Source: an uncultured Candidatus Rokubacteria bacterium
GTDB lineage: Bacteria; Methylomirabilota; Methylomirabilia; Rokubacteriales; DASRDR01
NCBI GenBank assembly: GCA_963812945.1
Contig: CAWEXD010000004.1
Location: 77,178 to 141,177 of the forward strand
DNA: 64,000 nucleotides
Direction of reading: 5' to 3'
The translations under genes and the position numbers were made by a program. The notes beneath the pieces were generated by a model. That model saw only the letters and a program-made list of their open reading frames with translations. It had not been told where the DNA came from and did not search any database. This document shows, one piece after another, positions 1-64,000 of the stretch (positions are counted from its first letter, which is position 1; every line of letters starts with the position of its first letter).

Positions 1-1
1 C

Positions 2-1303
2 GACGGCTCGGTCCTGGTGGACGGGCACGACATCGTCCAGGTCGGCCCGGCTCGCGAGGTGCGCCCGCCCCGTCCCCCCGATCGCGTCATCGACGGCCGG
101 CGCCGCGTCGTGCTGCCGGGCTTCGTGGACACGCACGTCCACCTGTCGGAGCACCTGAACCGGGGCCTGCTCCTCGACGACATCCCCGTCGACCGCTACC
201 TCTCGGACTGGCTGATCCCGCTCTACTCCGTCATCACGCCGGAAGAGGAGCAGGTCTCTGCCCTTCTCGCCTGCGTCGAGATGATCCGCACCGGCACGAC
301 CACGTTCTGCGAGGCAGGCACGCTCTTCGACGTCGCGGCGGTGGCCGACGCGGTGGAGACGATCGGGATGCGGGCCGTCCTCGGGCGCTGGTCCTGGGAC
401 CTCGTCACGGGGCCGGGGCGGATGCGGCAGACGACGGCGGACGCGCTCCGGGAGAACGAGGCGATGCTGGGCGCGGTGCACGGTCGCGCCGGCGGGCGGA
501 TCCACGCCTGGCCGCTGCTCCTTGGCTTCGGCACGTGCTCGCCGGCGCTCACGCAGGGCGCCCACGCGCTGGCCGACCGGCACGGCGTCGGCTGGGGCAT
601 GATGCACTTCGCCTCGCATCCATCCCGCCGCACGTCCGACCGCGTGCCCCTGGCGGAGCTCGACGCGCTGGGCGTCCTGACCCCTCGGACAAAGCTCGCC
701 CACATGGTCTACGTCGACGAGCAGGACATCGCCCTCCTGGCGCGGCGCGGCGTCAAGGTCTCCCACTGCCCGACGGCGGGGCTCAAGCACACGAAGGGGC
801 TCAGCGCTCACGGGCGGTTCGTCGAGATGCTCGACGCCGGGGTGTGCGTCTCCCTCGGAGGCGACAGCGGCAACGGCTCGAACCACTTCGACATGCTGCG
901 CCTCATGTACCTCGCCGCCACGATCTACAAGGACGCGCGGCTCGACGTCGGCGTGATGCCCCCGGAGCGCGTCCTCGAGATGGCGACCCGGCTGGGGGCC
1001 GAGGCGCTCCTGCTCGACAGCGCCATCGGCTCGATCGAGCCCGGGAAGCGCGCCGACCTGGTCCTCCACGACCTCGACACCCCCGAGTGGCGACCGCTCC
1101 TCAACCCGGTCAACAACCTGGTCTACGCCGCGACGGGCGCCAGCGTCCGGACGGTCCTGATCGACGGCCGGGTCGTGCTCGACGAGGGGCGCCTGACCAC
1201 GCTCGACGAGCGCGCCCTCTTCGAGCGCGTGGAGGTCCTGGCCCGCCAGCAGATCGCGCGCGCGGGCCTCGCCATCGAGTCCAAGTGGCCCGTGGTCGGA
1301 TGA
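2..1303 (+). CDS. amidohydrolase-family metal-dependent hydrolase (chlorohydrolase/deaminase-like), 5' end outside window
   Basis: ORF 17..1303 stays open in frame to the window edge; N-terminal HxH metal motif (GFVDTHVHL) after a DG..DIV.VG lead-in typical of amidohydrolases; TGA at 1301-1303. Confidence 0.8.
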   Translation, partial: DGSVLVDGHDIVQVGPAREVRPPRPPDRVIDGRRRVVLPGFVDTHVHLSEHLNRGLLLDDIPVDRYLSDWLIPLYSVITPEEEQVSALLACVEMIRTGTTTFCEAGTLFDVAAVADAVETIGMRAVLGRWSWDLVTGPGRMRQTTADALRENEAMLGAVHGRAGGRIHAWPLLLGFGTCSPALTQGAHALADRHGVGWGMMHFASHPSRRTSDRVPLAELDALGVLTPRTKLAHMVYVDEQDIALLARRGVKVSHCPTAGLKHTKGLSAHGRFVEMLDAGVCVSLGGDSGNGSNHFDMLRLMYLAATIYKDARLDVGVMPPERVLEMATRLGAEALLLDSAIGSIEPGKRADLVLHDLDTPEWRPLLNPVNNLVYAATGASVRTVLIDGRVVLDEGRLTTLDERALFERVEVLARQQIARAGLAIESKWPVVG

Positions 1304-2466
1304 CGCCCGCGGCGCTGCCCCCGGATCACCCGGCGCCCGTGAACCCCCCGTCGCTCGAGCGCTGGTTCCAGCGCGTCTTCGGCGACAGCGACGGGACACA
1401 CTTCGGCTCGGGCTGGATGTCGGGCACCGCCAGCGTGTTCCTGGGCGGGCTGGCTCTCCTCGGCGTGGTGGCGTTCTGGTTCCCGGGCGCGTTCTCCTCG
1501 GCGGCGTTCCGGGCCCACTACCCGATACCGCTGCTGCGCGCGCTGCTCGAGGTCACGATCGGCCTCGCGTTCCTGCTCGGCGCCGTCTCGCTCGTCCTGC
1601 GCCGGCGCAAGGTCCTGGGGCTCGCCGGGATCGGCCTCGCCCTCGCCGCCACGCTGGCCGGCGGCGGCAGCGTGCCGATCGAGAGCCGGTTCGACCAGCA
1701 GATCACGCTCGGGCTCGACTGGTTCCTGCTGAACCTGCTCCTGCTCGCGCTGGTGTTCGTGCCGCTCGAGCGCGCCTTCGCGCGCCTGCCGCAGCAGACG
1801 ACCTTCCGGCTCGGCTGGACCACCGACGGCGCCCACTTCATGGTGAGCCACCTGGCGGTCCAGGCGCTCACCTTCATGACGCTGCTGCCGGCAACCGCGC
1901 TCGCGACCGTGTGGCAGCCCGAGGCGCTGCGGCGAGCGATCCAGGGACAGCCGCTCGCGCTGCAGGCGCTCGAGATCCTCGTGGTCGCCGACTTCACCCA
2001 GTACTGGGTGCACCGCGCCTTTCACGCGGTGCCCTGGCTCTGGCGCTTCCACGCGATCCACCACTCGAGCCGCGCCCTCGACTGGCTGGCGGGCTCGCGC
2101 CTGCACGTGCTCGACGTCGTCGTCACGCGCGGCCTAGTGATGGTGCCGGTGTTCCTGCTCGGCTTCGCGCAGCCCGCGCTCTACGCGTACCTCCTGTTCG
2201 TGTCGTTCCACGCAGTGTTCATCCATGCCAACGTCCGGTTCCGGCTCGGCTGGCTCGATCGCGTGATCGCCACGCCCCGAGCGCATCACTGGCACCATGC
2301 GGTCGCGCCGATCGACAAGAACTTCGCCGTGCACCTGCCGGTCCTCGACGCCGTGTTCGGCACGCTCCACCTGCCCGGCGACGAGTGGCCGGCCGCCTAC
2401 GGAATGGCGGGGCAGCCGGTCCCGGAGGGCTGGGGGGCACAGCTCGTACACCCGTTCCGCCGTTAG
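1300..2466 (+). CDS. fatty acid hydroxylase / sterol desaturase superfamily integral membrane protein
   Basis: ATG at 1300 overlaps upstream stop (ATGA); His boxes HRAFH, HAIHHSS, HHWHH; several hydrophobic segments; the annotated ORF start 535 is a spurious extension overlapping the amidohydrolase. Confidence 0.8.
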   Translation: MTPAALPPDHPAPVNPPSLERWFQRVFGDSDGTHFGSGWMSGTASVFLGGLALLGVVAFWFPGAFSSAAFRAHYPIPLLRALLEVTIGLAFLLGAVSLVLRRRKVLGLAGIGLALAATLAGGGSVPIESRFDQQITLGLDWFLLNLLLLALVFVPLERAFARLPQQTTFRLGWTTDGAHFMVSHLAVQALTFMTLLPATALATVWQPEALRRAIQGQPLALQALEILVVADFTQYWVHRAFHAVPWLWRFHAIHHSSRALDWLAGSRLHVLDVVVTRGLVMVPVFLLGFAQPALYAYLLFVSFHAVFIHANVRFRLGWLDRVIATPRAHHWHHAVAPIDKNFAVHLPVLDAVFGTLHLPGDEWPAAYGMAGQPVPEGWGAQLVHPFRR

Positions 2467-3540
2467 CAATCCGCGCCGCCGCCCGCGGCCCGGCGTCAGC
2501 CGGCGGAGCCCCCATTGCAGCTCCTTGCGGATGACGCGGCGGGCGATCGTGAAGGGCAGCTTCACGCCATAGACCTCTTGGACGATGCGGCACACCAGCC
2601 AGGGGATCCCCGTCACCCGGGCGACCCGCTCGATCCAGCGATACTCGGGCGTCGCCCCCATGACACGCACGGTGGGAACGACGCGCCCGAAGGTGACGAG
2701 GTCCGAAAAGGTGCTGGCGGTGGTCCCGACGAACGCGTCGGTCGCGCGCAGGAGGAGCAGGTCGACGAGGGCGTCCTGGATGGCTTCCGGCGTGCCCCGG
2801 TCCAGGCTGTGCGGCGTCGTGTGGACCAGCCGGTCTCCGTACCGGGCCCGGAAGATCTCGCGCACACCTTCACGACGCGTCGGTCTCCCCTCCGGCTCCG
2901 GCGCGCCGTCGTCGGAGCAGAGCAGGATGCCCGCCTCGGGCATCGTGGCCAGGAACCGGTCGACCGCGACGAGCATCGCCGCCGTGTTCCACGACCGGTC
3001 GGGACGAACCCGCACGAAGTCGCCGCGCCGCGCATGCACGCCGATCATGCGCGCTCGGAAGCGCCGCGCCCGGAACGCCGCCACCCGATCGGCGACGGCA
3101 GCGCACGGCTCGAGGTGCCCGAGCAGCTCCGCGCAGCGCACGGCCAGGGCGCGGTGCGCGGGGAAGCGGTCCGGGAAGGTGAGCCATTTCGCGCTCCAGC
3201 GCAGGAGGTGCCGCTCCGGGGCGACGAGGAGGTCCTCGGCCTCCCGGGCGGGGTGGTCCGGGTGGGCCGGCCGCGCCAGCTCGCGCGGGAGCTGGTCGAC
3301 GTCGATCACCGGCCAGTCGCCGGCGAACAGCTCGCGAAACGCCGCACCGCATGCCGGAGTCCGGGGCCAGATCAGCGTGAACGTTCGGCCCGAAGCCTCG
3401 GCCAGCGCCATGCCGGACAGGAGCACCCGCAGGCGATTGCTCAGACCGGCACGGGTGAACACGGTGAGCGTCCGGGGCCCGCTCGTGGTGCCCTGGGGTA
3501 ACCCCGGGGTCAGATCCTCGTCGTGACCCACGCCGCCCAC
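2134..3540 (-). CDS. fucosyltransferase-like glycosyltransferase (GT11/GT23/NodZ-like motif set)
   Basis: motif I GLSNRL, HxRRxD motif (IGVHARRGDF) and FVGTxxSTFS motif in order; GTG start chosen just upstream of the conserved region (ATG absent); first in-frame stop only at 2134, so the 3' end overlaps the desaturase gene. Confidence 0.55.
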   Translation of the reverse strand: MGGVGHDEDLTPGLPQGTTSGPRTLTVFTRAGLSNRLRVLLSGMALAEASGRTFTLIWPRTPACGAAFRELFAGDWPVIDVDQLPRELARPAHPDHPAREAEDLLVAPERHLLRWSAKWLTFPDRFPAHRALAVRCAELLGHLEPCAAVADRVAAFRARRFRARMIGVHARRGDFVRVRPDRSWNTAAMLVAVDRFLATMPEAGILLCSDDGAPEPEGRPTRREGVREIFRARYGDRLVHTTPHSLDRGTPEAIQDALVDLLLLRATDAFVGTTASTFSDLVTFGRVVPTVRVMGATPEYRWIERVARVTGIPWLVCRIVQEVYGVKLPFTIARRVIRKELQWGLRRLTPGRGRRRGLLTAERVYELCPPALRDRLPRHSVGGRPLVAGQVERAEHGVEDRQVHGEVLVDRRDRMVPVMRSGRGDHAIEPAEPEPDVGMDEHCVERHEQEVRVERGLREAEQEHRHHH

Positions 3541-3547
3541 GGTCTCG

Positions 3548-4570
3548 TCACTCGGCGCCGCCCGAGACCCCCTGGCCGGGGAGGCGCCCGAGAGTCGGGA
3601 CCGGGCGCCCCGCGGCATCGGCCAACGCGCCGGGCCGACGTTCCTGCCGGCCCAGCCGCCCGGAGCGCGCCCACGAGCGTAGGGCCCGGCCGGAACAGAC
3701 GGTGAGCACGAGCCAGGCGTTGAGCACGTGGAGCAGCCGCACCGTGACCATCGCCGGGAAGGGCAGGCGACCGGTCCAGTCCCGAGGGACCGGGCATCGC
3801 CACGACCTGAGCGGCTTGAACATGCACTCCCGGCGCGGAGCCACGCCGAGCTCGTGGAGAGACTGGTGACCAAGGGCGATCCTCAGGCTCTTCCGGTAGA
3901 CGGCGCCGAGCGTGGCCCGGGCCGCGTGGCTGACCAGGGCGTCGGGGGCATACGCGACGCGCTCGCCCGCCCTCCACAGCCTATGGCCGAACTCGCGGTC
4001 GCCGCCCGTGACGAGCTCGGCGCGGAAGGGCCCATGCCGCTCGATCAGGTGAGCGTAGACCATCATGTTCGCGGTCGCCGCATAGTGCCGATTGACGTAC
4101 GCCTGCTGGTTGAAGCGGATCGCGGAGTCCCAGTACTCGTAGACGTTCGGCCGGGCCCCTCGGTAGGTGACCACGATGCGGCCCCCCACGATGGCGGCTC
4201 CCTCGGCCCTGAGCGCGCGAACACCGCTCTCGAGCCAGGTCGGCGCGGGAACGCAGTCGGCATCGGTGAAGGCCAGGATCTCGCCACGGGCGACGCTCAG
4301 CCCGCGGTTCCGGGCGGCATACGAGGTCCGGATCCGGTCCTCCACCACCAGCAAGAGCCGAGACCCTGCGCGGGCGCGAAGGTCCTCGACCACGGCCCGG
4401 GTGCCATCCGTGGATCCGTTGTCCGCGACGATGATCTCGTAGCGGTCCGGCGGATACGTCTGGTCGAGGAGAGCCCCCAGGCACGCCCGGATCCCGGGCC
4501 GGTCGCGCAGGACCGGCACCACGACCGATACGAGCGGGTCGGAGCCCCCCCGGTCAGTCATCGTCTCCAT
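3548..4570 (-). CDS. family 2 glycosyltransferase
   Basis: ATG (METMTD) then VSVVVPVL.D, ADNGSTDGT and TDAD (DxD) GT2 motifs; stop 3548 lies 8 nt above the start of the next gene on the same strand. Confidence 0.8.
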   Translation of the reverse strand: METMTDRGGSDPLVSVVVPVLRDRPGIRACLGALLDQTYPPDRYEIIVADNGSTDGTRAVVEDLRARAGSRLLLVVEDRIRTSYAARNRGLSVARGEILAFTDADCVPAPTWLESGVRALRAEGAAIVGGRIVVTYRGARPNVYEYWDSAIRFNQQAYVNRHYAATANMMVYAHLIERHGPFRAELVTGGDREFGHRLWRAGERVAYAPDALVSHAARATLGAVYRKSLRIALGHQSLHELGVAPRRECMFKPLRSWRCPVPRDWTGRLPFPAMVTVRLLHVLNAWLVLTVCSGRALRSWARSGRLGRQERRPGALADAAGRPVPTLGRLPGQGVSGGAE

Positions 4571-4741
4571 GTGGCGGCCTCCGACCGCTGCGCGTGGCGC
4601 CGTCGCTTCACCGCCGAAGGGTCCCAACCCGGCGGACTCCCCGGCGCTGCTCCGCGATACCCTACCACGAGGCCGAGTCGATGCCGGAGAACTGCGATGC
4701 GATCCGCTCACGCCGAGCCGCGCGGGATCGACGGCGCCGTC

Positions 4742-5665
4742 TCAACCGTCCTCCCGGCGCGCCGCGAAGTACTGCCGCACGTAGGCGTGGAGGTCCGGCT
4801 TGTCCGAGCTCCATCGCCAGCAGCCGGCATCGTCGTGCGCGATGTCGTGCCCGGGATCGAATCGGAACGGGGCGAGACCGAGGTGACGGGGCCGGATGCC
4901 GCGATCCTCGAGCCGCCCGTGCCAAAGATGGAACACGTCCCCCTCCAGACAGCCGACTCGACCGGCAACCGCGCGGTGAAACCGGCTCGCCCACGGGCGG
5001 TAGCGCGCCTCCTGGGCCGGATTCATGGCGTGCGTGCCGATCACGGTCTCGGGGGTCCCGAACGCGGCGCAGGTCATGGCGGAATCGCCCCCTCCGACGA
5101 TGCAGGCATCGTAGAATCCGTGCCGCGCGAGCACCTCACGCCGGTAGGCCCACCCGAACCCGTTGACCGTTGTGCCCGGGCGCCGCTCGGAGGTGGTGCT
5201 GAGGACGGTCATGGGATCCGACCCGCGCACGACGGCGTTCGCGGACGCCTCCTGCGCGAAGATCACTGCGTCCCGGGGCGGGCGCTCGGGGGCCCACTCA
5301 CGACGGAGGTGGTGGAGGCGCGTGAACAGCTGGACGGCGGAGACGCGCTCCAGCAGTGCGGTCGCCGCGGCACCCCAGTCCTCGCGCTCGAAGATGACGT
5401 CGCAGTCCAGGCTGGCCACCACCGTGCACTCGTCGGGGAGCCGCCCGAGCGCGACGTTGAGGAGCCTCTCCTTCTGCCAGAGGACATCACGGCCTCGCAG
5501 GCGCACGAGGAGGTCCGCGTCGTCGTCGGCCAGCTCGAAGCGATCGCCGTAGCCGAGCTCCACGGCGAGCAGGGGAGCGGCGAGACGGCGCCGGAATTCC
5601 CGGAAGTTCTCGAGCCGGCGGCGGTACCCGATCGGATTGAAGTACGACGTGATCGCCCAGAGCAT
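4742..5665 (-). CDS. conserved GT-A-like protein of unknown specificity (putative glycosyltransferase)
   Basis: starts MLWAITSYFNP (same start as paralog 9131..10054); DCD (DxD-like) motif SLDCDVIF; always paired with the GT2 gene. Confidence 0.55.
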   Translation of the reverse strand: MLWAITSYFNPIGYRRRLENFREFRRRLAAPLLAVELGYGDRFELADDDADLLVRLRGRDVLWQKERLLNVALGRLPDECTVVASLDCDVIFEREDWGAAATALLERVSAVQLFTRLHHLRREWAPERPPRDAVIFAQEASANAVVRGSDPMTVLSTTSERRPGTTVNGFGWAYRREVLARHGFYDACIVGGGDSAMTCAAFGTPETVIGTHAMNPAQEARYRPWASRFHRAVAGRVGCLEGDVFHLWHGRLEDRGIRPRHLGLAPFRFDPGHDIAHDDAGCWRWSSDKPDLHAYVRQYFAARREDG

Positions 5666-5792
5666 GCGGGGCCAACGACGGCGCCGCGTGGGCAAGGGAA
5701 TCACCGGTCCCTGTCCGCCCCACTCATCGCGCCGCAGTCGCCCTGGCTCAGGGTCAGAGACACCTCCCGCGGCTCCTGGCCGCGCCGGCCGA

Positions 5793-5822
5793 AATCTACG
5801 CCGATCCTCGAATCGCCGTCAA
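5793..5822 (-). promoter_or_regulatory. sigma-70-like promoter TTGACG-N18-TAGATT upstream of GT-A/GT2 cassette 1
   Basis: -35/-10 hexamers and 18-nt spacing conserved with copy 2 while spacer sequence diverged; about 130 nt upstream of ATG 5665. Confidence 0.35.
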
Positions 5823-5972
5823 GCGGTGTGGCGCTGAGGAGCCGGCTGGTGGTGACGCGACACGGGCCGCGCCGGCAGGCCCGCAGTTTGGTGCGCCAGC
5901 GTCGGTCGTGCGAAAATCGACGCTCGCCAGCATGCTCGGGCCCATTGACGACAGCGCGGGAAGAAGGGGCGG

Positions 5973-6893
5973 ATGACGGCGGCGCCCGAGCCGGGCGCGG
6001 CCGCCGTGACGAGCGACCCCGAACGGCTCGGTCCCGACCTCGAGGCCCTCGTGGCCGCTTTGGATGCCCCCGTCCGGCGCATCGTGACGCTCACGAGGCT
6101 CCGGGCGCCGGGCGTGGAGCACGCATCGTTCCGGCTCGAGCTCCTGGACGGCCGCGTCCTCAAGGGCCGGCGCCTGCCGAGCGCGGAGCACGCGGCGCGG
6201 GTGGCGACCATCCTCGACGTCATGGACCGGCGGCACTTCCCGCCCGTGATCGCCCGTCTCGGCGAGGCCCTCCTGGAGGAGTGGCGCCCCGGGGAGCCGC
6301 TGGATCACGCGACCCTGGGCCCGGGGCCAATGCGCCAATGCGGGGGGATTCTCGGGGCCGTGCATGGCGCCGTGCCCCCGGCGGTCGAGGTCGATAAGCG
6401 GGCGCGCCCCGAAGCGCGGCTGGCCGCGGTGCGATGGCAGTCCCGCAAACTCGTCAGGGCCGGCGCGCTGTCGGCTGCCTCGCGGGATCACCTCGTCGCG
6501 CTCCTCAAGGCTCAGCTCCCCGCTGACCCGGCGATCGGGGTGATCCACCGCGATTTCTGCGCCGAGAATCTCGTGTGGGACGCATCGGGACAGCCCCATG
6601 TCGTCGACAACGAGACCATGCAGATCGGGGCGCTCGACTTCGACCTGGCCCGGACCTGGTACCGCTGGCCCATGACGGACACTCAGGCAACCGCGTTCCT
6701 CGACGGGTACTCGGCCCATCGCAGCCCGGAGAGCTTCCTGGCGAGCTTCGTCTTCTGGACCCTCGCCGTGCTCGTGGACGTGTCGCGCTATCACCTGCGC
6801 GTCGGCACGGATCGGGCGCAGGGCGCCGTCGATCTCCTGCAGGCGATCCTCGACGGCTCCCCGGCGGTCGGCCGGTGGTGCCCGGCCCGATGA
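5973..6893 (+). CDS. aminoglycoside phosphotransferase / choline-kinase-like (APH family) kinase
   Basis: catalytic loop IHRDFCAENLVWD and DFD motif; kinase-like fold phosphotransferase signature. Confidence 0.75.
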   Translation: MTAAPEPGAAAVTSDPERLGPDLEALVAALDAPVRRIVTLTRLRAPGVEHASFRLELLDGRVLKGRRLPSAEHAARVATILDVMDRRHFPPVIARLGEALLEEWRPGEPLDHATLGPGPMRQCGGILGAVHGAVPPAVEVDKRARPEARLAAVRWQSRKLVRAGALSAASRDHLVALLKAQLPADPAIGVIHRDFCAENLVWDASGQPHVVDNETMQIGALDFDLARTWYRWPMTDTQATAFLDGYSAHRSPESFLASFVFWTLAVLVDVSRYHLRVGTDRAQGAVDLLQAILDGSPAVGRWCPAR

Positions 6894-8083
6894 CCGAGCC
6901 GGGCTCGGTCGAGGACCGCCTGTCGGCTCATCGCCGTGGCCTCCGGTACGCTGACCTGGCCATCGGCGTGGCCTGCCCCGAGCCCTCGTACCTCGTCTGG
7001 CTCGAGGAGTTCCTGGCCCCGGCCTTCGAGCCCACGGCGGCCGAGGGGTGCGACCGCTGGGTGGTGCTGGACCTGGACGCGTCGCGCCATGCCGCGACCC
7101 TGGCCCGCGGCCCGAGCCCGGACGCGGTCCCGGTGCCGTGCTTCGTCCTCGACGGCGGCACCGTGTGCCATCCGGAGTGGAACGGTAGCGGCCCGGACGA
7201 GCGGATCCTGTTCGACGCGCACTATCAGGCCTTCTACTGCGTCGAGCGCCGGAGTGGGCACGTCCGGATCCTCGCGACGCCGCGGCCCAATCTCACCCGG
7301 ATCGCGCTCATGCGGGTCGTCCGGGAGCTGGCGATGGCCGCGTCTCTCGCGCGCGGCGGCCTGCTTCTTCACGGCGCCGCGTTCGCGATCGGCGGGCGCG
7401 GAGTCGTCCTCGCCGGACCGAGGCGCGCCGGAAAGTCGACCCTGCTCCTCCACGCGCTCCAGGCGGCGGGGGCCCTGTTCATCTCGAACGACCGGGTGCT
7501 GGCCCGCCAGGACCAAGGCCACGTGGTGCTGCGCGGCATGCCCACGATCGTCAACCTGCGGCCAGGCACGCTCGCCATGTTTCCCGCCGTGTCGTCCCGC
7601 ATCCGGGCGCGGGGCTATCACCCTGCCCGGACCCTGGCCCAAGCCTCTCGACCGGGCGCGCGGCCGCGAGTCCCCCGCCCGGACGGCGCCGTCACGCTAA
7701 CGCCGCTCCAGTTCTGCGAGGCGGCGCAGGTCGGAGCGCTTCCCCAGGCAGAGGCGTGGCGACTCGTCTTTCCGCGGGTGCGCGAGTCGGGGGTCGGGAT
7801 CGAGCTCGACCCGCTGGACCCCGGGACGGCGGCCCGGCGGCTCCGCGCGGCGCTGTTCGCCGCCGAGCGCCCCGGCCAGGTCGCCGAGGCCTTCGCGGGC
7901 CCGGACGGCGCGGCGGACGTCGGCGAGGCGGCCCTTCAGCGCCGCGTCCTCGACCTCGCGGCCCGGGTGCCGTGCTACGACGCCGCGCTCGGCGTCGAGG
8001 CGTACGGCGGGGCCGGAGCGGCCGACGAGTTCATCGCTCGGCTGGCCGGCCCGACACCGACCGTCGCGGGGCCCCGCTCTTAG
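6890..8083 (+). CDS. HprK C-terminal-domain-like P-loop kinase
   Basis: ATG at 6890 overlaps APH stop (ATGA); Walker A LAGPRRAGKSTLLL preceded by LLHGAAFA.GGRGV, as in the HPr kinase/phosphorylase C-domain. Confidence 0.65.
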   Translation: MTEPGSVEDRLSAHRRGLRYADLAIGVACPEPSYLVWLEEFLAPAFEPTAAEGCDRWVVLDLDASRHAATLARGPSPDAVPVPCFVLDGGTVCHPEWNGSGPDERILFDAHYQAFYCVERRSGHVRILATPRPNLTRIALMRVVRELAMAASLARGGLLLHGAAFAIGGRGVVLAGPRRAGKSTLLLHALQAAGALFISNDRVLARQDQGHVVLRGMPTIVNLRPGTLAMFPAVSSRIRARGYHPARTLAQASRPGARPRVPRPDGAVTLTPLQFCEAAQVGALPQAEAWRLVFPRVRESGVGIELDPLDPGTAARRLRAALFAAERPGQVAEAFAGPDGAADVGEAALQRRVLDLAARVPCYDAALGVEAYGGAGAADEFIARLAGPTPTVAGPRS

Positions 8084-9134
8084 CCTTCGGCCCGTCGACG
8101 GTCGTATGGCCCTCGGCGGCGCGCACCCTCGCGGCGGTGGCGGTTGACGTCGTCGCGTCCAGTCGACGGTCCTCCGAGATCAGCCGCCGGGGACGTTCCC
8201 AGGTCCCGAGACCCTGGACGAGGCAGATCATGAGCCGGAACCAGGCGTGGAGATGGTGAACCAGCCGAACCGCGACGCTGGTTGTCAGCGGCAGACGACC
8301 CGTCCAGTCCCGAGAAACCGGGCATCGCCACGACTTGATCAGCTTGAGCGCGCACTCCCCGGGCGGCACCACGCCGAGCCGGTGGAGAGGCCGCTGGCCG
8401 AGGGCCAGTCTGAGGCCCTTCCGGTAGACGGCCTCAAGCGTGGCCCGGGCGGGATGGGCGACGATCGCGTCGGGAGCATACGCGAGGCGCTCCCCAGCCT
8501 TCCACAGGCGGAATCCGAACTCACGGTCGCCACCGGAGACCAGCTCGGGCCGGAACGGTCCATGGCGCTCGATCACGCGGGCCTGGACGAACAGGTTCGC
8601 AGTCGCCGCGTAGTGGTGCCTCACGTACAACTCCTGGTTGAATCGCACCGCGGAGTCCCAGTACTCGTAGGCGTTCGGCCGGGGCCCCGCGAAGGTGACC
8701 ACGATCCGGCCCCCCACGCATGCGGCTCCTGAGGCCCGGAGCGCGCGGACACCCTGCTCGAGCCAGGTCGGAGCGGGAACGCAATCGGCATCGGTGAACG
8801 CCAGCACCTGGCCCCGGGCCACGCGAAGCCCGCGATTCCGGGCGGCATAGGAGGTCCGGACCTGGTCCTCCACCACCAGCGAGAGGCGGGCGCCCGCCCG
8901 GGCGCGAACGCGCTCGACGATGGCCCGGATGCCATCCGTGGACCCGTTGTCGGCGACGATGATCTCGTAGCGGTCCGGCGGATAGGTCTGCTGGAGTAGG
9001 GCCTCCAGGCACGTCCCGATCACGGGGCCGTCGTGCAGGACGGGCACCACGACCGACACGAACGGGTGCAAGGGACCCCGTTCCGGCAGGTGGGGGGCCG
9101 GCGGGGCCGCGCGGGATCCGTCCCCGGCGTTCAC
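8031..9134 (-). CDS. family 2 glycosyltransferase, paralog of 3548..4570 (about 80% aa identity in the GT2 domain)
   Basis: VSVVVPVLHD, ADNGSTDG, TDAD conserved; no ATG, GTG at 9134 overlaps the upstream stop (GTGA); start uncertain (TTG/GTG alternatives 9070-9134). Confidence 0.65.
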   Translation of the reverse strand: MNAGDGSRAAPPAPHLPERGPLHPFVSVVVPVLHDGPVIGTCLEALLQQTYPPDRYEIIVADNGSTDGIRAIVERVRARAGARLSLVVEDQVRTSYAARNRGLRVARGQVLAFTDADCVPAPTWLEQGVRALRASGAACVGGRIVVTFAGPRPNAYEYWDSAVRFNQELYVRHHYAATANLFVQARVIERHGPFRPELVSGGDREFGFRLWKAGERLAYAPDAIVAHPARATLEAVYRKGLRLALGQRPLHRLGVVPPGECALKLIKSWRCPVSRDWTGRLPLTTSVAVRLVHHLHAWFRLMICLVQGLGTWERPRRLISEDRRLDATTSTATAARVRAAEGHTTVDGPKAKSGAPRRSVSGRPAER

Positions 9135-10054
9135 CCGTCTTCCCGGCGCGTCTCGAAGTACTGCCGCACGTAGGCGTGAAGGTCCGGCTTGTCCGAATTC
9201 CAGCGCCAGGAGCCGGCATCGTCCAGCGCGATGTCGCTCCGGGGATCGAACCGGAAGCGGCTCAGGCCGAGATGGCGCTGACGGGTCCCGCGATCCTCGA
9301 GCCGTCCGTGCCAGAGATGGAAGAGATCCCCATCCAGGCAGCCGACCCGACTGGCGACCGAGCGGTGAAACGGGCTCGCCCACGCGCGGTAGCGCGTTTC
9401 CTGGGCCGGATTCATGCCCTGCACGTCGACGACGACCCCGGGACACCCGAACGCGGCGCAAGCCATGGCGTTATCACCGCCTCCGACAATGCACGCGTCG
9501 TAGAATCCGTGCCGCTCGACCACCTCGCGCCGGAAGGCCCAGCCGAACCCAGGGGCGACCACGCTGGCGTTGCGCTTGAACAAGGGAGCCAGGGCCACCG
9601 CGGGATCCGACCCGCGACCAATCGTGCTCGCGGATGACTCCTGCGCGAAGTCCACCGCCTCGCGGAGCGCGCGCCCGGGAACCCAATCGCGACGGAGGTA
9701 GTGGACGCGCGCGAACAGCTGGACGGCGGAGAAGCGCGCCAGCAGCGCGTGGGCGGCCGTCGCCCAGTCTTCGCGCTCGAAGATGACGTCGCAGTCCAGA
9801 CTTGCCACCGCCGTGCACCCGGTGGGGAGCCGCCCGAGCGCAACGTTGAGGAGCCGCTCCTTCTGCCAGAGGACATCACGCCCCCGCAGGCGCACGAGGA
9901 GGTCCGCGTCGTCGTGCCCCAGCTCGAACCGGTCGCCGTAGCAGAGCTCCACCGCGAGCAGGGGGACGGCGAGGCGGCGACGGAACTCCCGGAAGTTCTC
10001 GAGCCGGCGGCGGTATCCGGCGGGATTGAAGTACGAGGTGATCGCCCAGAGCAT
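9131..10054 (-). CDS. GT-A-like protein, paralog of 4742..5665
   Basis: ATG start MLWAITSYFNP; SLDCDVIF motif conserved; nucleotide similarity extends into the upstream promoter region. Confidence 0.6.
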   Translation of the reverse strand: MLWAITSYFNPAGYRRRLENFREFRRRLAVPLLAVELCYGDRFELGHDDADLLVRLRGRDVLWQKERLLNVALGRLPTGCTAVASLDCDVIFEREDWATAAHALLARFSAVQLFARVHYLRRDWVPGRALREAVDFAQESSASTIGRGSDPAVALAPLFKRNASVVAPGFGWAFRREVVERHGFYDACIVGGGDNAMACAAFGCPGVVVDVQGMNPAQETRYRAWASPFHRSVASRVGCLDGDLFHLWHGRLEDRGTRQRHLGLSRFRFDPRSDIALDDAGSWRWNSDKPDLHAYVRQYFETRREDG

Positions 10055-10190
10055 CCGGCGCGCGACTAGCGAGGGTGCTCCGCCCGGACCAGCCGCTCTA
10101 CCATGCGAAGGGGCTCGCCGTTCTTGCCGCTTCGGACCAACAACTCAGGGACTCAGGTTCCTTCCGCGGCTCCCGGCCGCGTCCAGGCGA

Positions 10191-10220
10191 AATCTACGCC
10201 GGCACCCCGGGGGCCGTCAA
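10191..10220 (-). promoter_or_regulatory. sigma-70-like promoter TTGACG-N18-TAGATT upstream of cassette 2
   Basis: same hexamers and spacing as 5793..5822; about 135 nt upstream of ATG 10054. Confidence 0.35.
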
Positions 10221-10239
10221 GGCGGGCGGCGTCGGGACG

Positions 10240-11550
10240 TCAGTATCCTTTGCCCGCAATCCTGAGCACGGAGGGCAGCCAGAGCGAGATGATGGGAAAC
10301 GCGATCAGGATCGCGAGGCGCACGACGTCGGCCACCACGAAGGGCATGACGCCGCGGAACAGCGTGGGGGTCGGCACCTGCGGCAGGAGCGCGTTGATCA
10401 CGAACAGGTTCATGCCGACCGGCGGGCTGATCAGGCCGATCTCCACCACGACCACGATGAGGATCCCGAACCACACGGGATCGAGGCCGAGGCTCACGAC
10501 GACCGGGAAGAACACCGGCACCGTCAAGAGGATCATCGACAGCTCTTCCATGGCGGTGCCGAGGATCACGTAGATCGCGCACATCGCCGCCACCACCACC
10601 GCGGGGTGGAGCGCGAAGCGCTCCACGAAGTGCTGGAGGTCCCGCGGCATCGACGTGAAGTTGATGAAGTTCGCGAACACGAGCGCGCCGATCAGGATCA
10701 TGAACAGCATCGAGGTCGTCCGCGCCGACTCCAGCAGGACGTCGCGCAACGCGCTCCAGCTGAGCGACCGGCGCGCGAGGGCGAACACGAACGCGCCGAA
10801 CGCGCCGATCCCCGCCCCTTCGGTGGCCGTGAAGATCCCCGCGTAGATGCCCCCGATCGACAGGGCGAAGAGCGCGACAACGCCCCAGACCCCTCGCAGC
10901 GCGCGCCACCGGTCGGCCCACGACGAGCGCTCGCCGGCCGGACCGGCGGCCGGCTCGCGCCAGACCATGTACTGGACCGCCAGGCACAGGAGGAACGCGG
11001 CGAGGATGCCGGGCAGCACCCCCGCGGCGAAGAGCCGGCCGATGTTGGTCTCGGTCATGATCCCGTAGATGACCATGATCGTGGACGGCGGGATCAGGAT
11101 GCCGAGCGTGCCGCCGGCGGCGATCGAGCTCGCGGCGAGCTTGTCCGAGTAGCCCAGCTGGCGCATGGGCGGGTACGCGACGCGCGTCATGGTGGCGGCC
11201 GTGGCGATCGAGGAGCCGCAGATGGCGCCGAACCCGGCGCAGGCCACGATGGTCGACATGGCGAGCCCGCCCCGCCAGTGGCCGATGAAGGTGTGGGCGG
11301 CCCGGAACAGCTCCTGCGACATCCCGGCCCGGGCCACCAGGTTGCCCATGAGGATGAAGAGGGGCACGACCGAGAGCTCGTAGTTGATCCCGGCCGCGAA
11401 CGTCGTCTGGGCCAGCTGGTCGAGCGCCGCCGGGATCCCGCGCTTCCAGGCGAACCCCGCCCCGCCCACGATCAGCATGGAGAACGCGACCGGGATGCGC
11501 GCGAAGGCGAGCCCGAGGAGGCCCGCGAAGGCGAGGAGGGTCTCGGTCAC
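10240..11550 (-). CDS. dctM: TRAP transporter large permease
   Basis: about 12 TM DctM-family sequence; GTG start overlaps dctQ stop (GTGA). Confidence 0.85.
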   Translation of the reverse strand: MTETLLAFAGLLGLAFARIPVAFSMLIVGGAGFAWKRGIPAALDQLAQTTFAAGINYELSVVPLFILMGNLVARAGMSQELFRAAHTFIGHWRGGLAMSTIVACAGFGAICGSSIATAATMTRVAYPPMRQLGYSDKLAASSIAAGGTLGILIPPSTIMVIYGIMTETNIGRLFAAGVLPGILAAFLLCLAVQYMVWREPAAGPAGERSSWADRWRALRGVWGVVALFALSIGGIYAGIFTATEGAGIGAFGAFVFALARRSLSWSALRDVLLESARTTSMLFMILIGALVFANFINFTSMPRDLQHFVERFALHPAVVVAAMCAIYVILGTAMEELSMILLTVPVFFPVVVSLGLDPVWFGILIVVVVEIGLISPPVGMNLFVINALLPQVPTPTLFRGVMPFVVADVVRLAILIAFPIISLWLPSVLRIAGKGY

Positions 11551-12134
11551 GTGGTGTAGCCGGCGGACACGGAGCGAACGCGGCGGGCGCCGGACAGATA
11601 GCCCCACACGATGACGAGGCACGCGACCGCGGCGAGCGCCGACATCACCGCGAAGACCCGGCTGAACGGGCCGTGCGGGATGTGGAGCGTCATCGTCACC
11701 TCGTGGGTCCGCATGTGGCTCGCCGAGAGCACCCACAGCCGCCACGCGACGAAGGCCAGCGCCGCGGTGCTGATCGCGTTGACCAGCACCCGTTGCCAGC
11801 GCGCGAAACCAGCGGAGACGAGGTGGTCGAGCACGTCGATGGAGACGTGACCCTCGCGCGCCGTGACGAGCGGCAGCGCGCAGAAGATCAGCATGCCCAT
11901 CAGGAACTCGGTGATCTCGTACGCGCCGTAGACGGGCCGCGTGAAGAGCTTGCGGCCCGTGACGTCGACGAAGGTGAGCACCATCATCGCGAAGAGAACG
12001 GTCGCGGCGACCGTTCCGAGCACCCGGCCGGCCCAGGAGCCGAGCCGGCCGGGGAACAGGTCGTCGAGGGGCGAGGGGGAGGTCGTCAGCCCGCCGCCGG
12101 GCGCGCCCGCCCTCTCGCCTCCCGACGCGGTCAA
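11547..12134 (-). CDS. dctQ: TRAP transporter small permease
   Basis: 4-TM small protein between dctP and dctM; N-terminal extent uncertain. Confidence 0.7.
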   Translation of the reverse strand: MTASGGERAGAPGGGLTTSPSPLDDLFPGRLGSWAGRVLGTVAATVLFAMMVLTFVDVTGRKLFTRPVYGAYEITEFLMGMLIFCALPLVTAREGHVSIDVLDHLVSAGFARWQRVLVNAISTAALAFVAWRLWVLSASHMRTHEVTMTLHIPHGPFSRVFAVMSALAAVACLVIVWGYLSGARRVRSVSAGYTT

Positions 12135-12135
12135 G

Positions 12136-13164
12136 CTACTTCTTCTCGGCCGCCACCTTCTCGACCTCGGCGCGGAAGGCCCGGATCACGTCCTTGCCGT
12201 TCAGGCCCATCTTGTCCATCTTGGCCGCGTAGTCGGCCTCGAGCTTGTCGGTGAGCTTCTTCAGCTCGCCGATGAACGCCGGCGACATCTCCTGCATCTT
12301 CCCGCCGGCCGCCTTCATCGCCTCCCGGCCCTCCTGGTCGGCCTTGTCCCAGCCGCCCCCGGCCAGGCGGGCGAAGTTCTCCTGGGACACCGACAGGATC
12401 GCGTCCTGGTCGGCCTTCGGAAGGCCGTCGAACTTCTTCTTGTTCATCGCGAACCAGAACGAGGAGCTGTAGAGCCCGCCCCGGACGTAGGTGGTGTACG
12501 GGACGAGGTTGGCGATGTTGAAGCTCTTGAGCGACTCGGTCGGGAACATGATGCCGTCGGCGATGCCCGCCGAGAGGATCTCGTACGACTTGGGGGCCGG
12601 CTGCGTGATCACGACCCCGCCGAAGGCCTCGACGATCGCCTTCGGCACGTCGCCGCCCACGCGGATCTTCTGCCCCCGGACATCGTCCGGGTTCAGGATC
12701 AGCTTCTTCGAGTGGTGCATGAGGCCAGGCCCGTGCGTCATGACCCCGAGGAGCTGCACGTCCTTGTGGATCCCGGCCTTCTCGATGTGCGACTTGTGGG
12801 TCCGCCAGAGGGCTACCCCGTTGTGCACCGCGGTCTCGCCGAGCGCCGGCAGCTCGGCGATGAGGTACGGCATGAAGCGCTCCGGCTGGTAGCCGTACGT
12901 CGACCACGCGACGTCGACCTGCCCGCTGACGACCGCGTCGTAGTGCTGGTTGGGCGCGGCGATCGGCTTGGGCAGCATGGTCACCTTCACGCGGCCCGCG
13001 GTCGCCTTCTCCACCTGCGCCGCCCACGGCTCCATCATGTACTTCACCACCGGGTGGTTGGGCGCCACCCAGTTGGACATGGTGAGCTCGGTCTGCGCCG
13101 CGGCCGACGCGCCGAGCCCGGTGAAGAGACCCCCGATGAGAATCGCCAGCACCGTGCGGATCAT
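12136..13164 (-). CDS. dctP: TRAP transporter substrate-binding protein
   Basis: ATG at 13164 preceded by GAGGAGGG SD; signal peptide MIRTVLAILIGGLFTGLGASAAAQ; DctP family body. Confidence 0.85.
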   Translation of the reverse strand: MIRTVLAILIGGLFTGLGASAAAQTELTMSNWVAPNHPVVKYMMEPWAAQVEKATAGRVKVTMLPKPIAAPNQHYDAVVSGQVDVAWSTYGYQPERFMPYLIAELPALGETAVHNGVALWRTHKSHIEKAGIHKDVQLLGVMTHGPGLMHHSKKLILNPDDVRGQKIRVGGDVPKAIVEAFGGVVITQPAPKSYEILSAGIADGIMFPTESLKSFNIANLVPYTTYVRGGLYSSSFWFAMNKKKFDGLPKADQDAILSVSQENFARLAGGGWDKADQEGREAMKAAGGKMQEMSPAFIGELKKLTDKLEADYAAKMDKMGLNGKDVIRAFRAEVEKVAAEKK

Positions 13165-13306
13165 GGATGCACCCTCCTCATCGAATGCGCGCCGGGTTTG
13201 CGGGTGCCCAAAGCGCGTCGCCACGACACCCCCGCGCCGGATCGTAGGCGAAAGAGACCACGGTTCCGGGTAGGCCGTCAAGCCGTTCGGCCCCGCGCCG
13301 ACGAGC

Positions 13307-15049
13307 CTAGGACGCGGGCGCGCCCGGCTCGCCGAGGAGCTCGGCGTGGGCCCGCTCCCGCTCCCGGTCGATCTGCTCCGGGGTCGCGCCCAGGCCCTCC
13401 AGGATCGCCACGGTGAAGGCCAGCGCCACCTCCCCTTCGCCCGAGAACGCCTCGGCCCCGGCCTGGCGGAGGGCGGGCAGCTCGCGCACATAGGTCGAAC
13501 GCGCCAGCACCTGGATCCCCGGGTTCAGCTCCCGCGCCAGGCGCACGATCTCCTCGCCACCGAGGCCGGAGGCGCTGAGGATCAGGCTCCCGGCCTCGGC
13601 GACCCCGGCGCTCCTCAGCGCCGCGCCGTCGCCTGCGTCACCGTACACCGCCGGCACCCCTGCCTCGCGCAATCGACGCACGGTCTCCAGGTTGAGCTCC
13701 ACGATGGTGGGCTCGATGTCGTTCTCCCTGAGGAGTCGGGCGACCGTCCGCCCGACCGGTCCGTAGCCCACGACGACCGCCCGGTGGCGGCTCGAGCGGC
13801 GCGGTACGCCGTCGGTCGCGGCTTCCGGAGTGGACGGGCGCTCCCCTGCCGCCGGGCGGGGCCGGCGGCGGCGCGAGAGCCACGCGTTCACGGGGTCGAC
13901 CAGCCGGTAGAGGAGCGGGTTCAGGGTGATCGAAACGATGGCCGCCGCGACGAGGGTGTTCATGGCAGCCGCCGGGAGGACGCCGCGCTGGCTACCGAGC
14001 AGCCCCAGGATGAAGGAGAACTCGCCGATCTGGGCCAGGGCGACGGCCACCGCCAGGCCGACCCTGAGCGGGTAGCCGAGCAGGCCCATGAGCGCGAGCG
14101 CGACGAGCGTCTTGCCCAAGAGGACGATCGCGAGGGTCGCGGCCACCAGCCCCGGCGCTTCCAGGAGGTGGCCCGGGTCGAACAGCATGCCCACGGAGAC
14201 GAAGAACAGGACGGCGAAGGCGTCCCGCATGGGCAGAACCTCGGACGCCGCACGGACGCTGAATTCCGAGCGCCCCACCACCGTCCCGGCGAGGAACGCC
14301 CCCAGCGCCATCGACACCCCGAACAGCGTGGCGGATCCGACCGCGATGCCCAGCGCCAGCACCAGGACGGTGAGGCTGAACAGCTCCCGGGAGCGCGTCC
14401 TTGCCATGTGCTCGAGCAGCCACGGAATGACCCGCCCGCCGACGAGCAGGGTGAAGGCGACCAGGGCGGCGATCTTCACTGCCGTCACGGCGAGGGCCAT
14501 CGACACCCGGGCCGGGCCGTCCGCCTGGGATCCGACCAGGGCCGGAAGCAACACGAGCACGACCACCGTGAACACGTCCTCGACGATCACCCAGCCGACC
14601 GCGATGTGACCGGTCGGCGTGTGGAGGTCGCGGTTGTCCGTCAGCACCCGGACCAGCACCACGGTGCTGGTCACCGAGATGGCCAGCCCGAACACGATCC
14701 CGGCGGTCCAGCTCCAGCCGAGGGCGTGGGTCACCACCGCCCCCAGCGCCGTCGCCAGGACGATCCGGCCCACGGCTCCGGGGATCGCGACGCGCCGGAC
14801 CGACCAGAGCTGCTCGAGGTGGAAGTGCAGGCCTACGCCGAACATCAGGAGGATCACGCCGATCTCGGCCAGCTGCTCCGCCAGATGCCGGTCGGCGACG
14901 AAGCCGGGGGTGTAGGGGCCGACGGCGATTCCGGCCACGAGATAGCCGACGATCGGCGACAGCCCGAGGCGCTGCGTCACGTATCCCAGGGCGAGGGCGG
15001 CGGCGAGGCCACCCGTGAGCGTCAGGATCAGGTCAAGGTTGTGCGGCAC
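13307..15049 (-). CDS. CPA2 cation:proton antiporter (Kef-type) with C-terminal RCK/TrkA-N domain
   Basis: GTG start MPHNLDLILTL; 12-13 TM Na_H exchanger body then Rossmann-like AVVVGYGPVGRTVARLL. Confidence 0.85.
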   Translation of the reverse strand: MPHNLDLILTLTGGLAAALALGYVTQRLGLSPIVGYLVAGIAVGPYTPGFVADRHLAEQLAEIGVILLMFGVGLHFHLEQLWSVRRVAIPGAVGRIVLATALGAVVTHALGWSWTAGIVFGLAISVTSTVVLVRVLTDNRDLHTPTGHIAVGWVIVEDVFTVVVLVLLPALVGSQADGPARVSMALAVTAVKIAALVAFTLLVGGRVIPWLLEHMARTRSRELFSLTVLVLALGIAVGSATLFGVSMALGAFLAGTVVGRSEFSVRAASEVLPMRDAFAVLFFVSVGMLFDPGHLLEAPGLVAATLAIVLLGKTLVALALMGLLGYPLRVGLAVAVALAQIGEFSFILGLLGSQRGVLPAAAMNTLVAAAIVSITLNPLLYRLVDPVNAWLSRRRRPRPAAGERPSTPEAATDGVPRRSSRHRAVVVGYGPVGRTVARLLRENDIEPTIVELNLETVRRLREAGVPAVYGDAGDGAALRSAGVAEAGSLILSASGLGGEEIVRLARELNPGIQVLARSTYVRELPALRQAGAEAFSGEGEVALAFTVAILEGLGATPEQIDRERERAHAELLGEPGAPAS

Positions 15050-15102
15050 GTGAGTACGGCGCCGGTCGGCCCGTCGTCCGGAGCAGCGGGGGGCTCTCGG
15101 GG

Positions 15103-15471
15103 TTAGCGCCGCCGCATGTTGAAGAAGATCTCCCGGGACTTGTGGCGTTGGTCGATGCTCGCCCGGTCCGTCGCGACCAGCACGTAGAGCATGTTCAGAG
15201 CCGCCAGGGACGATGTCACCAGGCGCCGGCTCCTCGTCCGGTTGAAGACCAGCCTGGCCGTGAGACCCTGTTGCCCCCGCAGGCGGCGGTAGAGCCGGTC
15301 GACGGCGGACTTCGTGACCAGATTGAAGTTGCCCGCCGCCCGCTTGCTGCTGGAGACGGACATCACGAAATACTGGTGGGGGCTGGACAGCACGTAGTAA
15401 TGCTGCCGCTTGCCCTGCACCTCCCCGTGGAAGGTCAAGCCCTTCGTGAGGCTCGTGACGCTCAGCTTCAT
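15103..15471 (-). CDS. hypothetical basic protein (possibly bacterial PH-like)
   Basis: 122-aa ORF 14 nt downstream of the MetE-like gene; noticeably lower GC3 than neighbours; no recognisable catalytic motif. Confidence 0.4.
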   Translation of the reverse strand: MKLSVTSLTKGLTFHGEVQGKRQHYYVLSSPHQYFVMSVSSSKRAAGNFNLVTKSAVDRLYRRLRGQQGLTARLVFNRTRSRRLVTSSLAALNMLYVLVATDRASIDQRHKSREIFFNMRRR

Positions 15472-15484
15472 GGTCGTTCCCCTC

Positions 15485-16588
15485 TCAGCCCCACACGCGG
15501 CGGGCGACGTCGACCACGAGCTCGAGCTTTCGGCGCTGCTCGGCCGGTGTCAGTGGATTGCCGGGGGCCGTGCTCGCGAAGCCGCACTGGGGGCTCAGCG
15601 CCAGCCGCTCGAGCGGCACCAGCCGCGCGGCCAGATCGATTCGCCGGTGCAGATCGTCGGGGGCCTCGAGCGCGGGCGTCTTGGTCGACACCAGACCAAG
15701 GACGACCCACCGGGAGGGCGCGACGTGGCGGAGGGGCTCGAAGCCGCCGGCGCGCGCCGTATCGTACTCGAGGAAGAAGGCGTCGACATCGAGCGCGCCG
15801 AAGGCGCGAGCGGCCACGAAGTCGTAGGCCCCCTCTCCGAGCCACTTGCCCTGGTTGTTGCCCCGGCAGACGTGAATGCCGACGGTCAGCCCGCGCGGGC
15901 GCCCGGCCAGCGCGGCGTTCACCAGGACGACGTAACGCTCGAGCATCTCGGCCGGGTCGTAGCCCTTCGCCCGGAACGCGTCGCGATGCTGTGGATCGCA
16001 GAGGAGGCCGAGCGGCACGTCGTCGAGCTGGACGTAGGTCGCGCCGAGGGCGGCGAGCTCGGCGAGCTCGGCCCGGTAGATCGCCGCCACGTCGGCGAAG
16101 AACTCCTCGAGGTCTGCATAGGCCCGGTCGGACACTCCGGGACGCCATCGCAGGAAGTGCTGCGAGGACGGGCTCGGGAGCGTGACCTTCGGGGTCCGGC
16201 GCGTAAGCGCACGCACGTAGACGAACTCCCCGGTGGCGATCCCGCGACGGCGGACCAGTCGCCCGGTCACCACCGCCGCGCGGTAGCGTAGCGGCTCGCC
16301 GCCGGCGCCTCGGAAGCTCATCTCGGCGTCCATCTCGGTGAACCCGTCGACCGCGTCGGCAAAGTGGCCGAAGTAGATGCCGCGCCGGTACTCGCCGTCG
16401 GTGATGGCTTCGAGACCCACGGCCTCCTGGAGGTCCACGGCTTCCCGGATGTGCAGGTCCTCCTCGGCCCGAAGCCCCTCCGCGGACAGCCGGCCTTCGT
16501 CCGCCGCCCGACGCGCCGCCAGCAACGCGGGTGGACGGAGAAGGCTCCCGATGTGCTCGGCCCGGAACGGAGGGGGGGATCTCAGCAC
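15485..16588 (-). CDS. cobalamin-independent methionine synthase (MetE) C-terminal-domain family protein
   Basis: standalone MetE-C-like (UROD/MetE fold) sequence, about 367 aa. Confidence 0.7.
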   Translation of the reverse strand: MLRSPPPFRAEHIGSLLRPPALLAARRAADEGRLSAEGLRAEEDLHIREAVDLQEAVGLEAITDGEYRRGIYFGHFADAVDGFTEMDAEMSFRGAGGEPLRYRAAVVTGRLVRRRGIATGEFVYVRALTRRTPKVTLPSPSSQHFLRWRPGVSDRAYADLEEFFADVAAIYRAELAELAALGATYVQLDDVPLGLLCDPQHRDAFRAKGYDPAEMLERYVVLVNAALAGRPRGLTVGIHVCRGNNQGKWLGEGAYDFVAARAFGALDVDAFFLEYDTARAGGFEPLRHVAPSRWVVLGLVSTKTPALEAPDDLHRRIDLAARLVPLERLALSPQCGFASTAPGNPLTPAEQRRKLELVVDVARRVWG

Positions 16589-16737
16589 GGTCGAGGCTCC
16601 CGGGCCGCCGGGTGGCCCGGCGAGATCCGGCCCGGCGCTACCACCGGGCGGCCGCGGCGCTCGACGGTCACGCGAACCTCGGCTTCGGGGCGGCTCATCG
16701 TCTTGCCCCCGACGGTAGCACGGGCTAGCTTATCGAG

Positions 16738-18318
16738 GTGACGCCGCGGAGCAAGCCTCCGGCCACCGTGTCCTCGCTCTTCCTCGGTGCGCTGCGCGCC
16801 GCGCCCGACCAGACCTTCCTCGCCATGGAGCAGGCCACGCTCAGCTACGCTGAGACCGCCGACTGGTCGAAGGCGCTCGCCTCCGGCCTCGTCGAGAAGG
16901 GCATCAAGCGGGGCGATCGGGTGGTCGTCGTCTCGACGAACCGGCCCGAGATGGTGGTCCTGTGGCTCGCGTGCCTGCGCCTCGGCGCCTGTTTCTGCCC
17001 GGTCAACCCCGGCTTCACCAGCGGCCAGCTGGCGAACGTCTTCCGCCGGATGGCTCCGGCGCTGGTCGTCGCGGAGCCCGGCATGGCGGCCGCCGTGGCG
17101 GACGGCATGGCTCGCAGCGAGATCGCCGGGCCCGTGGTGGCGCTCGGTCCGGCCGCGTCCGGCTGGGGCTCGTGGACCGACCTCGAGCGGGGCGACGGTG
17201 ACCCCGGATGGGCCGAGGCGCGCGAGGGCGACCTCGCGGCGATCCTGTGCACCTCGGGGACCACGGGTCCCTCGAAGGCCGTGGCGCTGTCGCACCGATG
17301 GTTCACCAAGATCTGCGAGACGACGGAGCGCTACTGGGGATTCAGCGGGCGGGACGTCTTCTACTCCCCGTTCCCCCTCTATCACATCGACGCCCTCGCC
17401 ATCACCGTCGCGCCCGCGATCCACCACGCCACGACCGCGGCGATCGGGACTCGATTCTCCGCCCGCCGGTTCTGGGAGGAGATCCGCCGCTTCGAGGCCA
17501 CGGTCTTCGACTTCATGGGCAGCACGTTGACGCTCCTGTGGAAGCGGGAGCCCCGGCCGGACGACCGGGACAACCCCGTGCGCCTCGGGTGGGGCGTGCC
17601 TCTCCCCGACTTCGCACCCGCCTTCGAGGAGCGCTTCGGCTGCGCGCTCATCGACTGCTACGGCTCGACCGACGTCGGGCTCCCCGTGTGCGGGGTGCCC
17701 GGCGAGCCGAAGCCGACGGGCGCGTGCGGCAGGGCGGCGGAGGGGTACGAGGTGGCAATCCTGTCGCCCGAGGGCGACCGGCGCCCATTCGACCAGTCCG
17801 GGGAGATCGCCGTGCGGGTCGATGACCCCCACACGCTGATGGAGGGGTATGTCGGTGATCCCGATGCCACCCTCCGCACCTGGCGAGGGCTCTGGCACCA
17901 CACGGGCGACCGCGGGCGTCTGGATGCTCGCGGCTACCTCTATTTCGAGGGCCGGATCAGCGATTCGATTCGCCGCCGGGGCGAGAACGTGTCGGCTCAG
18001 GAGCTGGAGGAGCTGATCCAAGCCCACCCGGACGTCGTCGAGGCGGCGGCGATCGGCGTGCCCTCCGAGCTGACCGAGGAGGACATCAAAGTGTCGGTGA
18101 TCGCGCGACCGGGAACGGGCCTCGCCGCGCCGGCCCTCACGGGGTGGATGGCCGACCATCTGCCCCGGTACATGACGGTGCGTTACGTCGAGCTGGTCGA
18201 CAACCTTCCGCGGACCGACACCCAGAAGGTGATGAAGGCCGCACTCCGGGCCCGGTGGCGGACGCCGGGCACGTGGGACGCCGAGCTGACCGCCTATCTG
18301 CCGGAGGAGCCCCGATGA
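16738..18318 (+). CDS. AMP-dependent acyl-CoA synthetase/ligase (ANL superfamily)
   Basis: AMP-binding motif TSGTTGPSK and YGSTD, C-terminal GEN..A.E.E motif; GTG start, exact start uncertain. Confidence 0.8.
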   Translation: MTPRSKPPATVSSLFLGALRAAPDQTFLAMEQATLSYAETADWSKALASGLVEKGIKRGDRVVVVSTNRPEMVVLWLACLRLGACFCPVNPGFTSGQLANVFRRMAPALVVAEPGMAAAVADGMARSEIAGPVVALGPAASGWGSWTDLERGDGDPGWAEAREGDLAAILCTSGTTGPSKAVALSHRWFTKICETTERYWGFSGRDVFYSPFPLYHIDALAITVAPAIHHATTAAIGTRFSARRFWEEIRRFEATVFDFMGSTLTLLWKREPRPDDRDNPVRLGWGVPLPDFAPAFEERFGCALIDCYGSTDVGLPVCGVPGEPKPTGACGRAAEGYEVAILSPEGDRRPFDQSGEIAVRVDDPHTLMEGYVGDPDATLRTWRGLWHHTGDRGRLDARGYLYFEGRISDSIRRRGENVSAQELEELIQAHPDVVEAAAIGVPSELTEEDIKVSVIARPGTGLAAPALTGWMADHLPRYMTVRYVELVDNLPRTDTQKVMKAALRARWRTPGTWDAELTAYLPEEPR

Positions 18319-19100
18319 CATTCGAGACGGTCCTGTACGACGTGCGTGAGGGCATCGCCCACGTCCGGCTCAACCGGCCGCACCGGCTGAACGCGATGGT
18401 GCCGCGGCTGATGGACGAGCTGCACAGAGCGCTCCAGACGGCCGCGGGCGACGTCACCGTGCGCGTCGTCATCCTCTCCGGAGAAGGCCGGGCCTTCTGC
18501 GCGGGTGACGACCTGAAGGAGTCGGCCGAGACGCACATGGACGCGGGTCAGGTCCGGGAGTTCGTGGACGCGATCCAGCGAGTGACGGTCGACATCCGAT
18601 CGATGTCGAAGCCCGTCATCGGCGCCATCCACGGCTACGCGGTGGGCGGCGGAAGCGAGCTGGCGCTGAGCTGCGACCTGGTGGTGGCAGCCGAGGACGC
18701 GCAGTTCGGCTTCCCGGAGACGGGGGTGGGGCTCTTCGTCGGCGGTGGCGTGACGCACCTCCTGCCGCGCGCCGTCGGGCTCGCGCGGGCCAAGGAGCTG
18801 ATCCTCACCGGTGAGTTCTTCGACGGTCGGACGGCCGAGCGGCTAGGGCTCGCGAACCGGGCGGTTCCAGCCGATCAGGTCCTGCCCGTGGCCGAGGCGC
18901 TGGCGCGGACGATCATGGCGAAGGCGCCCATCCCCGTCGTCCTGACCAAGGTCGCGCTGGAAGCCGGGGCTCAGAGCGACCTGGCCACGGCCATGGCGCT
19001 CGAGGCCACGTCGATCGTCGCCTGCTTCCTGACGGAGGACGCGCGGGAAGGCGCCCGGGCGTTCGTGGAGAAGCGACCCCCCCGGTACCGTGGCCGGTGA
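18315..19100 (+). CDS. enoyl-CoA hydratase/isomerase (crotonase family)
   Basis: ATG overlaps acyl-CoA synthetase stop (ATGA); FCAGDDL and GYAVGGGSELAL oxyanion-hole motifs. Confidence 0.85.
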   Translation: MTFETVLYDVREGIAHVRLNRPHRLNAMVPRLMDELHRALQTAAGDVTVRVVILSGEGRAFCAGDDLKESAETHMDAGQVREFVDAIQRVTVDIRSMSKPVIGAIHGYAVGGGSELALSCDLVVAAEDAQFGFPETGVGLFVGGGVTHLLPRAVGLARAKELILTGEFFDGRTAERLGLANRAVPADQVLPVAEALARTIMAKAPIPVVLTKVALEAGAQSDLATAMALEATSIVACFLTEDAREGARAFVEKRPPRYRGR

Positions 19101-19107
19101 GAAGAGC

Positions 19108-19143
19108 GGGGCGCTCGGCCGGGATCTCCCGGACCGAGCGCCC
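19108..19143. terminator. GC-rich perfect hairpin between convergent genes (bidirectional terminator candidate)
   Basis: gggcgctcggccggga-tc-tcccggaccgagcgccc, between enoyl-CoA hydratase stop and the 29-aa peptide stop. Confidence 0.45.
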
Positions 19144-19188
19144 TCGGAAACGGGGGCGACCGGGTCGCGGCCGCTCCCCGTGGGTAGT

Positions 19189-19278
19189 CTACGAGATCTT
19201 CCGCATGGGCTGCCCGCAGCAGGTGCCTGCGCTCTCGGACACGTGCCCACATTTCTCACAGCGGTACTGATTTGCCAT
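19189..19278 (-). CDS. 29-aa Cys-rich peptide (CxxC...CC, TRASH-like metal-binding motif)
   Basis: MANQYRCEKCGHVSESAGTCCGQPMRKIS; ATG preceded by strong SD GAGGAGGTG; last gene of a four-gene small-protein operon. Confidence 0.4.
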   Translation of the reverse strand: MANQYRCEKCGHVSESAGTCCGQPMRKIS

Positions 19279-19295
19279 GGCTTCCCACCTCCTCT

Positions 19296-19640
19296 TCAGT
19301 TGACCTGGATCGCTGTCACGACCTTCTGACCGCCCTTGTTCTCGACGCTCGCCTTCACGATCGCGCCGGCCTTCAGGGTGGCCAGATCGACATTGACCGA
19401 GGCCGGAATCATCAACCGGGTCCCGTCCTCGAGGAGAACCGTCCGGCCAGCGGGATCGATGCTCTTGATCTTCCCGCTGACCTCCCCTTGAGCCGGGCTC
19501 TGCGCTGGCGCTGGCGTCTTCGTCGTCGCTGGCTTCGACGCCGGCGCTGGGGGCGGCCCGGTCTGCGCCCCGACGAGCGAGACGAACACCAGAAGGAACA
19601 CGAGCCACATCCCGATCGCCGCCAAGAGGCTCTCCTTCAT
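19296..19640 (-). CDS. DUF1344-like secreted protein
   Basis: signal peptide, Pro/Ala-rich linker, then GKIKSIDPAGRTVLLEDGTRL...VTAIQV DUF1344-type beta domain. Confidence 0.6.
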   Translation of the reverse strand: MKESLLAAIGMWLVFLLVFVSLVGAQTGPPPAPASKPATTKTPAPAQSPAQGEVSGKIKSIDPAGRTVLLEDGTRLMIPASVNVDLATLKAGAIVKASVENKGGQKVVTAIQVN

Positions 19641-19654
19641 GGCATTCCCCGTGG

Positions 19655-19825
19655 TCAGACGGCTGGCGGCAATCGCCGGGTCCGGGCCATGTGGAACACC
19701 AGGAGCACCACACCCACCAGGAAGAGAACCCAGGCAATCTGCGTGGCCACCTGAGCCACTCCATAGAGCCCGAGAAGCCCGGCCACCAGGCCCACGATCA
19801 GAAACGTGAGCGCCATCGACAGCAT
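19655..19825 (-). CDS. DUF1328-family small membrane protein
   Basis: 56 aa, two TM segments (MLSMALTFLIVGLVAGLLGLYGVAQVATQIAWVLFLVGVVLL); SD GGAGGAGGG 8 nt upstream. Confidence 0.55.
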   Translation of the reverse strand: MLSMALTFLIVGLVAGLLGLYGVAQVATQIAWVLFLVGVVLLVFHMARTRRLPPAV

Positions 19826-19864
19826 CAGCTAACCCTCCTCCGCCAGTCCCGAGCTTCGGGGTGG

Positions 19865-19939
19865 CTACACCACGCCCATGAGCCACAGGATGACGATCAG
19901 ACTGAGCGGCACTCCCAGAAGCCACATGATCAGCGGCAT
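19865..19939 (-). CDS. 24-aa hydrophobic peptide (paralog of 34234..34311)
   Basis: MPLIMWLLGVPLSLIVILWLMGVV; SD AAGGGGGATG; first gene downstream of a sigma-54 promoter. Confidence 0.4.
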   Translation of the reverse strand: MPLIMWLLGVPLSLIVILWLMGVV

Positions 19940-19998
19940 TGCTACATCCCCCTTCTGCGCGTCGTCGCCGGCCGGCTGCCGGCCTTACCTGGAAGTAG

Positions 19999-20014
19999 GG
20001 CAAGACGCGTGCCG
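19999..20014 (-). promoter_or_regulatory. sigma-54 promoter (-24/-12) CGGCAC-N5-TTGCC
   Basis: GG-N10-GC spacing exact; predicted TSS about 60 nt upstream of the 19939 ATG. Confidence 0.55.
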
Positions 20015-20089
20015 GCGGCGGGGGCCTCGTAAATCGGGCTGCTGGCCCGGAATGGCTTGGATTCCTTGGGTCCGATTGGACCGAAGCTC

Positions 20090-20101
20090 GACACGGTGAC
20101 G
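20090..20101. promoter_or_regulatory. UAS half-element GACACGGTGACG (second copy GACACCGCGTCG at 20109..20120)
   Basis: identical to the right arm of 38169..38200; centre 83 nt upstream (minus orientation) of -24 GG of the promoter at 19999..20014. Confidence 0.4.
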
Positions 20102-20140
20102 CGAGGGCGACACCGCGTCGGGAGAAGTGGCTTCATCGCG

Positions 20141-20788
20141 TCAGGCCGCCGGTCGAACGGCCCGGTCTTCCTCGAGCCGTGTCTCGACGCCGGACCAGTC
20201 GATGTTTCGGAAGAACGCCTCGATGTACTGGTCGCGCTCGGTGGCCTTGTAGTCGCGCATGAACGCGTGCTCCCAGACGTCCATGACCAAGAGCGGCTTG
20301 AACCCGGCCGGCACGCCGTCCTGGTGGAGCGTGATCCAGTGATTCGTGAGGCGGTCGCTCATCGGGTCCTGGAAGAGGATCACCCAGCCGACTCCTCGCA
20401 TCTCACCGATGGCCTGGAAGTCGGTGCGCCACCGGTCCACCGACCCGAAAGATCCGGCCAGGGCGGCCGCCAGCCCCGAGCCCGACGGAGGCTTGGGATC
20501 GGCGGCGGCCCGAAGGTTGCCGAAGTAGTACTCGTGCAGGATCATCCCGTTGTACTCGAAACCCAGGCGGCGCGTCGGCTCGGCAAACTCGGGACTCTTC
20601 CCGGATGCCTTGCCCTTCGCGAGCATCTCGGCCAGCTCCTCGTTGAGGGCGTTGACCTGCTTGACGTACCCCGCGTACAGGGTGAGATGCTCCGCGACTT
20701 GAGCGTCCGAGATCCCGTCCAGGCCTTTGAGTTCGAATTCCTGCTTCCGGTAGGCCTTCGGAGTCTTGGGAGCGGTCTTGGCTGTCAT
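20141..20788 (-). CDS. sod: Fe/Mn superoxide dismutase
   Basis: ATG preceded by GGAAGGAGG; Fe/Mn-SOD signature region DVWEHAF.RDY and conserved His/Asp ligand positions. Confidence 0.9.
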   Translation of the reverse strand: MTAKTAPKTPKAYRKQEFELKGLDGISDAQVAEHLTLYAGYVKQVNALNEELAEMLAKGKASGKSPEFAEPTRRLGFEYNGMILHEYYFGNLRAAADPKPPSGSGLAAALAGSFGSVDRWRTDFQAIGEMRGVGWVILFQDPMSDRLTNHWITLHQDGVPAGFKPLLVMDVWEHAFMRDYKATERDQYIEAFFRNIDWSGVETRLEEDRAVRPAA

Positions 20789-20900
20789 CGACGTCCTCCT
20801 TCCAGAACGATGAGTCGAGTCGGACGGGACAGGGCCCGGGGCGCCTGCCGGCGCGTCCGGGCCCTGCGAGGCCGCGGGTCGTTCCTCTCGATGCTGAGCG

Positions 20901-21599
20901 TCAGCCCTGAACCTTGAGGTTGTTGACCACGCGGCGCACACCCTCGACCTGCTGCGCAAGCTCGGTCGCACGCTGTCGTGTCTTGTCGCTGTCGACGGTG
21001 CCGTTCAGCTGCACGATGCCCTGCTTCGTGTCGACGTCGACCTTAAGCAGGGTGGCCGGCGACACCCCGGCGAGCCTCGTCTTCACCGCTGCGGTGATCG
21101 ACGCGTCGCTCCACGCCTTGCTGACTTCCTTGCCCCAGTCTCGGTCATTCGGATCCGGGTACTTGTCCGCCGTGAAGCTCGGTGACCGCTCGAGAGCCTC
21201 CTTCGTCACGTCGACGTGGACCGTCCGCTTCTCGCGGTCGAGAATCACCGCGTTCCAGGGCACGGCGAAGAGCTTGTCGCCGACGCCGAGGAACCCGCCG
21301 AACGACACCACGGCGTAGGCCACGTTCCCCTTGTAGTCGACAAGCAGATCCTCGATTTTCCCCGCGTCCTTGCCGGCCAGATCCTTGACGCCGCTCCCCA
21401 CCACCGAGCTGGCCCGGTAGAGACCCGTGTGCTCGGCGAAGCGTTTCGTGTTGGTGATCGGCTCGGCGCTCTTGGACACCTGCCCCGCGACAGACTTGGG
21501 CGCTGCGGGCTTGGATGCCGACTGGGCGCTCGCGTCCGTCATCCCCAGTGCGCCGCCAAGCGCCACCGCGGTGACGAAGGCGCAAACTCGGGTCTTCAT
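20901..21599 (-). CDS. PRC-barrel plus BON domain secreted protein
   Basis: signal peptide; PRC-barrel-like middle; C-terminal BON domain nearly identical in pattern to 36992..37297 (..ATL.KVDVDT..G.V.L.G.V....I.ARATELAQ.V.GVR.VVNNLKVQ). Confidence 0.7.
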   Translation of the reverse strand: MKTRVCAFVTAVALGGALGMTDASAQSASKPAAPKSVAGQVSKSAEPITNTKRFAEHTGLYRASSVVGSGVKDLAGKDAGKIEDLLVDYKGNVAYAVVSFGGFLGVGDKLFAVPWNAVILDREKRTVHVDVTKEALERSPSFTADKYPDPNDRDWGKEVSKAWSDASITAAVKTRLAGVSPATLLKVDVDTKQGIVQLNGTVDSDKTRQRATELAQQVEGVRRVVNNLKVQG

Positions 21600-21649
21600 G
21601 ATGCGTCGACCTCCCTCGGGTTTTCGTTGAGGAACCTGTCGACGAGACG

Positions 21650-21665
21650 AGCAATGACGATGCCA
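21650..21665 (-). promoter_or_regulatory. sigma-54 promoter TGGCAT-N5-TTGCT
   Basis: predicted TSS about 40 nt upstream of the PRC/BON gene ATG 21599. Confidence 0.6.
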
Positions 21666-21805
21666 GGGCCGGCGGGCGGGGACCCCGTGCGCGAAACGGC
21701 GCGCGAGAGGCGAGACGTGCGATCCGCAGAGGTGCCAGGCTGTCAGGGGCGCGACGTCGCGTCGCGAAGGCCGGCCCGATCGAGGCGCCCGATCGAGACG
21801 AAGGA

Positions 21806-22282
21806 TCAGGCCGAGGGCGCGATCTCCCGGGCTACTCGCTGCAGCAGCTCCATGAACGGCTCGATCCTGAGCGGCTTGACCAGGTGCGCGTCGAATCCCG
21901 TGTCGCCGGCCAGCGCGCGGTCCTCGACTTCGTGATATCCGGTCAGGGCGATCAGGAACATCGGGGCACCTGCCAATCCTTCCCGGATCCGGCGGGCGAC
22001 GGCGTAGCCGTCGAGGCCCGGCAACCCGATGTCGATCACCGCCACGGCCGGGCGGTGGGCCAGCGCGTGCGCGACACCCCCGTCGCCGTCGGCTGCCTCG
22101 CTGACCGCGCACCCCCACATCTCCAGCAGCATCCGGAGAGCCCCGCGCGCGTCGTTGTCATCCTCCACGACGAGGACACGTAGCCGCCCGGCAGCCGACT
22201 CCAAGGCGGCGGAAGCGACGGTGCGCGGATCCTGAGGTGTCAATTCGGACGTCACTCTACGGGGGGCTCCGGTGGAGGTCAA
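21806..22282 (-). CDS. single-domain response regulator (CheY-like receiver)
   Basis: RVLVVEDD...DIGLPGLDG...KP receiver motifs; start uncertain (TTG at 22282 or internal GTG). Confidence 0.6.
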   Translation of the reverse strand: MTSTGAPRRVTSELTPQDPRTVASAALESAAGRLRVLVVEDDNDARGALRMLLEMWGCAVSEAADGDGGVAHALAHRPAVAVIDIGLPGLDGYAVARRIREGLAGAPMFLIALTGYHEVEDRALAGDTGFDAHLVKPLRIEPFMELLQRVAREIAPSA

Positions 22283-22462
22283 GTCTGCGACGGTTCACCC
22301 CCCGCGTTCCCCCCACCCGCGCCAGGCTGACGCGGGGACGACACCGTGACGCGCCGGGCCCGGATGGCCGCCTCGGTTCGGCGGCGGGGCCTTCGCGTGT
22401 CCGCCAGGGTCCGCCGGGTCCACGTGAAGGTGCTCTCGGCCGGCGCCTGGTATGCCGGCCCC

Positions 22463-22478
22463 TGGTATGGAAGTTGCC
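22463..22478 (+). promoter_or_regulatory. sigma-54-like promoter TGGTAT-N5-TTGCC
   Basis: GG-N10-GC; predicted TSS about 22489, 42 nt before the TTG/GGAG start of treZ; three GGTATG repeats in 22448..22490. Confidence 0.4.
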
Positions 22479-22530
22479 CCCCCGGTATGCCGTGCCCAGG
22501 CTCAGTGGCTCAACTCCGGGCTGGAGACGC

Positions 22531-24372
22531 TTGCCCATCGGAGCGGAGGTCGCCCCGGAGGGTGGCGTCCACTTCCGGGTCTGGGCGCCGCACGCCGCGC
22601 GGGTCGAGGTCGATTTGGGCGACCAGCGCGTCGCCCTCGATGCGGAGCGCGGGGGGTACCATGCGGGTCTCGCCCCGGGGGCACAGGCGGGCTCGCGGTA
22701 CGCCTACCGGCTCGATGGGGGCCGAGGGTACCCCGACCCGGCATCCCGCTTTCAGCCCGAGGGCCCGCACGGGCCCTCGGAGGTGATCGATCCCGGTCGA
22801 TTCGCGTGGACCGATGACCGCTGGTCGGGCGTGTCGCGCGAGGGCCAGGTCCTGTACGAGATGCACGTCGGAACGTTCACCGCCGCCGGGACGTGGGAGG
22901 CGGCGGCCCGTGAGCTGCCGGAATTGGGGCGGGCGGGCATCACGGTCGTGGAGGTGATGCCCGTGGCCGACTTCGTGGGCGACTTCGGCTGGGGGTACGA
23001 CGGGGTCGATCTGTTCGCCCCCACGCGGCTCTACGGGCGCCCGGACGACTTCCGGGCCTTCGTCGACCGCGCCCACGCGCTCGGTCTTGGCGTCATCTTG
23101 GACGTCGTCTACAACCACCTCGGCCCGGACGGGAACTACCTTGGCCAGTTCGCTCCCGGCTACTTCAGCACCCGGCACCGGACGGACTGGGGCCAGGCGA
23201 TTAACTTCGACGGGGCTCGCTCGGGGCCGGTGCGGGAGCTCTTCGTCGCCAACGCCGGGTATTGGGTCGAGGAGTTCCACCTGGACGGGCTCCGGCTCGA
23301 TGCCACGCAGGACATCCACGACGACTCCCCCGAGCACGTCATCACCGCCATCGCGCGGCGCGCGCGCGAGCGGGCTGGCCGGCGGACGGTGTGGCTGGTG
23401 GCCGAGAACGAGCCGCAGGACACGAGGCTCGTGCGCTCCGTCGAGGCAGGCGGGTACGGTCTGGACGCCCTCTGGAACGACGACTTCCATCACAGCGCCA
23501 TGGTTGCCCTGACCGGCCGGGCCGAGGCGTACTACAGCGACTACGCCGGGACCCCGCAGGAGCTGATCTCGGCCGTCAAGCGCGGGTACCTCTACCAGGG
23601 CCAGCGCTACGCGTGGCAGGACGAGCCGCGAGGCACGCCGGCGTGGGACGTTCCGCCGGTGGCCTTCGTGAACTTCCTCCAGAACCACGACCAGGTGGCC
23701 AACTCGCTCGCCGGCCTGCGCGGTCATCAGCTGGCCAGCCCCGGGCGATACCGGGCCCTGACGGCCCTCCTCCTGCTGGCCCCCGCCACGCCCATGCTGT
23801 TCCAGGGCCAGGAGTTCGCCGCCTCGAGCCCCTTTCTCTACTTCGCCGACCTGCCGCCCGAGCTGGCGAAGCTGTCTCGGGCCGGACGGGCCGAGTTCCT
23901 CGCCCAGTTTCCAAGCCTCGCAGGGGCCGAGGCCCAGGCAGCCCTGGCCGACCCGGCCAGCCGCCTCACGTTCGAGCGGTCGAAGCTGGATCTGACCGAG
24001 CGCGCGCGCCACGCTGACGCCTATGCCCTGCACGTCGATCTGCTCCGCCTGCGGCGCGAAGACCCCGTCTTCCAGACGCAGGGAGCCGCCGGCGTGGACG
24101 GGGCCGTACTCGGGGCCGAGGCGCTCGCTCTCAGGTTCGTCGACCCCGACCCCGGTCCGCACGATCGGCTGCTCTGTCTCAACCTGGGACGCGACCTGAC
24201 GCTGCCGGCCGTCGCGGAGCCGCTGCTCGCGCCGCCCGAGGGCGCACGGTGGACCCTCCTCTGGTCCAGCGAGGCCGTCCGCTATGGCGGCAGCGGCACG
24301 CCCGAGCTCGACCCGGCCGCGGGCTGGTTCTTGCCCGGCCATGCCGCCCTCGTCTTCGGCGCCACGCGATGA
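22531..24372 (+). CDS. treZ: malto-oligosyltrehalose trehalohydrolase (GH13)
   Basis: N-terminus GVHFRVWAP..VEV pattern and GH13 catalytic regions; TTG at 22531 with GGAG 7 nt upstream, chosen because a sigma-54-like promoter predicts a transcription start near 22489; GTG at 22492 is the alternative. Confidence 0.75.
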   Translation: MPIGAEVAPEGGVHFRVWAPHAARVEVDLGDQRVALDAERGGYHAGLAPGAQAGSRYAYRLDGGRGYPDPASRFQPEGPHGPSEVIDPGRFAWTDDRWSGVSREGQVLYEMHVGTFTAAGTWEAAARELPELGRAGITVVEVMPVADFVGDFGWGYDGVDLFAPTRLYGRPDDFRAFVDRAHALGLGVILDVVYNHLGPDGNYLGQFAPGYFSTRHRTDWGQAINFDGARSGPVRELFVANAGYWVEEFHLDGLRLDATQDIHDDSPEHVITAIARRARERAGRRTVWLVAENEPQDTRLVRSVEAGGYGLDALWNDDFHHSAMVALTGRAEAYYSDYAGTPQELISAVKRGYLYQGQRYAWQDEPRGTPAWDVPPVAFVNFLQNHDQVANSLAGLRGHQLASPGRYRALTALLLLAPATPMLFQGQEFAASSPFLYFADLPPELAKLSRAGRAEFLAQFPSLAGAEAQAALADPASRLTFERSKLDLTERARHADAYALHVDLLRLRREDPVFQTQGAAGVDGAVLGAEALALRFVDPDPGPHDRLLCLNLGRDLTLPAVAEPLLAPPEGARWTLLWSSEAVRYGGSGTPELDPAAGWFLPGHAALVFGATR

Positions 24373-26456
24373 GCGATCCGATCCGCCGCATCGCCTGGCC
24401 CGGCCGCACCGCCCCCGAGGGGACCGGGCTCGGGACTCGGGAATGGCTCGTGACCAACGGGCTCGGCGGCTACGCTTCGGGCACCGTGTCCACCGTCATG
24501 ACTCGGCGCTATCACGGGCTCCTGATCGCGGCCCTGCCCGCCCCGCTCGGGCGGATGCTGATGCTGAGTCACCTGGACGAGCAGCTGTCCCTGCCCGACG
24601 GCACGGTCGCGGCCACGGCGACCGGCTGGGAGGTCAGCGGGGCCGGCAAGCCGATCGAGGTCGCGGATCTCGCCGAGTTCCGACTGGAGATGGGCCTTCC
24701 GGTGTGGCGCTACGAGCTGGGCGAGGTCGCCTTCGAGAAACGGCTCCTCCTCCCCTATCGCCAGAACACGGTTCACGTGAGCTACCGGCTGGTCGAGGGC
24801 TCGGAACCCATTCGGCTGCAGATCCGGCCGGCGGTCCACTTTCGGCCGCACGAGCAGCCCGTGAACGCCTCGCTGGCGGCGCCCTACGCGCTCACGGTCG
24901 TCGACGACCGGTACGAGCTGCAAGGAAGCCCGGGGCTGCCGCGGCTCCGACTTCGGATGCACAGCCCGGCCGCCACCTTTCACGTCGCCTGCGAGACGAT
25001 CCGGCAGGTCCTGTATTCCATGGAGCGCAGCCGCGGCTACGAGGCGACCGGCGATCTCTGGAGCCCCGGCTACTTCGTGGTCACCCTCGGGCCGGAGGGG
25101 CCCGCCACCCTGGTGGCGTCCACCGAGCCCTGGGAAGCCATGGACGCGCTCGATCCGGAGACCGCGCTGCGGGCCGAGCTGACCCGGCGGCGCCGCCTCC
25201 GGGCGGTGGCCCACCCGCACGCGCGCACGGGCACGGCGGCCGAGCTCGTCCTGGCCGCCGACCAGTTCGTCGTGGCGCCGGCCGGCCGGGTGGCGGACAC
25301 CGCAATCACTCGCGCCACGGGCGACGAGGCGCGCACGATCATCGCGGGCTACCACTGGTTCACGGACTGGGGGCGCGACACGATGATCGCCCTCGAGGGC
25401 CTCACCCTCGTGACGGGCCGTCACGTCGAGGCCGGCTACATCCTGCGCACGTTCGCGCTCTACGTGCGGGACGGCCTGATCCCGAACATGTTCCCCGAGG
25501 GCACGCGCGAAGGGCTCTACCACACGGCGGACGCCACGTTCTGGTACTTCCACGCGATCGATCGCTACCTCCGCGCGACCGGCGATCGCGAGACGCTCCG
25601 CCTGCTTCTTCCGACGCTGCTCGAGATCGTCGAGCGCCACGTGCGGGGCACCCGGTTCGGCATCGCCGTGGATCCGGCGGACGGCCTCCTGCGGCAGGGC
25701 GCGCCCGGCTATCAGCTCACGTGGATGGACGCCAAGGTCGAGGACTGGGTCGTGACCCCGCGGCGCGGGAAAGCGGTGGAGATCAACGCGCTCTGGTACA
25801 ACGCCCTCCGCCTCCTCGAGGGGTGGGTCCGCGAGGAACGCGGGATCGAGGCGTCGGCGGCCCTGGCCGAGCGGGCGGACCAGGTGCGCGCCGCCTTCAA
25901 CGCGCGCTTCTGGCATGCAGGGGGCGGCCATCTCTACGACGTGGTCGACGGCGAGGGCGGCGACGACGCCGCCTGCCGGCCCAACCAGCTCTTCGCGATC
26001 TCGCTGCGGCATCCGGTCCTGGACGAGGCGCGATGGACGTCGGTCATGACGGTGGTCCAGGAGCGCCTCCTCACGCCGGTGGGGCTTCGCACCCTCGCGC
26101 CGGACCATCCCGACTACAAGGCGACGTATGACGGTGATCTCCGGGCCCGCGACGCCGCCTACCATCAGGGCACGGTCTGGCCCTGGCTGATCGGCCCGTT
26201 CGTGGAGGCGTGGCTCCGTGTCCACCCCACGGACCGCGCGAGAACGCGAGCGCTTTTGGAGCGGTTCACGTCGCATCTCGACGAGGCCTGCGTGGGCAGC
26301 GTCAGCGAGATCTTCGACGCCGAGGTCCCCTTCACGCCCCGCGGGTGCATCTCCCAGGGCTGGAGCGTGGCCGAGGTGCTCCGCGCCCTCATCCTCACGG
26401 CCGAATCGGGGCCACCGGATCCGCCGGCGCCGCCCCGGGAGGGAGGACAGCCATGA
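24369..26456 (+). CDS. glycogen debranching enzyme, amylo-alpha-1,6-glucosidase type (GDE N-domain plus (alpha/alpha)6 catalytic domain)
   Basis: ATG overlaps treZ stop (ATGA); GYHWFTDWGRDT and other GDE_C signatures. Confidence 0.8.
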   Translation: MSDPIRRIAWPGRTAPEGTGLGTREWLVTNGLGGYASGTVSTVMTRRYHGLLIAALPAPLGRMLMLSHLDEQLSLPDGTVAATATGWEVSGAGKPIEVADLAEFRLEMGLPVWRYELGEVAFEKRLLLPYRQNTVHVSYRLVEGSEPIRLQIRPAVHFRPHEQPVNASLAAPYALTVVDDRYELQGSPGLPRLRLRMHSPAATFHVACETIRQVLYSMERSRGYEATGDLWSPGYFVVTLGPEGPATLVASTEPWEAMDALDPETALRAELTRRRRLRAVAHPHARTGTAAELVLAADQFVVAPAGRVADTAITRATGDEARTIIAGYHWFTDWGRDTMIALEGLTLVTGRHVEAGYILRTFALYVRDGLIPNMFPEGTREGLYHTADATFWYFHAIDRYLRATGDRETLRLLLPTLLEIVERHVRGTRFGIAVDPADGLLRQGAPGYQLTWMDAKVEDWVVTPRRGKAVEINALWYNALRLLEGWVREERGIEASAALAERADQVRAAFNARFWHAGGGHLYDVVDGEGGDDAACRPNQLFAISLRHPVLDEARWTSVMTVVQERLLTPVGLRTLAPDHPDYKATYDGDLRARDAAYHQGTVWPWLIGPFVEAWLRVHPTDRARTRALLERFTSHLDEACVGSVSEIFDAEVPFTPRGCISQGWSVAEVLRALILTAESGPPDPPAPPREGGQP

Positions 26457-26830
26457 CCCAGACGATCGCCCGCGTGTTCGGCATCGTGTTCCTGCTCGTC
26501 GGGCTCCTCGGCTTCGTCACGACCCCCTTCTCGATGGAGGGCGGGCTCCTCCTGGGTCTCTTCCCCGTCAACGTCCTGCACAACCTCGTGCACCTGATCT
26601 TCGGCGCGTGGGGCCTGCTCGCGGGCAGGACCTTCGCCGGCGCCACCGCGTACTGCCGGATCGCCGGGATCGCGTACATCGCGCTGGCCGTGGTCGGTTT
26701 CCTGACGCCGACGGGGTTCGGCCTCGTTCCCCTGGGCGGGCATGACGTCTGGCTCCACGCGATCCTCGGCGTCATCCTCACGGCCGGCGGGTTCCTCGAC
26801 CAAACCCGTCCCGTGCCGATCCGTCACTGA
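26453..26830 (+). CDS. DUF4383-family membrane protein
   Basis: ATG overlaps GDE stop; SD GGGAGGGAGG; 125 aa, four hydrophobic segments, NVLHNLVHL motif. Confidence 0.6.
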   Translation: MTQTIARVFGIVFLLVGLLGFVTTPFSMEGGLLLGLFPVNVLHNLVHLIFGAWGLLAGRTFAGATAYCRIAGIAYIALAVVGFLTPTGFGLVPLGGHDVWLHAILGVILTAGGFLDQTRPVPIRH

Positions 26831-26867
26831 GCCGGCCTCCGTGAGCGCCCGCTCGCCACAGGTGCCC

Positions 26868-28133
26868 ATGACCCATTCCCCTCGTGACGGCGCCCCCGAG
26901 CTCCCGGCGGCCCGGGCCAACGAGTCGAACGCGCGCCGGCCGATCCGGGCCGGACAAGGGACTGCCGGCCGCGACGCGCACGCGCGCTCGGTGGCGTGGC
27001 GGTATGGCTCGGCGGTCGCGTCGGTGGCGGCCTGCCTGGTCGTCTCGCGCCTCCTGGATTCTCTTACCGCCGACTGGGCAGCCCCGGTCCTCTTGTTCTT
27101 CGTGCCGGTGATGTTCAGCGCATGGCACGGTGGCCTTGGCCCGGGGCTCCTCGCGACCGGGTCCGCCGCCGGCCTCATCGCCTACGGCTTCGTGGCGGGC
27201 ACCGGGGCGCTGCGCATGCCGACTCTCGGCCAGATGACCGGGCTCGCGCTGTTCATCGCGGAGGGGTGCCTCGTCACGTACCTGGCCGCGCGCGCCTACC
27301 AGGCCACCGAGAGCCGCCGGCTGTACCAAGAGGCGCAGGAGGCCAACCGGCTGCGGGACGCCTTCCTGGACACGGTCTCGCACGAGCTCCGAGCGCCGCT
27401 GTCCACGATCATCGGTTGGACGCAGGTGCTGCGGAAGGCGGCCGCCGATCGGGAGACGACCGTCAAGGCTCTGGAGAGCATCGAGCGCAGCGTGCGCGTC
27501 CAGACGAAGCTCATCGACGATCTGCTCGATCTCTCCCGCATGCTCTCCGGACGCCTCGAGCTCGAGGTCCAGGCGGTCGAGCTGGTGCCCCTGATCACCG
27601 CCGTCGCCGAGACGGTCCGGACCGCTGCCGTGGCCAAGGCGATCCGGCTCGACATCTCCCTAGACCCCGACGCCGGGCCGATCTCGGGCGACCCAGCGCG
27701 CCTCCAGCAGATCGTCTCGACGCTCGTCTCGAATGCGGTCAGGGTCACGCCGGCGAGCGGCACCGTCCGGCTTCGTCTCCAGGGCCGGGGCCAGGCGGCC
27801 GAGATCGCGGTGAGCGACACGGGCCCCGGAACCGCGCCCGAGCTCCTTCCAGACCTCTTCGAGGTGTTCCGCCGGATCGACGGACCGTGGACCCGCCAGC
27901 GCGGAGATCTGGGGCTCGGCCTGGCGATCGCCCGCCACCTGACCGAGCTTCACGGCGGAACCATCCAGGTGGAGAGCCCCGGGGTCGGGTGGGGCGCCAC
28001 GTTCACGCTGCGCTTCCCGGTCGTGGTCCCCGGAGACGGTCCGGGCCGCCTCGCGCCCACGGGGCCGGACGAGAGCCGTGAGAGCACGGCCCGCCCGCTC
28101 CCCCGGGAGTCCCTCGGGCCGCCGACTTCCTGA
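26868..28133 (+). CDS. sensor histidine kinase with N-terminal membrane sensor domain (KdpD-type DUF4118-like)
   Basis: HisKA H-box SHELRAPL, N/G1/G2 HATPase boxes (DTGPG..G.GLGL). Confidence 0.8.
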   Translation: MTHSPRDGAPELPAARANESNARRPIRAGQGTAGRDAHARSVAWRYGSAVASVAACLVVSRLLDSLTADWAAPVLLFFVPVMFSAWHGGLGPGLLATGSAAGLIAYGFVAGTGALRMPTLGQMTGLALFIAEGCLVTYLAARAYQATESRRLYQEAQEANRLRDAFLDTVSHELRAPLSTIIGWTQVLRKAAADRETTVKALESIERSVRVQTKLIDDLLDLSRMLSGRLELEVQAVELVPLITAVAETVRTAAVAKAIRLDISLDPDAGPISGDPARLQQIVSTLVSNAVRVTPASGTVRLRLQGRGQAAEIAVSDTGPGTAPELLPDLFEVFRRIDGPWTRQRGDLGLGLAIARHLTELHGGTIQVESPGVGWGATFTLRFPVVVPGDGPGRLAPTGPDESRESTARPLPRESLGPPTS

Positions 28134-28296
28134 CGCACTTGAGGTCGGACGTGCTAGTGTCCGACATCGGGATGCCGGAAGCGGATGGCGACCGCCCGAT
28201 CCCGGCGTGTGCGGACCTGGGGCCCGACCGTCGTGGTCTGGTCTCGAGGGCCCACGTGGTGGCCTGCGTGACGGCGGTCGGCCGGCCGGGGTCAGC

Positions 28297-29589
<1,293 letters not shown>

Positions 29590-29597
29590 CCGGAAAC

Positions 29598-29644
29598 AGC
29601 CTCGCCGTCCGGCTCTTCAACCGAAGAGGCCGGACGGCGAGGCT
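29598..29644. terminator. 16-bp stem hairpin between convergent genes
   Basis: agcctcgccgtccggc / gccggacggcgaggct with 15-nt loop, between 29589 and 29665. Confidence 0.5.
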
Positions 29645-29664
29645 CCCCAATCCGCGGCAGGCGC

Positions 29665-30051
29665 TCAGATGCTCGTGCGCGACGTCGCGGGGACCGGCGG
29701 CGCCGGACTGACCGTCTCGGCGCGATCCTCGTCCTCGTCCGTGACGTCCGGATCCTGATCCCGGTCGAGCTCGGCTGCATCGTCGGGCGCCTCGTTGGTC
29801 GCGAGGATCTGCACCGCGACCTCGTTTCCCGACACCTGCGCGTCACGGAGCTCGAACCACTCGAAGCCCATGGCGGCCGCGCCGCGCACGGCCTGGTCGA
29901 TGGCCGCCTTCACCGCGGCCTTGACCGACTCCTCGGAGCGGTCCGCCAGAGGCGCCGTGGTTTCGATGAGCGCCGCGCCCGCGGCGGCCGAGGGCGGACC
30001 GGAGCAGACCAGCAGTGCAAGCGCGAGCATGGCGAGGAGCGTGCGCGTCAT
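29665..30051 (-). CDS. secreted hypothetical protein (128 aa)
   Basis: ATG at 30051, signal peptide MTRTLLAMLALALLVCSG, acidic C-terminal tail; sigma-54 promoter candidate 40 nt upstream. Confidence 0.5.
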   Translation of the reverse strand: MTRTLLAMLALALLVCSGPPSAAAGAALIETTAPLADRSEESVKAAVKAAIDQAVRGAAAMGFEWFELRDAQVSGNEVAVQILATNEAPDDAAELDRDQDPDVTDEDEDRAETVSPAPPVPATSRTSI

Positions 30052-30103
30052 GGTCGGTCCGCCTTTCCCTGCGAGCCATCGGTGCGTCATGCCGAGACAC
30101 GAG

Positions 30104-30119
30104 TGCGAGTGTCGTGCCA
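30104..30119 (-). promoter_or_regulatory. sigma-54-like promoter TGGCACG-N4-TCGCA
   Basis: perfect -24 box, one mismatch in -12 (GC kept); 40 nt upstream of the 30051 ATG. Confidence 0.45.
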
Positions 30120-30185
30120 GCCACTCACACGCGCACGGACGGGCATGCGCGTGAGAAAGGGGCCGAATCGACCAGCCGCGGCCCG

Positions 30186-31871
30186 TCACGCGCCCGGCGA
30201 CGCCTGCGGCTGTCGCCGGCGCGACAGGGTGTCGCGCTCCGGCTCACGCGGCGGCGGGGCCGCCGACTGGTAGCGAGCGAACACGTCGTAGAGCTGGATC
30301 GGGTGATCGATCTCGGCCGGGAGGGGCGCGTCCGACCGTGCCAGGACGAACGTGCGAAGCTCCTCGGGTGACGGGCCCGCATGGCAGCCGACCTCGTCGA
30401 TGTAGGACACGTGCCCCTCGGGTGCGTCGATGCCATAGACGACGAGGTCGCCGGCGCTCGGCATGGCCATCAGCGCGGTGAGGTCCCGCGTGACGCTCAG
30501 GCGGTCCTCTCGCTCCGCGAAGGGACCGCCCTCGAAGTCGGCCAGGCGATGAGACTGGCCGCGCCAGAAGCAGACGGGGCCGGCCGCCGCGCGCGCGAGA
30601 ACGACGCCGACACCGGCGCTCTTCGAGAGGGCCGCGGCGAGCCCGGGCCATCGGGCCTCGATGGCCTCCAGGAGCACGGGCTCGGGGGTGTCCACAAAGT
30701 ACACGAACGCGTTCGGTCCGGCCGAGACCACCCGGATCCCGTCCCGCTCGAACGACTCGCGGTCATCGAGGTACGGGTCGAACCCGAGCTCGTGCCTGAC
30801 GGCGTCGTCCGGCGGCGGCCCTTCCGTCGGAGCCTCGGCGGAGGCCGCCGCCGGGCGCCCGGCCGGGGAGCTTCCCGGAAGCAGATCGAAGAATGCGCGC
30901 TCGAACCGCTGCCCTCCAGCCATCACGGAATAGGGGATGCTCGACGCTTGCCCGTGGTCCGCGAGGACGTAGAGATCGTAGCGGTACTCGGGCACGCGCC
31001 GGAGGACGCGCCCGATCTGACGGATCGACCGGTCGATCCCGCGCAAGGCCGCGATCGCCTGGCGAGTCCGGGGGCCGGCGGTGTGAGCGGTCTCGTCGTA
31101 GTCCAGGTAGTTGACGTAGATCGCCGGCACCCCGTCGTAAGCGTCGCGGGCAACGGCCAGCGTGAACCACTCGCGTGTCCAGACCGAGATGGCGATTCGC
31201 TTCTTGGCCACCTTCCACGTCAGAGCCCGCTGGCTCGGGTGCCGGGCCATGCGGGCCAGGGCCCGGATGAGCTCCCGGCCGGTGAGCACGACACCTCTCG
31301 CCGCGACCCACGCGACCACCACGAACGCCGAGAGCGTCCGGACCACCCCGGGCGTCCGCGGTCGCGTGAGCCGGGCGAAGCTGAAGAGGTCGTGGATGGC
31401 GCCCCCGGTGAACACGCATCCGTAGACGCTGCCATCCCGCAGGATGCCCGCCCGATCCGCGGCTTGCTCCGCCTCCACGAATGCAGCGTGTCCCGCACGA
31501 GGAAAGTGGATGTCCGTGCGTCGCCGCTTGTCGTGGTAGTGGAACCCGGGAATGTCCGGCTGGACCCCGTACATGGCGGCCATCTGGAAGGCCGGGGTGG
31601 ACGTGGGAATGCCTACCGTCATGGGCGTCAGCCGGTATCCGCCGCGATCCAGGAGGCGCCGGACATGCGGCATCTCCCCGGAGGAGAGCGCCTGCTCGAA
31701 GACGGTGCGCGAGAGCCCGTCGATCTGGACGATCAGGAGACGCCGCCGCCCGGCCGCGGGCGGGACGCCAAGCCGGAATCGCCGGACGATCCGGTCGATC
31801 GCCCGCTGGGCGTGGAGAAACAGGTCGGCGACGGTCATCGGCGCTGGCCCGGCGGGCTGTTCATCGCTCAC
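30186..31871 (-). CDS. alkaline phosphatase superfamily protein (type I phosphodiesterase/nucleotide pyrophosphatase-like)
   Basis: LIVQIDGLS metal-site lead motif and later Asp/His clusters typical of the AlkP core; GTG start 8 nt below the PBP stop. Confidence 0.6.
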   Translation of the reverse strand: MSDEQPAGPAPMTVADLFLHAQRAIDRIVRRFRLGVPPAAGRRRLLIVQIDGLSRTVFEQALSSGEMPHVRRLLDRGGYRLTPMTVGIPTSTPAFQMAAMYGVQPDIPGFHYHDKRRRTDIHFPRAGHAAFVEAEQAADRAGILRDGSVYGCVFTGGAIHDLFSFARLTRPRTPGVVRTLSAFVVVAWVAARGVVLTGRELIRALARMARHPSQRALTWKVAKKRIAISVWTREWFTLAVARDAYDGVPAIYVNYLDYDETAHTAGPRTRQAIAALRGIDRSIRQIGRVLRRVPEYRYDLYVLADHGQASSIPYSVMAGGQRFERAFFDLLPGSSPAGRPAAASAEAPTEGPPPDDAVRHELGFDPYLDDRESFERDGIRVVSAGPNAFVYFVDTPEPVLLEAIEARWPGLAAALSKSAGVGVVLARAAAGPVCFWRGQSHRLADFEGGPFAEREDRLSVTRDLTALMAMPSAGDLVVYGIDAPEGHVSYIDEVGCHAGPSPEELRTFVLARSDAPLPAEIDHPIQLYDVFARYQSAAPPPREPERDTLSRRRQPQASPGA

Positions 31872-34209
31872 CCGGCGCCGCCGTCATCGGCGGCCGGTCG
31901 CCGGGGACCCAGATCGACGCGACGGGGTGCGCCACGGGGCCACAGGGCTCGGCAAGCTCGGTCGAGGGCAAGAAGGCGTCCGGGATCGAATTGCCGCAGA
32001 CGTGGCGGACGGCAACGGTCGGTGGCACGGTGAACTCGCCCGGCTCCTCGAGGAGCGCGGCCGCCCGCATGAAGTCGGCCCAGATCGGCAATGCTCCCTG
32101 GCCGCCCGACAGGCCGAGCGGTGCACCGTCGTCGAATCCGACCCAGACCACCGTCACCAGGCGAGGCGAGTAGCCGGCGAACCACGCATCGCGCGTGTCG
32201 TTCGTGGTACCGGTCTTCCCCGCGAGGGCGCCACCGAGACCGAGGGCCCGGACCGCGGCGCCCGTACCACGGTCCACGACCCCGCGCAGCAGGTGCGTGA
32301 CGACATACGCTTCCTCGGGCAGGAGACGGGGCACTCCGCGCGGGACCGGAGAGATCCCTTCGCGTCCTTCGACTGCGCGCACGGCGTGGGGTCCCACGAG
32401 CGCGCCCCCGTTCGCGAGCGTCGCGTACGCTGTGGCGAGCTCGAGTGGCGTCACTTCGAAGCTACCCAGGGCCAGGGCGGGCACCGGGCTGATGCGGCTC
32501 GTCAAGCCGACGTCGCGCGCCGTCCGGACCACATTGCCGAGGCCGACCGCCTGGGCGATCCGGACCGCCGCAACGTTGGACGACCGCTCGAGCGCCTGTC
32601 GCACGGTGATCAGTCCATCGAACCGATCCTCGAAGTTGCGGGGGGCCCATACCCCCTGCGGGGTCTCGAGCTCGACGGGCAGATCCTCGACCACTGACGC
32701 GGGTGTCACCACGGGCGATTGCCCGGCCACCCCGCGCCGGAGGGCGGCCAGGAAGACGAAGGGCTTGAAGGCAGACCCTGGCTGCCGGCGGGCGTGAGTC
32801 ACGCGGTTGAACGCGGAGAGCTCGTAGTCTCGACCTCCCACGAGGGCCAGGATCGCGCCCGTTACAGGGTCGAGCGCCACCACCGCGGCCTGGAGCCGCC
32901 CCCCGGACGGGGAGCGACGGAGGCCCCGGTGTGCGCTCTCCAGTCGGTCCAGCCCACGGGCCACGGCCACCTCCGCCGCCCGCTGGAGACCCGTATCGAG
33001 CGTCGTGTAGATCCGCGGACTCCCGGCCCCCAGGTCGGCGCCCGTCGCCCCGCGCACGTGGTCCAGGAAGTAGGGAGCTTGGGACGGCAGGGCCGTCCCC
33101 GCCCGCACGTGAACGCGCTCGGCGGCGGCCCCCGCGAGCGCCGCCCCGTCGATCATGCCGAGCTCGTGCATCCGGCGCAGGACCACGTCGCGCCGCCGCC
33201 GCGCGCGCTCCGGATGCTCCGCCGGCGAGTAGCGATTGGGCGCCCGGATCATGCCCGCCAGGAGCGCGCTCTCGGCGAGGGTGAGACGCCGCCCGTCTTT
33301 GCCCCAATAGCTCTGTGCCGCGGCCCCTACTCCGAGAATAGCGGCCCGGCCTCGCTGGCCGAGGTAGACGGTGTTGAGGTACGCCTCCAGGATCCGCTCC
33401 TTCGGATGGCGGCGCTCGAGCGCCAGCGCCAGGGCACCCTCCCGGACCTTCCGGATCCAGGTGCGCTCCGGGCCCAGGACCAGGTTTTTCACGAGCTGCT
33501 GCGTCAGCGTGCTGGCCCCCTGCGCGATCTCGCCGCGCGAGGTGTTCACGGCCAGGGCGCGGCCGATGGCCAGGAGATCGAGGCCTTCGTGATCGAAGAA
33601 TCGGTGGTCCTCCGCCGCGAGGACCGCTCCCGGAACGAAGTGCGACATCTCCGCGAGCGCCAGCGGTCGCCGTCGCTCGAATCCCGTCTCCCCGACTCCG
33701 ACGAGGAGCTCGGGCTCGAGCTCGGCGCCGGGCATGTCCGCGCCGGTGACGTCCGCCACCCCGACGATCCGCGAGCTCTGCAGCTCCAGGCGAACGCGCA
33801 TGGCGGGGCGGGCGACGTCCTCGCGAGCCCGGAGGTGGATCTCCCATCGCTCACGGGTCCGGCGGAACTCGCCGGGCTGCGCGGGGGCCGTGGAGACCTC
33901 CCGATAACGGAGCCGATCGAGACTCTCCCCGACGGCCCCGATCGCGACACCCGGCCGAAGACGCTGGCCGGCGGCGAACACCAAAGGTGTCTCCTGGACG
34001 GCGTCGAGGTCGAGGCGGGCGGCGGTCACCTCCGCCCACCCGGCCAGGGCCGTCATCGTCGCCACCACGCCGGCCAGGACCGAGACGGCCGCGACTCGAA
34101 CGGAGCGGGGCGCCCGGTGCCATGCGTCCCGTCCCGCCCCGCCGACTCGAGCGAGAGCGCGACGGGCGCTGTTCCAGCTTCCGCTCGGACGGGATCCGGG
34201 CCGCCTCAT
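31861..34209 (-). CDS. class A penicillin-binding protein (bifunctional glycosyltransferase/transpeptidase, PBP1A-type)
   Basis: N-terminal TM anchor, GT51 motifs EDHRFFDH, GASTLTQQ, RKVRE, then transpeptidase SxxK-type region. Confidence 0.85.
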   Translation of the reverse strand: MRRPGSRPSGSWNSARRALARVGGAGRDAWHRAPRSVRVAAVSVLAGVVATMTALAGWAEVTAARLDLDAVQETPLVFAAGQRLRPGVAIGAVGESLDRLRYREVSTAPAQPGEFRRTRERWEIHLRAREDVARPAMRVRLELQSSRIVGVADVTGADMPGAELEPELLVGVGETGFERRRPLALAEMSHFVPGAVLAAEDHRFFDHEGLDLLAIGRALAVNTSRGEIAQGASTLTQQLVKNLVLGPERTWIRKVREGALALALERRHPKERILEAYLNTVYLGQRGRAAILGVGAAAQSYWGKDGRRLTLAESALLAGMIRAPNRYSPAEHPERARRRRDVVLRRMHELGMIDGAALAGAAAERVHVRAGTALPSQAPYFLDHVRGATGADLGAGSPRIYTTLDTGLQRAAEVAVARGLDRLESAHRGLRRSPSGGRLQAAVVALDPVTGAILALVGGRDYELSAFNRVTHARRQPGSAFKPFVFLAALRRGVAGQSPVVTPASVVEDLPVELETPQGVWAPRNFEDRFDGLITVRQALERSSNVAAVRIAQAVGLGNVVRTARDVGLTSRISPVPALALGSFEVTPLELATAYATLANGGALVGPHAVRAVEGREGISPVPRGVPRLLPEEAYVVTHLLRGVVDRGTGAAVRALGLGGALAGKTGTTNDTRDAWFAGYSPRLVTVVWVGFDDGAPLGLSGGQGALPIWADFMRAAALLEEPGEFTVPPTVAVRHVCGNSIPDAFLPSTELAEPCGPVAHPVASIWVPGDRPPMTAAPGER

Positions 34210-34233
34210 CGACGTCGCGTGGCCTGTGCCGGC

Positions 34234-34311
34234 CTACACGACGCCGAACAGCCAGAGAATGACAATCAGAAACACCGGGACGCCGAGCATGTAGAGAATC
34301 ACGGGGCGCAT
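34234..34311 (-). CDS. 25-aa hydrophobic peptide (paralog of 19865..19939)
   Basis: MRPVILYMLGVPVFLIVILWLFGVV; SD AAGGAGGTG; sigma-54 promoter about 32 nt upstream; only 24 nt before the PBP1A start. Confidence 0.45.
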   Translation of the reverse strand: MRPVILYMLGVPVFLIVILWLFGVV

Positions 34312-34352
34312 GGCGTACACCTCCTTCTCGCGTGTCGCACTGCTGTGGTGAA

Positions 34353-34369
34353 GGCAATCTCTATGCCGG
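34353..34369 (-). promoter_or_regulatory. sigma-54 promoter CGGCAT-N5-TTGCC
   Basis: predicted TSS about 32 nt upstream of the 34311 ATG (tiny peptide, then PBP1A). Confidence 0.5.
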
Positions 34370-34446
34370 CCACAGCCGGTTGGCCGAAGCGTGTCGGCGA
34401 TCGATGTAGCGATCGATGGAGAAGGAACCGGGCACGCCATGCGCGC

Positions 34447-34472
34447 CACGGTGTCGCGAGCGCGACACCACG
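34447..34472. promoter_or_regulatory. palindromic UAS-like element CACGGTGTCGCGAGCGCGACACCACG
   Basis: contains GTGTC/GACAC dyad words; centre about 93 nt (82 plus one helical turn) from -24 GG of the promoter at 34353..34369. Confidence 0.35.
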
Positions 34473-34687
34473 ACGCTCGTGGCTCCTTGCGCTCCGGGCG
34501 CGCGCTCCGTGGACAGTTCCCGCGGGGAGGCTCCCGCGATCGAATCAAACCCACGGCGTGACGGCACGGCTTTCGCACCTCGCAGAGCGCGATGGTGGCT
34601 CTCCCAGGCGACGCCGAGAAGAAGGTTGACGCTCCCGAAAGGCGTCCGGCCTCCCCCGACCGCCACGGCCAATCACCGAACCAGCCG

Positions 34688-36451
34688 ATGCTCCGGGGTG
34701 TTCACCCCATCGCCCTCCTGGTCGGGGTGGTCACCTGGGTCGGGGCGCTCTATCTCGGGCGCGGCTTTCTCGCGCCGGTGGCGGTCGCCGGGCTCCTCAC
34801 GTTCCTCCTGAACCCCATCGTCCGCCTCTTCGAGCGGCGCCTCCCTCGGGTCGCGGCCGTGATCCTGGTCGTGGTGCTGACCTTCTCGGTGCTGGGCGCG
34901 CTGGGCTGGATGCTCGCCGTGCAGGCCGCCAGCCTGGGCGGGGAGATCCCCGGGTACCGGGACAACCTCAAGCGGAAGATCGCCGACGTCCGGGGCGCGA
35001 GCCGCGGCAGCGTGATCGAGAAGGTGCAGACGGCGACGAAGGAGGTCGTCGAGGAGCTCCAGAAGGAGGGGAAGCCGGTCAAGCCGGCCGAGAAGCCGGT
35101 GCCCGTGGTGGTGCAGTCGCAGCCATCCTGGCAGCTCCCCGCCCTGCTGGAAATGCTCGGGAACGTGGGGCTCGTGCTCGTCCTCGTGGTCTTCATGCTG
35201 CTGGAGCGGCTGCAGCTGCGCGATCGGCTGATCCGCGTCATCGGCTTCGGTCGGATGGCCACCACGACCAAGGCGATGGACGAGGCCGCGCAGCGGATCA
35301 GTCACTACCTCACGATGCAGACCGTCATCAACGGCTCGTTCGGACTCGGCGTGGCCCTGGGAACCCTGCTGATCGGCCTCCCCCACGCCTTCGTGTGGGG
35401 CTTCCTGGCCGCCGGGCTGCGCTTCATCCCGTACGTCGGCCCCTGGGCGGGCGCGCTCCTGGTCTCCCTGGCCGGGCTTGCCGTGTTCGACGGATGGCTC
35501 CAGCCCGTGCTGATCGCCGGGCTCTTCGTCGTGCTGGAGCTCTTCACCAACCTGGTGCTGGAGACGTACCTCTACAGTCAGAGCGCGGGTGTGTCCCAGG
35601 TGGCGCTGCTCCTGGCCGTCGCGTTCTGGACCTGGATCTGGGGGGCGATCGGGCTCGCCCTGGCGACGCCCCTCACCGTTTGCCTGGTGGTCCTCGCGAA
35701 GTACGTGCCGGACCTGGAGATCGTGTCGGTGCTCATGTCGGACGAGCCCGTCATGGGGCCGGGTCTGAGCTACTACCAGCGCCTGCTCGCCCGCGACGAG
35801 AACGAGGCGGCGGCGCTCGTCGAGGACTACGTCAAGTCACATCCGGGACAGGACGTCTACGACGAGGTCTTCGTGTCGGCCCTCAACCACGCGCAGCGGG
35901 ACCATCGGCGGGGCCGGATCACCGACGCGGACCTGCGCTTCGTCGAGCAGACGACCCGGCACCTCGTCGAGGAGCTCGAGCTCCCGCGGCCCCCGGCGGA
36001 GTCGCCAGCCCGCCCGGCCTCTCTCGTCCTCGGCCTGCCCGCGCAGGAGGAAGCGGACGAGGTGGCCCTCTTGATGCTCAAGCAGCGCCTCGATCCGGGG
36101 CGTTTCGAGGTGGACGTCGCCTCCCCCGATCTCCTGGTCAGCGAGGCCATCACCCGCGTCGAGGACCGCGAGCCCGCCGCCGTCCTGATCGGCGCGCTGG
36201 CCGGCGCCGGGCACGCCGTGCACCTCCGCTCCCTGTGCAAGCGATTGCGGGCGCGGTTCCCCGATCTTCCGATCGTGGTCGGGTGGTGGGGCGCGGATGG
36301 CGGCGGCGAGGCGGCCCGTGACGTGATGATGGCAGCGGGAGCCGACCGCATGACCGTGAGCCTTGCGGACGCGTGCGCCCAAATTCAGGAGCTGGCGCTG
36401 CTGCGGCGCTCGCCAATGCCCACCGTCGCGCCGGCCCCTTCAACACTCTAG
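34688..36451 (+). CDS. AI-2E family transporter (UPF0118/PerM-like) with long C-terminal cytoplasmic extension
   Basis: 8 TM AI-2E core (about 350 aa), then about 230-aa soluble tail. Confidence 0.75.
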   Translation: MLRGVHPIALLVGVVTWVGALYLGRGFLAPVAVAGLLTFLLNPIVRLFERRLPRVAAVILVVVLTFSVLGALGWMLAVQAASLGGEIPGYRDNLKRKIADVRGASRGSVIEKVQTATKEVVEELQKEGKPVKPAEKPVPVVVQSQPSWQLPALLEMLGNVGLVLVLVVFMLLERLQLRDRLIRVIGFGRMATTTKAMDEAAQRISHYLTMQTVINGSFGLGVALGTLLIGLPHAFVWGFLAAGLRFIPYVGPWAGALLVSLAGLAVFDGWLQPVLIAGLFVVLELFTNLVLETYLYSQSAGVSQVALLLAVAFWTWIWGAIGLALATPLTVCLVVLAKYVPDLEIVSVLMSDEPVMGPGLSYYQRLLARDENEAAALVEDYVKSHPGQDVYDEVFVSALNHAQRDHRRGRITDADLRFVEQTTRHLVEELELPRPPAESPARPASLVLGLPAQEEADEVALLMLKQRLDPGRFEVDVASPDLLVSEAITRVEDREPAAVLIGALAGAGHAVHLRSLCKRLRARFPDLPIVVGWWGADGGGEAARDVMMAAGADRMTVSLADACAQIQELALLRRSPMPTVAPAPSTL

Positions 36452-36620
36452 GCTCCAGGGCCCCCCGGAGCGCGCCGTCACCGTGTCGTGTCAACGACAC
36501 CGTGGCCAGGTCGTGTGCGGTCGAACACCGTGAAGACGTCGAGACTCGCCGGCGACGACTGTCGCTCATGTGCAGGCAGGACCGACCGTTTCCCTTCGAT
36601 TGCGATCCCGACGCCTCAGC

Positions 36621-36636
36621 GGGCAGCAGTGTTGCT
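36621..36636 (+). promoter_or_regulatory. sigma-54-like promoter GGGCAG-N5-TTGCT
   Basis: GG-N10-GC; about 60 nt upstream of the csbD ATG; weaker -24 box. Confidence 0.4.
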
Positions 36637-36706
36637 ATCTCGTCTCTCGGCAGACACGCTCGCGCGGCTGCCGAACGACCCACGGGTCGCAACCAGGAGG
36701 ATACGA

Positions 36707-36943
36707 ATGAACGCGGACATCATGGACGGGAAGTGGAAGCAGATGCGCGGCCAGATGAGGGAGTGGTGGGGCAAGCTCACCGACGACGACTTCGACGTCA
36801 TCGCGGGCAAGCGCGACAAGCTCATCGGCAAGCTCCAGGAGAAGTACGGCTGGGCCAAGCACGATGCGGAGAACGAAGTGTCGCGCCGCTTCCGTGAGCT
36901 CGACGCGACCATCCAGGAGCCGTCCGGGACGTACACGCCCTAG
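36707..36943 (+). CDS. csbD: CsbD-family stress protein
   Basis: ATG with AGGAGG 6 nt upstream; GKWKQMRGQ.REWWGKLTDDD...GK.D.L.GK.QEKYGW CsbD signature. Confidence 0.75.
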   Translation: MNADIMDGKWKQMRGQMREWWGKLTDDDFDVIAGKRDKLIGKLQEKYGWAKHDAENEVSRRFRELDATIQEPSGTYTP

Positions 36944-36991
36944 GGAGGTCGTCCCAGGGCCTCTAACCGCTTGACAAGGGAGGTGACACAA

Positions 36992-37297
36992 ATGCGACAC
37001 CTGTTCCGTTCGATGCTCGCGCTGACCCTGCTCATGGCGGTCACCGCGGGCTGCACCGCCATGACCGGCAAGTCGGCCGGGGACAACGTCGACGACGTCA
37101 AGATCACCACGGCCGTGAAGACCAAGCTCGCCGGCGAGAAACCGGCGACTCTCACGAAGGTCGACGTCGACACGAACAAGGGCACCGTCTACCTGACGGG
37201 CAACGTCGAGAACACGGCAATCAAGGCGCGGGCGACCGAGCTCGCCCAGTCTGTCTCCGGCGTCCGTGAGGTCGTCAACAACCTGAAGGTCCAGTAG
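36992..37297 (+). CDS. BON-domain lipoprotein (OsmY-like)
   Basis: SD GGGAGGTG; lipobox LTLLMAVTAGC; BON domain. Confidence 0.75.
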   Translation: MRHLFRSMLALTLLMAVTAGCTAMTGKSAGDNVDDVKITTAVKTKLAGEKPATLTKVDVDTNKGTVYLTGNVENTAIKARATELAQSVSGVREVVNNLKVQ

Positions 37298-37314
37298 TCG
37301 CGTCGAGACGGGCT

Positions 37315-37347
37315 GTCCCGGTTCCCCGGTCTCCGGGGTGCCGGGAC
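37315..37347. terminator. nested hairpin after the BON lipoprotein gene
   Basis: gtcccgg..ccccggtctccgggg..ccgggac. Confidence 0.35.
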
Positions 37348-37387
37348 GGCCCAGTGCGAACCTTGGTCCACAGGGGAGGTGAAAGCG

Positions 37388-37540
37388 TTGACCACCCTAC
37401 TGTTGATCCTGCTCATCCTGCTGATCGTGGGGGCCCTGCCCGCGTGGCCGTACAGCGGCGGCTGGGGCTACTATCCGAGCGGCGGCTTGGGCCTGATCCT
37501 GCTGGTCGTCCTGGTCCTGTTCCTCAGCGGGCGCCTCTGA
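37388..37540 (+). CDS. DUF3309-family small membrane protein (50 aa)
   Basis: TTG start with GGAGGTG 6 nt upstream; TTLLLILLILLIVGALPAWPYSGGWGYYPSGGLGLILLVVLVLFL matches the DUF3309 pattern. Confidence 0.55.
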   Translation: MTTLLLILLILLIVGALPAWPYSGGWGYYPSGGLGLILLVVLVLFLSGRL

Positions 37541-37563
37541 CGACGCGGCCTGCCGACGAAGAA

Positions 37564-37591
37564 ACGGCCCTGGAGGGACCTCCAGGGCCGT
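37564..37591. terminator. 12-bp stem hairpin between convergent DUF3309 and hydrophilic-protein genes
   Basis: acggccctggag-ggac-ctccagggccgt. Confidence 0.45.
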
Positions 37592-37623
37592 CGTCCGTTG
37601 TCCTGACGCCGTCCGTCCGCGGA

Positions 37624-38010
37624 TCAGCGTTTGGTCGGCTCGGCCTCGCGTTGGCTCCGGTTCTGGCGACCTGTCGGCTGCTCGGACGGACTCGCCTCGG
37701 TGCCCAACCGGACCGGACGACCCGATTGCCGGTCGCTCCGCTCATCGTCTTGGTCACCCTCGAGCTGGACCGGGCGGCCGGACTCCCGGTCGCTCCGCTC
37801 GCCCTCGAAGAAGTCCTTGCGCTTTACTCCCGCCCCCGGGGTCGGGAGCGGCTTGTCGGTCGGATCACCCGCTGCAGGCTTCTCGAATCCCTTGCGCTGC
37901 TCGAAATCGTCGGGCATCCGGTCGCGCGCAGCGTTGTCGGGAGCGTTCGCGCCGGCACCCGGCCCGTTCAGCTTCTCGTCCGGTCGGCGATTGACTCTCT
38001 TCTTGCTCAT
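37624..38010 (-). CDS. hydrophilic, low-complexity stress-type protein with internal 14-aa repeats
   Basis: ATG at 38010 with AAGGAGG SD; no hydrophobic segment; repeats ERSDRESGRPVQLE / ERSDRQSGRPVRLG; sigma-54 promoter 70 nt upstream. Confidence 0.5.
   Translation of the reverse strand: MSKKRVNRRPDEKLNGPGAGANAPDNAARDRMPDDFEQRKGFEKPAAGDPTDKPLPTPGAGVKRKDFFEGERSDRESGRPVQLEGDQDDERSDRQSGRPVRLGTEASPSEQPTGRQNRSQREAEPTKR
37707..37805 (-). repeat. two about 42-nt direct repeats 57 nt apart inside CDS 37624..38010
   Basis: ccggaccggacgacccgattgccggtcgctccgctcatcgtc vs ctggaccgggcggccggactcccggtcgctccgctcgccctc; encode the ERSDR.SGRPV.L peptide repeats. Confidence 0.4.
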
Positions 38011-38089
38011 GCCGTGGTCCTCCTTGCGGGAATGCGACCGTCCTACGGCCAACTCCACTGGTCCGGGACGGCCATCGTGAGCGGATTGG

Positions 38090-38105
38090 TGCAAGGCAGG
38101 TGCCC
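38090..38105 (-). promoter_or_regulatory. sigma-54 promoter GGGCAC-N5-TTGCA
   Basis: 70 nt upstream of ATG 38010; divergent from the promoter at 38266. Confidence 0.6.
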
Positions 38106-38168
38106 CCGGCTGCGAACGTCCAACTCCGGTCGGGCCAAGCGCACGGCGCGGCCCGAGCGCCGGCGTGA

Positions 38169-38200
38169 CGTCACCCTGTCGTGACTCCGACACGGTGACG
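38169..38200. promoter_or_regulatory. dyad UAS-like element CGTCACCCTGTC-N8-GACACGGTGACG (candidate activator site)
   Basis: 12-bp inverted repeat with 10/12 arm complementarity, preceded by palindrome GTGACGTCAC; centre is 81-82 nt from the -24 GG of both divergent sigma-54 promoters (38090..38105 and 38266..38281). Confidence 0.5.
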
Positions 38201-38265
38201 CCCGCCGGGGGTAGCAATGCCTCGCCGCCGGCAGCGATCCGCGGCCGGCGCGCTCGTCACCGGGG

Positions 38266-38281
38266 TGGCACACGACTTGCG
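38266..38281 (+). promoter_or_regulatory. sigma-54 promoter TGGCAC-N5-TTGCG
   Basis: predicted TSS about 38291, 33 nt before the DUF883 ATG with GGAGGAAGG SD. Confidence 0.6.
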
Positions 38282-38323
38282 ACACGTCCGGGCGACCGGC
38301 AATCACCGAACGGAGGAAGGATC

Positions 38324-38701
38324 ATGGAAGAGCGAATTCGCAGAGAGACCGAGCAGCCGATCGGCGAGTGGGCGAGGTCCGAGGCCCGCGACATCACGGA
38401 CACCGCCCGCCAGCGCGTCCACGAGGCCGCCCGTGGCACGCAGGACTACGCCACCGAGGCCAAGGAATACGTGCAGGGCGCCGTCCGGCAGACGAAGGAC
38501 TACGTCGCGGGCGCGCGGGAGTACGTCGAGGACACCGTCCAGCAGACTCGCGACAAGATCAGCGAATACAGCGAGGGCGGCATCGACAGGGTCAAGCGGG
38601 ACGTCACGGGATACACGCGCGAGCAGCCGATGACCGCGCTGCTCATCGCGGCCGGCGCCGGGCTGGTGCTCGGCTGGCTGAGCGCCGCGGGCCGGCGCTG
38701 A
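38324..38701 (+). CDS. DUF883/ElaB-family membrane-anchored protein
   Basis: SD GGAGGAAGG; coiled-coil N-part, conserved C-terminal TM anchor PMTALLIAAGAGLVLGWL. Confidence 0.7.
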   Translation: MEERIRRETEQPIGEWARSEARDITDTARQRVHEAARGTQDYATEAKEYVQGAVRQTKDYVAGAREYVEDTVQQTRDKISEYSEGGIDRVKRDVTGYTREQPMTALLIAAGAGLVLGWLSAAGRR

Positions 38702-38726
38702 CGGCACCGACCGCTGGAGGGCGCCC

Positions 38727-39110
38727 GTGAGAACGCAACAGGTGGGCCTCGGCGAGCTGGCGACACGACTGATCGGCGACCTCGGCCGGCTCGTCGACCA
38801 GCGGCTCGACCTCCTCAAGGCCGAGCTCAAGCGCGACGCAGCGAACGTCGCGAGGAACGTCGGGGTGCTGGCGGCCGGAACCGTCGGCATCGGCGTCGGC
38901 GCGGCCCTCCTGCTGCTGGCTCTCGGGCTGTGGATCGGACATCTCGTGGGTTCGACACCAGGAGGTCTGGCCCTCGTGGGCGCAGGTCTCGTCCTGGCCG
39001 GCGCGGGGCTGGGCCTCCTGGCCGTGAAGAGCCTGGCACGCCAACGGCTCGCCCGGGAAACCGTCCGCGAGCTGCGAAGGGACGCCGAATGGATCCGGCA
39101 CGAAGTGTAG
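38727..39110 (+). CDS. phage-holin-family-like small membrane protein (PF07332-type)
   Basis: GTG start; two central TM helices flanked by charged regions; conserved DUF883-holin-DUF3618 gene order. Confidence 0.55.
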   Translation: MRTQQVGLGELATRLIGDLGRLVDQRLDLLKAELKRDAANVARNVGVLAAGTVGIGVGAALLLLALGLWIGHLVGSTPGGLALVGAGLVLAGAGLGLLAVKSLARQRLARETVRELRRDAEWIRHEV

Positions 39111-39640
39111 ACATCGACCGTTTGCGTCGGGATATCGACAGGACTCGCGCGGACATCGCCCAGACGACGGGCGAGCTGCGCCGGAAAGCGGGTGAGGCCA
39201 TGCAGTGGCAGACCTACATCGAGCGGTACCCGGGCCCGATGCTGGCGGCGGCGGCCTTCGTGGGGGTCGCGGTCGGCCGACGGATCGCTCGCGGGATCAG
39301 CCGGGGCGCCGACCGTGGCGACGGACACCAGTGGACGTCCGTCGCGGCAGGAATGGACTCGGTGACGCGGATCCCCGCGCGGGTCGAGACGGGAGTCGAC
39401 CGCTTCGCGGCGGCCAGCGCCTCGTGGCAACGGCTCGCCTCTCGGATCGAGGGTCTGGTCAACAGAGTGATCGACGACGTCGCCGACGCCGCGGAGCGAG
39501 CGCTGGTTCCCGCCCTGGTCGGCGGTGTCCAGGCGTTCCTCGACGGCAGGGCGGCGAGACCAGCAAATCGACCGGGCCCCGTCGCCGGCGCGGCAGTCCG
39601 AGCCGCGACCGCCACGGCCACCACGGCCGAAGGAGAATAA
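39089..39640 (+). CDS. DUF3618 domain protein
   Basis: ATG at 39089 overlapping upstream gene end; DIDRLRRDIDRTRADIAQT.GEL DUF3618-like N-terminus, one TM. Confidence 0.55.
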   Translation: MDPARSVDIDRLRRDIDRTRADIAQTTGELRRKAGEAMQWQTYIERYPGPMLAAAAFVGVAVGRRIARGISRGADRGDGHQWTSVAAGMDSVTRIPARVETGVDRFAAASASWQRLASRIEGLVNRVIDDVADAAERALVPALVGGVQAFLDGRAARPANRPGPVAGAAVRAATATATTAEGE

Positions 39641-39641
39641 C

Positions 39642-40061
39642 GTGAGCCCAACGAAGCTCGATCGACGCGTCACCCGCGAGCTGGAGCGCTTCCTCCAAAA
39701 CGAGGTGACACGCCTCCAGACGTCTCTGCGGGCCGTCATCACGGAAAACCGCACCTCCGAGAGCACGAACCTGACGGACATGTCCGTCCACGCCGCGGAG
39801 ACTCTCCACACGGAGATCCGCGTGACCCTGATGGATCGTCGGACGCAGCAACTCGTCCAGATCCAGGACGCCCTCGCGCGCCTGGCCAACGGGCACTACG
39901 GGTTCTGTCAGGAGTGCGACGCGTTCATCGGCCTGCCCCGCCTCCGGGCGCTGCCGTTCGCCCAGCGGTGCCGGGATTGCCAGGGGAACGCCGAGCGGCA
40001 GGCGCGCCGGGAGTCGGTGGCCGCCGTCCGGCAGCAGTCGCCCGAGCTCGAAGTCGCCTGA
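39642..40061 (+). CDS. DksA/TraR-family C4-type zinc-finger protein
   Basis: GTG with AAGGAG 7 nt upstream; coiled-coil then CQECDAFIG.....CRDC. Confidence 0.7.
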   Translation: MSPTKLDRRVTRELERFLQNEVTRLQTSLRAVITENRTSESTNLTDMSVHAAETLHTEIRVTLMDRRTQQLVQIQDALARLANGHYGFCQECDAFIGLPRLRALPFAQRCRDCQGNAERQARRESVAAVRQQSPELEVA

Positions 40062-40093
40062 GTCGAGCGCTCGACGACGGCGAGAGACGACGA

Positions 40094-40705
40094 ATGTTCT
40101 CGCCCGTCGCCGGGTGGCTCCACGAACATCTGTACGCGGTCGTGTTCCTGGGAGCCGTCCTCGACGCGATCGGCGTCCCCTTCCCGGGCCGGCTCATGCT
40201 GATCGCCGTGGGGTCCTTCTCGCACCCCGCGTCGGAGCCCGGCGCCAGCGCGCCGGCCCTGATCGCCCTCGCCACGGTCGGCACGGTGGCGGGCGACCAC
40301 GTCTGGTACGTCGTCGGCCGGTTCAAGGGGCGCCGTCTTTTCGAGATCTATTGCCGGCTGTTTCGGCTCTCGGAATCGAAGACACGGACGGCGGACCGTC
40401 TCCTGCGGCGGTTCGGCGGACTGGCCCTCGTCTTCGCCCGGATCGCCGCTAGCCTTCGAATCGTGGTCGCGCCGCTCGCCGTGTCGCGCGGCATGTCGTA
40501 CCGTCGCTTCCTGGCGTTCGATGTCCTGGGCGCCATGCTCTGGGTCACGGGGTTCGTCTGGCTGGGGCGAGCCGCCGGCTCGTTCGCGTCCGAAAGCGGC
40601 CTGCTGGGCGCTCTCGCGGTCATCGGCGGCCTGGGAACCGCCTGTGTCGTGGTGAGCGTGCTGGCCCGCCGCCATCTCCCCGCCAGCCCATCGTGCGCTG
40701 ACTGA
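40094..40705 (+). CDS. DedA/SNARE-associated family membrane protein
   Basis: DedA core, G..FPG..... motif region. Confidence 0.7.
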   Translation: MFSPVAGWLHEHLYAVVFLGAVLDAIGVPFPGRLMLIAVGSFSHPASEPGASAPALIALATVGTVAGDHVWYVVGRFKGRRLFEIYCRLFRLSESKTRTADRLLRRFGGLALVFARIAASLRIVVAPLAVSRGMSYRRFLAFDVLGAMLWVTGFVWLGRAAGSFASESGLLGALAVIGGLGTACVVVSVLARRHLPASPSCAD

Positions 40706-40826
40706 TCGCGAAGCCGAGGTGACGTGCGCTCGGCGACTCGCCGGAATGCCGCCCCGCCGAACCCCGGGCGGAGGCGGTCTCATCCCAGGGCAGACCCTTG
40801 CCGGGGTCGGCAGGAGGCTTGCACCC

Positions 40827-42128
40827 ATGATGAATGAGATGCACGACATCGGCTCGACCACGGTCCCCGGCCGGAGGCGTCTAGGAGCACTGTGCGCGGG
40901 CCTGATCGCCGTCGCCCTGCTCGTCACGAGCGCGTGCACTCATGTCCCGGTCCACCGGACGCTGCCGCCCATGAACCTCGGGGAGCCGGCCTTCCTCTCG
41001 ACGCTCGAAGCGCATGCGCAGGCGCCCATCGTCGGCGGCAATCGGCTGACGCTCCTCCTGAACGGGGAGCAGATCTATCCGGCGATCATGGACGCGATTC
41101 GACGAGCGCGCCGGACGATCACCTACGCCCAGTACAGCTACGAGGACGGCAAGATCGCACGGGACCTCGCCGAGGCGCTCGCCGAGCGCTGCCGAGCCGG
41201 TGTCACCGTGCACGTTCTGCTCGACAGTGTGGGCACTCTTTCGATGCCGCGGGAGTACGTCGAGCTGATGTCCCGGGACGGGTGCCAGGTCGTCACGTTC
41301 CGGCCGATCGGGCCGTTCGGGCTGGGCAGCGCCAACAACCGGAATCACCGGCGCATCCTGGTCGTCGACGGGCGGATCGGCTTCACGGGTGGGTCCGGCG
41401 TCGGCAGCAAGTGGGCGGGAAACGGCCGCGTCGCAGACCACTGGCGCGACACCGACGTCCGGATCGAGGGGCCGGTCGTCGAATACCTCCAGGGGGCGTT
41501 TGCCGAGAACTGGGTCGAGGCCACAGGTGTGGTCCTCGGCGGGGCGGACTACTTCCCCGCTCCGAACGGAGCCAAGGGCCAGACTCGCGCGCAGGTCATC
41601 CGCAGCGGCCCCCGGGCCGGAAGCTACTCGATGCACACGACGTTCCTCCTGGCGCTGTCGTCGGCCCGCCGCTCGATCAAGATCACGAATCCGTACGTCC
41701 TTCTCGACGAGCAGATGATCGAGATCCTGGTCCAGGCCGCCCGACGCGGGGTCCGGATCAGCTTCCTCGTGCCCGGCGTGATCGACCACCCGCTGGTCCG
41801 TCACGCTGGTCGGCGGCAGTTCGGGCGGCTCCTCGAGGAGGGGATCGAGATCCACGAGTACACCGCGGCGCTGCTGCATGCCAAGACGATGGTCATCGAC
41901 GGCATCTGGGCCACGGTGGGCAGCACGAACCTCGACCACCGGTCGTTCAAGCTGAACGACGAGCTGAACGTGGTGGCGTACGACCCGGGATTCGCCGCCC
42001 AGCTCGAGCGGGTCTTCGAGAACGATCTCCGTCACGCGCGGCGGGTCGACCTGGAGGCCTGGCGCGACCGGGGCATCAAAGGGCGCATGCTGGAATTCCT
42101 GGCCATCCCTTTCGAGAGCAATCTCTGA
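40827..42128 (+). CDS. cls: cardiolipin synthase (phospholipase D family, two HKD motifs)
   Basis: SD AGGAGG 9 nt upstream; N-terminal signal/anchor; HKD-1 NHRRILVVDG, HKD-2 LHAKTMVIDG..GSTNLD. Confidence 0.85.
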   Translation: MMNEMHDIGSTTVPGRRRLGALCAGLIAVALLVTSACTHVPVHRTLPPMNLGEPAFLSTLEAHAQAPIVGGNRLTLLLNGEQIYPAIMDAIRRARRTITYAQYSYEDGKIARDLAEALAERCRAGVTVHVLLDSVGTLSMPREYVELMSRDGCQVVTFRPIGPFGLGSANNRNHRRILVVDGRIGFTGGSGVGSKWAGNGRVADHWRDTDVRIEGPVVEYLQGAFAENWVEATGVVLGGADYFPAPNGAKGQTRAQVIRSGPRAGSYSMHTTFLLALSSARRSIKITNPYVLLDEQMIEILVQAARRGVRISFLVPGVIDHPLVRHAGRRQFGRLLEEGIEIHEYTAALLHAKTMVIDGIWATVGSTNLDHRSFKLNDELNVVAYDPGFAAQLERVFENDLRHARRVDLEAWRDRGIKGRMLEFLAIPFESNL

Positions 42129-42179
42129 TCGGCGACCGCGAGGTCGCCAGCCCCCGGGAGCGTCCGGGCCAGCGCCCGA

Positions 42180-43223
42180 CTACCAGGAAATCGTCTGCCC
42201 CGGGGTCAGGACCGCGACCTGCTCCTCGAGCCCCCGCTGGAGCGCCTCCCTCCACAGCCAGTCGGGCGGCTCCCGGAAAGGCTCCCGGTTCATGTCGAAG
42301 GTCCCCCAGTGCATGGGCACCAGCAGTCGCCCTCGAAGGTCCTCGAACAGCTGGATGGCCTCCGCCGGGTTCACGTGATTCGGGTGCCGAGCCTGGAAGG
42401 CACTGTAACCCCCGATCGGCACGGCGGCGAGGTCGAACGGCCCGAAGCGATCCCCGATCGCCTTGAGCCTTGGATCGTAGCCGGTGTCGCCGGCGAAGAA
42501 GAAGCGCTTGGTGCCGAGGACGGCCCACGACGCCCACAGGCGCAGGTACTGGTCGGTGAGCCCTCGGCCGGAGGAATGTTGCGCCGGCGTGCACACCAGG
42601 GTGAGCCCCTGGAACTCGACAGCCTGCCACCAGTCCAGCTCGACCACGTCCGTGATGCCGCGAGCGGCCAGCCACGCGCGAATGCCGAGCGGCACGAAGA
42701 ACCGCGGGCGGTGCTCACGCGCGAGCCGATCGACGGTCTCCGTGTCGAGGTGGTCGTAGTGGTCGTGCGAGATGACGACGGCGTGGATCGGCGGAAGGTC
42801 GGCGAACGCGACGCCCGGTGGCACGAGCCGTCGAGGGCCGGCGAAGTCGACGGGGCTGGCCCGGTCTCCCCAGTGCGGATCCGTGAGGATGTTCACACCG
42901 TCGAGCTGCACGAGGAACGTGGAATGGCCGACCCAGGTGACGGTCGGCTCCCTCCCGTTGACTCGCAGGCTCGCGCCGTCGTTGCGAACGACGGCCGCCG
43001 CCTCGCCACGCGGAGGGTGTGACTCGAAACCCCGCCGGACGAAGCGCCACGCTCGATCCCCGAGACCATAGCGATAGCCGTCGTCGAGGTTGCGGAAGCC
43101 GCGCCGGAGATGGTGGACCGGCTTCGACTCCACACCGGCGGACTCGACGCGGACGGCGGCTGCCGGCAGGCAAGCGACAAGCAGCAGCGCCACGAGCGAT
43201 GCGCGACCGGTGATTCGGAGCAC
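42180..43223 (-). CDS. secreted MBL-fold metallo-hydrolase (NAPE-PLD-like)
   Basis: GTG start with GGAGGG SD; signal peptide; ISHDHYDHLD MBL motif. Confidence 0.7.
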   Translation of the reverse strand: MLRITGRASLVALLLVACLPAAAVRVESAGVESKPVHHLRRGFRNLDDGYRYGLGDRAWRFVRRGFESHPPRGEAAAVVRNDGASLRVNGREPTVTWVGHSTFLVQLDGVNILTDPHWGDRASPVDFAGPRRLVPPGVAFADLPPIHAVVISHDHYDHLDTETVDRLAREHRPRFFVPLGIRAWLAARGITDVVELDWWQAVEFQGLTLVCTPAQHSSGRGLTDQYLRLWASWAVLGTKRFFFAGDTGYDPRLKAIGDRFGPFDLAAVPIGGYSAFQARHPNHVNPAEAIQLFEDLRGRLLVPMHWGTFDMNREPFREPPDWLWREALQRGLEEQVAVLTPGQTISW

Positions 43224-43404
43224 GTGGAGGCCCTCCAGCCGTCGAGCTCAGGCCTCCCGAGGGAGGTCCCGACTACATTTCAGCCTAGCACGTGCGATGG
43301 GGACGTGCTGCGCGACGGAGGGGCGCGGCCGGTTTTTCGACGCGTCAGCATGACGCGGGGGCGACGACATGACGTCGCGGGCTCCGGGTACACCCTCCCG
43401 CCGG

Positions 43405-43420
43405 CGGCACTCCCATTGCA
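43405..43420 (+). promoter_or_regulatory. sigma-54 promoter CGGCAC-N5-TTGCA
   Basis: predicted TSS about 43430, just ahead of the SD/ATG of the DUF748 gene. Confidence 0.55.
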
Positions 43421-43446
43421 CCTATTACGGGTCGAGGAGCATGCGC

Positions 43447-45069
43447 ATGCGCACACGCTGGACGAGCGCCGCCCGCAAGGGTCTGGCCCGAGTCGCCGGG
43501 GTCGGGCGCCGACGCTGGAAGTGGCTGGCTATCCCGGTGGCGGTCCTCGCCGTCCTCGTGGTGGGCCTGGACCACTTCCTCGACGAGCCGCTGCGCCGCC
43601 AGATGGAGCGGCGGCTCAACGCGGCGCTCCAGGGCTATACCGTCACCCTGCGGGGCCTCGACTTCCACATCGTCGGAGGCTCGCTCGACCTTCTCGATCT
43701 CGTCCTCGTCCAAGATCGCAACCCGGATCCTCCGGTGGTGAGCATCCCCAAGCTGACCGCAAGCATCCAGTGGCGAGAGCTCATCCGCGGATCGGTCGTG
43801 GCCGACTTTCTCATCGACCGCCCGACCCTCCACATCAACCGGCGTCAGCTCCAGAGCGAGGCCGAGGACCCGGTCCCCGTCGAGAAGCGCGGATGGCAGG
43901 AGGCGCTCGAGGCCATCTACCCCTTCCGGATCAACCTGTTCCGCGTAGCGGAGGGCGACATCACCTACGTGGAGGACAGCGACCGCCCGCTGCATCTCCG
44001 GCGGGTCACGTTCCGGGCCGGCAACATCCGGAACCTCCGCCTCAAGGACCACACGTACCCCTCGAACGTCTGGCTCGAGGCCATCGTCTTCGACTCGGGG
44101 CGGCTGGTCCTCGACGGTCGGGCGGACTTTCTCGCCGAGCCCCACCTCGGGCTCCGTGGCAACGTCGCGCTGAACGGAGTGGCTCTCGACTACCTCAAGC
44201 CGGTCGCCGCCCGTTACAACCTGATGATCAGCCAGGGCACCGCATCCATGAACGGCGAGGTCGAATTCGCCCCCTGGTTCAAGATGCTCCACCTCCACGA
44301 GGTGCGGCTCGACGGCCTGCACACCGATTTCGTCCACACTCCCCGGACGGCGTCGACCGAGAAGGTCGTGCGGGAGAAGGTCGGCCAGGCCGCCGAGGAG
44401 GCGTCGAACGCGCCCGGGCTGCTTCTCCGGATCGACCGGGCCTACGCGTCGCAGGCGAACGTAGGCTTCGTGAACAAGGGGGCGAGCCCGAGCTATCGCG
44501 TGTTCATCAGCGAGGTCGAGCTGGCCATGGAGAACCTCAGCAATCACTTCACGGAGGGCGAGGCGCTGGCCCTGTTGAAGGGCAAGTTCATGGGAAGCGG
44601 CGCCACCGTCGTGCGGGCGACGTTCCGTCCGGAGACCTCGGGCCCGGACTTCGACATCGACGTCCGCGTCGAGGATACCCAGATGCGCTCGATGAACGAG
44701 CTCCTGCGCGCCTACGGAAAGTTCGACGTGACCGGGGGCTGGTTCTCGCTCTACACGCAGCTCCGCATCAAGGACCGCCAGGTCACCGGGTACATCAAGC
44801 CCCTGTTCCGGGACATGGACGTCTACGATCCCCGCCAGGATCAGCACAAGAGCGCATTCCGCAAGGTGTACGAGCGCATGATCGGGGGCGTGGCCAAGCT
44901 CCTCGAGAACACGCCTCGGGACGAGGTCGCCACGAAGACCACGATCAGCGGGCGGCTCGACAGTCCCAAGACGAGCACGGCCGAGACCGTCGTCCGGCTG
45001 ATCCAGAACGCCTTCTTCGAGGCGATCCTCCCCGGGTTCGATCGCGAGCTCGCCCGGCTCCGGGCCTGA
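43447..45069 (+). CDS. DUF748 (AsmA-like) domain membrane-anchored protein
   Basis: N-terminal TM WKWLAIPVAVLAVLVVGL, long periplasmic DUF748-like body; second ATG (43447) chosen for SD spacing and predicted sigma-54 TSS about 43430 (first ATG at 43441). Confidence 0.6.
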   Translation: MRTRWTSAARKGLARVAGVGRRRWKWLAIPVAVLAVLVVGLDHFLDEPLRRQMERRLNAALQGYTVTLRGLDFHIVGGSLDLLDLVLVQDRNPDPPVVSIPKLTASIQWRELIRGSVVADFLIDRPTLHINRRQLQSEAEDPVPVEKRGWQEALEAIYPFRINLFRVAEGDITYVEDSDRPLHLRRVTFRAGNIRNLRLKDHTYPSNVWLEAIVFDSGRLVLDGRADFLAEPHLGLRGNVALNGVALDYLKPVAARYNLMISQGTASMNGEVEFAPWFKMLHLHEVRLDGLHTDFVHTPRTASTEKVVREKVGQAAEEASNAPGLLLRIDRAYASQANVGFVNKGASPSYRVFISEVELAMENLSNHFTEGEALALLKGKFMGSGATVVRATFRPETSGPDFDIDVRVEDTQMRSMNELLRAYGKFDVTGGWFSLYTQLRIKDRQVTGYIKPLFRDMDVYDPRQDQHKSAFRKVYERMIGGVAKLLENTPRDEVATKTTISGRLDSPKTSTAETVVRLIQNAFFEAILPGFDRELARLRA

Positions 45070-45077
45070 CCGGGTCG

Positions 45078-45109
45078 CGTCACCCTGTCCGTCCGGCGAC
45101 ACCGTGTCG
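45078..45109. promoter_or_regulatory. dyad UAS-like element CGTCACCCTGTC-N8-GACACCGTGTCG
   Basis: same 12-8-12 architecture and left arm as 38169..38200; centre 83 nt upstream of -24 GG of the promoter at 45176. Confidence 0.5.
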
Positions 45110-45175
45110 GAGCCCGATGCGTCCCTACCCTCTTCGGTCCCACGACAGGTGGGCCGTTCAGCGGGCGGAGCAGGC

Positions 45176-45191
45176 CGGCACAGGCCTTGCT
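45176..45191 (+). promoter_or_regulatory. sigma-54 promoter CGGCAC-N5-TTGCT
   Basis: 55 nt upstream of ATG 45256 (Zn-ribbon/PPC/TRASH operon). Confidence 0.6.
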
Positions 45192-45255
45192 CCCTTCAAG
45201 GCATCGACTACCGCTCGAGATCCGTACCTCGCAGGACAGGAAGAGGAGGCAGCCG

Positions 45256-45492
45256 ATGCCACGACGTTCGCGCCCTCGAGTTCGTGACGACTTCGGCGGT
45301 GGTGCTCTTCTGGAGCGCGCGCGCCGCTGGTCGGACTCGCACGTGACGTTCGACCGCACCACGGACGTGCCCGGCCGATGCCCTCACTGCGAGGGCCTCC
45401 TGACACGGCGTCTGGGCCCCGGCGTCCTGTGCGGGATGTGCGGCCGGCTGTGGATGGTCCGGGAGATGCTCGAGCAAGAGGCGGCTGCTTGA
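45256..45492 (+). CDS. small zinc-ribbon protein (CxxC...CxxC)
   Basis: SD GAGGAGG; CPHCEG....CGMCG; first gene of a sigma-54 transcribed four-gene operon. Confidence 0.45.
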   Translation: MPRRSRPRVRDDFGGGALLERARRWSDSHVTFDRTTDVPGRCPHCEGLLTRRLGPGVLCGMCGRLWMVREMLEQEAAA

Positions 45493-45929
45493 AGACGAAA
45501 GTCCTCCACGCGAACGGGACCCGCACGATCGCCGTCGTCTTCGAGACCGGCGAGGAGCCAATGCAGGGCCTCCTCGACGTTGCGAAGAGCGAGCGCCTCA
45601 CGGCGGGCCACTTCACGGCGATCGGCGCGTTCGAAGAGGTGACCCTCGGCTACTTCGATTGGGCGCGAAAGGACTACGCGCGGATCGCCATCCAGGAGCA
45701 GGTCGAGGTGCTGTCGCTGGTCGGCGACGTGGCGCTCGAGGGCAACGTGCCCAAGGTCCACGCCCACGTCGTCGTGGGCAAGCGCGACGGGACGGCGCAC
45801 GGGGGGCACCTTCTCGAAGCCCGGGTCCGGCCCACGCTGGAGGTCATCCTGATCCAGCCTCCCGGGCACCTGCGCCGGCGCTTCGACCCTCGGTCGAGGC
45901 TGGCGCTCATCGAGATCGAGGAGACGTGA
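45489..45929 (+). CDS. PPC-domain (DUF296) protein
   Basis: TTG start overlapping upstream stop (TTGA); PPC/DUF296 pattern (..GTRTIAVVFE.GEE....L......L.A.HFTAIGA....TLGYFD). Confidence 0.55.
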   Translation: MKTKVLHANGTRTIAVVFETGEEPMQGLLDVAKSERLTAGHFTAIGAFEEVTLGYFDWARKDYARIAIQEQVEVLSLVGDVALEGNVPKVHAHVVVGKRDGTAHGGHLLEARVRPTLEVILIQPPGHLRRRFDPRSRLALIEIEET

Positions 45930-45930
45930 G

Positions 45931-46161
45931 ATGCCACGATGCGACGTCTGCGGCAACGAGTACGACAAGACCATGTCGATCGACGCCTGGGGGCGCCGGC
46001 ACACCTTCGACTGCTTCGAGTGCGCGATCCAGCTCCTGGCACCCACCTGCGATCACTGCGGCTGCCGAATCATCGGTCACGGAGTCGAGAACGAGGAGGG
46101 CCGGATCTTCTGCTGCGCGCACTGCGCGCGCAAGGTCGGGGTGTCCGAGGTGCGCGCCTGA
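45931..46161 (+). CDS. tandem TRASH/YHS-domain metal-binding protein
   Basis: two repeats of CxxCG...(F/Y)xC(F/C)xxC: CDVCGNEYD...FDCFECAIQ and CDHCGCRI....IFCCAHCARKVG; SD GAGGAG. Confidence 0.5.
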   Translation: MPRCDVCGNEYDKTMSIDAWGRRHTFDCFECAIQLLAPTCDHCGCRIIGHGVENEEGRIFCCAHCARKVGVSEVRA

Positions 46162-46181
46162 GGCGCGACGGGAGGACGGCC

Positions 46182-46352
46182 ATGCCCGGGCGAAAGCATC
46201 TCCAGGGAGTCGGCGCCAAGGAGCAGCGCCAGTACGAGCACATCAAGGGGGCCGCGCAGAAGGAGGGCCGCTACGGGAAGCGCGCCGCCGAGATCGCCGC
46301 CCGGACGGTCATGAAGCAGCACGCGCGGAAGGGGCACCGCAAGGGCCAGTGA
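46182..46352 (+). CDS. small basic hypothetical protein (56 aa)
   Basis: ATG with GGGAGGA SD; Lys/Arg-rich, no motif recognised. Confidence 0.35.
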   Translation: MPGRKHLQGVGAKEQRQYEHIKGAAQKEGRYGKRAAEIAARTVMKQHARKGHRKGQ

Positions 46353-46426
46353 CGGCCGAGCGCGCCGGGAGCCCGGCGCAGCCGGGACCTATCCACTCAC
46401 CTCACTCACAGGGAGGCGCAAGAGCC

Positions 46427-46846
46427 ATGCGGCACATCCGCGTCACGGCATTCACGCTCGCCGCGTTGGGCGTCCTGGCGACGGCGCCGGCGGCCCAGAC
46501 CCCTCCAGTCGCGGCCACGGCCGCCGTCCCCGCGGACAGGCTCATCGGCGTGTGGCGAGGGCACTGGAGGGCGGATGACGGGGCGCAGCGCGGGGCAGTC
46601 GAGATGATCTTCGGCCACGAGCCCGGGCGCCCCACCATCGTCGCGCAGATGACCTTCCTCGACGGGAGCCGCGCGGACACGGTACGCCGCGAGGGGCGGC
46701 TGACACGCCAGGGTGCCTTCTTCGACCTGGTCGGAGGCGGCACCATGGTGCTGACGCTCTCGTCGGGCCGCCTCATCGGAGAGTTCGCCGGCGGCCCGGA
46801 CGTACCGACCCGGTTCGGGTCAGTCGAGCTGACTCGGCGCGGCTGA
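46427..46846 (+). CDS. secreted hypothetical protein
   Basis: SD GGGAGG; signal peptide MRHIRVTAFTLAALGVLATAPAAQ. Confidence 0.45.
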   Translation: MRHIRVTAFTLAALGVLATAPAAQTPPVAATAAVPADRLIGVWRGHWRADDGAQRGAVEMIFGHEPGRPTIVAQMTFLDGSRADTVRREGRLTRQGAFFDLVGGGTMVLTLSSGRLIGEFAGGPDVPTRFGSVELTRRG

Positions 46847-47602
46847 TTCCCGCGCGGGGCCCGGGGCCTTCTCCGGGGCGGCCGGGAGGCTCAGCTCGAC
46901 GATCCGGATCGGCGCGTGGTCCGGATCGAGATCGCGGAGGAGCGGCAGGCACACGTTGTAGACGGGTACCCCGCCCCGGGTTCGGGCCTCCGGCCGGCCC
47001 CGGTGCGCGTGGCCGTGAAACACGAGGTCCACCTGATAGCGGTCCAGCGGCTCCTCCAGCCGGCTCGAGCCCAGGAAGGGATACAGCTCGGGAGGCTCCC
47101 CCTCGACCGTCGCCTGGATCGGAGAGTAGTGCAGGATCGCGACGCGGCGGGCGGTGTGCAGGCGGGCCAGGGCTCTTTCGAGCTTCAGGGCCTCGTCCAC
47201 CGTCTCCCGGACGAAGCGCTTCATGATGTCCTCGCCCCAGGGCTGGAGGGCCCGCTCCCCGAAGCCCCCGCCGAGGCCCTTCACGCCGCCGATCCCGAGA
47301 CCCGCCACCTCGCAGCCGTCCCCGTCCAGGATGACGACGCCGCCGTCCCGGAGGATCTGCACGACCTCCTCGTGCTGGCCCGACTCGTAGTCGTGGTTGC
47401 CGAGGACGCCGACGGCGGGAATGCGGAGCCCGGTGGCCACCTCCCGGGCCAGCACGCGCGCCTCGTCCGGATGCCCGTAGTCGGTCAGGTCTCCGCAGAG
47501 CAGCAGGACGTCGGCGCTGGCGCTAGCCGCCGCGAAGAGGGGCTGGAGCGCGCCCTGCGACGTCTTGGTGACGTGGAGGTCACCGACGGCGGCGATGCGC
47601 AC
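46820..47602 (-). CDS. calcineurin-like metallophosphoesterase
   Basis: GTG start M/VRIAAVGDLH, then GDLTD, GNHDY, GHAH motifs; start overlaps upstream gene by about 23 nt. Confidence 0.65.
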   Translation of the reverse strand: MRIAAVGDLHVTKTSQGALQPLFAAASASADVLLLCGDLTDYGHPDEARVLAREVATGLRIPAVGVLGNHDYESGQHEEVVQILRDGGVVILDGDGCEVAGLGIGGVKGLGGGFGERALQPWGEDIMKRFVRETVDEALKLERALARLHTARRVAILHYSPIQATVEGEPPELYPFLGSSRLEEPLDRYQVDLVFHGHAHRGRPEARTRGGVPVYNVCLPLLRDLDPDHAPIRIVELSLPAAPEKAPGPARESAAPSQLD

Positions 47603-48566
47603 GGGAACCGGGGCGACGCCCGTTCGATGGGATGTCGGGCGGCACGGGGTCGGGCGGCGCCGGCATCGGGCTGGACGAGATCGCCGCCGTCCAGTTCGCG
47701 ATGTCGGCGGCCGACATCTCGCCGCGGGGCGCCAGCCGACCGTCCGCATACCCGCGCGCGGAGACGTCGACCAGGTACTGCTGCCGGGACAGGAGCGTCC
47801 CATCACACACGCGGCCGGTCTCTCCCGGCCAGTCTCGCTCACGGTCGAGCCGGCGCATCAGATTGGCCATCACCGCGTCGGGGATGCACGCCCGCTCGCC
47901 CGGGTAGATGAAGCCGAAGAGGACGAGGTGGCTCAGGAGCACCCGCCAGTGCCGGCCGAAGCGTGCCAGCAGGCGACGCCAGTCCAGATCTCGCCCGCAC
48001 GCCTGGATGAGGTGGGCGACGTCGGCCCCGTCATAGCGCTCGCGTTCCATGATGAAGGCCTTGGACCAGATCATTTCCTCCGGCGGGCACAGCCACACCG
48101 GGATGCCGAGAACCGAGCCCGGGGTGGCGTGAGTGAACCAGAGGTCGTCGACGGCGGCGACACCGTTTCCGGCGCTGAAGATGAGATCGATGTAGCGATC
48201 CCCGACGTACGCCTTGGCCAGCCAGTGTGGAAAGGTGAGCTCGCCTGCGAAGCCCGCCGCGTCCAGCACGACGAGCGCGTACTCACAGTCCTCCTTCCGG
48301 AGAAAGACGTCCAGATCCTTCGTGTCCCGGAAGATGCCGGTATGCGGCGCGAGAGCGTGAGCGCCGCCGATCAGAAACTCCACGCCGGCGCCGTGAAGCG
48401 CCTCGAGCGCGGTGCGGTAGACGCGTCGCGCCTCGGCATCAAGCTCTTCGCCGACGCCCACAGCCGGGGCCGGAGCCGGCGGCACAGCCGGAGTCAGGTG
48501 GTCACAGGACCCCGGCTCGCCGTTCCGGACGAGGTTCGCCGCTCTCACGGCGGAGTTCCGTTGCAA
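47580..48566 (-). CDS. nucleotidyltransferase-fold protein (Pol-beta superfamily minimal NTase)
   Basis: hG[GS]x9-13DhD motif: LIGGAHALAPHTGIFRDTKDLDVFL; true start probably internal (about 48461 GTG); N-terminal 35 aa doubtful. Confidence 0.55.
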   Translation of the reverse strand: MQRNSAVRAANLVRNGEPGSCDHLTPAVPPAPAPAVGVGEELDAEARRVYRTALEALHGAGVEFLIGGAHALAPHTGIFRDTKDLDVFLRKEDCEYALVVLDAAGFAGELTFPHWLAKAYVGDRYIDLIFSAGNGVAAVDDLWFTHATPGSVLGIPVWLCPPEEMIWSKAFIMERERYDGADVAHLIQACGRDLDWRRLLARFGRHWRVLLSHLVLFGFIYPGERACIPDAVMANLMRRLDRERDWPGETGRVCDGTLLSRQQYLVDVSARGYADGRLAPRGEMSAADIANWTAAISSSPMPAPPDPVPPDIPSNGRRPGSRAHRRRR

Positions 48567-48593
48567 GAGGAGCGCCTATCAGCCCGCTCGAGA

Positions 48594-49025
48594 CTAGTCG
48601 GCCGATCGCGAGACGATCCCGTCGATGGCGTCGCGGAGCTGTCCCAGCCTGAACGGCTTCTCCAGATAGCTCGCGGCGCCCAGCCGGAGCGCGCTGGTCG
48701 CCACCTGACGGCCGCCGAACGCTGTCACGAGCACGACAGGGACTTTCGGGAACTCGCGGCGCAGGATCGGCAAGAGCTCGATGCCCGTGAGTCCCGGCAT
48801 CTCCTTGTCCAGGACGATGAGGTCGAACGGTGTCCCGCGCAGCGTCTCCACCACGTGGGTGCCCCGGTCCAGCTCCGTCACCTCATGCCCGTCGAATTCG
48901 AGCGTTCGCCGGAGGAGCGCTCGCATCTCGGCGTCGTCGTCGACGATCAGCACCCGGATGGGGCGCGGACGGCCTTCGACGTCACCCGCGGTCACGGCCG
49001 TACGGGCAAGAGACACGACACTCAT
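48594..49025 (-). CDS. single-domain response regulator (receiver)
   Basis: VLIVDDD...DLIVLDKEMPGLTG...KP; immediately downstream of the NtrC-type gene. Confidence 0.75.
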   Translation of the reverse strand: MSVVSLARTAVTAGDVEGRPRPIRVLIVDDDAEMRALLRRTLEFDGHEVTELDRGTHVVETLRGTPFDLIVLDKEMPGLTGIELLPILRREFPKVPVVLVTAFGGRQVATSALRLGAASYLEKPFRLGQLRDAIDGIVSRSAD

Positions 49026-49055
49026 GCCCTCGAATACAGCAAGGACCGTGCCAGC

Positions 49056-50420
49056 TCATGGCTGCTGGTCCGTCAGCCCGGGCCCCACCCGAAGCATGTT
49101 GGCCTGCATCCGCTGCAGCGTCCGCACGCTGATTCCGAGGATGCGGGCCGCGGCTCGCTTGTCGCCGCGGACCTCGTCAAGAATCCGACGGATGTACTGG
49201 CTCTCCACCTCGGCCAGGGACGGGCGCACGCCCAGCTCGCTACTGGACCCCGGGGTGAACTCGATGCGGAGGTCGTCCCGAGTAATGACGCGGCCCTTCG
49301 TCAGCGTGGCCGCCCGCTCGACGACGTTCTCGAGCTCGCGGACGTTACCCGGCCAGCTGTGCTCGTGGAGCCACTTGACGGCCTCCTCGTCGAAGCCGTC
49401 GATCTCCTTCCCCATCCCGGCGGCCGCGCGCTTCAGGAAGTGCTCGGCCAGGAGCGGGATGTCCTCCGGCCGCTCCCGGAGGCTGGGGATCCGGATCGGG
49501 AGGACGGCCAGCCGATAGTAGAGATCCTCGCGGAACTTCCCCTGACGCACGAGGGCGGGCAGGTCCCGGTTGGTGGCGCTGATGAGACGGAGGTCCACCT
49601 TGATCTCCTCGTTGCCTCCGACGGGCCGCACGACGCGGTCCTGGAGGGCACGAAGGAGCTTCACCTGGAGGGACTGGGGCATCTCGGCGATCTCGTCGAG
49701 CAAGAGCGTCCCGCCCTCGGCTTCCACGAAGAGGCCCCGCCGCTTCCGATCGGCGCCCGTGAAGGCTCCCCTCTCGTGTCCGAACAGCTCGGACTCCAGG
49801 AGCGTCTCGGGAATGGCCGCACAGTTGACGGCGACGAACGCCCCCTCGCGGCGGCCGCTGTGCCAGTGGATGGCCCGCGAGACCAGCTCCTTGCCCGACC
49901 CGCTGTCCCCCAAGAGCAGCACCGCCGCGTCGGTGTCCGCCACCACGCGGATCTGCTCGAACACGGACTGCATCGCCTTCGAGCGGCCGATGATGTTGTC
50001 GAAGCTGTAGCGGCGCTCGACCTCGGCCCGGAGCCGGCGGTTCTCCTCACGCAGGCGCTGGTCCTCGACGGCCCGCTTGACGACCAGGGACAGCTCCGGA
50101 AGCTTGAAGGGCTTCATCAGGTAGTCGTACGCACCCTGGCGCATCGCATCGATGGCGCTCTCGAGGCTCCCGAACGCCGTCATGAGGATGACGCGGGCGC
50201 GCGGCTGGACCTTCTGCGACTCGCGCAGCACGGCCAGGCCGTCCACGGGCTCCATGACGAGGTCGGTGAGGACGACCGAGTACTCCTCGCGTCCCAGCGC
50301 CGTCTGGGCGTCCTCCCCGCCGGTGACCGTCGTCACCGACCAGCCCTCTGTCTCGAGATGGCGCCGGAGCAGCGCCACCATGTCCGCATCGTTGTCCACG
50401 ACGAGAATTCGGGATTTCAT
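49056..50420 (-). CDS. sigma-54-dependent transcriptional activator, NtrC family (REC plus AAA+ plus Fis-type HTH)
   Basis: receiver D-box, Walker A GDSGSGKE, GAFTGA sigma-54 contact loop (ERGAFTGA), C-terminal HTH; ATG overlaps HK stop. Confidence 0.9.
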   Translation of the reverse strand: MKSRILVVDNDADMVALLRRHLETEGWSVTTVTGGEDAQTALGREEYSVVLTDLVMEPVDGLAVLRESQKVQPRARVILMTAFGSLESAIDAMRQGAYDYLMKPFKLPELSLVVKRAVEDQRLREENRRLRAEVERRYSFDNIIGRSKAMQSVFEQIRVVADTDAAVLLLGDSGSGKELVSRAIHWHSGRREGAFVAVNCAAIPETLLESELFGHERGAFTGADRKRRGLFVEAEGGTLLLDEIAEMPQSLQVKLLRALQDRVVRPVGGNEEIKVDLRLISATNRDLPALVRQGKFREDLYYRLAVLPIRIPSLRERPEDIPLLAEHFLKRAAAGMGKEIDGFDEEAVKWLHEHSWPGNVRELENVVERAATLTKGRVITRDDLRIEFTPGSSSELGVRPSLAEVESQYIRRILDEVRGDKRAAARILGISVRTLQRMQANMLRVGPGLTDQQP

Positions 50421-51898
50421 GGCTGCTCCCTCCCTGCTTCCGAGCTGGCTTCGGGCAGCCAGACGGTGAAGGTGGTGCCCTCGCCGGGCATGCTCGCCAC
50501 CTGGATCTCGCTGCCGTTGGACCGGACAAGGTCGCGACAGATCGCGAGGCCGAGACCGGATCCCTCGCGAGCGGGCTTGGTGCTGAAGAAGGGGTCGAAG
50601 ATCTTGGGAAGGACATCCGCGGGGATCCCGGATCCGCTGTCTCGAACCTCGATGGCGACCCCCGGCCGTCCGTCGTCCAGCCGGTGCGCCCCGGCGACCT
50701 CGACCCGGCCGCCGGCCGGCGTCGCCTCGATGGCGTTCGTGAGCAGGTTGATCAGCACCTGCTGGAGATGGCCGGGGTCGACGAGCACCTCCGGAAGGTC
50801 GCGCGGGAGCCTGACCGCCAGGGTGACGCCGCGGGTCCGGGCGAAATGCTGGAGCAACGGTCGGAGGCCCTCGGTGACCGACCCGGGCGCGGTGGCCGTC
50901 CGCTCGGGCTCGCGCTGGCGGAAGGGATCCAGGGCCGCGCGGATCATCTTGGATATCCGGTCGATCTGGGCGATGACGACGTCGAGGTCCTCCCGGAGCG
51001 GTGAGTCCTTGGGCACGGCGCGCAGCATCAGCTCGGCGCGGCCGGCAATGATGTTGAGCGGCGTGCCCACCTCGTGCGCGATGCTCGAGCAGAGCTTGCC
51101 GGCGATCGCGAGGCTTTCCGTCTGCCGCAGGCGGCGCATCAGCTCGAGCGACCGGTCCGACTCGGCCTCCACCCGCTGGCGGGCTTCCTCCAGCCGTTCG
51201 GTCATCCGGTTGAAAGCCGTCGCGACCTGACCCAGCTCGTCGCGGCTCCGGACCGGCACCGGCGCCGGGGCCGCGCCGGACCCGACACGCTCGATCCCCT
51301 GCATCAGGTCGGCGACCGGCCGGAAGACGAGGCGCTGGAGGGCCATCCAGATGATCAGGCCCAGGAGCACGACGAGCACGCTGCCCCGCAGCGCGATCTT
51401 GTAGTTCTCGCTGAGCAGGGCCGCCTCCAGGCGGCCCGCGACGAAGGCGACTTCGAGCACTCCGTCGTCGGAGCCGGACGACGAACGGACCGGGAGAAGC
51501 ACGCTGTGCAGCCGGATGCCCGCGCTCTGGTGCTCGACGACGGCCGGCTGGCCCGTCTCCCGGACCCCCCGATGCCGATCGAGGGACACTCCAGGATCGC
51601 CCGCGAGGAGGTTCGCGTCGACCCGCCGCGCCAGGTTCCGGTCCAGCAATCGGATGCGAACGATCTCGGTCTGCTTGACGACCAGGTCGTCGGCCAGCCG
51701 CTTGACGTCGGCCAGCGTGCCGCCCCGGAGCGCGTTCTCCACCGCAAGCCGGATGGCCGTGCTCGTGACGTTGACGCGCAACTCGAACTCCGCCCGTCGC
51801 TGTGCGCGCTCGTCTCTCATGAGGACGTACGTAAACACCGCGACGACCAGGACCATCGGCACGAGCAGGAGTAGGACTAGGCGAAGTCGCAGTCCCAC
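50417..51898 (-). CDS. sensor histidine kinase (2 TM, HAMP, HisKA, HATPase)
   Basis: H-box SIAHEVGTPLN, N-box LLTNAIEA, G-boxes DSGSGI, GSGLGLAI. Confidence 0.85.
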   Translation of the reverse strand: MGLRLRLVLLLLVPMVLVVAVFTYVLMRDERAQRRAEFELRVNVTSTAIRLAVENALRGGTLADVKRLADDLVVKQTEIVRIRLLDRNLARRVDANLLAGDPGVSLDRHRGVRETGQPAVVEHQSAGIRLHSVLLPVRSSSGSDDGVLEVAFVAGRLEAALLSENYKIALRGSVLVVLLGLIIWMALQRLVFRPVADLMQGIERVGSGAAPAPVPVRSRDELGQVATAFNRMTERLEEARQRVEAESDRSLELMRRLRQTESLAIAGKLCSSIAHEVGTPLNIIAGRAELMLRAVPKDSPLREDLDVVIAQIDRISKMIRAALDPFRQREPERTATAPGSVTEGLRPLLQHFARTRGVTLAVRLPRDLPEVLVDPGHLQQVLINLLTNAIEATPAGGRVEVAGAHRLDDGRPGVAIEVRDSGSGIPADVLPKIFDPFFSTKPAREGSGLGLAICRDLVRSNGSEIQVASMPGEGTTFTVWLPEASSEAGREQP

Positions 51899-52049
51899 GG
51901 GGTCCTCAGTCTAGCACGCGTCCGACGCGCGACAGCCCGCCCCCCGAACGACAGGATGGCGTTCGTCCTCGAGCGGCCGTGTTCGCGGCGGCGTGCATTT
52001 CGCGCGCACTTGTCGCGTCACACCAGGACGCCGCGCGCGCGGCCCCGCG

Positions 52050-52065
52050 TGGCATGTGCCTTGCT
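52050..52065 (+). promoter_or_regulatory. sigma-54 promoter TGGCAT-N5-TTGCT
   Basis: about 125 nt upstream of the repeat-lipoprotein ATG 52192. Confidence 0.55.
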
Positions 52066-52191
52066 CCCCTGTCGAGCGCAGAAGGCCCCACGCGCCGATC
52101 ACCAAGTGCGGCGCGCGGGAAGCGCGTGCAGTGAACGGGACGAGTCGCGCACCGTCGCTCGAACAAGCGCGGGCATGCAGCGGAGAGATCG

Positions 52192-52512
52192 ATGATGAGG
52201 CGCTCCACTCTCGCCACTCTGGGAAGTCTCCTGATCGCGACCGTGGTCCTGGGCGGTTGCTACATGCCGCCCTCCTCGGTCCAGGCTCCACCGCCGGCGC
52301 CAGCCGCTCCCGTGGAGACGGTGCCGGCGCAACCCGGTCCCAGCTACATCTGGGTGCCGGGCGCCTACACCTGGCAGCCGGCGACGCGCACCTACGTCTG
52401 GGTGCCGGGCCACTGGACGGTTCCGCCCCGAGGCTACGTCTGGGTCCCCGGTCACTGGGAAACGCACACCACCGGGAACCAGTGGGTCGATGGCTTCTGG
52501 CGGCCGAACTGA
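52192..52512 (+). CDS. lipoprotein with YXWVPGXW (WxxGxW-type) repeats
   Basis: lipobox LGGC; three repeats YIWVPGAYTW / YVWVPGHWTV / YVWVPGHWET; sigma-54 promoter about 125 nt upstream. Confidence 0.55.
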   Translation: MMRRSTLATLGSLLIATVVLGGCYMPPSSVQAPPPAPAAPVETVPAQPGPSYIWVPGAYTWQPATRTYVWVPGHWTVPPRGYVWVPGHWETHTTGNQWVDGFWRPN

Positions 52513-52535
52513 GGACCGCGACTGAGGACCGGTGG

Positions 52536-52802
52536 ATGAAGCGTTCTGGTGTCACGTGTGAAGGACGGGGTGCACGGTCCGTGCCGGCGGGGGGTCTCGG
52601 GCCCCCGGCCGGCCACGGGGCCGCGCGTCCCCCCGGGCCCGTGATCGAGCCCGATCCACGTCTCCCAGCCAAGGGTTCCGAGGTCCGCGTGACGCGATGC
52701 CCCGTCCACGGCATCGCCTACGACGGCGAGCGCGAGATCTGTCCCGAGTGCGCCAAGGGGGAGCCTCGCGACGAGGCGACCTCACGCTCCTCGCGTCCAT
52801 GA
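52536..52802 (+). CDS. possible small zinc-ribbon protein (CPVHG...CPEC)
   Basis: in-frame ATG inside a longer GC-artefact ORF; weak SD; low confidence. Confidence 0.3.
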   Translation: MKRSGVTCEGRGARSVPAGGLGPPAGHGAARPPGPVIEPDPRLPAKGSEVRVTRCPVHGIAYDGEREICPECAKGEPRDEATSRSSRP

Positions 52803-52863
52803 CGTTCTGATTCCGGGCGGCCTATCCCGAGCGCGCCGGGCCCACGATCTTGGCGTCGGCGCC

Positions 52864-52895
52864 GTCACGTTGTCGTCGCCGCGACATGATGTCGC
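52864..52895. promoter_or_regulatory. dyad UAS-like element CGTCACGTTGTC-N8-GACATGATGTCG
   Basis: 12-8-12 architecture related to 38169 and 45078; centre about 114 nt (82 plus three turns) upstream of the candidate promoter at 52992. Confidence 0.3.
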
Positions 52896-52991
52896 CGGGG
52901 CGCGGCGCGGCGCAGAAGCTCGAATCGAGCATCGAGCGTCGTGAGGCGGCGATCGCGACGCGCCGATGCGGCCCGCGCTCGGCGCTCTCCG

Positions 52992-53007
52992 TGGAATCGC
53001 CGTTGCA
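52992..53007 (+). promoter_or_regulatory. sigma-54-like promoter candidate TGGAAT-N5-TTGCA
   Basis: perfect -12 box, degenerate -24 box; about 200 nt upstream of the glgX ATG; dyad UAS-like element 114 nt further upstream. Confidence 0.3.
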
Positions 53008-53213
53008 TTCCCCTCCGGCATGACACCCCTGCTCACCACGCGCGGACATCATCTCTCCGGCACCGGCACGACGCGGACGCGCGCCCGATCGCTCGGAATC
53101 CCATCGAGTGGATCGGCCGCGCGCACTTCCGGTCGCGAGCTCTGGGCCGTCGTCCTGGCCGGGGGATCAGGCGATCACGTCACCGGGACGCCGGACAACC
53201 CTGGCTCGGGGAC

Positions 53214-58342
<5,129 letters not shown>

Positions 58343-58392
58343 ACCGATCGTGCGGGGCTGGCGCCGCCAGCTCCTGACAGGAGGACGACATC

Positions 58393-58779
58393 ATGCCAGC
58401 CAGCTCGGCGGGGTTTCACGAGGCGGATGAGGCGCTGTCGCAGACGACGAAGGACATGCACCGGGCCATCGTCAGCCTGATGGAGGAGCTCGAGGCCATC
58501 GACTGGTACCAGCAGCGCATCGACGCCGCGGGCGACGACGAGCTGAAGGAGATCCTTCGTCACAACCGGGACGAGGAGAAGGAGCACGCCGCGATGGTGC
58601 TCGAATGGATCCGGCGCCGAGACCCGAGCTTCGACGAGGTGCTGCGGGCGTTCCTGTTCAAGGAGCAGCCCATCACCGCCCTCGAGCCGGGCTCGCCGAC
58701 GGGCAGCGGCCGGCGCGGCGCCGGCGGAGGCGCGAGCCAACCGTTCGTGAGCGTGGGATCGCTGAGAGGAGCCCAATGA
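58393..58779 (+). CDS. encapsulated ferritin-like protein (EncFtn cargo) with C-terminal encapsulin-targeting peptide
   Basis: HRAIVSLMEELEAIDWYQQRIDA..D.ELK.IL.HNRDEEKEHAAMVLEWIRR matches the EncFtn metal-binding helix motifs; C-terminal ..SVGSLRGAQ resembles family-1 cargo-loading peptides; SD CAGGAGG. Confidence 0.8.
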   Translation: MPASSAGFHEADEALSQTTKDMHRAIVSLMEELEAIDWYQQRIDAAGDDELKEILRHNRDEEKEHAAMVLEWIRRRDPSFDEVLRAFLFKEQPITALEPGSPTGSGRRGAGGGASQPFVSVGSLRGAQ

Positions 58780-59591
58780 TGGACATCCTGAGACGCGACA
58801 GCGCCCAGCTGTCTGACCGGGTCTGGAAGGAGCTGGACGAGGCGGCGGCCTCGGCGGCCAAGAACGTCATGACGGCGCGCCGGATCGCCACGTTCGACGG
58901 GCCCCGCGGTTGGGACTACATCGCGGCGCCCCTCGGCACCATGAAGGCCTGCCAGACGCAGGAGGGCAAGGCGATCGTCTGCGTGCCCGAGATCGCGCTG
59001 CTGGCGCAGCTCCGGGCCGACTTCAGCCTGCCCTGGTCGGCGGTCGAGGCCTTCGAGCGGGGCGGGCCAGCCCTCGACACCGAAACCGCGGAAACCGCCG
59101 CGCGCGAGGTCGGGCTCGCGGAGGATCGCCTCGCGTACTCCGGCCAACCGGTCGGGACCGGCTTCCTCGAGGATCCCGAGTCGCCGCGTCTCAAGCTCGG
59201 CGACTGGTCGGACCCGGCGCGGGTGATCGCCGACCTGGTGCGCGCGGTGGAGATGCTGGACCGGCTGACCGTGCCCGGGCCGTACGAGGCGGTCCTGTCG
59301 CCCGACCGGTACTACGCGTACCTGACGGCGGCGAACCGCGGCTACCCGGTGCCACGCCACACGAAGAACATCATCGCCGAGGTGCATCGGTCCCTCGTGA
59401 TGCAGGACGGCGGCGCCCTCTTCTCGATGCGCGGCGGCGATTTCGTGCTGACCGTCGGAGGCGATCTCGCGGTCGGCTATCGGTCGCACGACCGTGACGC
59501 CCTGCATCTGTTCTGCGTCGAAACCCTCGCGCCCCAGACCCTCAGCCCCGACGCGGTGTGCGTCCTGGAGGGCGCCGGTTCGCTCGCCTGA
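58776..59591 (+). CDS. family 1 encapsulin shell protein (HK97 fold)
   Basis: ATG overlaps EncFtn stop (ATGA), SD GAGAGGAG; about 271 aa with the conserved encapsulin N-terminus MMDILRRDSA.LSD..W..LD and C-terminal region. Confidence 0.8.
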   Translation: MMDILRRDSAQLSDRVWKELDEAAASAAKNVMTARRIATFDGPRGWDYIAAPLGTMKACQTQEGKAIVCVPEIALLAQLRADFSLPWSAVEAFERGGPALDTETAETAAREVGLAEDRLAYSGQPVGTGFLEDPESPRLKLGDWSDPARVIADLVRAVEMLDRLTVPGPYEAVLSPDRYYAYLTAANRGYPVPRHTKNIIAEVHRSLVMQDGGALFSMRGGDFVLTVGGDLAVGYRSHDRDALHLFCVETLAPQTLSPDAVCVLEGAGSLA

Positions 59592-59612
59592 CCTGCGAGA
59601 CTTCTTCGCGCG

Positions 59613-59624
59613 CGACACCGTGTC
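59613..59624. promoter_or_regulatory. UAS element GACACCGTGTCG (palindromic)
   Basis: identical to the right arm of 45078..45109; centre 81 nt upstream of -24 GG of the promoter at 59698. Confidence 0.4.
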
Positions 59625-59697
59625 GATCCGACGACGCGATGGCGTCCGGCCCCTGCGCGTTCCGCGGACATCGCGCCTCCTCTAGCAGCGAGTGGCG

Positions 59698-59713
59698 TGG
59701 CACACGCCTTGCT
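59698..59713 (+). promoter_or_regulatory. sigma-54 promoter TGGCAC-N5-TTGCT
   Basis: consensus match; predicted TSS about 59724. Confidence 0.6.
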
Positions 59714-59725
59714 CCACTGAAGGGC

Positions 59726-59971
59726 ATGGCACGCGCGAAGAGGGCAATCCCGAAGAGCGCAAAGAACGTGAAGCCGATGCTCGCGCCGGCCCCGCGTTCA
59801 CCGAAGGCCCCGGCGCGAGCCCGATCGAAGGATGGGTCGCCGACGGGCCAGAAGGCGCGTCGACGGCGCAGCGCCTCGGGCGCGGTCCGGAAGGACACGA
59901 TGATCCTCGCGACCGATCACGGGCCGCGAGTGGCCTGGAGCGCCGCCCGGCCGGTGTTCCAGAAACGCTAG
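59726..59971 (+). CDS. hypothetical Lys/Arg/Pro-rich basic protein (81 aa)
   Basis: ATG coincides with the predicted TSS of the sigma-54 promoter at 59698..59713 (would be leaderless); the promoter may instead serve the M48 peptidase gene. Confidence 0.3.
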   Translation: MARAKRAIPKSAKNVKPMLAPAPRSPKAPARARSKDGSPTGQKARRRRSASGAVRKDTMILATDHGPRVAWSAARPVFQKR

Positions 59972-59980
59972 GAGGCGACC

Positions 59981-60664
59981 ATGCGGAGCGCACGAATGCA
60001 CGGCCTCGTCCTCGCCCTGGCCGGGGTCCTCGTCTCCGGTTGCGCCGGGCTGCCCCTGCCCGACGGATCGGGCTCACCGCAGGAGCAGGGCTCCGGGCCG
60101 CGCCTCGCCACCGAGCCCGTCAGCCCCCAGGACGCGGCGCGGCTCCGCCGGATCGTCGAGCCGCTGGCGCGGGCCGCCGACAAGCCCCCGCAGCGCGTCT
60201 CGGTCGGCATCCTCTCCGACAAGAGCATCAATGCCGCCAACGCCGGCGGGGGCGAGTTCTACGTGACGCGGGGCCTCCTGAATAGCGCGACGGACGAGCA
60301 GCTCCTGGCGATCATGGCCCACGAGTTCGCGCACAACGACCTCGGCCACGTGGCGAAGGCGCAGGCCGTCAATGCCGGCGTCGGAATCGGCGCGGCCATC
60401 CTGGAGCAGGTCATCCCCCAGGCGGCGATCATCACGCCCATCGCGGGGACCCTGATCACTCGCGCGCACAGCCGGTCGGAGGAGCTGGAGGCCGACCGCC
60501 ACGCCGTGACGCTGCTGAAGCGCGTGGGATCGTCGAAGCGGGCGCTGGAGAACACGCTGGCCTGGCTGGCGCGCACCTCTGGCGGCGGCGAGGGCGGCGG
60601 CTGGTTCGCCACGCACCCCGGGACCAACGACCGCATCCAGGCTCTGCGGCAGCTGCCCTCCTGA
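59981..60664 (+). CDS. M48-family zinc metallopeptidase lipoprotein
   Basis: SD AGGAGG; lipobox LVSGCAG; HEFAHNDLGH (HExxH) plus downstream E. Confidence 0.75.
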   Translation: MRSARMHGLVLALAGVLVSGCAGLPLPDGSGSPQEQGSGPRLATEPVSPQDAARLRRIVEPLARAADKPPQRVSVGILSDKSINAANAGGGEFYVTRGLLNSATDEQLLAIMAHEFAHNDLGHVAKAQAVNAGVGIGAAILEQVIPQAAIITPIAGTLITRAHSRSEELEADRHAVTLLKRVGSSKRALENTLAWLARTSGGGEGGGWFATHPGTNDRIQALRQLPS

Positions 60665-60697
60665 CGGTTCGCCCACCAGGCGTCCCCCGACCGGTCG

Positions 60698-61228
60698 ATG
60701 GCAGCGCCTGAGAGGGGGAGGGCCGGCAACACGGCCGGCCCTCCCGCGCCCGGCGGGATCTCGCCGGCCCTCCGCGAGTGGATCGCCCAGCTCTTCACGC
60801 GGGTCGAGGACGTCGTCTACATCGGCCTGGGCGCGCTGCTGGCGGCGAGCGCCGTGGTGCTCCTGCTCGACGGCGTCCTGGAGTTCGGGCGCAGTCTCCT
60901 GGCCGCCACGATGCCAGGACGGGTCATCGATCTGCTCGACCGGATCCTGCTGATCCTGATGATCGTGGAGGTGCTGTACACCGTTCAGGTCTCGTTCCGG
61001 GAGCACACGCTCGCGCCCGAGCCGTTCCTGATCGTCGGGCTGATCGCCGTCACCCGCCGGATCCTCGTCCTGACGGCGGAGCTCGCCGAGCTGGCCCAGG
61101 CCGGCGGACCGGGCTTCCTCCACGCGATCCTGGAGCTCGGCCTCCTGACGCTGATGGTGCTGGTGCTCGTGGTTGCCCTGGTCCTCTTGCGGAGGCGTTC
61201 GAGCCAGGCGGTCGCCGAGCGGGCGTGA
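60698..61228 (+). CDS. PsiE-like phosphate-starvation-inducible membrane protein
   Basis: four TM helices with PsiE-type MIVEVLYTV core; start uncertain. Confidence 0.5.
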   Translation: MAAPERGRAGNTAGPPAPGGISPALREWIAQLFTRVEDVVYIGLGALLAASAVVLLLDGVLEFGRSLLAATMPGRVIDLLDRILLILMIVEVLYTVQVSFREHTLAPEPFLIVGLIAVTRRILVLTAELAELAQAGGPGFLHAILELGLLTLMVLVLVVALVLLRRRSSQAVAERA

Positions 61229-61277
61229 AGAGTCCAGCGAGGATAGCAACCCCGGAAGGAGCCCTGCCAGCCTGACG

Positions 61278-61565
61278 TCAGCGCGACGCGGTGTCGTGAC
61301 GGGACGCGGCCGGGGACGAGGTACTCGAGGGCGGATCCTGCGTGGACGGCGGGCTGGGCGGTTTCCGGCGCCGGGCGCTACGGCGCGCGGCGATGACCGT
61401 CGCGTACCCGGCGATCAGCGCCAGGAAGACGACCGGAATCAGCCCCGGCCACAGATGTCGATCGCGCTCCGCGAGTTCCGCCGGGTTCGGGTCTCCTGTA
61501 ACTGGCTGGGCGTACAGTGCCGTTGCCGCGAGGAGCAAACAATACGCCCCAAGGGCCAGGGCCAC
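61278..61565 (-). CDS. possible small two-TM membrane protein
   Basis: two hydrophobic helices within ORF 61278..61769; GTG start guessed; GC3 atypically low; weak call. Confidence 0.2.
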   Translation of the reverse strand: MALALGAYCLLLAATALYAQPVTGDPNPAELAERDRHLWPGLIPVVFLALIAGYATVIAARRSARRRKPPSPPSTQDPPSSTSSPAASRHDTASR

Positions 61566-61739
61566 CAGCGCGGCGGCGTGGCGGACGGTCCGAAGATCAC
61601 GGAGCGGTGAGCGTGGGGTGCCCGGTCGCGGGGGCACGCGCCCCGCGCGCCAAGCGCGGCTCGCTCCGAACCGGCGACGCCCCCTGATCGTTCGCTCCAC
61701 GATCTCAGTCGGTGCAAGGCACATACCCGGACGTGCGGG

Positions 61740-61755
61740 TGGCACCTTGCTTGCT
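61740..61755 (+). promoter_or_regulatory. sigma-54 promoter TGGCAC-N5-TTGCT
   Basis: consensus; TSS about 61766, then AAGGAGG and the ATG at 61783. Confidence 0.6.
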
Positions 61756-61782
61756 CCGTTTCTCGCCAAGGAGGACTACGAC

Positions 61783-62607
61783 ATGCAGGCCGTCGTCGGC
61801 GTCGTCCGGCAGTACGCTCACGCGGAGCTGATGGTCGCGGCGTTGCGGGAGATCGGAATCCCCGACCGCCGCATCAGCGTCCTGTCTCCCGGATCGTCCG
61901 AGTCGGCCGTGCGAGCCGTTCCGACCACGGACGCCGAGCAGCCGGGCATCGGCGGCACCATCGGCAGCGTCGTCGGCGGCGCGGCGGGCACCGCTGGAGG
62001 GCTGGCCGTGGCATCGCTCGCGCTCCCCGGCGTGGGGCCCGTGATCGCAGCCGGTGCAATCGCGCTGGGGCTCGTCGGCGCCGTGGCGGGCGGCGCGCTC
62101 GGGGGCCAGCTCGACGACGTCCTCTCCAAGGGACTCCCCACGGACGAGCTCTACGTCTACCGTCACGCGCTCCGAACGGGGCGCACCGTCGTGATCGCGA
62201 TGGTGGACGACGACGCCGAGGCGGAGCGAGTCCGGGGGCTCCTCACGAGCCGCGGGGCGGAGAGCGTCGACGCCGCCCGGGAGGACTGGTGGATCGGTCT
62301 GCGCGACGCCGAGGAAGCCGAGTACACGCGCCAAGGCGGCGACTTCGGGAAGGACGAGGCGGTCTACCGCTTGGGGTTCGACGCGGCGTTCCGCCAGTCC
62401 GGCCCGGTGCCGCCCTTCGACGAGGCCGGCCCGCGCCTCCGCGACCGACACGGGCCGCTCGTCGAGGCCCTGGCGTTTCGCGCGGGCTACGAGCGCGGGC
62501 GGGGCCGCAGGGCGGCGTTCGAGAAGGAGGGTGGCAGCCGTCCCCCGACGGATGGCCCGACGCTGATCGCGGCGCTCCTCGCCTTCCTCGTCGGCGGAGC
62601 GGGGTAG
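61783..62607 (+). CDS. YflT-like general stress protein (GsiB/17M family) with Gly-rich membrane-like insert
   Basis: AAGGAGG SD 8 nt upstream; N-terminus VVGVVRQYAHAELMVAALREIGIPDRRISVL and second half-domain YVYRHALRTGRTVVIAMVDDDAEAERVRGLL match the YflT repeats; sigma-54 promoter 28 nt upstream. Confidence 0.55.
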   Translation: MQAVVGVVRQYAHAELMVAALREIGIPDRRISVLSPGSSESAVRAVPTTDAEQPGIGGTIGSVVGGAAGTAGGLAVASLALPGVGPVIAAGAIALGLVGAVAGGALGGQLDDVLSKGLPTDELYVYRHALRTGRTVVIAMVDDDAEAERVRGLLTSRGAESVDAAREDWWIGLRDAEEAEYTRQGGDFGKDEAVYRLGFDAAFRQSGPVPPFDEAGPRLRDRHGPLVEALAFRAGYERGRGRRAAFEKEGGSRPPTDGPTLIAALLAFLVGGAG

Positions 62608-62675
62608 CTCGGACCGGCGCACCCCGCGCGGCTCATCCTCGAGCCGCGCGCGCCGGCGCGCGGCTCATTCGGATC

Positions 62676-64000
62676 ATGGCGGGACGGATCGAGGACTACG
62701 CGCTCATCGGGGACTGCGAGACCGCGGCACTGGTCGGGCGGGACGGCTCCGTAGACTGGCTCTGCCTCCCCCGCTTCGACTCCGCGTCCTGTTTCGCGGC
62801 CATTCTCGGAACTTCCGATCACGGCCGCTGGCTCATCGCCCCGGCCGGAGACGCCCGGTCGGTCCATCGCCGGTATCGCGACGGCAGCCTCGTCCTCGAG
62901 ACCGAGTACGAGACGGAGGACGGCACCGTCGCGCTGATCGATTGCATGCCGGTCCGGGCCGAGGCGCCCACGCTGATTAGGGTGGTGGAGGGACGTCGTG
63001 GCCGGGTGCCGATGCGGCTCGAGCTCACGATCCGGCTCGCCTACGGCTCCGTGATCCCCTGGGTACGCCGGGCGGACGAGGGCATCCTCGCGGTCGGCGG
63101 CCCCGACGCCCTCCGCCTCCGGACGCCCGTCGAGCTGCGCGGCGAAGACTTCAAGACGGTCGCCGACTTCACGGTCTCCGCGGGCCAGCGGGTACCGTTC
63201 ACGCTGACGTGGTTCCCCTCGCACCAGCCGGAGCCCGCACCGATCGATGCGCTCCGCGCCGTCGAGGCGACGACTCGCTGGTGGGAGGCGTGGTCGCAGC
63301 GCTGCAGCTTCGAAGGGCCCTGGCGGGACGCCGTCGTGCGCTCGCTGATCACGCTCAAGGCTCTCACCTACGCGCCGACCGGCGGGCTGGTGGCGTCCCC
63401 GACCACGTCGCTGCCGGAAAAGCTGGGCGGGGTGCGCAACTGGGACTATCGCTACTGCTGGCTGCGCGACGCGACGTTCGCCCTCTACGCCCTGATGATC
63501 GGCGGATACGTGGACGAGGCCCGGGCCTGGCGGGAGTGGCTCCTCCGGGCCGTCGCCGGGCAGCCCTCGCAGGCCAGGATCCTCTACGGCGTTGCGGGCG
63601 AGCGCCTGCTCCCGGAGTGGGAGCTGTCGTGGCTCCCGGGCTACGAGAAGTCGGCGCCAGTCCGGATCGGCAACGCCGCGGCGGCGCAGTTCCAGCTCGA
63701 CGTGTACGGCGAGGTGGCCGACGCGCTCCACTGCGCGCGGCGGGTCGGGCTGGAGCCCGACGAGAACGCCTGGCGGGTCGAGAAAGCCCTGGTCGCCTTC
63801 GTCGAGTCGACCTGGTCGGAGCCCGACGAGGGAATCTGGGAGGTGCGGGGGCCGCGCCGGCCGTTCACCCACTCGCGCGTGATGGCCTGGGTAGCGCTCG
63901 ATCGGGCCGTGAAGGGAGTCGAGCGCTTCGGGCTCGAGGGACCGGTGGAGCGCTGGCGCGCCGTCCGCGACGCGATCCACGCCGACGTGTGCCGGCACGG
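62676..64000 (+). CDS. glycoside hydrolase family 15 protein (glucoamylase/trehalase-like), 3' end outside window
   Basis: N-terminus IEDYALIGDCETAALVGRDGSVDWLCLPRFDS typical of bacterial GH15; open to window end. Confidence 0.8.
   Translation, partial: MAGRIEDYALIGDCETAALVGRDGSVDWLCLPRFDSASCFAAILGTSDHGRWLIAPAGDARSVHRRYRDGSLVLETEYETEDGTVALIDCMPVRAEAPTLIRVVEGRRGRVPMRLELTIRLAYGSVIPWVRRADEGILAVGGPDALRLRTPVELRGEDFKTVADFTVSAGQRVPFTLTWFPSHQPEPAPIDALRAVEATTRWWEAWSQRCSFEGPWRDAVVRSLITLKALTYAPTGGLVASPTTSLPEKLGGVRNWDYRYCWLRDATFALYALMIGGYVDEARAWREWLLRAVAGQPSQARILYGVAGERLLPEWELSWLPGYEKSAPVRIGNAAAAQFQLDVYGEVADALHCARRVGLEPDENAWRVEKALVAFVESTWSEPDEGIWEVRGPRRPFTHSRVMAWVALDRAVKGVERFGLEGPVERWRAVRDAIHADVCRH

Follow-up and report, generated by a model that had tools for sequence, protein, structure and literature searches.

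Among described systems, those closest to the micropeptide genes analyzed here are the small membrane proteins of the DUF1328 (YtjA-like) and DUF5670 (lmo0937-type) families, and the promoters of the alphaproteobacterial EcfG regulon and of NtrC-family sigma-54 systems. Escherichia coli ytjA is a stationary-phase gene of the RpoS type. The DUF5670 proteins are small, very hydrophobic bacterial membrane proteins of about 49 residues (45–50) with two transmembrane segments, and in Listeria lmo0937 is sigma-B dependent, its log2 change on loss of sigB being about -3 (PMC7690807); this places it in a general stress regulon, where the peptides described below may also belong. The published EcfG promoter motif is GGAAC-N17-20-GTT, mostly about 25–55 nt from the coding sequence, and the EcfG regulon includes PRC-barrel and small hypothetical proteins (PMC6599016).

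The DNA analyzed here, referred to as the window, is a stretch of 64,000 nucleotides from an uncultured Candidatus Rokubacteria bacterium. It contains two genes, pep1 and pep2, that belong to a widespread and so far unnamed micropeptide family, each behind a sigma-54-type promoter motif, and it carries an island of stress-type genes that share the same promoter architecture. Loci from other genomes are designated L001–L121.

Results and Discussion

Two paralogous genes of an unnamed micropeptide family

The pep1 gene (19865..19939, minus strand, stop codon included) encodes the 24-residue peptide MPLIMWLLGVPLSLIVILWLMGVV, and pep2 (34234..34311, minus strand, stop codon included) the 25-residue peptide MRPVILYMLGVPVFLIVILWLFGVV. 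The sequence-only reading had placed two open reading frames at these coordinates but left the strand unstated; both lie on the minus strand, and plus-strand translations of the same coordinates give unrelated sequence. Aligned with each other, the peptides are identical at 17 of 24 positions, a similarity far beyond chance, and a search of the window with a profile of the family recovers exactly two copies, pep1 (E = 7e-9) and pep2 (E = 2e-9). The strong Shine-Dalgarno sequences claimed for both genes are present as read from the sequence: the pep1 ATG is preceded at 7 nt by AAGGGGGA (19947..19954, minus strand), and that of pep2 at 6 nt by AAGGAGGTG (34318..34326, minus strand).

A search for the peptide core in other genomes, made with a degenerate DNA pattern in one genome per species, matched at least 120 loci, against a chance expectation of only a handful by our own estimate, for which no tool was used. 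The same 24–27-residue reading frame with a ribosome-binding site is present in at least 107 of these, with the start 7–10 codons before the G-x-P and the stop 0–2 codons past the core. The matches listed include Alphaproteobacteria, Nitrospirota, Rokubacteria, Chloroflexota, Chlamydiota and others, at least eight or nine lineages, and nearly all members have a GGAG/AGGA-type ribosome-binding site 5–10 nt before the ATG. On this sequence evidence pep1 and pep2 are members of a family that carries [IL]LW-h-h-G-[VI]-P-x-x-h-h-h-h-L-W-h-h-G-h-h as its signature, with 0–2 further residues, the full reading frame being M-x(1-4)-[IL]LW-h-h-G-[VI]-P-x-x-h(4)-L-W-h-h-G-h-h-x(0-2)-stop together with its ribosome-binding site. 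Residues G9, P11, W19 and G22 do not vary in the alignment, but all four positions were set by the scan pattern, so their invariance is no evidence of conservation; L5, W6 and L18 are more than 90% conserved, and W6 and the L5 and L18 identities were not demanded by the pattern. The pep1 product fits every position, and that of pep2 all but one, Trp6 being replaced by Tyr both in pep2 and in its L117 orthologue. The peptides are almost wholly hydrophobic, with no acidic residue and one continuous hydrophobic stretch, and most likely form a single proline-kinked transmembrane helix.

The pattern of substitution is that of coding sequence. Among pep1 orthologues pN/pS is 0.32, and between pep2 and its L117 orthologue pN is 0.07 and pS 0.55, values that are biased, as is any impression that the peptide is always present, because the loci were collected through the peptide pattern; codon position 3 varies more than positions 1 and 2. 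That the two frames might be chance ORFs in GC-rich intergenic DNA, with a conserved element that is really non-coding, has in its favor that gene callers skip both and that an exact look-up found neither peptide in a collection of 15 billion proteins. We regard it as hardly credible. More than 100 genomes, ranging from low to 70% GC, share the start, stop, reading frame and ribosome-binding site, third codon positions vary more than the first and second, hundreds of contigs carry an annotated gene for a 30-residue Nitrospira form, and an Rfam search of the window gave nothing. Chance ORFs are effectively ruled out by the recurrence of the ORF in the scan loci together with the pN/pS values, and the two genes are real and paralogous, as the sequence-only reading had held.

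It is rare for a peptide of 24–27 residues to be conserved across Alphaproteobacteria, Nitrospirota, Rokubacteria, Chloroflexota and Chlamydiota, and the family is almost absent from annotation, its products being 'hypothetical protein' wherever they are called. Searches of Pfam, NCBIfam and the PDB (profile search) gave no significant match to the family, and our literature search found nothing on it and no published regulon list naming the peptide. Of 52 pattern matches that the peptide alignment produced in viral contigs, none was confirmed, and a tblastn search of plasmids with one family peptide found nothing, an outcome probably due to low-complexity masking.

Comparison with the lmo0937-type proteins

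The sequence-only reading noted a loose resemblance of the peptides to the lmo0937-type family, and this survives in part. The DUF5670 family occurs in Rokubacteria too, and its first segment shares h-h-h-h-L-W-h-h-G-h-h with the micropeptides; hhalign pairs SLIVILWLMGVV with VILLILWLLGMVS along 13 columns confined to that first transmembrane segment, with a probability of 60.6% and a pairwise E of 8e-5. The curated models, however, are not reached. Neither PF18919 nor NF033488 matches pep1 or pep2 even at E <= 10, and against 100 family members they give 15 and 10 sub-threshold matches, respectively, with best E-values of 0.094 and 0.061. The micropeptides are half the size of DUF5670 proteins and lack the second half of these (GGFIHILLVIA...RxIQGRR in the alignment), whereas DUF5670 lacks the doubled LW..G around the G-x-P that marks the micropeptides. 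The 13-column match suggests homology, although short hydrophobic matches are prone to arise by chance.

Sigma-54 boxes and tandem palindromes in Rokubacteria

Each peptide gene was claimed to be the first behind a sigma-54 promoter with its box 30–60 nt upstream. Scored over 11 positions against the consensus TGGCAC-N5-TTGC, with -24 GG and -12 GC, the pep1 box CGGCACgcgtcTTGCC (19999..20014, minus strand) matches at 9 of 11 and lies 59 nt before the ATG, and the pep2 box CGGCATagagaTTGCC (34353..34368, minus strand) matches at 8 of 11 and lies 41 nt before it. Comparison of the pep1 loci of five Rokubacteria shows GGCACGC..CTTGCCC unchanged while the spacer around it is unalignable; apart from the -24/-12 box, this divergent upstream region has just one other conserved block. 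In L117 GGGCACagagaTTGCC is found upstream of the pep2 orthologue, 72 nt before its ATG. A box matching at least 8 of 11 positions occurs within 150 nt upstream of 10 of 11 Rokubacteria copies; the corresponding counts for Alphaproteobacteria and Nitrospirota are 6 of 55 and 4 of 34. A search of the window for the RpoN-box motif (rpoN) gave none.

Both boxes are accompanied by a palindrome, CGACAC-N-GTGTCG, present twice at a 19-bp offset. Upstream of pep1 the pair is CGACACgGTGaCG and CGACACcGcGTCG (20089..20120, without assigned strand), 74 nt from the box and presumably an enhancer; upstream of pep2 it is CGCCACgGTGTCG and CGACACcACGaCG (34444..34475, likewise), 75 nt from the box. The pep1 pair is kept in L040, L041, L044 and L118, and a pair also lies upstream of the pep2 orthologue of L117. 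Seven pairs at the exact 19-bp offset occur in the window, where 0.1 would be expected (maximum of two in 200 simulations), each with a sigma-54-like box 53–113 nt away, and one of them (38169-38200) is common to divergent promoters. Among L001–L121, which were collected by the peptide pattern, palindrome pairs occur only in Rokubacteria-type loci, always with one upstream of the peptide; L091, counted with these, is labelled only 'uncultured bacterium'. We know of no activator that recognizes this palindrome. With the box conserved in five Rokubacteria and the palindromes shared, the sigma-54 reading of these promoters holds, and from these motifs we infer that the genes actually depend on sigma-54.

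EcfG-type motifs in the alphaproteobacterial copies

The alphaproteobacterial members differ in their upstream regions. GGAAC-N16-18-GTT is present 27–78 nt before the ATG of 32 of 55 copies, where 0.013 would be expected per 150 nt, and these members resemble the EcfG regulon both in the motif and in its distance from the coding sequence. The motif is found in none of 45 Nitrospirota and Rokubacteria copies (0 of 11 for Rokubacteria alone), and the Rokubacteria copies have the sigma-54 box and enhancer-like palindrome instead.

A stress gene island with a candidate regulator

The box and palindrome module also precedes CsbD, DUF883-like and other small-protein genes, both in the window and in L117, where the island is syntenic. 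The window is a sigma-54 stress gene island, a feature that the sequence-only reading overlooked, as it did the spread of the peptide family over many phyla. It encodes an NtrC-type sigma-54 activator with REC, AAA+ (GAFTGA-containing) and HTH_8 domains (49056..50420, minus strand), a candidate regulator of the island, with a sensor histidine kinase gene (HAMP, HisKA, HATPase; 50417..51898, minus strand) directly upstream. The arrangement is like that of NtrC-family sigma-54 promoters in the -24 GG/-12 GC box at the peptide genes, in the paired palindromes 53–113 nt upstream with one pair serving divergent promoters, and in the presence of a REC-AAA+-HTH_8 activator with an adjacent kinase. 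The difference lies in the targets, which are of general-stress type (CsbD, DUF883-like, DUF1328, micropeptides) and not nitrogen, transport or flagellar genes. That the palindromes are recognized by the activator encoded at 49056-50420 is a guess.

The pep1 operon and the neighbors of the family

The genes behind pep1, all on the minus strand, encode small proteins. The second (19655..19825) begins 39 nt past pep1 with its own GGAGG site and encodes a 56-residue DUF1328 (YtjA-like) membrane protein (PF07043, E = 1.8e-10; NF010229), whose exact sequence was found on two short Logan contigs; the third (19296..19640) encodes a 114-residue CusF/DUF1344-like secreted protein (PF11604, PF07076); and the fourth (19189..19278) is a 29-residue Cys4 zinc-ribbon ORF with weak Desulfoferrodoxin_N and rubredoxin-like matches. 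The DUF1328 protein resembles the micropeptide in being a small inner-membrane protein, co-operonic with pep1 and kept in four other Rokubacteria, but it has two transmembrane segments, an unrelated sequence and a curated family. L040, L041, L044 and L118 retain this gene order around their pep1 orthologues, with a BON/PRC gene and a superoxide dismutase (SOD) gene on one side and DUF1328 on the other. This neighborhood is complete in L040 and L041; L118 lacks the CusF-like gene and L044 a BON/PRC match. The CusF-like protein is matched over most of its length in L041 and only in its N-terminal signal-peptide region in L040 and L044, and the zinc-ribbon ORF is 72–76% identical in all four loci.

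Neighbors across phyla were surveyed by clustering ORFs across loci, as the first downstream ORF is too noisy a measure in GC-rich genomes. They include BON, CsbD, DUF883, DUF1328, YtxH and SOD genes, and they vary by lineage, with many alphaproteobacterial copies standing alone beside housekeeping genes. Many conserved peptides of fewer than 30 residues with a single transmembrane helix work as subunits or assembly factors of membrane complexes, and weak sub-threshold CydX/YbgT matches of a few members would fit a comparable role for this peptide, as a small accessory subunit of one particular complex or a factor in its assembly, as with CydX, KdpF or AcrZ. We think this unlikely, as no partner gene is conserved beside the family across lineages, the profile search of the PDB found no relative among solved structures, membrane complexes included, and the CydX-type matches have E = 0.3 or worse.

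A stress-induced peptide might also damage or depolarize the membrane, slowing growth or imposing dormancy instead of protecting the cell, in the manner of the type I toxin TisB. A length of 24–27 residues, extreme hydrophobicity without acidic residues and stress-type promoter motifs would all suit such a toxin, as would the frequent occurrence of several paralogues in one genome (a single MAG holds L044, L079 and L088, and a single contig L068 and L118). Known type I toxins are narrowly distributed, however, and this family extends over eight or nine lineages at least, and four of its residues are invariant, albeit at positions set by the scan pattern; its ribosome-binding sites are strong and canonical, and the Rokubacteria copies lead operons of ordinary stress proteins. 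Rfam shows no antisense RNA family in the window, which is weak evidence, as a novel one would lie outside Rfam. A toxin is an improbable reading of these genes.

pep2, a spacer hairpin and the PBP1A gene

The pep2 stop lies 24 nt before a class A penicillin-binding protein gene of PBP1A type (31861..34209, minus strand; Pfam Transgly, UB2H and Transpeptidase), as had been noted, and the stop of this gene is overlapped by 11 nt by a gene of the Phosphodiest family of the alkaline-phosphatase superfamily (PF01663; 30186..31871, minus strand). The sequence-only reading saw no obvious terminator between pep2 and the PBP gene, and suggested co-transcription of the latter and the phosphodiesterase gene from the sigma-54 promoter. 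The region 33900-34700 contains neither a sigma-70-like promoter nor a terminator with a T-run, but the spacer is filled by a very stable GC-rich hairpin with a 16-bp stem (34209..34247, minus strand), which takes in the final four codons and the stop of pep2 and extends as far as the A of the AUG of PBP1A. Its folding energy is -36.5 kcal/mol (z = -5.4), a value that none of 200 shuffled sequences reached.

This arrangement would allow pep2 to act mainly in cis, as a translated leader coupling synthesis of PBP1A, and of the phosphodiesterase, to the sigma-54 promoter: a ribosome ending at the pep2 stop would open the hairpin in which the PBP1A AUG is buried and permit re-initiation. Such a model is the operon of the sequence-only reading with a mechanism added. 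We hold it to be possible but doubtful. PBP1A is confined to the ATG at 34209, the sole in-frame start before its membrane anchor, and this ATG lacks a ribosome-binding site; the hairpin pairs the pep2 end with the sequence up to that AUG; the region offers no other promoter or T-run terminator of the kinds sought; the phosphodiesterase gene overlaps the PBP stop; and L117, the one relative in which the pep2–PBP1A order recurs, has its first in-frame ATGs 11–20 nt past the peptide stop. On the other side, L117 lacks the hairpin (z = +0.57), the hairpin could equally terminate or process the transcript, as a terminator without T-run or a processing site, and PBP1A may be translated from a leaderless transcript. 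None of 80 metagenome PBP1A homologues has a family peptide within 3 kb, a weak test of the linkage because these loci are not syntenic (39–55% identity, different gene order); an exact look-up of the PBP1A product gave no match. The peptide sequence is moreover conserved in phyla where no PBP follows, which makes the peptide coding itself the primary constraint. Co-transcription of pep2, PBP1A and the phosphodiesterase gene is not established.

An attenuation-type leader peptide was also considered and rejected, as the amino acids are conserved across phyla, the downstream genes differ or are absent, and pN is well below pS.

Proposed role and implications

We consider it probable that pep1 and pep2 are translated and belong to an unnamed family encoding membrane peptides, whose genes bear sequence features of general-stress regulons, with promoter types that differ between lineages. 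A stress-induced membrane micropeptide is the most likely role, extrapolated from the neighboring genes and the promoter motifs. Activation of an NtrC-type two-component system, probably through the activator at 49056-50420 acting on the promoter module, would lead to transcription of the peptide genes; the peptides would insert into the cytoplasmic membrane and act alongside other small membrane proteins of stress type, among them the DUF1328 protein of the pep1 operon, either protecting the membrane or tuning a membrane protein.

A broader proposal, that the family is near-universal in bacterial general stress responses and has been rewired between phyla (EcfG in Alphaproteobacteria, sigma-54 in Rokubacteria), with one paralogue in the window's own lineage gating PBP1A through hairpin-dependent translational coupling, seems to us unlikely. 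If it is true, the family has been overlooked because it falls below gene-calling size limits, a sigma-54 two-component activator runs a whole general-stress-like regulon in Rokubacteria, and gating of PBP1A by pep2 ties cell-wall synthesis to a stress signal. The Rokubacteria window provides a concrete, testable regulon, composed of the sigma-54 box, the tandem palindrome and the NtrC-type activator, in front of genes that are elsewhere under RpoS, sigma-B or EcfG, and this suggests a different wiring of the general stress response. Carriers of the family include the culturable and tractable Methylobacterium, Azospirillum, Cereibacter and Nitrobacter, in which the EcfG promoter motifs are recognizable and a general-stress role is therefore directly testable. 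The Azospirillum copy, as located by a DNA search, lies on plasmids of chromid size.

The micropeptide family

The sequence-only reading had described two paralogous hydrophobic peptides preceded by strong Shine-Dalgarno sequences, and on these points it is borne out. The ORFs, pep1 (19865-19939; translation MPLIMWLLGVPLSLIVILWLMGVV) and pep2 (34234-34311; translation MRPVILYMLGVPVFLIVILWLFGVV), both lie on the minus strand (translated on the plus strand, these coordinates give unrelated sequence), and strong ribosome-binding sites (AAGGGGGA for pep1 and AAGGAGGTG for pep2) are followed 6-7 nt downstream by the ATG, in a window whose G+C content is 70.8%. The two peptides have identical residues at 17 of the 24 positions aligned, and a profile made from the family finds exactly two copies in the window, pep1 and pep2. 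Residue 7 of pep2 (34291-34293), within the first LW motif, is Tyr both here and in the orthologue at L117, a locus from a related genome, at a position that is Trp in more than 90% of the family; the second Trp is retained in both.

A degenerate DNA pattern encoding G-h-P-x-x-h5-W-h-x-G-h-h, for which we roughly estimate only a handful of chance matches, was run against a 596-Gb genome collection with one genome per species. At least 120 loci matched; among the matches listed, 107 of these carry the same short ORF, with an ATG 7-10 codons 5' of the G-x-P, a stop 0-2 codons past the core, a total length of 24-27 aa and, in nearly all cases, a GGAG/AGGA-type ribosome-binding site. At a few further loci the ORF is cut by the locus end or its start lies beyond the interval searched for starts. 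Members number at least 55 in the Alphaproteobacteria (Methylobacterium, Aureimonas, Roseomonas, Azospirillum, Nitrobacter, Cereibacter and others), at least 34 in the Nitrospirota, at least ten in the Rokubacteria (nine so labelled, and L091, labelled 'uncultured bacterium') and at least nine in other lineages, with two in Binatia, two in 'Deltaproteobacteria' MAGs and, among the matches listed, one each in Chloroflexota, Acidobacteriota, Waddliaceae, Polaromonas and Obscuribacteraceae.

The family alignment shows no variation at G9, P11, W19 and G22, which is no evidence of conservation because the scan pattern itself fixed all four; L5, W6 and L18 are more than 90% conserved, and neither W6 nor the identities of L5 and L18 were demanded by the pattern. 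No family member contains an acidic residue. Two subtypes, an 'MP...' type and an 'M-x-[KR]-G...' type, often occur together in one genome, as illustrated by L044, L079 and L088 from one MAG and by L068 and L118 from one contig, and the presence of two paralogues in the window is therefore typical. Comparison of synonymous and non-synonymous changes, at loci collected via the peptide itself, gives a pooled pN/pS of 0.32 for the pep1 orthologues and a pN of 0.07 against a pS of 0.55 for pep2 and L117, substitution patterns that indicate purifying selection on the peptide. We have high confidence that pep1 and pep2 are real genes, and the family to which they belong is large and has no name.

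The family is nearly invisible to annotation. Neither pep1, pep2 nor any of 100 distinct members scores significantly in Pfam or NCBIfam, the best sub-threshold matches being to DUF5670 (E = 0.09) and lmo0937_fam_TM (E = 0.06). Exact look-ups show most family forms to be absent from a 15-billion-protein collection, and those present carry the name 'hypothetical protein'; there is no relative in the PDB, and the peptide sequence strings appear in no paper found. Regular gene calls exist only for a Nitrospira 'MGKG...' form (L001, L021, L028, L038, L071, L092, L099, L105 and L107), because an alternative upstream ATG allows it to be read as 30 aa. The loose likeness to lmo0937 that had been suggested survives as a shared motif and fails as family membership on score, length and architecture: a profile-profile comparison with a DUF5670 alignment, seeded with a real member from comparison locus L146, gives 61% probability over 13 columns, all inside the first transmembrane segment, whereas the family peptides are half the size of DUF5670, have an invariant signature of their own and are spread over many phyla. 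In Listeria, mutation of sigB lowers lmo0937 expression about eight-fold (PMC7690807). Small hydrophobic proteins of stress regulons are a known kind, and this particular family appears to be undescribed.

Sigma-54 boxes and tandem palindromes

Alignment of the region upstream of pep1 in the window and four Rokubacteria MAGs (L040, L041, L044 and L118) reveals only two conserved blocks, a box GGCACGC..CTTGCCC and, farther upstream, a palindrome CGACAC-N-GTGTCG. A scan of the whole window for this palindrome finds seven pairs with starts exactly 19 bp apart, where a first-order Markov simulation (200 runs) gives a mean of 0.1 and a maximum of 2, and a sigma-54-like box lies 53-113 nt from each pair. 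The pair at 20089/20108 (20089-20120) precedes pep1, with its box 74 nt away, and that at 34444/34463 (34444-34475) precedes pep2, with its box 75 nt away. The pair at 36476/36495 (36476-36507) precedes a CsbD gene (36707-36940, plus strand), while that at 38169/38188 (38169-38200) is associated with two divergent boxes, facing genes for a DUF883-like protein (38324-38698, plus strand) and a 128-aa hydrophilic protein (37627-38010, minus strand); the 'DUF883-like' label rests on how the C-terminus reads and on homologues at comparison loci, the protein having no DUF883 match in Pfam. A fifth pair, 45078/45097 (45078-45109), precedes the gene for a 78-aa protein, and the remaining two are at 52863/52882 (52863-52894) and 59613/59632 (59613-59644). 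Boxes without a clear palindrome pair precede genes for BON/PRC-barrel, secreted 128-aa, WXXGXW-repeat and single-domain response regulator proteins.

Across the comparison loci L001-L121, palindrome pairs occur in Rokubacteria-type loci only, and there one pair always lies upstream of the peptide, for both subtypes. L117 shares the gene order of the window (pep2, AI-2E transporter, CsbD, divergent pair, 78-aa gene); in it, pep2, CsbD, the divergent pair and the 78-aa gene are each preceded by a palindrome pair. The proposal of sigma-54 promoters before the two peptides is supported and extends across the window: a promoter-plus-enhancer architecture, as predicted from these motifs, is conserved, and the seven pairs would mark out a sigma-54 stress gene island whose members include CsbD, several small proteins of no known family and the DUF883-like protein. 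We found no paper combining Rokubacteria with sigma-54, and the placement of a sigma-54 box and a defined tandem palindrome ahead of general-stress-type genes in this group appears to be an undescribed arrangement.

A candidate regulator is encoded nearby. An NtrC-type activator gene (49056-50420, minus strand), whose product contains REC, Sigma54_activat (with GAFTGA) and HTH_8 domains, forms an operon with the HAMP/HisKA histidine kinase gene directly upstream. Immediately past the activator stop codon, a perfect 11/11 sigma-54 box (49038-49053) precedes the single-domain response regulator gene (48597-49016), the kinase-activator-response regulator region spanning 48597-51898 on the minus strand. 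No rpoN gene was found within the 64-kb window. We infer that the promoters are sigma-54 dependent and that the palindromes are putative sites of this activator.

Two of the boxes that lack a clear palindrome pair are placed as follows. One (30104-30119, minus strand), directly 3' of the phosphodiesterase gene, has a single near-perfect palindrome, CGACAGGGTGTCG, upstream at 30222-30234, and precedes a gene for a 128-aa secreted protein (29668-30051) with no Pfam match. The other (52050-52065) precedes a WXXGXW-repeat lipoprotein-like gene (52192-52509, plus strand); a 72%-identical homologue in L068 (4860-5204) starts 3 nt past a family peptide paralogue, and the two families may be linked.

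Gene neighbourhoods and predicted function

The pep1 operon consists of four same-strand genes, with pep1 first. A DUF1328 gene with its own ribosome-binding site lies 39 nt 3' of pep1, followed by a gene for a secreted CusF/DUF1344-like protein and one for a Cys4 zinc ribbon of 29 aa, and the operon end abuts a convergent enoyl-CoA hydratase gene; BON/PRC-barrel and superoxide dismutase genes lie upstream. This order is complete in L040 and L041, L118 lacks only the CusF-like gene, and L044 lacks a BON/PRC match. The Cys4 (rubredoxin-like) ORF (19189-19278, minus strand), 72-76% identical in four other Rokubacteria, is another conserved micro-ORF smaller than the normal gene-calling size.

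Clustering of neighbour ORFs across phyla, with Pfam checks, identifies BON at about 17 loci, CsbD or DUF883 at about 10, DUF1328 at 6-9 and superoxide dismutase at 6, with YtxH also among the neighbours. These are the kind of small proteins controlled by RpoS in E. coli and by sigma-B in Firmicutes. The Nitrospira 'MGKG...' subtype has a DUF3015 lipoprotein gene 5' and a gene for a secreted beta/gamma-crystallin-like 128-aa protein 3', and many alphaproteobacterial copies are solitary, flanked by pepA and an ABC-transporter ATPase gene.

Within 150 nt upstream of the peptide, a sigma-54 box (at least 8/11) is present in 10 of 11 Rokubacteria copies, 6 of 55 alphaproteobacterial copies and 4 of 34 Nitrospirota copies. 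The motif GGAAC-N16-18-GTT is found in 32 of the 55 alphaproteobacterial copies, 27-78 nt 5' of the ATG, against a background rate of 0.013 per 150 nt, and in none of the 34 Nitrospirota or 11 Rokubacteria copies. As a sequence motif it matches the EcfG general-stress promoter, whose published form, GGAAC-N17-20-GTT, has a comparable spacing from the coding sequence (PMC6599016). In several Nitrospira (L015, L074, L077, L086 and L093) an inverted repeat, CACATTTC...GGAAATGTCCGCTCTA, is conserved about 60-110 nt before the 'MP...' subtype and may be a regulatory site of that phylum.

Each peptide is hydrophobic over about 22 residues in succession, with an invariant G-x-P at its centre and two LW-x-x-G motifs, a length predicted to suffice for one kinked transmembrane helix and to be too short for a helical hairpin crossing the membrane twice. 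Taken together with the stress-gene neighbourhoods and with promoter motifs of stress type from two unrelated regulatory systems, the best reading is that these are probably stress-induced membrane micropeptides. Our confidence is good for a predicted membrane location and for putative control by sigma-54 or EcfG, and low for the actual biochemical role; the peptide would act within the bilayer itself or with a membrane protein as its target, beside DUF1328-type proteins.

The pep2-PBP1A junction

The sequence-only reading had also suggested that PBP1A and the alkaline-phosphatase-family (phosphodiesterase) gene after it may be co-transcribed behind pep2; Transgly, UB2H and Transpeptidase domains confirm the PBP1A assignment. 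PBP1A can start only at ATG 34209, there being no other in-frame start before the membrane anchor; this ATG lacks a ribosome-binding site and lies 24 nt past the pep2 stop, and the phosphodiesterase gene overlaps the PBP1A stop by 11 nt. The supposed lack of a terminator after pep2 is correct for T-run terminators, none of which, and no sigma-70-like promoter, was found near pep2 and PBP1A, but not for secondary structure: an exceptionally stable 16-bp hairpin (34209-34247, minus strand; -36.5 kcal/mol, z = -5.4), equalled by none of 200 shuffles, fills the spacer and joins the final four codons of pep2 by base pairing to the stretch reaching as far as the A of the PBP1A AUG. Such a predicted layout would be classic for translational coupling, and could equally be that of a terminator without a T-run or of a processing or stabilising hairpin. 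At L117 the order pep2-PBP1A is kept, with the first in-frame ATGs 11-20 nt past the peptide stop, and the hairpin is absent from the orthologous spacer. Of 80 metagenome PBP1A homologues (39-55% identity), none lies within 3 kb of a family peptide, although these do not test the orthologous locus because they lack the AI-2E and phosphodiesterase neighbours. A pep2-PBP1A operon is therefore plausible and would be specific to the lineage of the window.

On the other side of pep2, a sigma-54-like box, CGGCACggcttTCGCA (34562-34577, plus strand), is directed away from the peptide and faces an AI-2E-transporter/B12-binding fusion gene (34592-36451), whose annotated ATG is only 15 nt off. Since only 86 nt separate this box from the palindromes of pep2, it may form with the pep2 box a divergent promoter pair like that at 38169-38200.

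Follow-up and report, generated by a model that had tools for sequence, protein, structure and literature searches.

The window analysed here, a 64-kb stretch of a Methylomirabilota/Rokubacteria genome, harbors a two-component system and, in the region of 20-62 kb, a recurring palindromic element. The two-component genes are:

48594..49028, minus strand: single-domain response regulator; its gene directly follows that of the enhancer-binding protein (bEBP)
49056..50420, minus strand: NtrC-family response regulator (REC, AAA+ sigma-54 interaction domain, Fis-type HTH), candidate cognate activator
50417..51898, minus strand: sensor histidine kinase (HAMP, HisKA, HATPase), putatively cognate

The reading frames of kinase and bEBP share 4 nt, and the pairing of both genes is kept in eight related loci (L081-L086, L108 and L136). 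The 49056-50420 protein matched PF00158 (Sigma54_activat, 9.5e-71), AAA_lid and PF02954 HTH_8; the GAFTGA motif is visible in its translation, and its recognition helix reads SVRTLQR. No other bEBP is encoded in the 64-kb window, within which rpoN was not found either. A conserved sigma-54 promoter (49053-49038) is located inside the 30-bp spacer between the bEBP gene and the gene of the single-domain response regulator, and the latter protein may act as a feedback element.

Form and distribution of the palindromic element

The element is a 32-bp site composed of two 13-bp palindromes, CGNCA-N3-TGNCG, with 6 bp between them and 19 bp from centre to centre, so that the full sequence reads CGNCA-N3-TGTCG-N6-CGACA-N3-TGNCG. 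The inner dyad TGTCG-N6-CGACA is its best-conserved portion. In the window, TGWCG-N6-CGWCA was found seven times and any other spacer of 0-12 bp gave 0-2 matches, demonstrating that the 6-bp spacer is specific. The pair of palindromes is a better description than the 12-N8-12 dyad of the preliminary description. With up to 3 mismatches the dyad GTCACNNTGTC-N8-GACANNGTGAC had 6 matches in the window against 0.03 expected from shuffles, and of the single 13-bp arm CGNCANNNTGNCG there were 19 copies, where shuffled sequence had 2.6. When 2 mismatches were allowed, the 12-mer gave 29 matches in the window against 12.2 expected.

The window was scanned with a 32-bp weight matrix, which defined 13 sites, followed by a sharp fall in score. 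These sites span about 42 kb within 20-62 kb, and the same scan found none in 1-19 kb. At every coordinate given previously a copy or an arm was present, and the 'related palindromes' at 21751 and 43341 proved to be this motif in weaker form (10.9 and 24.6 bits); the sites at 51930 and 61265 had been missing from that list. Sites, predicted promoters and putative target genes are listed below. Distances were counted between the centre of the dyad and the leading G of the -24 GG, and promoter calls are simple consensus scores, not mapped transcription start sites.

20089..20120, 29.9 bits: minus-strand promoter, GG 20013, 91.5 bp; 24-aa transmembrane peptide, DUF1328, CusF/DUF1344-like gene (19940-19296)
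21733..21764, weak, 10.9 bits: minus-strand promoter TGGCATCGTCATTGCT, GG 21664, 84.5 bp; PRC-BON protein, Fe/Mn SOD (21599-20141)
22320..22351, 32.9 bits: plus-strand promoter TGGTATGGAAGTTGCC, GG 22464, 128.5 bp, also present in the related locus L122; TreZ-like, glycogen debranching enzyme, DUF4383 (22531-26830)
30203..30234, 17.5 bits, inner core CTGTCG-N6-CGACAG intact: minus-strand promoter, GG 30118, 100.5 bp; 128-aa hypothetical (30051-29665)
34444..34475, 34.4 bits, common to a divergent pair: minus-strand promoter, GG 34367, 92.5 bp, 24-aa transmembrane peptide; plus-strand promoter, GG 34563, 103.5 bp, AI-2E-family transporter (to 36451)
36476..36507, 38.0 bits: plus-strand promoter GGGCAGCAGTGTTGCT, GG 36622, 130.5 bp; CsbD, BON, DUF3309 (36707-37540)
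38169..38200, top-scoring, 39.5 bits, divergent pair: minus-strand promoter, GG 38104, 80.5 bp, hydrophilic LEA-like protein (38010-37624); plus-strand promoter, GG 38267, 82.5 bp, hypothetical, holin-X-like, DksA-like, VTT/DedA, PLD (38324-42128)
43343..43374, variant, 24.6 bits, arms CGTCAGCATGACG and CGACGACATGACG: plus-strand promoter, GG 43406, just 47.5 bp; DUF748 protein (to 45069)
45078..45109, 33.4 bits: plus-strand promoter CGGCACAGGCCTTGCT, GG 45177, 83.5 bp; zinc-ribbon protein, PCC-domain protein, small hypotheticals (45257-46846)
51930..51961, 14.6 bits: plus-strand promoter TGGCATGTGCCTTGCT, GG 52051, 105.5 bp; WXXGXW-repeat lipoprotein (52194-52511)
52863..52894, 37.4 bits: plus-strand promoter TGGAATCGCCGTTGCA, GG 52993, 114.5 bp; TreX, TreY, EncFtn, encapsulin (53214-59591)
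59613..59644, 26.0 bits: plus-strand promoter TGGCACACGCCTTGCT, GG 59699, 70.5 bp; small hypothetical, M48 peptidase, PsiE (59726-61228)
61265..61296, 18.6 bits: site-like, between convergent genes, function uncertain; no promoter found within 140 bp

Position relative to sigma-54 promoters

In 12 of the 13 window sites an outward-facing -24/-12 element was detected 40-140 bp away (binomial p ~3e-12), with an actual range of 47-131 bp. Two sites each face a divergent promoter pair, giving at least 14 promoters in the window. An association with sigma-54 promoters had been proposed, and it extends beyond the window: a metagenome scan selected on the motif only yielded 100 sites in high-GC contigs (average ~5.5 kb), and 73 of them had a sigma-54-like promoter facing outward 55-140 bp away, compared with rates of 4.9% at random positions on the same contigs and 4% for promoters facing inward.

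Site-promoter distances in the metagenomic set peaked at ~81.5, 92, 104 and 114.5 bp and were periodic at 10.75-11 bp (Rayleigh R = 0.54, p ~1e-9). When a single value was taken for each downstream protein family (33 families), the effect persisted (R = 0.53, p ~1e-4). The spacing by whole helical turns that had been postulated is therefore strong in these independent sites but not significant for the window sites taken by themselves (Rayleigh test, p 0.17 with a period of 10.5 bp and 0.03 with 11 bp), where 128.5 and 130.5 bp and, more weakly, 100.5 bp are out of phase. The distance of 81-83 nt reported before for four cases had mixed whole sites with single arms; consistent measurement gives 47.5-130.5 bp. 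The period is statistical rather than functional evidence for a helical-face dependence of the enhancer. Location of a UAS ~100-150 bp upstream, combined with looping, is a general mechanism (PMC7057263).

Conservation in relatives was confined to the same elements. In orthologous contigs, the conserved blocks of the csbD and PCC promoter regions were the site, the -24/-12 element and the ribosome-binding site with the start codon, and nothing else. Sites were found at matching intergenic positions in contigs that are syntenic and encode a bEBP of 72-91% identity. The divergent arrangement of the 38169 site is identical in L081, and the promoter of the 52863 site carries an unusual -24 TGGAAY that is kept in L081, L082, L101 and L118.

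Since the element is palindromic, GC-rich and mostly intergenic, and since its copy at 61265 lies between convergent genes and lacks a promoter, it could be regarded as a repeat scattered over intergenic regions, of REP or MITE type or a terminator hairpin family, devoid of a sequence-specific regulatory role. This we consider hardly credible: conservation is limited to defined positions while spacer and flanks are free to vary, distance and orientation relative to the -24/-12 elements are fixed, no T-runs follow the sites, which are situated upstream and not downstream of the putatively regulated genes, and the sites are restricted to one functional gene class and absent from 1-19 kb.

A second possibility is that the palindrome serves as operator for a factor other than a bEBP, a repressor or nucleoid-type protein acting for instance as anti-activator or roadblock, which merely accompanies sigma-54 stress promoters. 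Palindromic units of 13 bp are typical of repressor operators as well, the 43343 site is just 47.5 bp from its promoter, and from the 51930 site, at 32 bp from the start of the kinase gene, repression is possible. Nevertheless, this explanation appears highly improbable, because the sites are found 70-130 bp upstream of -24, beyond the polymerase footprint and too far off for a repressor to be effective, and the distance quantisation of 10.75-11 bp is the mark of a loop that contacts the promoter complex. Moreover, sigma-54 promoters require an activator, orthologous intergenic regions hold no other conserved block between site and promoter, and the motif follows one bEBP clade. Position, orientation, phasing and conservation thus agree with the earlier proposal of a UAS for one dedicated bEBP with looping geometry, and we conclude that the recurring element is probably the UAS (enhancer) of a sigma-54 regulon in this genome, with the 49056-50420 protein as its predicted reader.

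The candidate activator and its relatives

The NtrC-family gene 49056..50420 had been named as a candidate before, and the metagenomic contigs strengthen this assignment. Of the 100 contigs selected on the motif, 15 carried a homologue of at least 63% identity, a few kb from the sites, and paralogues of 42-50% identity were present on 3 only. Conversely, no site was found at 80 loci around paralogues of 40-48% identity. The HTH sequence AA[RK]ILG[IVL]S[VI]RTLQR is invariant throughout the clade of 62-97% identity and differs in the paralogues. A site is also located directly upstream of the kinase-bEBP operon in the window (51930, 32 bp from the operon start) as well as in L081, L082, L083 and L085, and may additionally mediate autoregulation of the kinase operon. 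From these sequence relationships, the 49056-50420 activator is most likely the bEBP that binds the 32-bp site.

It is conceivable that the sites are true sigma-54 enhancers read by another bEBP encoded elsewhere, such as a paralogue with the same recognition helix, with the local two-component system as a further target or co-regulator. A sub-clade of 63-64% identity, encoded beside SBP_bac_5 genes, has an identical HTH and the same core motif, and several paralogues may therefore share this specificity. As the co-localisation is compatible with a second bEBP of the same HTH, the window sites could be shared or read by a paralogue. In addition, the sigma-54 promoters at 49052 (minus strand) and 61741 (plus strand), both good, have no site in the window and imply at least one further activator or site-independent activation. 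We nonetheless regard a different reader as unlikely, given the close homologues of the local bEBP near the sites, the same proximity in each of the four syntenic lineages studied, although gene order there is rearranged, the sites directly upstream of the operon, and the lack of a second bEBP within the window.

The best NCBIfam matches of the predicted activator were AtoC, NtrC, PEP-CTERM RR, ZraR and GlrR. None of the curated equivalog cut-offs was reached (AtoC 461.6 vs 714, NtrC (NR-I) 435.5 vs 558.6, ZraR 409 vs 760, GlrR 407.8 vs 763), and the protein is therefore none of these named regulators. The closest solved homologues are Aquifex NtrC-family proteins (4l4u, 1ny5) and ZraR (1ojl). 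As in bEBPs of the NtrC/AtoC/ZraR type, a REC-AAA+(GAFTGA)-Fis-HTH architecture is combined with an adjacent cognate histidine kinase, and like the tandem dyad enhancers of NtrC, for example at glnAp2, paired palindromes are found ~80-130 bp upstream of -24/-12. Enhancers of this type are orientation-independent and can serve divergent promoters, as is proposed here. However, the NtrC site TGCACC-N5-GGTGCA differs from the recognition sequence described here, and the NtrC, AtoC and ZraR regulons concern nitrogen, acetoacetate and zinc, whereas the genes found here point to stress protection.

A formal resemblance exists to NifA, whose UAS consensus is TGT-N10-ACA (PMC4999443). The TGTCG-N6-CGACA core of most sites described here is formally such a dyad, at a comparable distance upstream of sigma-54 promoters. 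For the NifA UAS, studied by Buck et al. (cited in PMC7057263), dependence on the face of the helix is reportedly classical. The site described here, however, reaches 32 bp with its outer arms, no nif genes are among the targets, and the regulator has a REC receiver in place of the N-terminal GAF domain of NifA. Its score against TIGR01817 (nifA) is below the cut-off (367.7 vs 528.85), with a match confined to residues 118-395, the AAA+ part. NorR is a bEBP requiring several adjacent palindromic sites for its active oligomer, at norVW (PMC2831303). It has a GAF sensor and acts from three sites on one promoter, while here two arms per site, many promoters and control by phosphorylation are proposed.

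A putative sigma-54 stress regulon

In the proposed mechanism, the kinase 50417-51898 would phosphorylate the NtrC-type regulator 49056-50420 upon some envelope or osmotic signal. The Fis-type helix-turn-helix of the phosphorylated regulator would contact the site, where two dimers would probably seed assembly of the active AAA+ hexamer. The activator would then loop ~80-130 bp of DNA to reach the sigma-54 holoenzyme in the closed complex at -24/-12, where its ATP hydrolysis would power open-complex formation. As the loop is short, activator and polymerase would have to be on one face of the helix, and this same-face requirement would account for distances of ~81.5 + n x 11 bp. A single site could fire two divergent promoters, and in the window at least 14 promoters would turn on a protective programme. 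Its putative targets include trehalose synthesis (TreXYZ), glycogen debranching, encapsulated ferritin (encapsulin and EncFtn) and SOD, as well as CsbD, BON and DUF1328 stress proteins, PLD, a DksA-like factor and membrane-remodelling enzymes. No description of this regulon was found in the literature searched. Regulon and motif probably form a classical bEBP UAS system, new as a member and ordinary in its mechanism.

The gene content overlaps strikingly with the RpoS (Enterobacteria), SigB (Bacillus) and EcfG/PhyR (Alphaproteobacteria) regulons. The overlap with these general stress regulons comprises CsbD/YjbJ, BON/OsmY, DUF1328/YtjA, trehalose synthesis, SOD, catalase, PsiE and MscS channels. 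They are controlled by an alternative sigma factor and a partner-switching or anti-sigma cascade, whereas the promoters described here are of the sigma-54 type and a single response regulator of the enhancer-binding kind, together with its UAS, would confer specificity. With somewhat less than even confidence, we propose that the general stress, desiccation or dormancy programme of Rokubacteria/Methylomirabilota is run by sigma-54 and a single two-component bEBP instead of a dedicated alternative sigma factor. Such a system, built on enhancer action, would be the functional counterpart of RpoS, SigB or EcfG; it would act through a 32-bp double palindrome at strictly quantised helical distances, often at divergent pairs, with its genes gathered in a stress island exceeding 40 kb. 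Trehalose, encapsulated ferritin, SOD, catalase, CsbD, BON, DUF1328, MscS channels and membrane remodelling would all belong to such a programme.

Rokubacteria are abundant soil bacteria with large genomes that have never been cultured, and to our knowledge nothing is known about their gene regulation. As the mechanism is textbook, the value of the locus lies in a new regulon and its physiological role and not in a new principle. Dozens of gene families provide an unusually large natural data set on the evolutionary upkeep of helical phasing in bacterial enhancers. A motif scan could predict the regulon in any Rokubacteria MAG, and the promoters of the locus could serve as markers in metatranscriptomics of drying and rewetting. 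Taken together, the locus would represent a concrete regulatory code, in which a single sensor kinase and a single activator serve at least 14 promoters through one 32-bp site and govern the genes that matter most for survival when soil dries out or imposes osmotic or oxidative stress.

Gene content and a recurring double palindrome

A gene map of the window was built on GC3 and annotated by Pfam scans. Ordinary metabolism genes fill 1-19 kb, and from ~19.2 kb to the end of the window stress-protection genes are densely packed.

Stress-protection block and the 32-bp sites
Small TM peptides, DUF1328, CusF/DUF1344-like protein
PRC-BON protein, Fe/Mn SOD
TreZ, glycogen debranching enzyme, DUF4383
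AI-2E transporter
CsbD, BON, DUF3309
Hydrophilic LEA-like protein
Holin-X-like, DksA-like, DedA/VTT, PLD, MBL, DUF748 and PCC proteins
TreX, TreY, EncFtn, encapsulin
M48 peptidase, PsiE, GH15 trehalase-like protein
48.6-51.9 kb, operon inside the block: HAMP histidine kinase (50417-51898, -), NtrC-family bEBP (49056-50420, -), single-domain response regulator (48594-49028, -)
Site starts (weight-matrix scan): 20089, 21733, 22320, 30203, 34444, 36476, 38169, 43343, 45078, 51930, 52863, 59613, 61265

A 12-mer and a dyad recurring upstream of sigma-54 promoters had been noted in a preliminary description, and a pattern search of the window found them at all coordinates listed there. The G+C content is ~70%, and it had been considered that such a motif might be equally frequent in random sequence of this kind; the dyad GTCACNNTGTC-N8-GACANNGTGAC with ≤3 mismatches occurs 6 times in the window against 0.03 expected from dinucleotide shuffles, and single arms number 19, where shuffles give 2.6. 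Scanning the window with a symmetrised 32-bp weight matrix yielded 13 sites with a steep fall in score beyond them, and zero sites in 1-19 kb. Two palindromes previously described as related, at 21751 and 43341, proved to be degenerate copies of the same 32-bp site. A third arm 3' of the 36476 site (range 36483-36532 in the preliminary description) was considered and rejected, as only a degenerate, out-of-register CGAACACCGTGAAG is present.

The anatomy of the site was derived from 26 sites pooled from the window and related contigs. It consists of two 13-bp palindromes, CGNCA-N3-TGNCG, with 6 bp between them. Conservation is highest at the inner half-sites, TGTCG-N6-CGACA (a TGT-N10-ACA dyad), and each outer half-site is unconstrained at its third base. 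In the window the 6-bp spacer was found 7 times, compared to 0-2 times for each other spacer from 0 to 12 bp.

Sigma-54 promoters and helical spacing

Promoters were called with a simple weighted consensus in which GG-N10-GC was obligatory, and distances were taken from the dyad centre to the first G of the -24 GG. The recurrence of the element upstream of promoters was confirmed, as 12 of the 13 window sites have an outward-facing -24/-12 element at 47.5-130.5 bp, for which the chance is 9% per site (binomial p ~3e-12). The distances are 80.5, 82.5, 83.5, 84.5, 91.5, 92.5, 100.5, 103.5, 105.5, 114.5, 128.5, 130.5, 70.5 and 47.5 bp. Two sites have divergent promoters on either side: the pair around site 38169 is 80.5 bp (-) and 82.5 bp (+) away, and the pair around site 34444 is 92.5 bp (-) and 103.5 bp (+) away. 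The earlier count of four distances of 81-83 nt did not hold, because centres of whole sites and of single arms had been mixed. Within the window alone the evidence for phasing is suggestive at most (Rayleigh test, p 0.17 for a 10.5-bp period and 0.03 for 11 bp), and the csbD and TreZ promoters, ~129-130 bp from their sites, are off phase. In an alignment of csbD promoter regions (window 36476-36622) the distance is 130.5 bp in the window, 129.5 bp in L098 and 81.5 bp in L114, both related contigs; this 49-bp indel corresponds to ~4.5 helical turns and therefore does not fit the phase of the main series.

Two paralogous 24-residue transmembrane peptides, MPLIMWLLGVPLSLIVILWLMGVV (19866-19940, -) and MRPVILYMLGVPVFLIVILWLFGVV (34237-34311, -), are each the first ORF behind a regulon sigma-54 promoter and are overlooked in ordinary ORF lists. 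Two promoter-like matches were left uncounted: 40809(+), which overlaps a ribosome-binding site 18 bp ahead of a start codon, and 52585(-), a perfect palindrome behind a gene end. Palindrome TGCACGGTCCGTGCA (52571-52586), directly 3' of the WXXGXW lipoprotein gene and with a sigma-54-like promoter score, is kept in orthologous contigs (L081 ~7870, L082 ~7887, L118) and may act as a terminator stem, as a genuine promoter or as the site of another factor.

The remaining site, 61265 (61265-61296), is UAS-like (18.6 bits) and lies between convergent genes, and the -24/-12 consensus scan found zero promoters within 140 bp of it. Approximately 460 bp away, back-to-back sigma-54-like elements, 61727(-) GGGTATGTGCCTTGCA and 61741(+) TGGCACCTTGCTTGCT, occupy 61712-61756; the weight-matrix scan of the window assigned no site to them. 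The 30 bp that separate the bEBP stop codon from the single-domain response regulator gene are filled by a perfect sigma-54 promoter, TGGCACGGTCCTTGCT (49038-49053, -). In L081, L082 and L136 its -24/-12 elements are kept while the remainder is variable, and no UAS-like site for this 49052(-) promoter was found in the 3'-terminal part of the bEBP gene.

Metagenomes were scanned with the exact pattern CGNCANNNTGTCGNNNNNNCGACANNNTGNCG, which matched at least 120 contigs. Among the matches listed, 100 sites lie in contigs of ≥60% G+C, and at 73 of these an outward sigma-54-like promoter is located 55-140 bp away; positions drawn at random from those contigs reach 4.9%, and the rate of inward-facing promoters is 4%. 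In low-GC contigs (<60% G+C) such a promoter was in range at only 1 of the 24 matches listed, and on that ground these matches were set aside; most likely they represent unrelated elements or arose by chance. Directly repeated arms, e.g. CGACAATATGTCG twice, are frequent among these matches (L094, L113, L124, L130, L133, L169, L202 and other loci).

De-duplicated distances of the high-GC sites listed group at about 81.5, 92, 104 and 114.5 bp, and the Rayleigh statistic is highest for periods of 10.75-11 bp (R = 0.54, p ~1e-9, n = 71 among the matches listed). Phasing holds when each of the 33 downstream protein families among the matches listed contributes a single value (R = 0.53, p ~1e-4), and orthologous promoters shift by ~11-bp steps (MscS 91.5/103.5, PCC 81.5/92.5, SBP 92.5/102.5/114.5). 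Whole helical-turn increments, proposed earlier from the window, were thus borne out by data new to that proposal. Quantisation at ~11 bp is the expected signature of a short DNA loop from activator to holoenzyme.

The stress-protection theme of the window recurs among the genes downstream in these contigs, which encode CsbD, BON, DUF1328, PRC-barrel and PCC proteins, catalase, MscS channels, DUF1003, alpha-glucan enzymes including TreZ/TreX, REC-NTP_transferase fusions and single-domain response regulators. The receiver-NTP_transferase (sugar-nucleotidyltransferase) fusions stand directly behind site and promoter in L134, L151, L175 and L184; a stand-alone NTP_transferase gene ahead of TreX in L081 and L082 is missing from the window.

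Conservation and the candidate activator

The protein encoded at 49056-50420 is the sole bEBP in the window. Its architecture is unambiguous (REC, Sigma54_activat with GAFTGA, AAA_lid, HTH_8). It falls under all NCBIfam equivalog cut-offs and was therefore assigned to an unnamed NtrC-family subfamily; among proteins of solved structure it is closest to Aquifex NtrC-family proteins and to ZraR. An exact-match look-up of its sequence found no identical entry. A protein search recovered orthologues of 71-97% identity, which their sources label Methylomirabilota, Rokubacteria or Rokuibacteriota. Contigs L081-L086 encode orthologues at 91, 88, 75 and 72% identity and retain the kinase-bEBP pair and many shared neighbours in rearranged gene order. 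Sites occur there at equivalent intergenic positions, every one with a sigma-54 promoter at 60-127 bp.

Examples of site positions retained in L081-L086
Upstream of the TreX operon and of the PCC operon
In the gap that separates the LEA-like operon from the divergent holin-X operon
Behind encapsulin
Directly upstream of the kinase gene

When csbD and PCC promoter regions of five lineages were aligned, conservation was confined to the site, to the -24/-12 elements and to the start codon with its ribosome-binding site. On geometry and conservation, identification of the site as a REP/MITE-like repeat or as a repressor operator was rejected.

Among the matches listed, a bEBP homologue of at least 63% identity was present on 15 of 100 motif-selected contigs (mean ~5.5 kb) and a 42-50% paralogue on only 3 of 100. 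A scan of genome contigs with the bEBP protein gave, among the matches listed, only 40-48% paralogues from many phyla and no orthologue; the 80 paralogue loci listed served as negative control, and the motif search found a site at 0 of 80. The HTH sequence AA[RK]ILG[IVL]S[VI]RTLQR is invariant through the bEBP clade (62-97% identity), and ZraR and other paralogues deviate from it. In every lineage examined a site directly precedes the kinase-bEBP operon; in the window it lies 32 bp ahead of the kinase start, suggesting that the operon may be autoregulated. Together these observations provide strong circumstantial evidence that the bEBP and the site are a cognate pair.

A sub-clade of 63-64% identity with the same HTH adjoins SBP_bac_5 genes (L112, L132, L145, L185, L196). 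Its sites have the TGTCG-N6-CGACA core in common, but their arms read CAA-N-TTG and their -24 element is an unusual TGGCC. Since the core is shared, paralogues with overlapping specificity may exist, and the sub-clade may represent a paralogous regulon of related specificity.

Proposed mechanism and relation to known systems

Promoter geometry, phasing, conservation and co-localisation, as shown by the sequence analysis, support the initial reading of the site as a bEBP enhancer. For signal, binding and stoichiometry we infer the following course. The kinase would detect an envelope or osmotic cue and then phosphorylate the bEBP, which would bind the double palindrome. In the simplest case each 13-bp palindrome would receive one dimer, and the two dimers would nucleate a hexamer. 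Alternatively, a single dimer could bind the inner dyad TGTCG-N6-CGACA, in which the half-sites are spaced by 11 bp. In either arrangement, the bound bEBP would loop across 80-130 bp to the sigma-54 holoenzyme and use ATP for promoter opening, as in the general bEBP-sigma-54 mechanism (PMC7057263).

Mechanistically, site, promoters and bEBP would form a classical bEBP/UAS system. The core TGT-N10-ACA is formally identical to the NifA consensus (PMC4999443), whereas the regulator is REC-type, NifA is GAF-type, and the NifA equivalog threshold was failed. The bEBP likewise differs from NtrC, AtoC, ZraR and GlrR in failing each of their thresholds. In function, the targets are similar to those of the general stress regulons under RpoS, SigB and EcfG, but are here predicted to be driven via sigma-54. 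No description of this regulon was found in the literature searched on sigma-54/enhancer control of Rokubacteria and stress genes, and a search for Rokubacteria and trehalose returned ecological papers only. What is new is an undescribed bEBP regulon in an uncultured phylum together with its recognition site, to which binding is predicted. Its value lies not in a new mechanism but in the size and coherence of the regulon, its clean helical quantisation and its ecological relevance.

Follow-up and report, generated by a model that had tools for sequence, protein, structure and literature searches.

Sigma-54 promoters require an activator (bEBP), and structural work holds that one bEBP hexamer engages one polymerase/sigma-54 at a time. 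The upstream activator sequence (UAS) recognised by NifA has the consensus TGT-N10-ACA, and at glnAp2 adjacent dyads ~100-140 bp upstream of the TSS, with inner half-site centres 11 bp apart, nucleate the oligomer of the response-regulator bEBP NtrC. General-stress regulons, as known from sigma-S, sigma-B and EcfG, typically include CsbD, BON/OsmY-like and ElaB/YqjD (DUF883) proteins, small membrane stress proteins, trehalose synthesis and ferritin-like proteins. Divergent sigma-54 promoters controlled from one intergenic region have been described as well. In E. coli and Salmonella the two-component response-regulator bEBP ZraR controls the divergent zraP/zraSR sigma-54 promoters from the single intergenic region between them, as part of a response to stress (PMC4987338). 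In Desulfovibrio vulgaris the divergent sigma-54 operons orp1 and orp2 are co-activated by a single bEBP, OrpR (DVU2106), on palindromes between them (PMC3897727), and a shared motif between divergent T3SS operons has been predicted for DVUA0100 of D. vulgaris (PMC4641369).

Here we analyse a locus of this kind in a 64-kb stretch of DNA (hereafter the window). The source organism belongs to Candidatus Rokubacteria (Methylomirabilota), with a GC content of ~70%. A 32-bp dyad at 38169-38200 lies between two divergent sigma-54 promoters, and we estimate at about 80% the probability that it is a UAS for a sigma-54 activator acting on both of them. A shared enhancer between divergent sigma-54 promoters is of a kind already known, and the locus is a well-supported further example, in which a single candidate activator-binding region occupies the space between the two promoters.

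The locus resembles zra in combining a candidate response-regulator bEBP with two divergent sigma-54 promoters in one intergenic region, but neither operon encodes the regulator, whereas one of the two zra operons does; moreover, the window regulon comprises many promoters with a different gene content, and with 409 bits the window regulator falls short of the ZraR equivalog cut-off (760). By contrast to orp, which has two palindromes (one per promoter), the regulator gene between them and a requirement for IHF sites, the window locus has one element and no conserved IHF-like site. The core of the element, TGTCG-N6-CGACA, reads TGT-N10-ACA like the NifA UAS and stands at a typical UAS distance, but extra outer half-sites extend it to 32 bp, the candidate activator carries a receiver domain and not GAF (368 bits versus a NifA cut-off of 529), and there are no nif genes at the window locus, the predicted targets being stress genes. 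With NtrC and glnAp2 it shares the 11-bp inner spacing and the domain order of the regulator, yet the recognition sequence is another one, the window dyads form a common super-dyad with 19 bp from centre to centre, and the regulator reaches 435 bits where the NtrC cut-off is 559. Finally, the gene content of the predicted regulon matches the general-stress regulons of sigma-S, sigma-B or EcfG, but control is apparently exerted by sigma-54 and an enhancer-binding response regulator, with no dedicated alternative sigma factor.

Promoters, element and flanking genes

Searching the window with the sigma-54 consensus TGGCAC-N5-TTGCW, we found a -24/-12 promoter on the minus strand at 38090-38105 (GGGCACctgccTTGCA, read from 38105 to 38090) upstream of a hydrophilin gene, and a second one on the plus strand at 38266-38281 (TGGCACacgacTTGCG) upstream of a DUF883 operon. 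Each has 1 mismatch to the consensus, and in both the GG and GC doublets are intact and correctly spaced, exactly 10 nt apart. In total the window harbours 10 sites with at most 1 mismatch versus 0.67 expected, a number reached in 0 of 100 dinucleotide-preserving shuffles. Besides the doublet spacing, the two sites show a short distance to a real gene and conservation of their boxes (see below), as is proper to sigma-54 promoters. The TSS of the minus promoter would be located near 38079 and that of the plus promoter near 38292, which predicts 5'UTRs of ~69 nt for the hydrophilin gene and ~32 nt for the DUF883 operon. A scan of 37900-38420 revealed neither a sigma-70-like promoter nor an intrinsic terminator.

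The minus-strand gene (37624-38010) encodes a hydrophilic and probably disordered protein of 128 aa in which the motif RSDRESGRPVQL occurs twice; an AAGGAGG ribosome-binding site precedes its ATG by 8 nt, and the protein has no match in Pfam or NCBIfam. An ORF at this position with the motif RSDRESGRPVQL(E/D)DD is kept in most orthologous loci. On the plus strand, the first gene (38324-38701), with a GGAGGA ribosome-binding site upstream, encodes an ElaB/YqjD/DUF883-like protein of 125 aa with a C-terminal membrane anchor. For this protein we retrieved 177 homologues and the JGI name ElaB/YqjD/DUF883; an exact-sequence look-up gave no match, though a 100% identical cluster exists. It is followed on the same strand by genes for a Holin-X-like membrane protein (Phage_holin_3_6; 38727-39110, Pfam E = 1.5e-18), a DUF3618-like protein whose start codon is uncertain and whose Pfam match is weak (39089-39640, E = 3e-4, under the curated cut-off) and a DksA/TraR C4 zinc-finger protein (39639-40061, start uncertain, with the ORF opening at 39525; zf-dskA_traR, E = 3e-10), for which the DksA models of NCBIfam score under their cut-offs. 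A VTT/DedA protein and then a PLD-type cardiolipin synthase are encoded after the DksA-type gene. The order DUF883-like to Holin-X is repeated at three other loci (L013, L015 and L019). Both promoters and these gene labels had already been proposed in a sequence-only reading of the window, which spoke of a hydrophilic repeat protein on the minus side (the duplicated motif) and of a DUF883/holin-like/DUF3618/DksA operon on the plus side, and our searches bear it out on both points.

The intervening element, CGTCAcccTGTCG tgactc CGACAcggTGACG (38169-38200, strandless), is the inverted repeat noted in that reading, with 13-nt arms at 38169-38181 and 38188-38200 that are 92% complementary and separated by a 6-nt gap. 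Each arm is in itself a near-palindrome, CGWCA-N3-TGWCG, and the whole, CGTCA-N3-TGTCG-N6-CGACA-N3-TGACG, is composed of four half-sites in one super-dyad, with two W positions turning the 32-mer into a single dyad. The inner dyad TGTCG-N6-CGACA (38177-38192), whose half-site centres are 11 bp apart, is the best-conserved core: across 57 elements drawn from 210 kb of Rokubacteria DNA with a search pattern that weighted all four half-sites equally, mismatches numbered 43 in the inner half-sites and 70 in the outer ones. Conservation among the elements is confined to the half-sites, with N3 and N6 varying freely. The dyad centre (38184.5) lies 81 nt from the GG of the minus promoter and 83 nt from that of the plus promoter, so the 81-82 nt originally given for both was essentially right, and it falls at approximately -106/-107 relative to both predicted TSSs. 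The element thus has the features of bEBP enhancers, namely dyad symmetry, a place within ~80-150 bp upstream of the (here predicted) TSS and recurrence at several sigma-54 promoters.

No conserved IHF-like site (WATCAANNNNTTR-like) was found between the UAS and either promoter; matches, and these with 2 mismatches only, were limited to the window (38212) and one relative (L008), with 0 of 8 other genomes having one, the consensus used being that of E. coli, which may not fit this phylum. By this possibly inapplicable consensus, the promoters do not fall into the IHF-assisted class. Because a conserved IHF-like site was not found, the formation of an ~80-bp loop is unexplained, and another bending protein or intrinsic properties of the DNA may be its basis. 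The Rfam collection, applied at gathering thresholds, gave no match anywhere in the window, and hence neither the dyad nor the UTRs are accounted for by a known RNA element.

Layout and spacing across Rokubacteria

When genomes were scanned with an alignment built on the DUF883-like protein, 12 loci from distinct Rokubacteria species were obtained. The order minus promoter, one element, plus promoter is present in 9 of these 12 (DUF883-like identity 60-69%) and also in three closer relatives (83-92% identity), such that the layout is found in the window and in 12 other Rokubacteria genomes in which the neighbouring protein is 60-92% identical. One further locus (L011) has the same layout with an element that carries a 1-nt deletion and scores 3.1 bits, and the paralogous loci L010 and L012 possess the plus promoter and no element recognisable with the PWM. 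By the same PWM, exactly one element (30-37 bits, the next best scoring below 8) is present in the window region and in every one of nine orthologous regions, and the three closer relatives have a single element apiece that exceeds the 12-bit threshold applied to them.

When 11 genomes were aligned, conservation was restricted to the UAS, the -24/-12 boxes and the ribosome-binding site, along with a semi-conserved GAAGCAATCTC in the 5'UTR. The DNA between these blocks is not conserved among the relatives, and the flanking DNA is unalignable across species. Both -24/-12 boxes are kept in the 12 other genomes, with N5 and flanks varying: the minus promoter is retained as (G/A)GGCAC-N5-TTGCA, with a variable N5, and the plus-promoter block is almost unchanged across the 11-genome alignment and located 51-62 nt ahead of the ATG in most orthologous loci.

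Quantification of the distances between the UAS centre and the two GG doublets (plus/minus) gave 83/81 nt in the window, 83/131 nt in L001, 82/93 nt in L002, 82/75 nt in L003, 95/68 nt in L004, 83/115 nt in L005, 103/84 nt in L006, 82/92 nt in L007, 82/84 nt in L008, 94/83 nt in L009, 83/82 nt in L018, 81/86 nt in L019 and 83/65 nt in L020. The plus spacing is therefore 81-83 nt in 10 of 13 genomes and 94, 95 or 103 nt in the other three, i.e. larger by ~11 or 21 nt, and the minus spacing takes values between 65 and 131 nt over the same 13 genomes. L018 and L020, in which the neighbouring proteins are 91-92% identical, differ from each other by 17 nt on the minus side only. At a period of 10.5 bp, helical phasing in the first ten genomes was strong for the plus side (R = 0.89) and low for the minus side (R = 0.39), values that derive from orthologous, hence non-independent, sites; phasing over all sites, which are likewise non-independent, was weak (R = 0.32-0.44).

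The sequence-only reading had deduced from the symmetric layout that a single activator fires in both directions. The part that finds support is the one enhancer for both promoters, which is backed by the single element per region and the conserved boxes and, as detailed below, by the full element at one-directional promoters and by single elements in other divergent regions. The argument from symmetry is not supported, the 81/83-nt arrangement being limited to this genome and a few relatives, and we rejected symmetry as a functional feature on the grounds that it is not conserved across the 13 genomes. Since the layout is kept as the minus spacing drifts, the comparison indicates that the sharing of the enhancer is conserved and its symmetry is not. 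As the minus distance is not phased, the minus promoter may be less strictly dependent on the element.

A predicted sigma-54 regulon and its candidate activator

The element belongs to a family with the pattern CGWCA-N3-TGWCG-N6-CGWCA-N3-TGWCG, of which the window holds 9 copies with at most 2 total mismatches and 11 with at most 3. The composite pattern occurs only at the 19-bp start-to-start register, and at up to 2 total mismatches it was never found in 100 shuffles. PWM scores in the window are bimodal, with 13 sites at 15 bits or more (starting at 20089, 21733, 22320, 30203, 34444, 36476, 38169, 43343, 45078, 51930, 52863, 59613 and 61265) and all others below 9. These counts are partly circular, since pattern-selected sites supplied the matrix; the circularity does not extend to the shuffles, to the register test or to the comparison of inner with outer half-sites. 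The element at 38169-38200 has the second highest score in the window (36.8).

Association with sigma-54 sites is directly observed, as are the sequence features, their statistics and their conservation. Of 42 elements in the window and the 12 loci, 39 have a sigma-54-like site (at most 2 mismatches) facing away from them at 46-135 nt; conversely, eight of the window's top ten sigma-54 sites are preceded by an element at 48-106 nt. Single elements also serve as apparent two-way enhancers elsewhere: at 34444 in the window (minus 93 nt, to a 3-mismatch site, and plus 104 nt), at 6282 in L001 (115/80 nt, minus/plus), at 3883 (103/50 nt) and 17852 (62/60 nt) in L016, the latter with an EncFtn-encapsulin operon on one side and an HSP20 gene on the other, and at 12364 in L017 (97/68 nt).

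Downstream of the window elements are genes encoding DUF1328, a PRC/BON-like secreted protein, TreZ and a debranching enzyme, an AI-2E transporter, CsbD-BON-DUF3309, the hydrophilin, the DUF883 operon, a DUF748 protein, a PCC-domain protein, a WXXGXW lipoprotein, GlgX-TreY-EncFtn-encapsulin and M48 peptidase-PsiE. From this content we infer that the window elements, at least 13 in number, together mark out a sigma-54 regulon in Candidatus Rokubacteria whose genes belong to the general-stress, osmotic and desiccation responses. This regulon is the newer point of the present analysis: control of general-stress and desiccation genes by sigma-54 in this phylum appears unreported, our literature search having found no paper that mentions Rokubacteria together with sigma-54 and no direct precedent for a sigma-54-controlled general stress regulon of the CsbD type.

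Among the window proteins scanned, the only sigma-54 activator is encoded at 49056-50420 on the minus strand. It is an NtrC-family response-regulator bEBP with a receiver domain, an AAA+ domain with GAFTGA loop and a Fis-type HTH (HTH_8) by Pfam, and it retains the receiver aspartate. The same strand carries, at 50417-51898, a gene for a partner sensor histidine kinase with HAMP-HisKA-HATPase architecture (Pfam). A weak copy of the enhancer (51930-51961, PWM score 15.8) is located 32-63 nt upstream of the kinase start codon, and a similar element stands ahead of the orthologous kinase gene in L013. The kinase-activator-regulator cluster is found inside the same gene island in L013 and L015, and elements as well as divergent sigma-54 pairs also flank regulator homologues that are only 72-75% identical. 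Homologues reach up to 97% identity; those on the contigs with L003, L008 and L009 are 89-94% identical to the window regulator, with the DUF883-like proteins there at only 60-67%. The recognition helix of the HTH is invariant among aligned homologues (71-93% identical), so HTH-motif co-variation gave no information: the invariance fits this protein being the activator but does not discriminate for it.

All equivalog models of NCBIfam scored under their cut-offs for the regulator and for the kinase; besides ZraR, NtrC and NifA (above), the regulator missed AtoC (462 versus 714 bits) and GlrR (408 versus 763). By these scores it is assignable to none of the five orthologue families, and its sequence is that of a generic NtrC-family protein. 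Its closest relatives in the PDB are NtrC-type proteins of Aquifex and also ZraR, and several of its homologues bear the JGI label 'HydG', under which ZraR was formerly known. On the basis of location and conservation, we consider it reasonably likely that the protein encoded at 49056-50420 is the activator of 38169-38200.

Alternative explanations, mechanism and significance

Two separate, adjacent enhancers, the left 13-mer serving the minus promoter and the right 13-mer the plus promoter with nothing shared, could in principle produce the same layout, as each 13-mer is itself a near-palindrome and each divergent sigma-54 promoter of D. vulgaris orp has its own palindrome (PMC3897727). However, the complete two-part element, always in the 19-bp register, also precedes the one-directional promoters at 45176 (element 45078) and 59698 (element 59613), which speaks for one functional unit and against two half-enhancers; furthermore, the best-conserved pair of half-sites (43 versus 70 mismatches) is the inner one, to which each 13-mer contributes one, and the W positions make the 32-mer a single dyad. 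We regard separate enhancers as improbable and assign slightly less weight still to an enhancer that works for the plus operon only, with the minus sigma-54 site served otherwise, weak or non-functional. The regular plus spacing (81-83 nt or greater by ~11 or 21 nt) and the unphased minus spacing of 65-131 nt speak for such one-sided action, but 12 other genomes retain GGCAC-N5-TTGCA of the minus promoter, with a conserved ORF and its ribosome-binding site following, a second element is absent from all intergenic regions scanned with the PWM, a sigma-54 promoter needs an activator, and UAS-promoter distances of 46-135 nt occur elsewhere in the regulon.

That the dyad is no activator site at all, but an operator bound by a repressor, a repetitive extragenic palindrome, a small mobile repeat or a hairpin that works in the RNA, appears very unlikely. 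Although it is a GC-rich inverted repeat with many intergenic copies, the half-sites alone are conserved and N3 and N6 are free, the element is upstream of both predicted TSSs and so would not be transcribed from them, it has neither a T-run nor a sigma-70 promoter, 39 of 42 copies are at enhancer distance from a sigma-54 site, its orthologous position is kept across species with unalignable flanks, and Rfam has no match in the window. A further alternative accepts the enhancer and concerns only its activator, which could be another bEBP encoded outside the window. Sigma-54-rich bacteria often have many bEBPs and our view covers 64 kb of the genome, and the window regulator is under every NCBIfam equivalog cut-off, such that no known specificity is transferable to it. 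Conversely, the scanned window proteins include no sigma-54 activator other than the one encoded at 49056-50420, at least three species have it within the island, elements adjoin its operon, and its recognition helix is invariant wherever the motif occurs; we thus hold a different bEBP to be a possible but rather unlikely activator.

Returning to the reading of one UAS for both promoters, the sequence lets us infer binding, the identity of the activator, an inducing signal and the use of both promoters in the following scheme. Dimers of the regulator encoded at 49056-50420 would bind the four half-sites, the inner TGTCG-N6-CGACA pair with NtrC-like 11-bp spacing. Phosphorylation by the neighbouring histidine kinase would then drive their assembly into an ATPase hexamer that, through DNA looping, could remodel RNA polymerase-sigma-54 in the closed complex, be it at the minus promoter (hydrophilin) or at the plus one (DUF883 operon), the promoter being opened by ATP hydrolysis. 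The plus transcript would encode the DUF883, Holin-X, DUF3618 and DksA proteins and might extend onward into the DedA and cardiolipin synthase genes, and one signal would switch on both transcription units. Because a hexamer engages one sigma-54 at a time, the two promoters would probably fire alternately and not simultaneously, as judged from established sigma-54 biology.

The locus offers a well-footprinted natural example of one enhancer for two sigma-54 promoters, with natural variation in which the plus spacing is helically constrained and the minus spacing free, and it could be a useful case for asking whether a single bEBP hexamer divides its time between two polymerases. On a broader scale, we place at about even odds the view that Rokubacteria (Methylomirabilota) mount their general-stress and desiccation response via sigma-54 and one highly conserved two-component enhancer-binding protein, without a dedicated sigma-S, sigma-B or EcfG, and that the 32-bp four-half-site enhancer routinely acts in both directions. 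If so, the response would encompass CsbD, BON, ElaB/DUF883, hydrophilin, DUF1328/DUF3309, trehalose synthesis (TreXYZ), encapsulated ferritin, cardiolipin synthase and HSP20. In this abundant uncultured soil phylum, a classic general-stress gene set thus appears wired to sigma-54 and a two-component activator, with the regulon providing a motif, a list of genes and a candidate sensor for comparison with metatranscriptomes of soil drying and rewetting.

The stress island and its predicted enhancer-promoter arrangements

A 'stress island' of ~40 kb extends over window positions 19900-61300 and contains 13 copies of the 32-bp element, the predicted enhancer, along with the majority of the window's sigma-54 sites, while no copy was found in positions 1-19800. 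Its genes include those for DUF1328, a SOD-like protein, TreZ, a debranching enzyme, CsbD-BON-DUF3309, GlgX-TreY, EncFtn-encapsulin, M48-PsiE and a GH15 trehalase-like protein, and the gene order is largely kept in two related Rokubacteria loci (L013 and L015).

We observed a second bidirectional case at 34353-34577, with an element (34444-34475) in the middle. On one side, a minus-strand sigma-54-like site with 3 mismatches (34353-34368) lies upstream of the gene for a tiny membrane protein and is kept as (G/A/C)GGCACAG(A/G/C)G(A/C)TTGCC in five related loci (L003, L004, L005, L009 and L011); on the other, a plus-strand sigma-54 site (34562-34577) precedes the gene for an AI-2E transporter whose C-terminus is B12-binding-like.

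The centre of the element at 43343-43374 is only 48 nt from the -24 GG of the 43405(+) promoter of a DUF748 protein (43343-43420), a spacing that is unusually short for an enhancer; a comparable case of 46 nt occurs in the related locus L006. An orphan element (61265-61296) occupies the gap that separates the end of PsiE from a small membrane ORF on the minus strand, and no promoter lies closer to it than 200 nt. Beyond it, at 61708-61755, come two sigma-54-like sites in back-to-back orientation with only 16 nt between them: a minus-strand site with 3 mismatches (61708-61723) and a perfect plus-strand match (61740-61755).

The 38169-38200 element and the genes flanking it

The left arm of this element is overlapped by a perfect 10-bp palindrome, GTGACGTCAC (38165-38174). 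The 'GA' ahead of CGTCA is seen again in several orthologues, and the right arm has no mirrored counterpart. In the 5'UTR of the DUF883-like gene (38292-38323), a semi-conserved GAAGCAATCTC, which in the window reads GGCAATCAC, is found immediately upstream of the ribosome-binding site (columns ~165-185 of A2, the 11-genome alignment). Paralogous DUF883-like proteins (52% identity) are encoded in L010 and L012, each with a strong sigma-54 promoter, TGGCACATGGCTTGCG, at 3904-3919, and no recognisable 32-bp element in the 500 nt upstream of it.

The divergently encoded hydrophilin (37624-38010, minus strand) received no family assignment; its conserved motif is RSDRESGRPVQL(E/D)DD, with two copies in the window genome. 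The orthologues in L001 and L009 are apparently frameshifted, possibly as a result of MAG assembly errors.

Sites flanking the candidate activator and kinase genes

A perfect minus-strand sigma-54 site, TGGCACGGTCCTTGCT (49038-49053), lies 3 nt past the stop codon of the candidate activator and is conserved in L013 (11368) and L015 (11371); no 32-bp element was found in the 200 nt upstream of it. Its predicted targets are a single-domain response regulator, an NTP_transf_5 protein and a metallophosphoesterase.

At the other end of the gene pair, a weak element (51930-51961, 15.8 bits), with a counterpart in L013 at 8464, precedes the histidine-kinase start codon by 32-63 nt. In the other direction it is 106 nt upstream of a divergent sigma-54 promoter, 52050(+), ahead of a WXXGXW lipoprotein gene. 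Through this element, the kinase-activator operon may be autoregulated.

Follow-up and report, generated by a model that had tools for sequence, protein, structure and literature searches.

The 64,000-nucleotide stretch of DNA analysed here (the window), which comes from an uncultured soil Rokubacterium (Methylomirabilota), encodes an encapsulin shell and an encapsulated ferritin (EncFtn) that by homology make up an ordinary protein nanocompartment, predicted to mineralise iron. The nanocompartment belongs to a known class and is mechanistically nothing new; its sole unusual trait is that its genes appear to be the last ones of a trehalose-synthesis operon, which has a sigma-54 enhancer motif in common with nearby stress genes. 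Only this genomic and regulatory setting is unreported in the searchable literature: full-text searches returned no paper in which trehalose genes are tied to encapsulins or to encapsulated ferritin and none tying encapsulated ferritin to sigma-54, and no previous description came to light of an encapsulin placed in a pathway operon of this kind or behind such an enhancer-dependent promoter. The best overall explanation of the locus, which we hold to be probable, is an EncFtn-encapsulin compartment within a sigma-54-controlled trehalose operon. Comparisons were made with eight related Rokubacteria genomes (L001-L008) and with more distant encFtn-enc loci (L009-L013). All the elements of the original prediction, made earlier on this DNA, were recovered where it had placed them, and several of its interpretations are refined below.

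The encapsulin shell and its cargo

58393-58779, plus strand: EncFtn cargo, 128 aa (HMMs, structure alignment)
58779-59591, plus strand: Family-1 encapsulin shell protein, 270 aa, or 271 aa if the start is at 58776 (HMMs)

Judged by homology, the core of the locus is a classical Family-1 encapsulin system, and the two identities proposed originally pass curated family cut-offs, match solved structures and agree with the comparison with eight relatives. The shell protein scores 200.4 bits against NF041155 ("family 1 encapsulin shell", cut-off 100), over model positions 1-261 of 261, and 196.8 bits against PF04454 (Linocin_M18; E 5e-58, cut-off 24.3). Its alignment with 36 solved encapsulin shells runs from end to end (residues 2-268); the best-scoring of them is the T. 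maritima encapsulin (3DKT; E 4.6e-35, aligned residues 2-268), from which it differs by many substitutions and by indels of 1-2 residues only. The sequence comparison argues for the presence of the N-helix, P-domain, E-loop and A-domain. The T=1 shells of R. rubrum and H. ochraceum match at about 1e-34 and 1e-32, the T=3 EncA of M. xanthus much more weakly (about 1e-14), and the weakest solved-shell matches, including chain 6nj8, lie at about 1e-10. Since the closest solved shells are all T=1, the most likely form of the shell is, by analogy, a T=1 particle built of 60 subunits and measuring about 24 nm. The AlphaFold2 model of the shell, computed from a 20-sequence alignment (61-89% identity), is unusable (mean pLDDT 40, pTM 0.33), so the assignment of the HK97 fold rests on homology to the solved shells.

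Directly 5' of the shell gene lies a dedicated cargo gene, encoding an EncFtn with a C-terminal targeting peptide. The cargo matches PF22277 (E 1e-40, 137.8 bits, cut-off 27) and TIGR04535 (137.5 bits, cut-off 125), and its alignment with R. rubrum EncFtn is gapless across residues 3-105 (E 1.3e-37), so that residue numbering is identical in the two proteins. In R. rubrum, the ferroxidase centre consists of Glu32, Glu62 and His65 (with Tyr39) and the entry site of Glu31 and Glu34 (PMC5012862). The iron-site pattern noticed originally survives this alignment check in full: E31, E32, E34, Y39, E62 and H65 are all kept in the window protein. The proposed C-terminal targeting tail ending in SVGSLRGAQ is present as FVSVGSLRGAQ (encoded at 58744-58776) and is kept in 10 relatives as (F/S)VTVGSLRG(A/G)(R/Q); a targeting motif of the GSLK type has been described (PMC5012862). 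No further targeting tail was found on the window ORFs with coding-like codon usage, save the shell's own GAGSLA end, and a second cargo was rejected, the other GSL-like tails being only this GAGSLA end and those of two non-coding-like frames (GC3 0.70).

The closest known systems are the R. rubrum EncFtn with its T=1 encapsulin (PDB 5DA5, 33BF, 9RY4) and the H. ochraceum EncFtn-encapsulin (7OE2, 7ODW), which share with the window the cargo-then-shell two-gene order, an EncFtn of about 125-140 aa with identical E32, E62, H65, Y39, E31 and E34, an xVGSLR/K targeting peptide preceded by a Gly/Ser-rich linker, and a shell of 265-280 aa without fusion domains. Unlike in these systems, the window pair is appended to an NTP-transferase-glgX-treY operon with a sigma-54-type promoter and an enhancer site, and its host is an uncultured Rokubacterium. 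The T. maritima encapsulin (3DKT), also a Family-1 shell of the T=1 type, takes up its ferritin-like cargo Flp through a C-terminal docking peptide, but its operon context differs from that of the window. Judging from its homologues in R. rubrum and H. ochraceum, EncFtn would form decamers whose di-iron ferroxidase centres, at the dimer interface, would oxidise Fe2+; its C-terminal GSLR peptide would dock it inside the shell formed by the 270-aa HK97-fold protein, and the ferric mineral would be stored in the shell lumen.

The predicted trehalose operon and its promoter

52863-52894: UAS pair CGTCACGTTGTCG + CGACATGATGTCG of the operon promoter, starts 19 nt apart
52992-53006, plus strand: sigma-54-type -24/-12 element TGGAATCGCCGTTGC of the glgX-treY-encFtn-enc operon, GG and GC kept
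53020-53217, plus strand: NTP_transferase gene remnant, 65 aa, first ORF of the operon
53214-55361, plus strand: glgX, glycogen debranching enzyme (TIGR02100, 1078 bits, cut-off 641)
55358-58342, plus strand: treY, malto-oligosyltrehalose synthase (TIGR02401, 956 bits, cut-off 499)
58354-58374: imperfect palindrome GGGGCTGGCG-C-CGCCAGCTCC (10+1+10) in the 50-nt treY-encFtn gap

The nanocompartment genes had been described as flanked by trehalose genes; treY and glgX do lie upstream, but encFtn and enc appear to be the last genes of one operon with them. The cistrons follow one another as NTP-transferase remnant, glgX, treY, encFtn and enc, a gene order kept in L001-L007, and are joined by three stop/start overlaps and one 50-nt gap, between treY and encFtn. 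The overlaps at the remnant/glgX and glgX/treY junctions are of the ATGA type. At the encFtn-enc junction, CAATGATGGAC, the original prediction of translational coupling through ATGA holds in part: the stop/start overlap is real and ATGA is literally there, but the conserved form in relatives is TGATG, with the stop and the enc start at 58779 sharing one base. A scan of 58000-61500 returned no sigma-70-like promoter and no plus-strand terminator, the one terminator-like site lying on the minus strand within the Lys/Arg-rich ORF downstream of enc, and an Rfam scan of the whole window gave no match. In their arrangement, encFtn and enc look like the distal cistrons of the glgX-treY operon, and their co-transcription is predicted, over the treY-encFtn gap from the spacing and the absent recognisable signals only.

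The promoter assigned to this operon carries a -24 element TGGAAT, versus the consensus TGGCAC, and reads TGGAAT-N5-TTGC with GG and GC intact. In eight of the nine genomes (the window and L001-L008) TGGAAY-N5-TTGCAT is kept, L003 having TGGCGT-N5-TTGCAT. An ATG or GTG follows 12-13 nt past TTGC, again in eight of nine (ATG at 17 nt in L002), and the window operon has its start codon 13 nt after the -12 element. The UAS pair recurs at its 19-nt spacing in all of L001-L008 (9/9 with the window).

As in treX(glgX)-treY-treZ operons, glgX precedes treY with overlapping stop and start; unlike in those operons, treY is followed by encFtn-enc. The treZ-like gene of the window (CBM48 + alpha-amylase + DUF3459) is found at a distance of 32 kb, beside a GDE-type debranching enzyme (22237-26456). 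The first gene of the window's operon is broken: the intact NTP_transferase of relatives measures 341-386 aa, the L010 counterpart matches PF00483, and, to judge from the length of the remnant and from how far it lies from glgX, the window has about 835 nt less DNA here than the relatives do. In L008, treY, encFtn and part of enc have been lost by deletion, and the broken first gene together with this deletion suggests that the module is dispensable in some lineages.

A different regulation of the two last genes could be thought of, in which encFtn-enc is an independently regulated cassette inserted after treY, with an unrecognised promoter in the treY 3' end or the gap and with the palindrome at 58354-58374 as the operator of an iron or redox repressor, so that it would respond to iron or oxidative stress and not to the sigma-54 programme. 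The treY-encFtn junction is the sole one in the operon with a gap instead of a stop/start overlap, the position of the palindrome is conserved in relatives with a few compensatory changes, the pairs concerned being changed on both sides, and distant encFtn-enc pairs occur elsewhere as stand-alone two-gene units. However, neither a sigma-70-like nor a sigma-54-like element was found in 58000-58400, the gap holds little besides the palindrome and a Shine-Dalgarno sequence, and the stand-alone pair of L010 is preceded by its own consensus sigma-54 promoter. The 13-bp palindrome pointed out originally after treY (ctggcgccgccag, 58358-58370, 6+1+6) is real and lies in the 50-nt gap, inside the 10+1+10 imperfect palindrome, but is statistically unremarkable: its folding energy is no better than that of shuffles (z = 0.06) and similar palindromes are found within neighbouring coding DNA, for which reasons it was rejected as a significant feature by itself. 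The RNAalifold covariation term is positive (unfavourable), and no T-run lies 3' of 58354-58374. This GC-only palindrome is presumably unlike Fur or PerR boxes, which also counts against a separate cassette. We regard such a cassette as unlikely, and retain the sigma-54-controlled trehalose operon as the preferred reading.

The enhancer motif, its candidate activator and the predicted regulon

49056-50420, minus strand: NtrC-family sigma-54 activator, receiver + AAA+ sigma-54 interaction + Fis-type HTH (PF00158, E 9.5e-71; PF00072; PF02954)
50417-51898, minus strand: partner histidine kinase (HAMP-HisKA-HATPase)

The UAS motif CGWCACCSTGTCG has 16 matches in the window versus 1.5 expected (about 10-fold enrichment), and its perfect core GACA-N3-TGTC has 4 versus 0.78 expected, all of them 73-100 nt upstream of a -24/-12 element. 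Sequences matching TGGCAC-N5-TTGC with at most one mismatch number 11 in the window against 2.1 expected, a count reached in none of 100 shuffles. The UAS motif stands 60-130 nt upstream of seven sigma-54 sites; besides the promoters of the operon and of the unit downstream of enc, at least five others in the window are preceded by it. Three promoters have a start codon 13 nt past the -12 element, a geometry which implies leaderless messages. In the more distant L010, the consensus TGGCACCTGCCTTGC occurs 95 nt upstream of an encFtn that is divergent from NTP_transferase-glgX.

The NtrC-type activator, whose gene lies 2.6 kb upstream of the operon, is a candidate for the enhancer-binding protein of the UAS motif. 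Its L008 counterpart shares 93% identity with it, and upstream of the operon the adjoining kinase is kept in L001-L008, complete in L008 and with its N-terminus at the left edge of the L001-L007 loci. The rpoN gene was not found within the 64-kb window. NtrC-type sigma-54 regulons share with the window GG-N10-GC promoters, tandem palindromic sites about 70-130 nt upstream, and an adjacent histidine kinase and receiver-AAA+-HTH activator; the window differs from them in its targets (trehalose synthesis, encapsulin, and envelope and hydrophilic stress proteins) and in the leaderless messages implied.

The suggestion that iron sequestration belongs to the same stress programme has stronger sequence support than the original prediction could have known, since a conserved sigma-54-type promoter with this UAS also precedes the operon itself, and the predicted co-regulation of iron sequestration, trehalose synthesis and envelope/stress proteins is well supported by sequence. 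In the mechanism that we propose, an NtrC-type enhancer-binding protein would bind the two G(A/T)CA-N3-TG(T/A)C sites at 19-nt spacing (52863-52894) and activate the sigma-54 promoter at 52992-53006. The transcript would begin within a few nt of the ATG at 53020 and would, by the geometry of sigma-54 promoters, be leaderless; it would span as a single message the NTP-transferase remnant, glgX, treY, encFtn and enc. A second promoter with the same UAS would drive a disordered basic protein of 81 aa, an M48 lipoprotein peptidase and PsiE, and other such promoters would drive DUF1328, DUF883-like, hydrophilin-like and PCC-domain proteins.

The unit downstream of the shell gene

59613-59644: UAS of the downstream unit, perfect palindrome CGACACCGTGTCG (59613-59625) and a degenerate site (59632-59644) starting 19 nt later
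59698-59712, plus strand: sigma-54 -24/-12 element TGGCACACGCCTTGC, exact TGGCAC-N5-TTGC, conserved in L001-L008
59726-59971, plus strand: Lys/Arg-rich ORF, 81 aa with 22 Lys+Arg, leaderless geometry, lineage-restricted
59981-60664, plus strand: M48 zinc metallopeptidase lipoprotein (PF01435, E 1e-27; HEFAH; lipobox LVSGC)
60698-61228, plus strand: PsiE-family membrane protein (PF06146, E 1.4e-10; synteny)

The second promoter, with a UAS of the same type, lies 107 nt after enc; a consensus sigma-54 promoter with its UAS had been announced there, and the exact consensus at 59698-59712 and the UAS at 59613-59625, conserved in the eight relatives, bear this out. The identities given to the two following genes also stand, by the 22 Lys and Arg residues in 81 aa for the first and by PF01435 (97.4 bits, cut-off 20.3), HEFAH and LVSGC for the second. 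The M48 peptidase, whose closest solved structure is 3C37, fails to reach the cut-offs of the equivalog models for LoiP, HtpX and BepA and is thus placed in none of these subfamilies. The Lys/Arg-rich protein has only two homologues among 5.8 billion proteins and no PDB, Pfam, NCBIfam or PHROG match, and AlphaFold2, run on a 3-sequence alignment, gave one 4-residue helix and otherwise no secondary structure (pTM 0.14); the model is consistent with a disordered protein. The stop codon TAG of its ORF overlaps the Shine-Dalgarno sequence of the M48 gene (TAGGAGG), and the PsiE gene is probably in one transcription unit with M48.

Could these proteins be accessories of the nanocompartment, for example by nucleating the mineral or by turning over shell or cargo so that iron is released? 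Their genes adjoin enc in eight genomes, the UAS type is common to both units, no terminator was detected between enc and the promoter of the Lys/Arg-rich and M48 genes, and some Family-1 operon types do carry conserved non-cargo accessory genes (PMC8346489). Nevertheless, M48 bears a lipoprotein signal and should therefore lie beyond the cytoplasm, the compartment in which encapsulins reside; neither gene is found beside the more distant encFtn-enc pairs (L009-L013); and the Lys/Arg-rich ORF, whose product has no targeting-peptide motif, is absent in L003 and L007, where enc and M48 are intact. An accessory role thus appears very improbable, and the two genes are, by the predicted organisation, a separate transcription unit and neighbours in the regulon, not parts of the nanocompartment. 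Finally, a relic prophage origin of the shell gene, as an HK97-type major capsid protein, can appeal to the fold common to encapsulins and phage capsids (PMC11664910) but is effectively refuted by the missing PHROG match, the full-length match to the curated Family-1 equivalog model, the dedicated cargo with its targeting peptide directly upstream, and neighbours that are metabolic and stress genes with no PHROG match or phage-type Pfam domain among those examined.

Distribution and meaning of the trehalose link

A general link between encapsulins and trehalose was considered and rejected: three shell homologues (65-70% identity) have unrelated neighbourhoods without trehalose genes, so that the link is specific to a clade and not a general property of EncFtn. 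It is limited to the clade of the window, together with L010, where the orientation is divergent from NTP_transferase-glgX, and L009, where GDE-treZ lies two genes away.

Within the preferred reading of a sigma-54-controlled trehalose operon, the nanocompartment would be deployed alongside trehalose synthesis as one arm of a protective response under sigma-54 control. The conditions behind this response would plausibly be desiccation, starvation or dormancy; with redox-active iron locked up, Fenton damage would be lessened while trehalose would protect macromolecules. A more far-reaching version, which we advance only tentatively, is that the encapsulin was recruited, in one Rokubacteria clade, into a leaderless sigma-54 trehalose operon whose enhancer-binding protein also switches about ten other units (envelope, hydrophilin-like and membrane stress proteins), making up a dedicated desiccation/dormancy regulon that couples compatible-solute production to the sequestration of Fenton-active iron.

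The host cannot be cultured, which limits the immediate impact of these observations. The window gives an example, both compact and well conserved, of a sigma-54 regulon from an uncultured soil phylum, and includes promoters implying leaderless mRNAs. How and when bacteria deploy encapsulins is poorly known, and the context described here bears on that question: the sequence predicts that encFtn-enc and glgX-treY would share one transcript, driven by an enhancer-dependent sigma-54 promoter whose enhancer motif is common to a set of stress genes.

Identity of the genes and layout of the locus

The two genes at the centre of this locus encode an encapsulated ferritin and a Family-1 encapsulin shell, as the original prediction had proposed, and both identities pass curated HMM cut-offs. 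The EncFtn ORF matches the Pfam family EncFtn-like (E 1e-40) and scores 137.5 bits against NCBIfam TIGR04535, 'encapsulin-associated ferritin-like protein' (curated cut-off 125); the shell ORF covers the whole of NF041155, 'family 1 encapsulin nanocompartment shell protein', at 200 bits (cut-off 100) and also matches Linocin_M18. The trehalose genes and the M48 peptidase named with them are borne out by family matches as well: treY lies upstream of encFtn (TIGR02401, 956 bits) and glgX upstream of treY (TIGR02100, 1078 bits), and the ORF at 59981-60664 matches Peptidase_M48. The window belongs to an uncultured Rokubacterium (phylum Methylomirabilota); its shell is 83-91% identical to those of the closest public genomes, and no public record identical to the window was found.

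Layout of the encapsulin genes and the downstream unit
58393-58779, plus strand, EncFtn ORF, 128 aa
58779 or 58776 to 59591, plus strand, shell ORF (enc), 270/271 aa
134 nt, non-coding stretch between the shell ORF and the K/R ORF
59726-59971, plus strand, Lys/Arg-rich (K/R) ORF, 81 aa
59981-60664, plus strand, M48 ORF, 227 aa

Cargo and shell of the nanocompartment

Residues 3-105 of the window EncFtn align without gaps to R. rubrum EncFtn (E 1.3e-37), so that the residue numbers of the two proteins coincide. The di-iron ferroxidase centre and the Glu31/Glu34 entry site of the R. rubrum protein were defined by crystallography and mutagenesis (PMC5012862). In the window protein, the aligned positions hold Glu32, Glu62 and His65 as ferroxidase ligands, Tyr39 close to them and the entry-site pair Glu31/Glu34, the same ferroxidase and entry-site residues at the same numbers as in R. 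rubrum; the iron-site pattern first noticed in the sequence is complete. The targeting tail was found too: a Gly-rich linker is followed by FVSVGSLRGAQ, a localisation sequence of the GSLK/R type, and the tails of relatives are (F/S)VTVGSLRG(A/G)(R/Q). Apart from the shell's own end (GAGSLA), no further coding-like ORF of the window carries a targeting-like tail.

Residues 2-268 of the shell align with T. maritima encapsulin (E 4.6e-35), and the R. rubrum and H. ochraceum shells match nearly as well; matches to the T=3 EncA of M. xanthus (~1e-14) and to chains such as 6nj8 (~1e-10) are much weaker. This distribution suggests a 60-subunit T=1 particle. No PHROG match was found for the shell. 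Because the AlphaFold2 model, built from a shallow alignment of 20 sequences, has a mean pLDDT of just 40, the predicted HK97 fold draws on the homology of the sequence to 36 shells of solved structure. The nanocompartment is orthodox and belongs to a well-characterised kind; Flp/EncFtn proteins are the second-largest class of Family-1 cargo and occur in 25 phyla (PMC8346489).

The junction of encFtn and enc reads ATGATG in the window and CTGATG or GTGATG in most relatives. The ATGA overlap described earlier is therefore literally present, but the conserved arrangement is TGATG, in which the start codon at 58779 has one base in common with the stop codon. The Shine-Dalgarno sequence of the shell gene, AGAGGAG, consists of the Leu-Arg-Gly codons of the targeting peptide, with AGA as the Arg codon (58760-58781), so that one stretch of DNA encodes both the docking motif and a translational coupling signal, a construction kept in most relatives. 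In one relative (L001:7620-8813), encFtn reads into enc as a fused ORF of 398 aa, and frameshifts also affect the K/R ORFs of L001 and L004; we suspect assembly indel errors behind these frameshifts, which occur in several relatives. The 421-aa protein P0073, which combines EncFtn and Linocin domains, may likewise be an artefact, or else a real fusion.

The probable trehalose operon and its putative sigma-54 promoter

The genes upstream are tightly packed: treY overlaps glgX at an ATGA (55358-55361), and glgX overlaps at another ATGA (53214-53217) a 65-aa ORF (53020-53217), first in the operon, which retains an N-terminal NTP-transferase motif. In relatives this place is taken by an intact NTP-transferase gene of 341-386 aa, and the window is about 835 nt shorter here than the eight related Rokubacteria loci of shared gene order (L001-L008). 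The organism of the window has lost the enzyme, and the promoter and the reading-frame linkage to glgX survive. The ATG of the remnant (53020) lies 13 nt past TGGAATCGCCGTTGC (52992-53006), a -24/-12 element retaining both GG and GC, which is preceded by a pair of upstream activator sites (UAS), CGTCACGTTGTCG and CGACATGATGTCG, with starts 19 nt apart; they lie 99 and 118 nt from the -24 element when measured from the site end, and 109 and 128 nt from the core start. The UAS pair with its 19-nt spacing and TGGAAY-N5-TTGCAT recur in all eight relatives (the -24 part is TGGCGT in L003), and an ATG or GTG follows 12-13 nt past TTGC in seven of them, the first ATG of L002 being 17 nt past. A short plus-strand reading frame (about 52650-52802) ending RCPVHGIAYDGEREICPECAKGEPRDEATSRSSRP, flanked by the WXXGXW lipoprotein gene and the UAS of the operon, looks like a zinc ribbon, with similar sequence in L002 and L003.

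Given this tight packing, and since neither a sigma-70-like promoter nor a terminator was found in the treY-encFtn gap and its vicinity, we infer that encFtn and enc are the last two cistrons of the transcript from the 52992-53006 promoter. This sigma-54 transcript would carry the NTP-transferase remnant, glgX, treY and then encFtn-enc. The description of the pair as flanked by trehalose genes holds in that treY and glgX lie upstream, but encFtn-enc would rather close the operon of these genes.

The rival explanation is that encFtn-enc form an independent cassette under their own promoter after treY, regulated apart from the trehalose operon, with a palindrome as operator. That palindrome, the main hook for this explanation, does exist: the 13-mer next to treY belongs to GGGGCTGGCG-C-CGCCAGCTCC (58354-58374, one mismatch). 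It is unremarkable, however, with a folding energy indistinguishable from shuffles (z = 0.06) and four palindromes of like quality inside the adjacent coding sequence, and the failure to find a promoter at this gap also counts against a separate cassette. Relatives keep a hairpin at this position with a few two-sided changes but an unfavourable RNAalifold covariation term, and no T-run follows the palindrome, which is possibly an intercistronic stem-loop.

To return to the promoter of the shared operon, the -12 GC of sigma-54 promoters lies about 12 nt ahead of the transcription start, which would place the start of the operon mRNA within 2-3 nt of the ATG and make the message leaderless. A start codon exactly 13 nt past TTGC, without Shine-Dalgarno, is found at three promoters (52992-53022, 59698-59728 and, on the minus strand, 49053-49023), which points to leaderless or near-leaderless mRNAs. 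The spacing is kept in relatives, and in L007, where the K/R ORF is missing, the M48 ORF itself begins at the leaderless-type position. Other promoters of the window have leaders of 28-127 nt and clear AGGAGG sites.

The downstream unit

The consensus sigma-54 promoter with its UAS reported after enc is confirmed and is conserved: TGGCACACGCCTTGC (59698-59712) matches the consensus exactly and stands at the same place in 8/8 syntenic relatives. A perfect palindrome, CGACACCGTGTCG (59613-59625), lies 73 nt upstream, and a degenerate second UAS copy starts 19 nt past its start; both copies are conserved blocks amid a poorly conserved spacer.

The Lys/Arg-rich ORF that follows is present as predicted and has the coding signature of a real gene. 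Besides the window, L002, L005 and L008 carry it, L006 has a truncated form, it is also seen in two metagenome proteins, and L003 and L007 lack it. Its indels are multiples of three, changes are more frequent at third codon positions (207) than at first (149) or second (149), and a C-terminal block, VRKDT-ILQTD-GPR-AWSA--P-F-KR, is conserved. The protein is predicted to be without structure, and neither a family match nor relatives beyond these loci and the two metagenome proteins were detected. Its stop codon overlaps the ribosome-binding site of M48 (TAGGAGG). The M48 protein has a lipoprotein signal (…LVSGC) and HEFAH, and its scores stay under the thresholds set for the LoiP, HtpX and BepA models. 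Both genes, M48 and K/R, are best read as neighbours within the regulon rather than as parts of the compartment.

A proposed sigma-54 regulon across the window

Our survey of the regulon covered the 64-kb window plus 17-kb flanks. Four exact -24/-12 elements occur in the window, and 11 with at most one mismatch where 2.1 are expected.

Sigma-54 elements in the window (between 20000 and 61754) and adjacent regulatory genes
20000, minus
21651, minus
30105, minus
34354, minus
38091, minus
38266, plus
43405, plus
45176, plus
49039, minus
52050, plus
52992, plus
59698, plus
61740, plus
48594-51898, minus strand, histidine kinase, NtrC-type activator and receiver protein, just upstream of the operon

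At least seven of these elements share the UAS G(A/T)CA-N3-TG(T/A)C, often paired at 19 nt, as in the tandem sites before the promoters 20000(-), 38091(-)/38266(+), 45176(+) and 52992(+). The motif CGWCACCSTGTCG has 16 matches in the window with at most one mismatch (1.5 expected), and the perfect core GACA-N3-TGTC has four copies (30223, 45098, 52883 and 59614; 0.78 expected), all of them 73-100 nt upstream of a -24/-12 element. UAS-type promoters precede genes for a DUF1328 membrane peptide, a DUF883-like protein, a highly charged hydrophilic disordered protein and a PCC-domain protein; those with no detected UAS precede genes for PRC-barrel/BON (OsmY-like), WXXGXW lipoprotein, single-domain response regulator and Gly-zipper membrane proteins. 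The genes behind the sigma-54 promoters encode small stress-type proteins. The histidine kinase is at the same place in L001-L008; among relatives, the NtrC-type activator was seen in L008 only, where its identity of 93% exceeds that of the shell (83%) and of treY (about 76%).

Two further arrangements were noted. In seven relatives (L001-L006 and L008, at about 10.8-12.7 kb, e.g., L002:10993/11000), two overlapping divergent sigma-54 elements, 6-16 nt apart, sit upstream of the Gly-zipper protein gene; in the window counterpart (61711-61754) the minus-strand partner is degenerate (GGGTATGTGCCTTGC) and would drive a gene for a small two-TM protein (about 61278-61560, minus strand). A UAS-like palindrome, CGACACCGCGTCG (61284-61296), separates the PsiE gene from the small minus-strand membrane-protein gene where the two converge; the nearest sigma-54 element is about 445 nt off. 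L003, L004 and L006 have similar palindromes in this position, and the element may act as a distant enhancer, be terminator-like or be there by chance.

Reach and meaning of the trehalose association

Among more distant shell homologues, encFtn-enc stands by itself in L010 (59% identity): a consensus sigma-54 promoter lies 95 nt ahead of the pair and is arranged back to back with one that serves NTP_transferase-glgX. L009 (64%) has the pair two genes from GDE-treZ. Three homologues of 65-70% identity lie among unrelated genes (in one, L012, an activator is 6 kb away). From these contexts, the trehalose link is a feature of the window's clade, not of EncFtn systems generally. The TreY/TreZ pathway is itself divided over two loci, since a treZ-like gene (CBM48, alpha-amylase and DUF3459) with a GDE-type amylo-1,6-glucosidase (debranching) lies at 22237-26456, 32 kb from treY; a UAS-like site, CGACACCGTGACG (22339), falls at the 5' end of the called treZ ORF. 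In L008 (7856-8120, on a 986-kb contig), a clean deletion of ~3.3 kb fuses treY codon ~170 to shell codon ~54, so that the greater part of treY, the entire encFtn gene and the N-terminus of the shell are lost and M48 and downstream genes stay intact; a short stretch of sequence similarity (ACCATGAAGGCCTG) marks the junction, and the deletion is a natural knock-out or else reflects a collapsed assembly.

Our literature search found no report that connects trehalose genes with encapsulins or encapsulated ferritin, none that connects encapsulated ferritin with sigma-54, and only passing mentions of Rokubacteria encapsulins. The added value of this locus is its genomic context: at the sequence level, the fusion to the trehalose operon and the shared, conserved sigma-54 enhancer architecture support the proposal that the nanocompartment would belong to the same stress programme.
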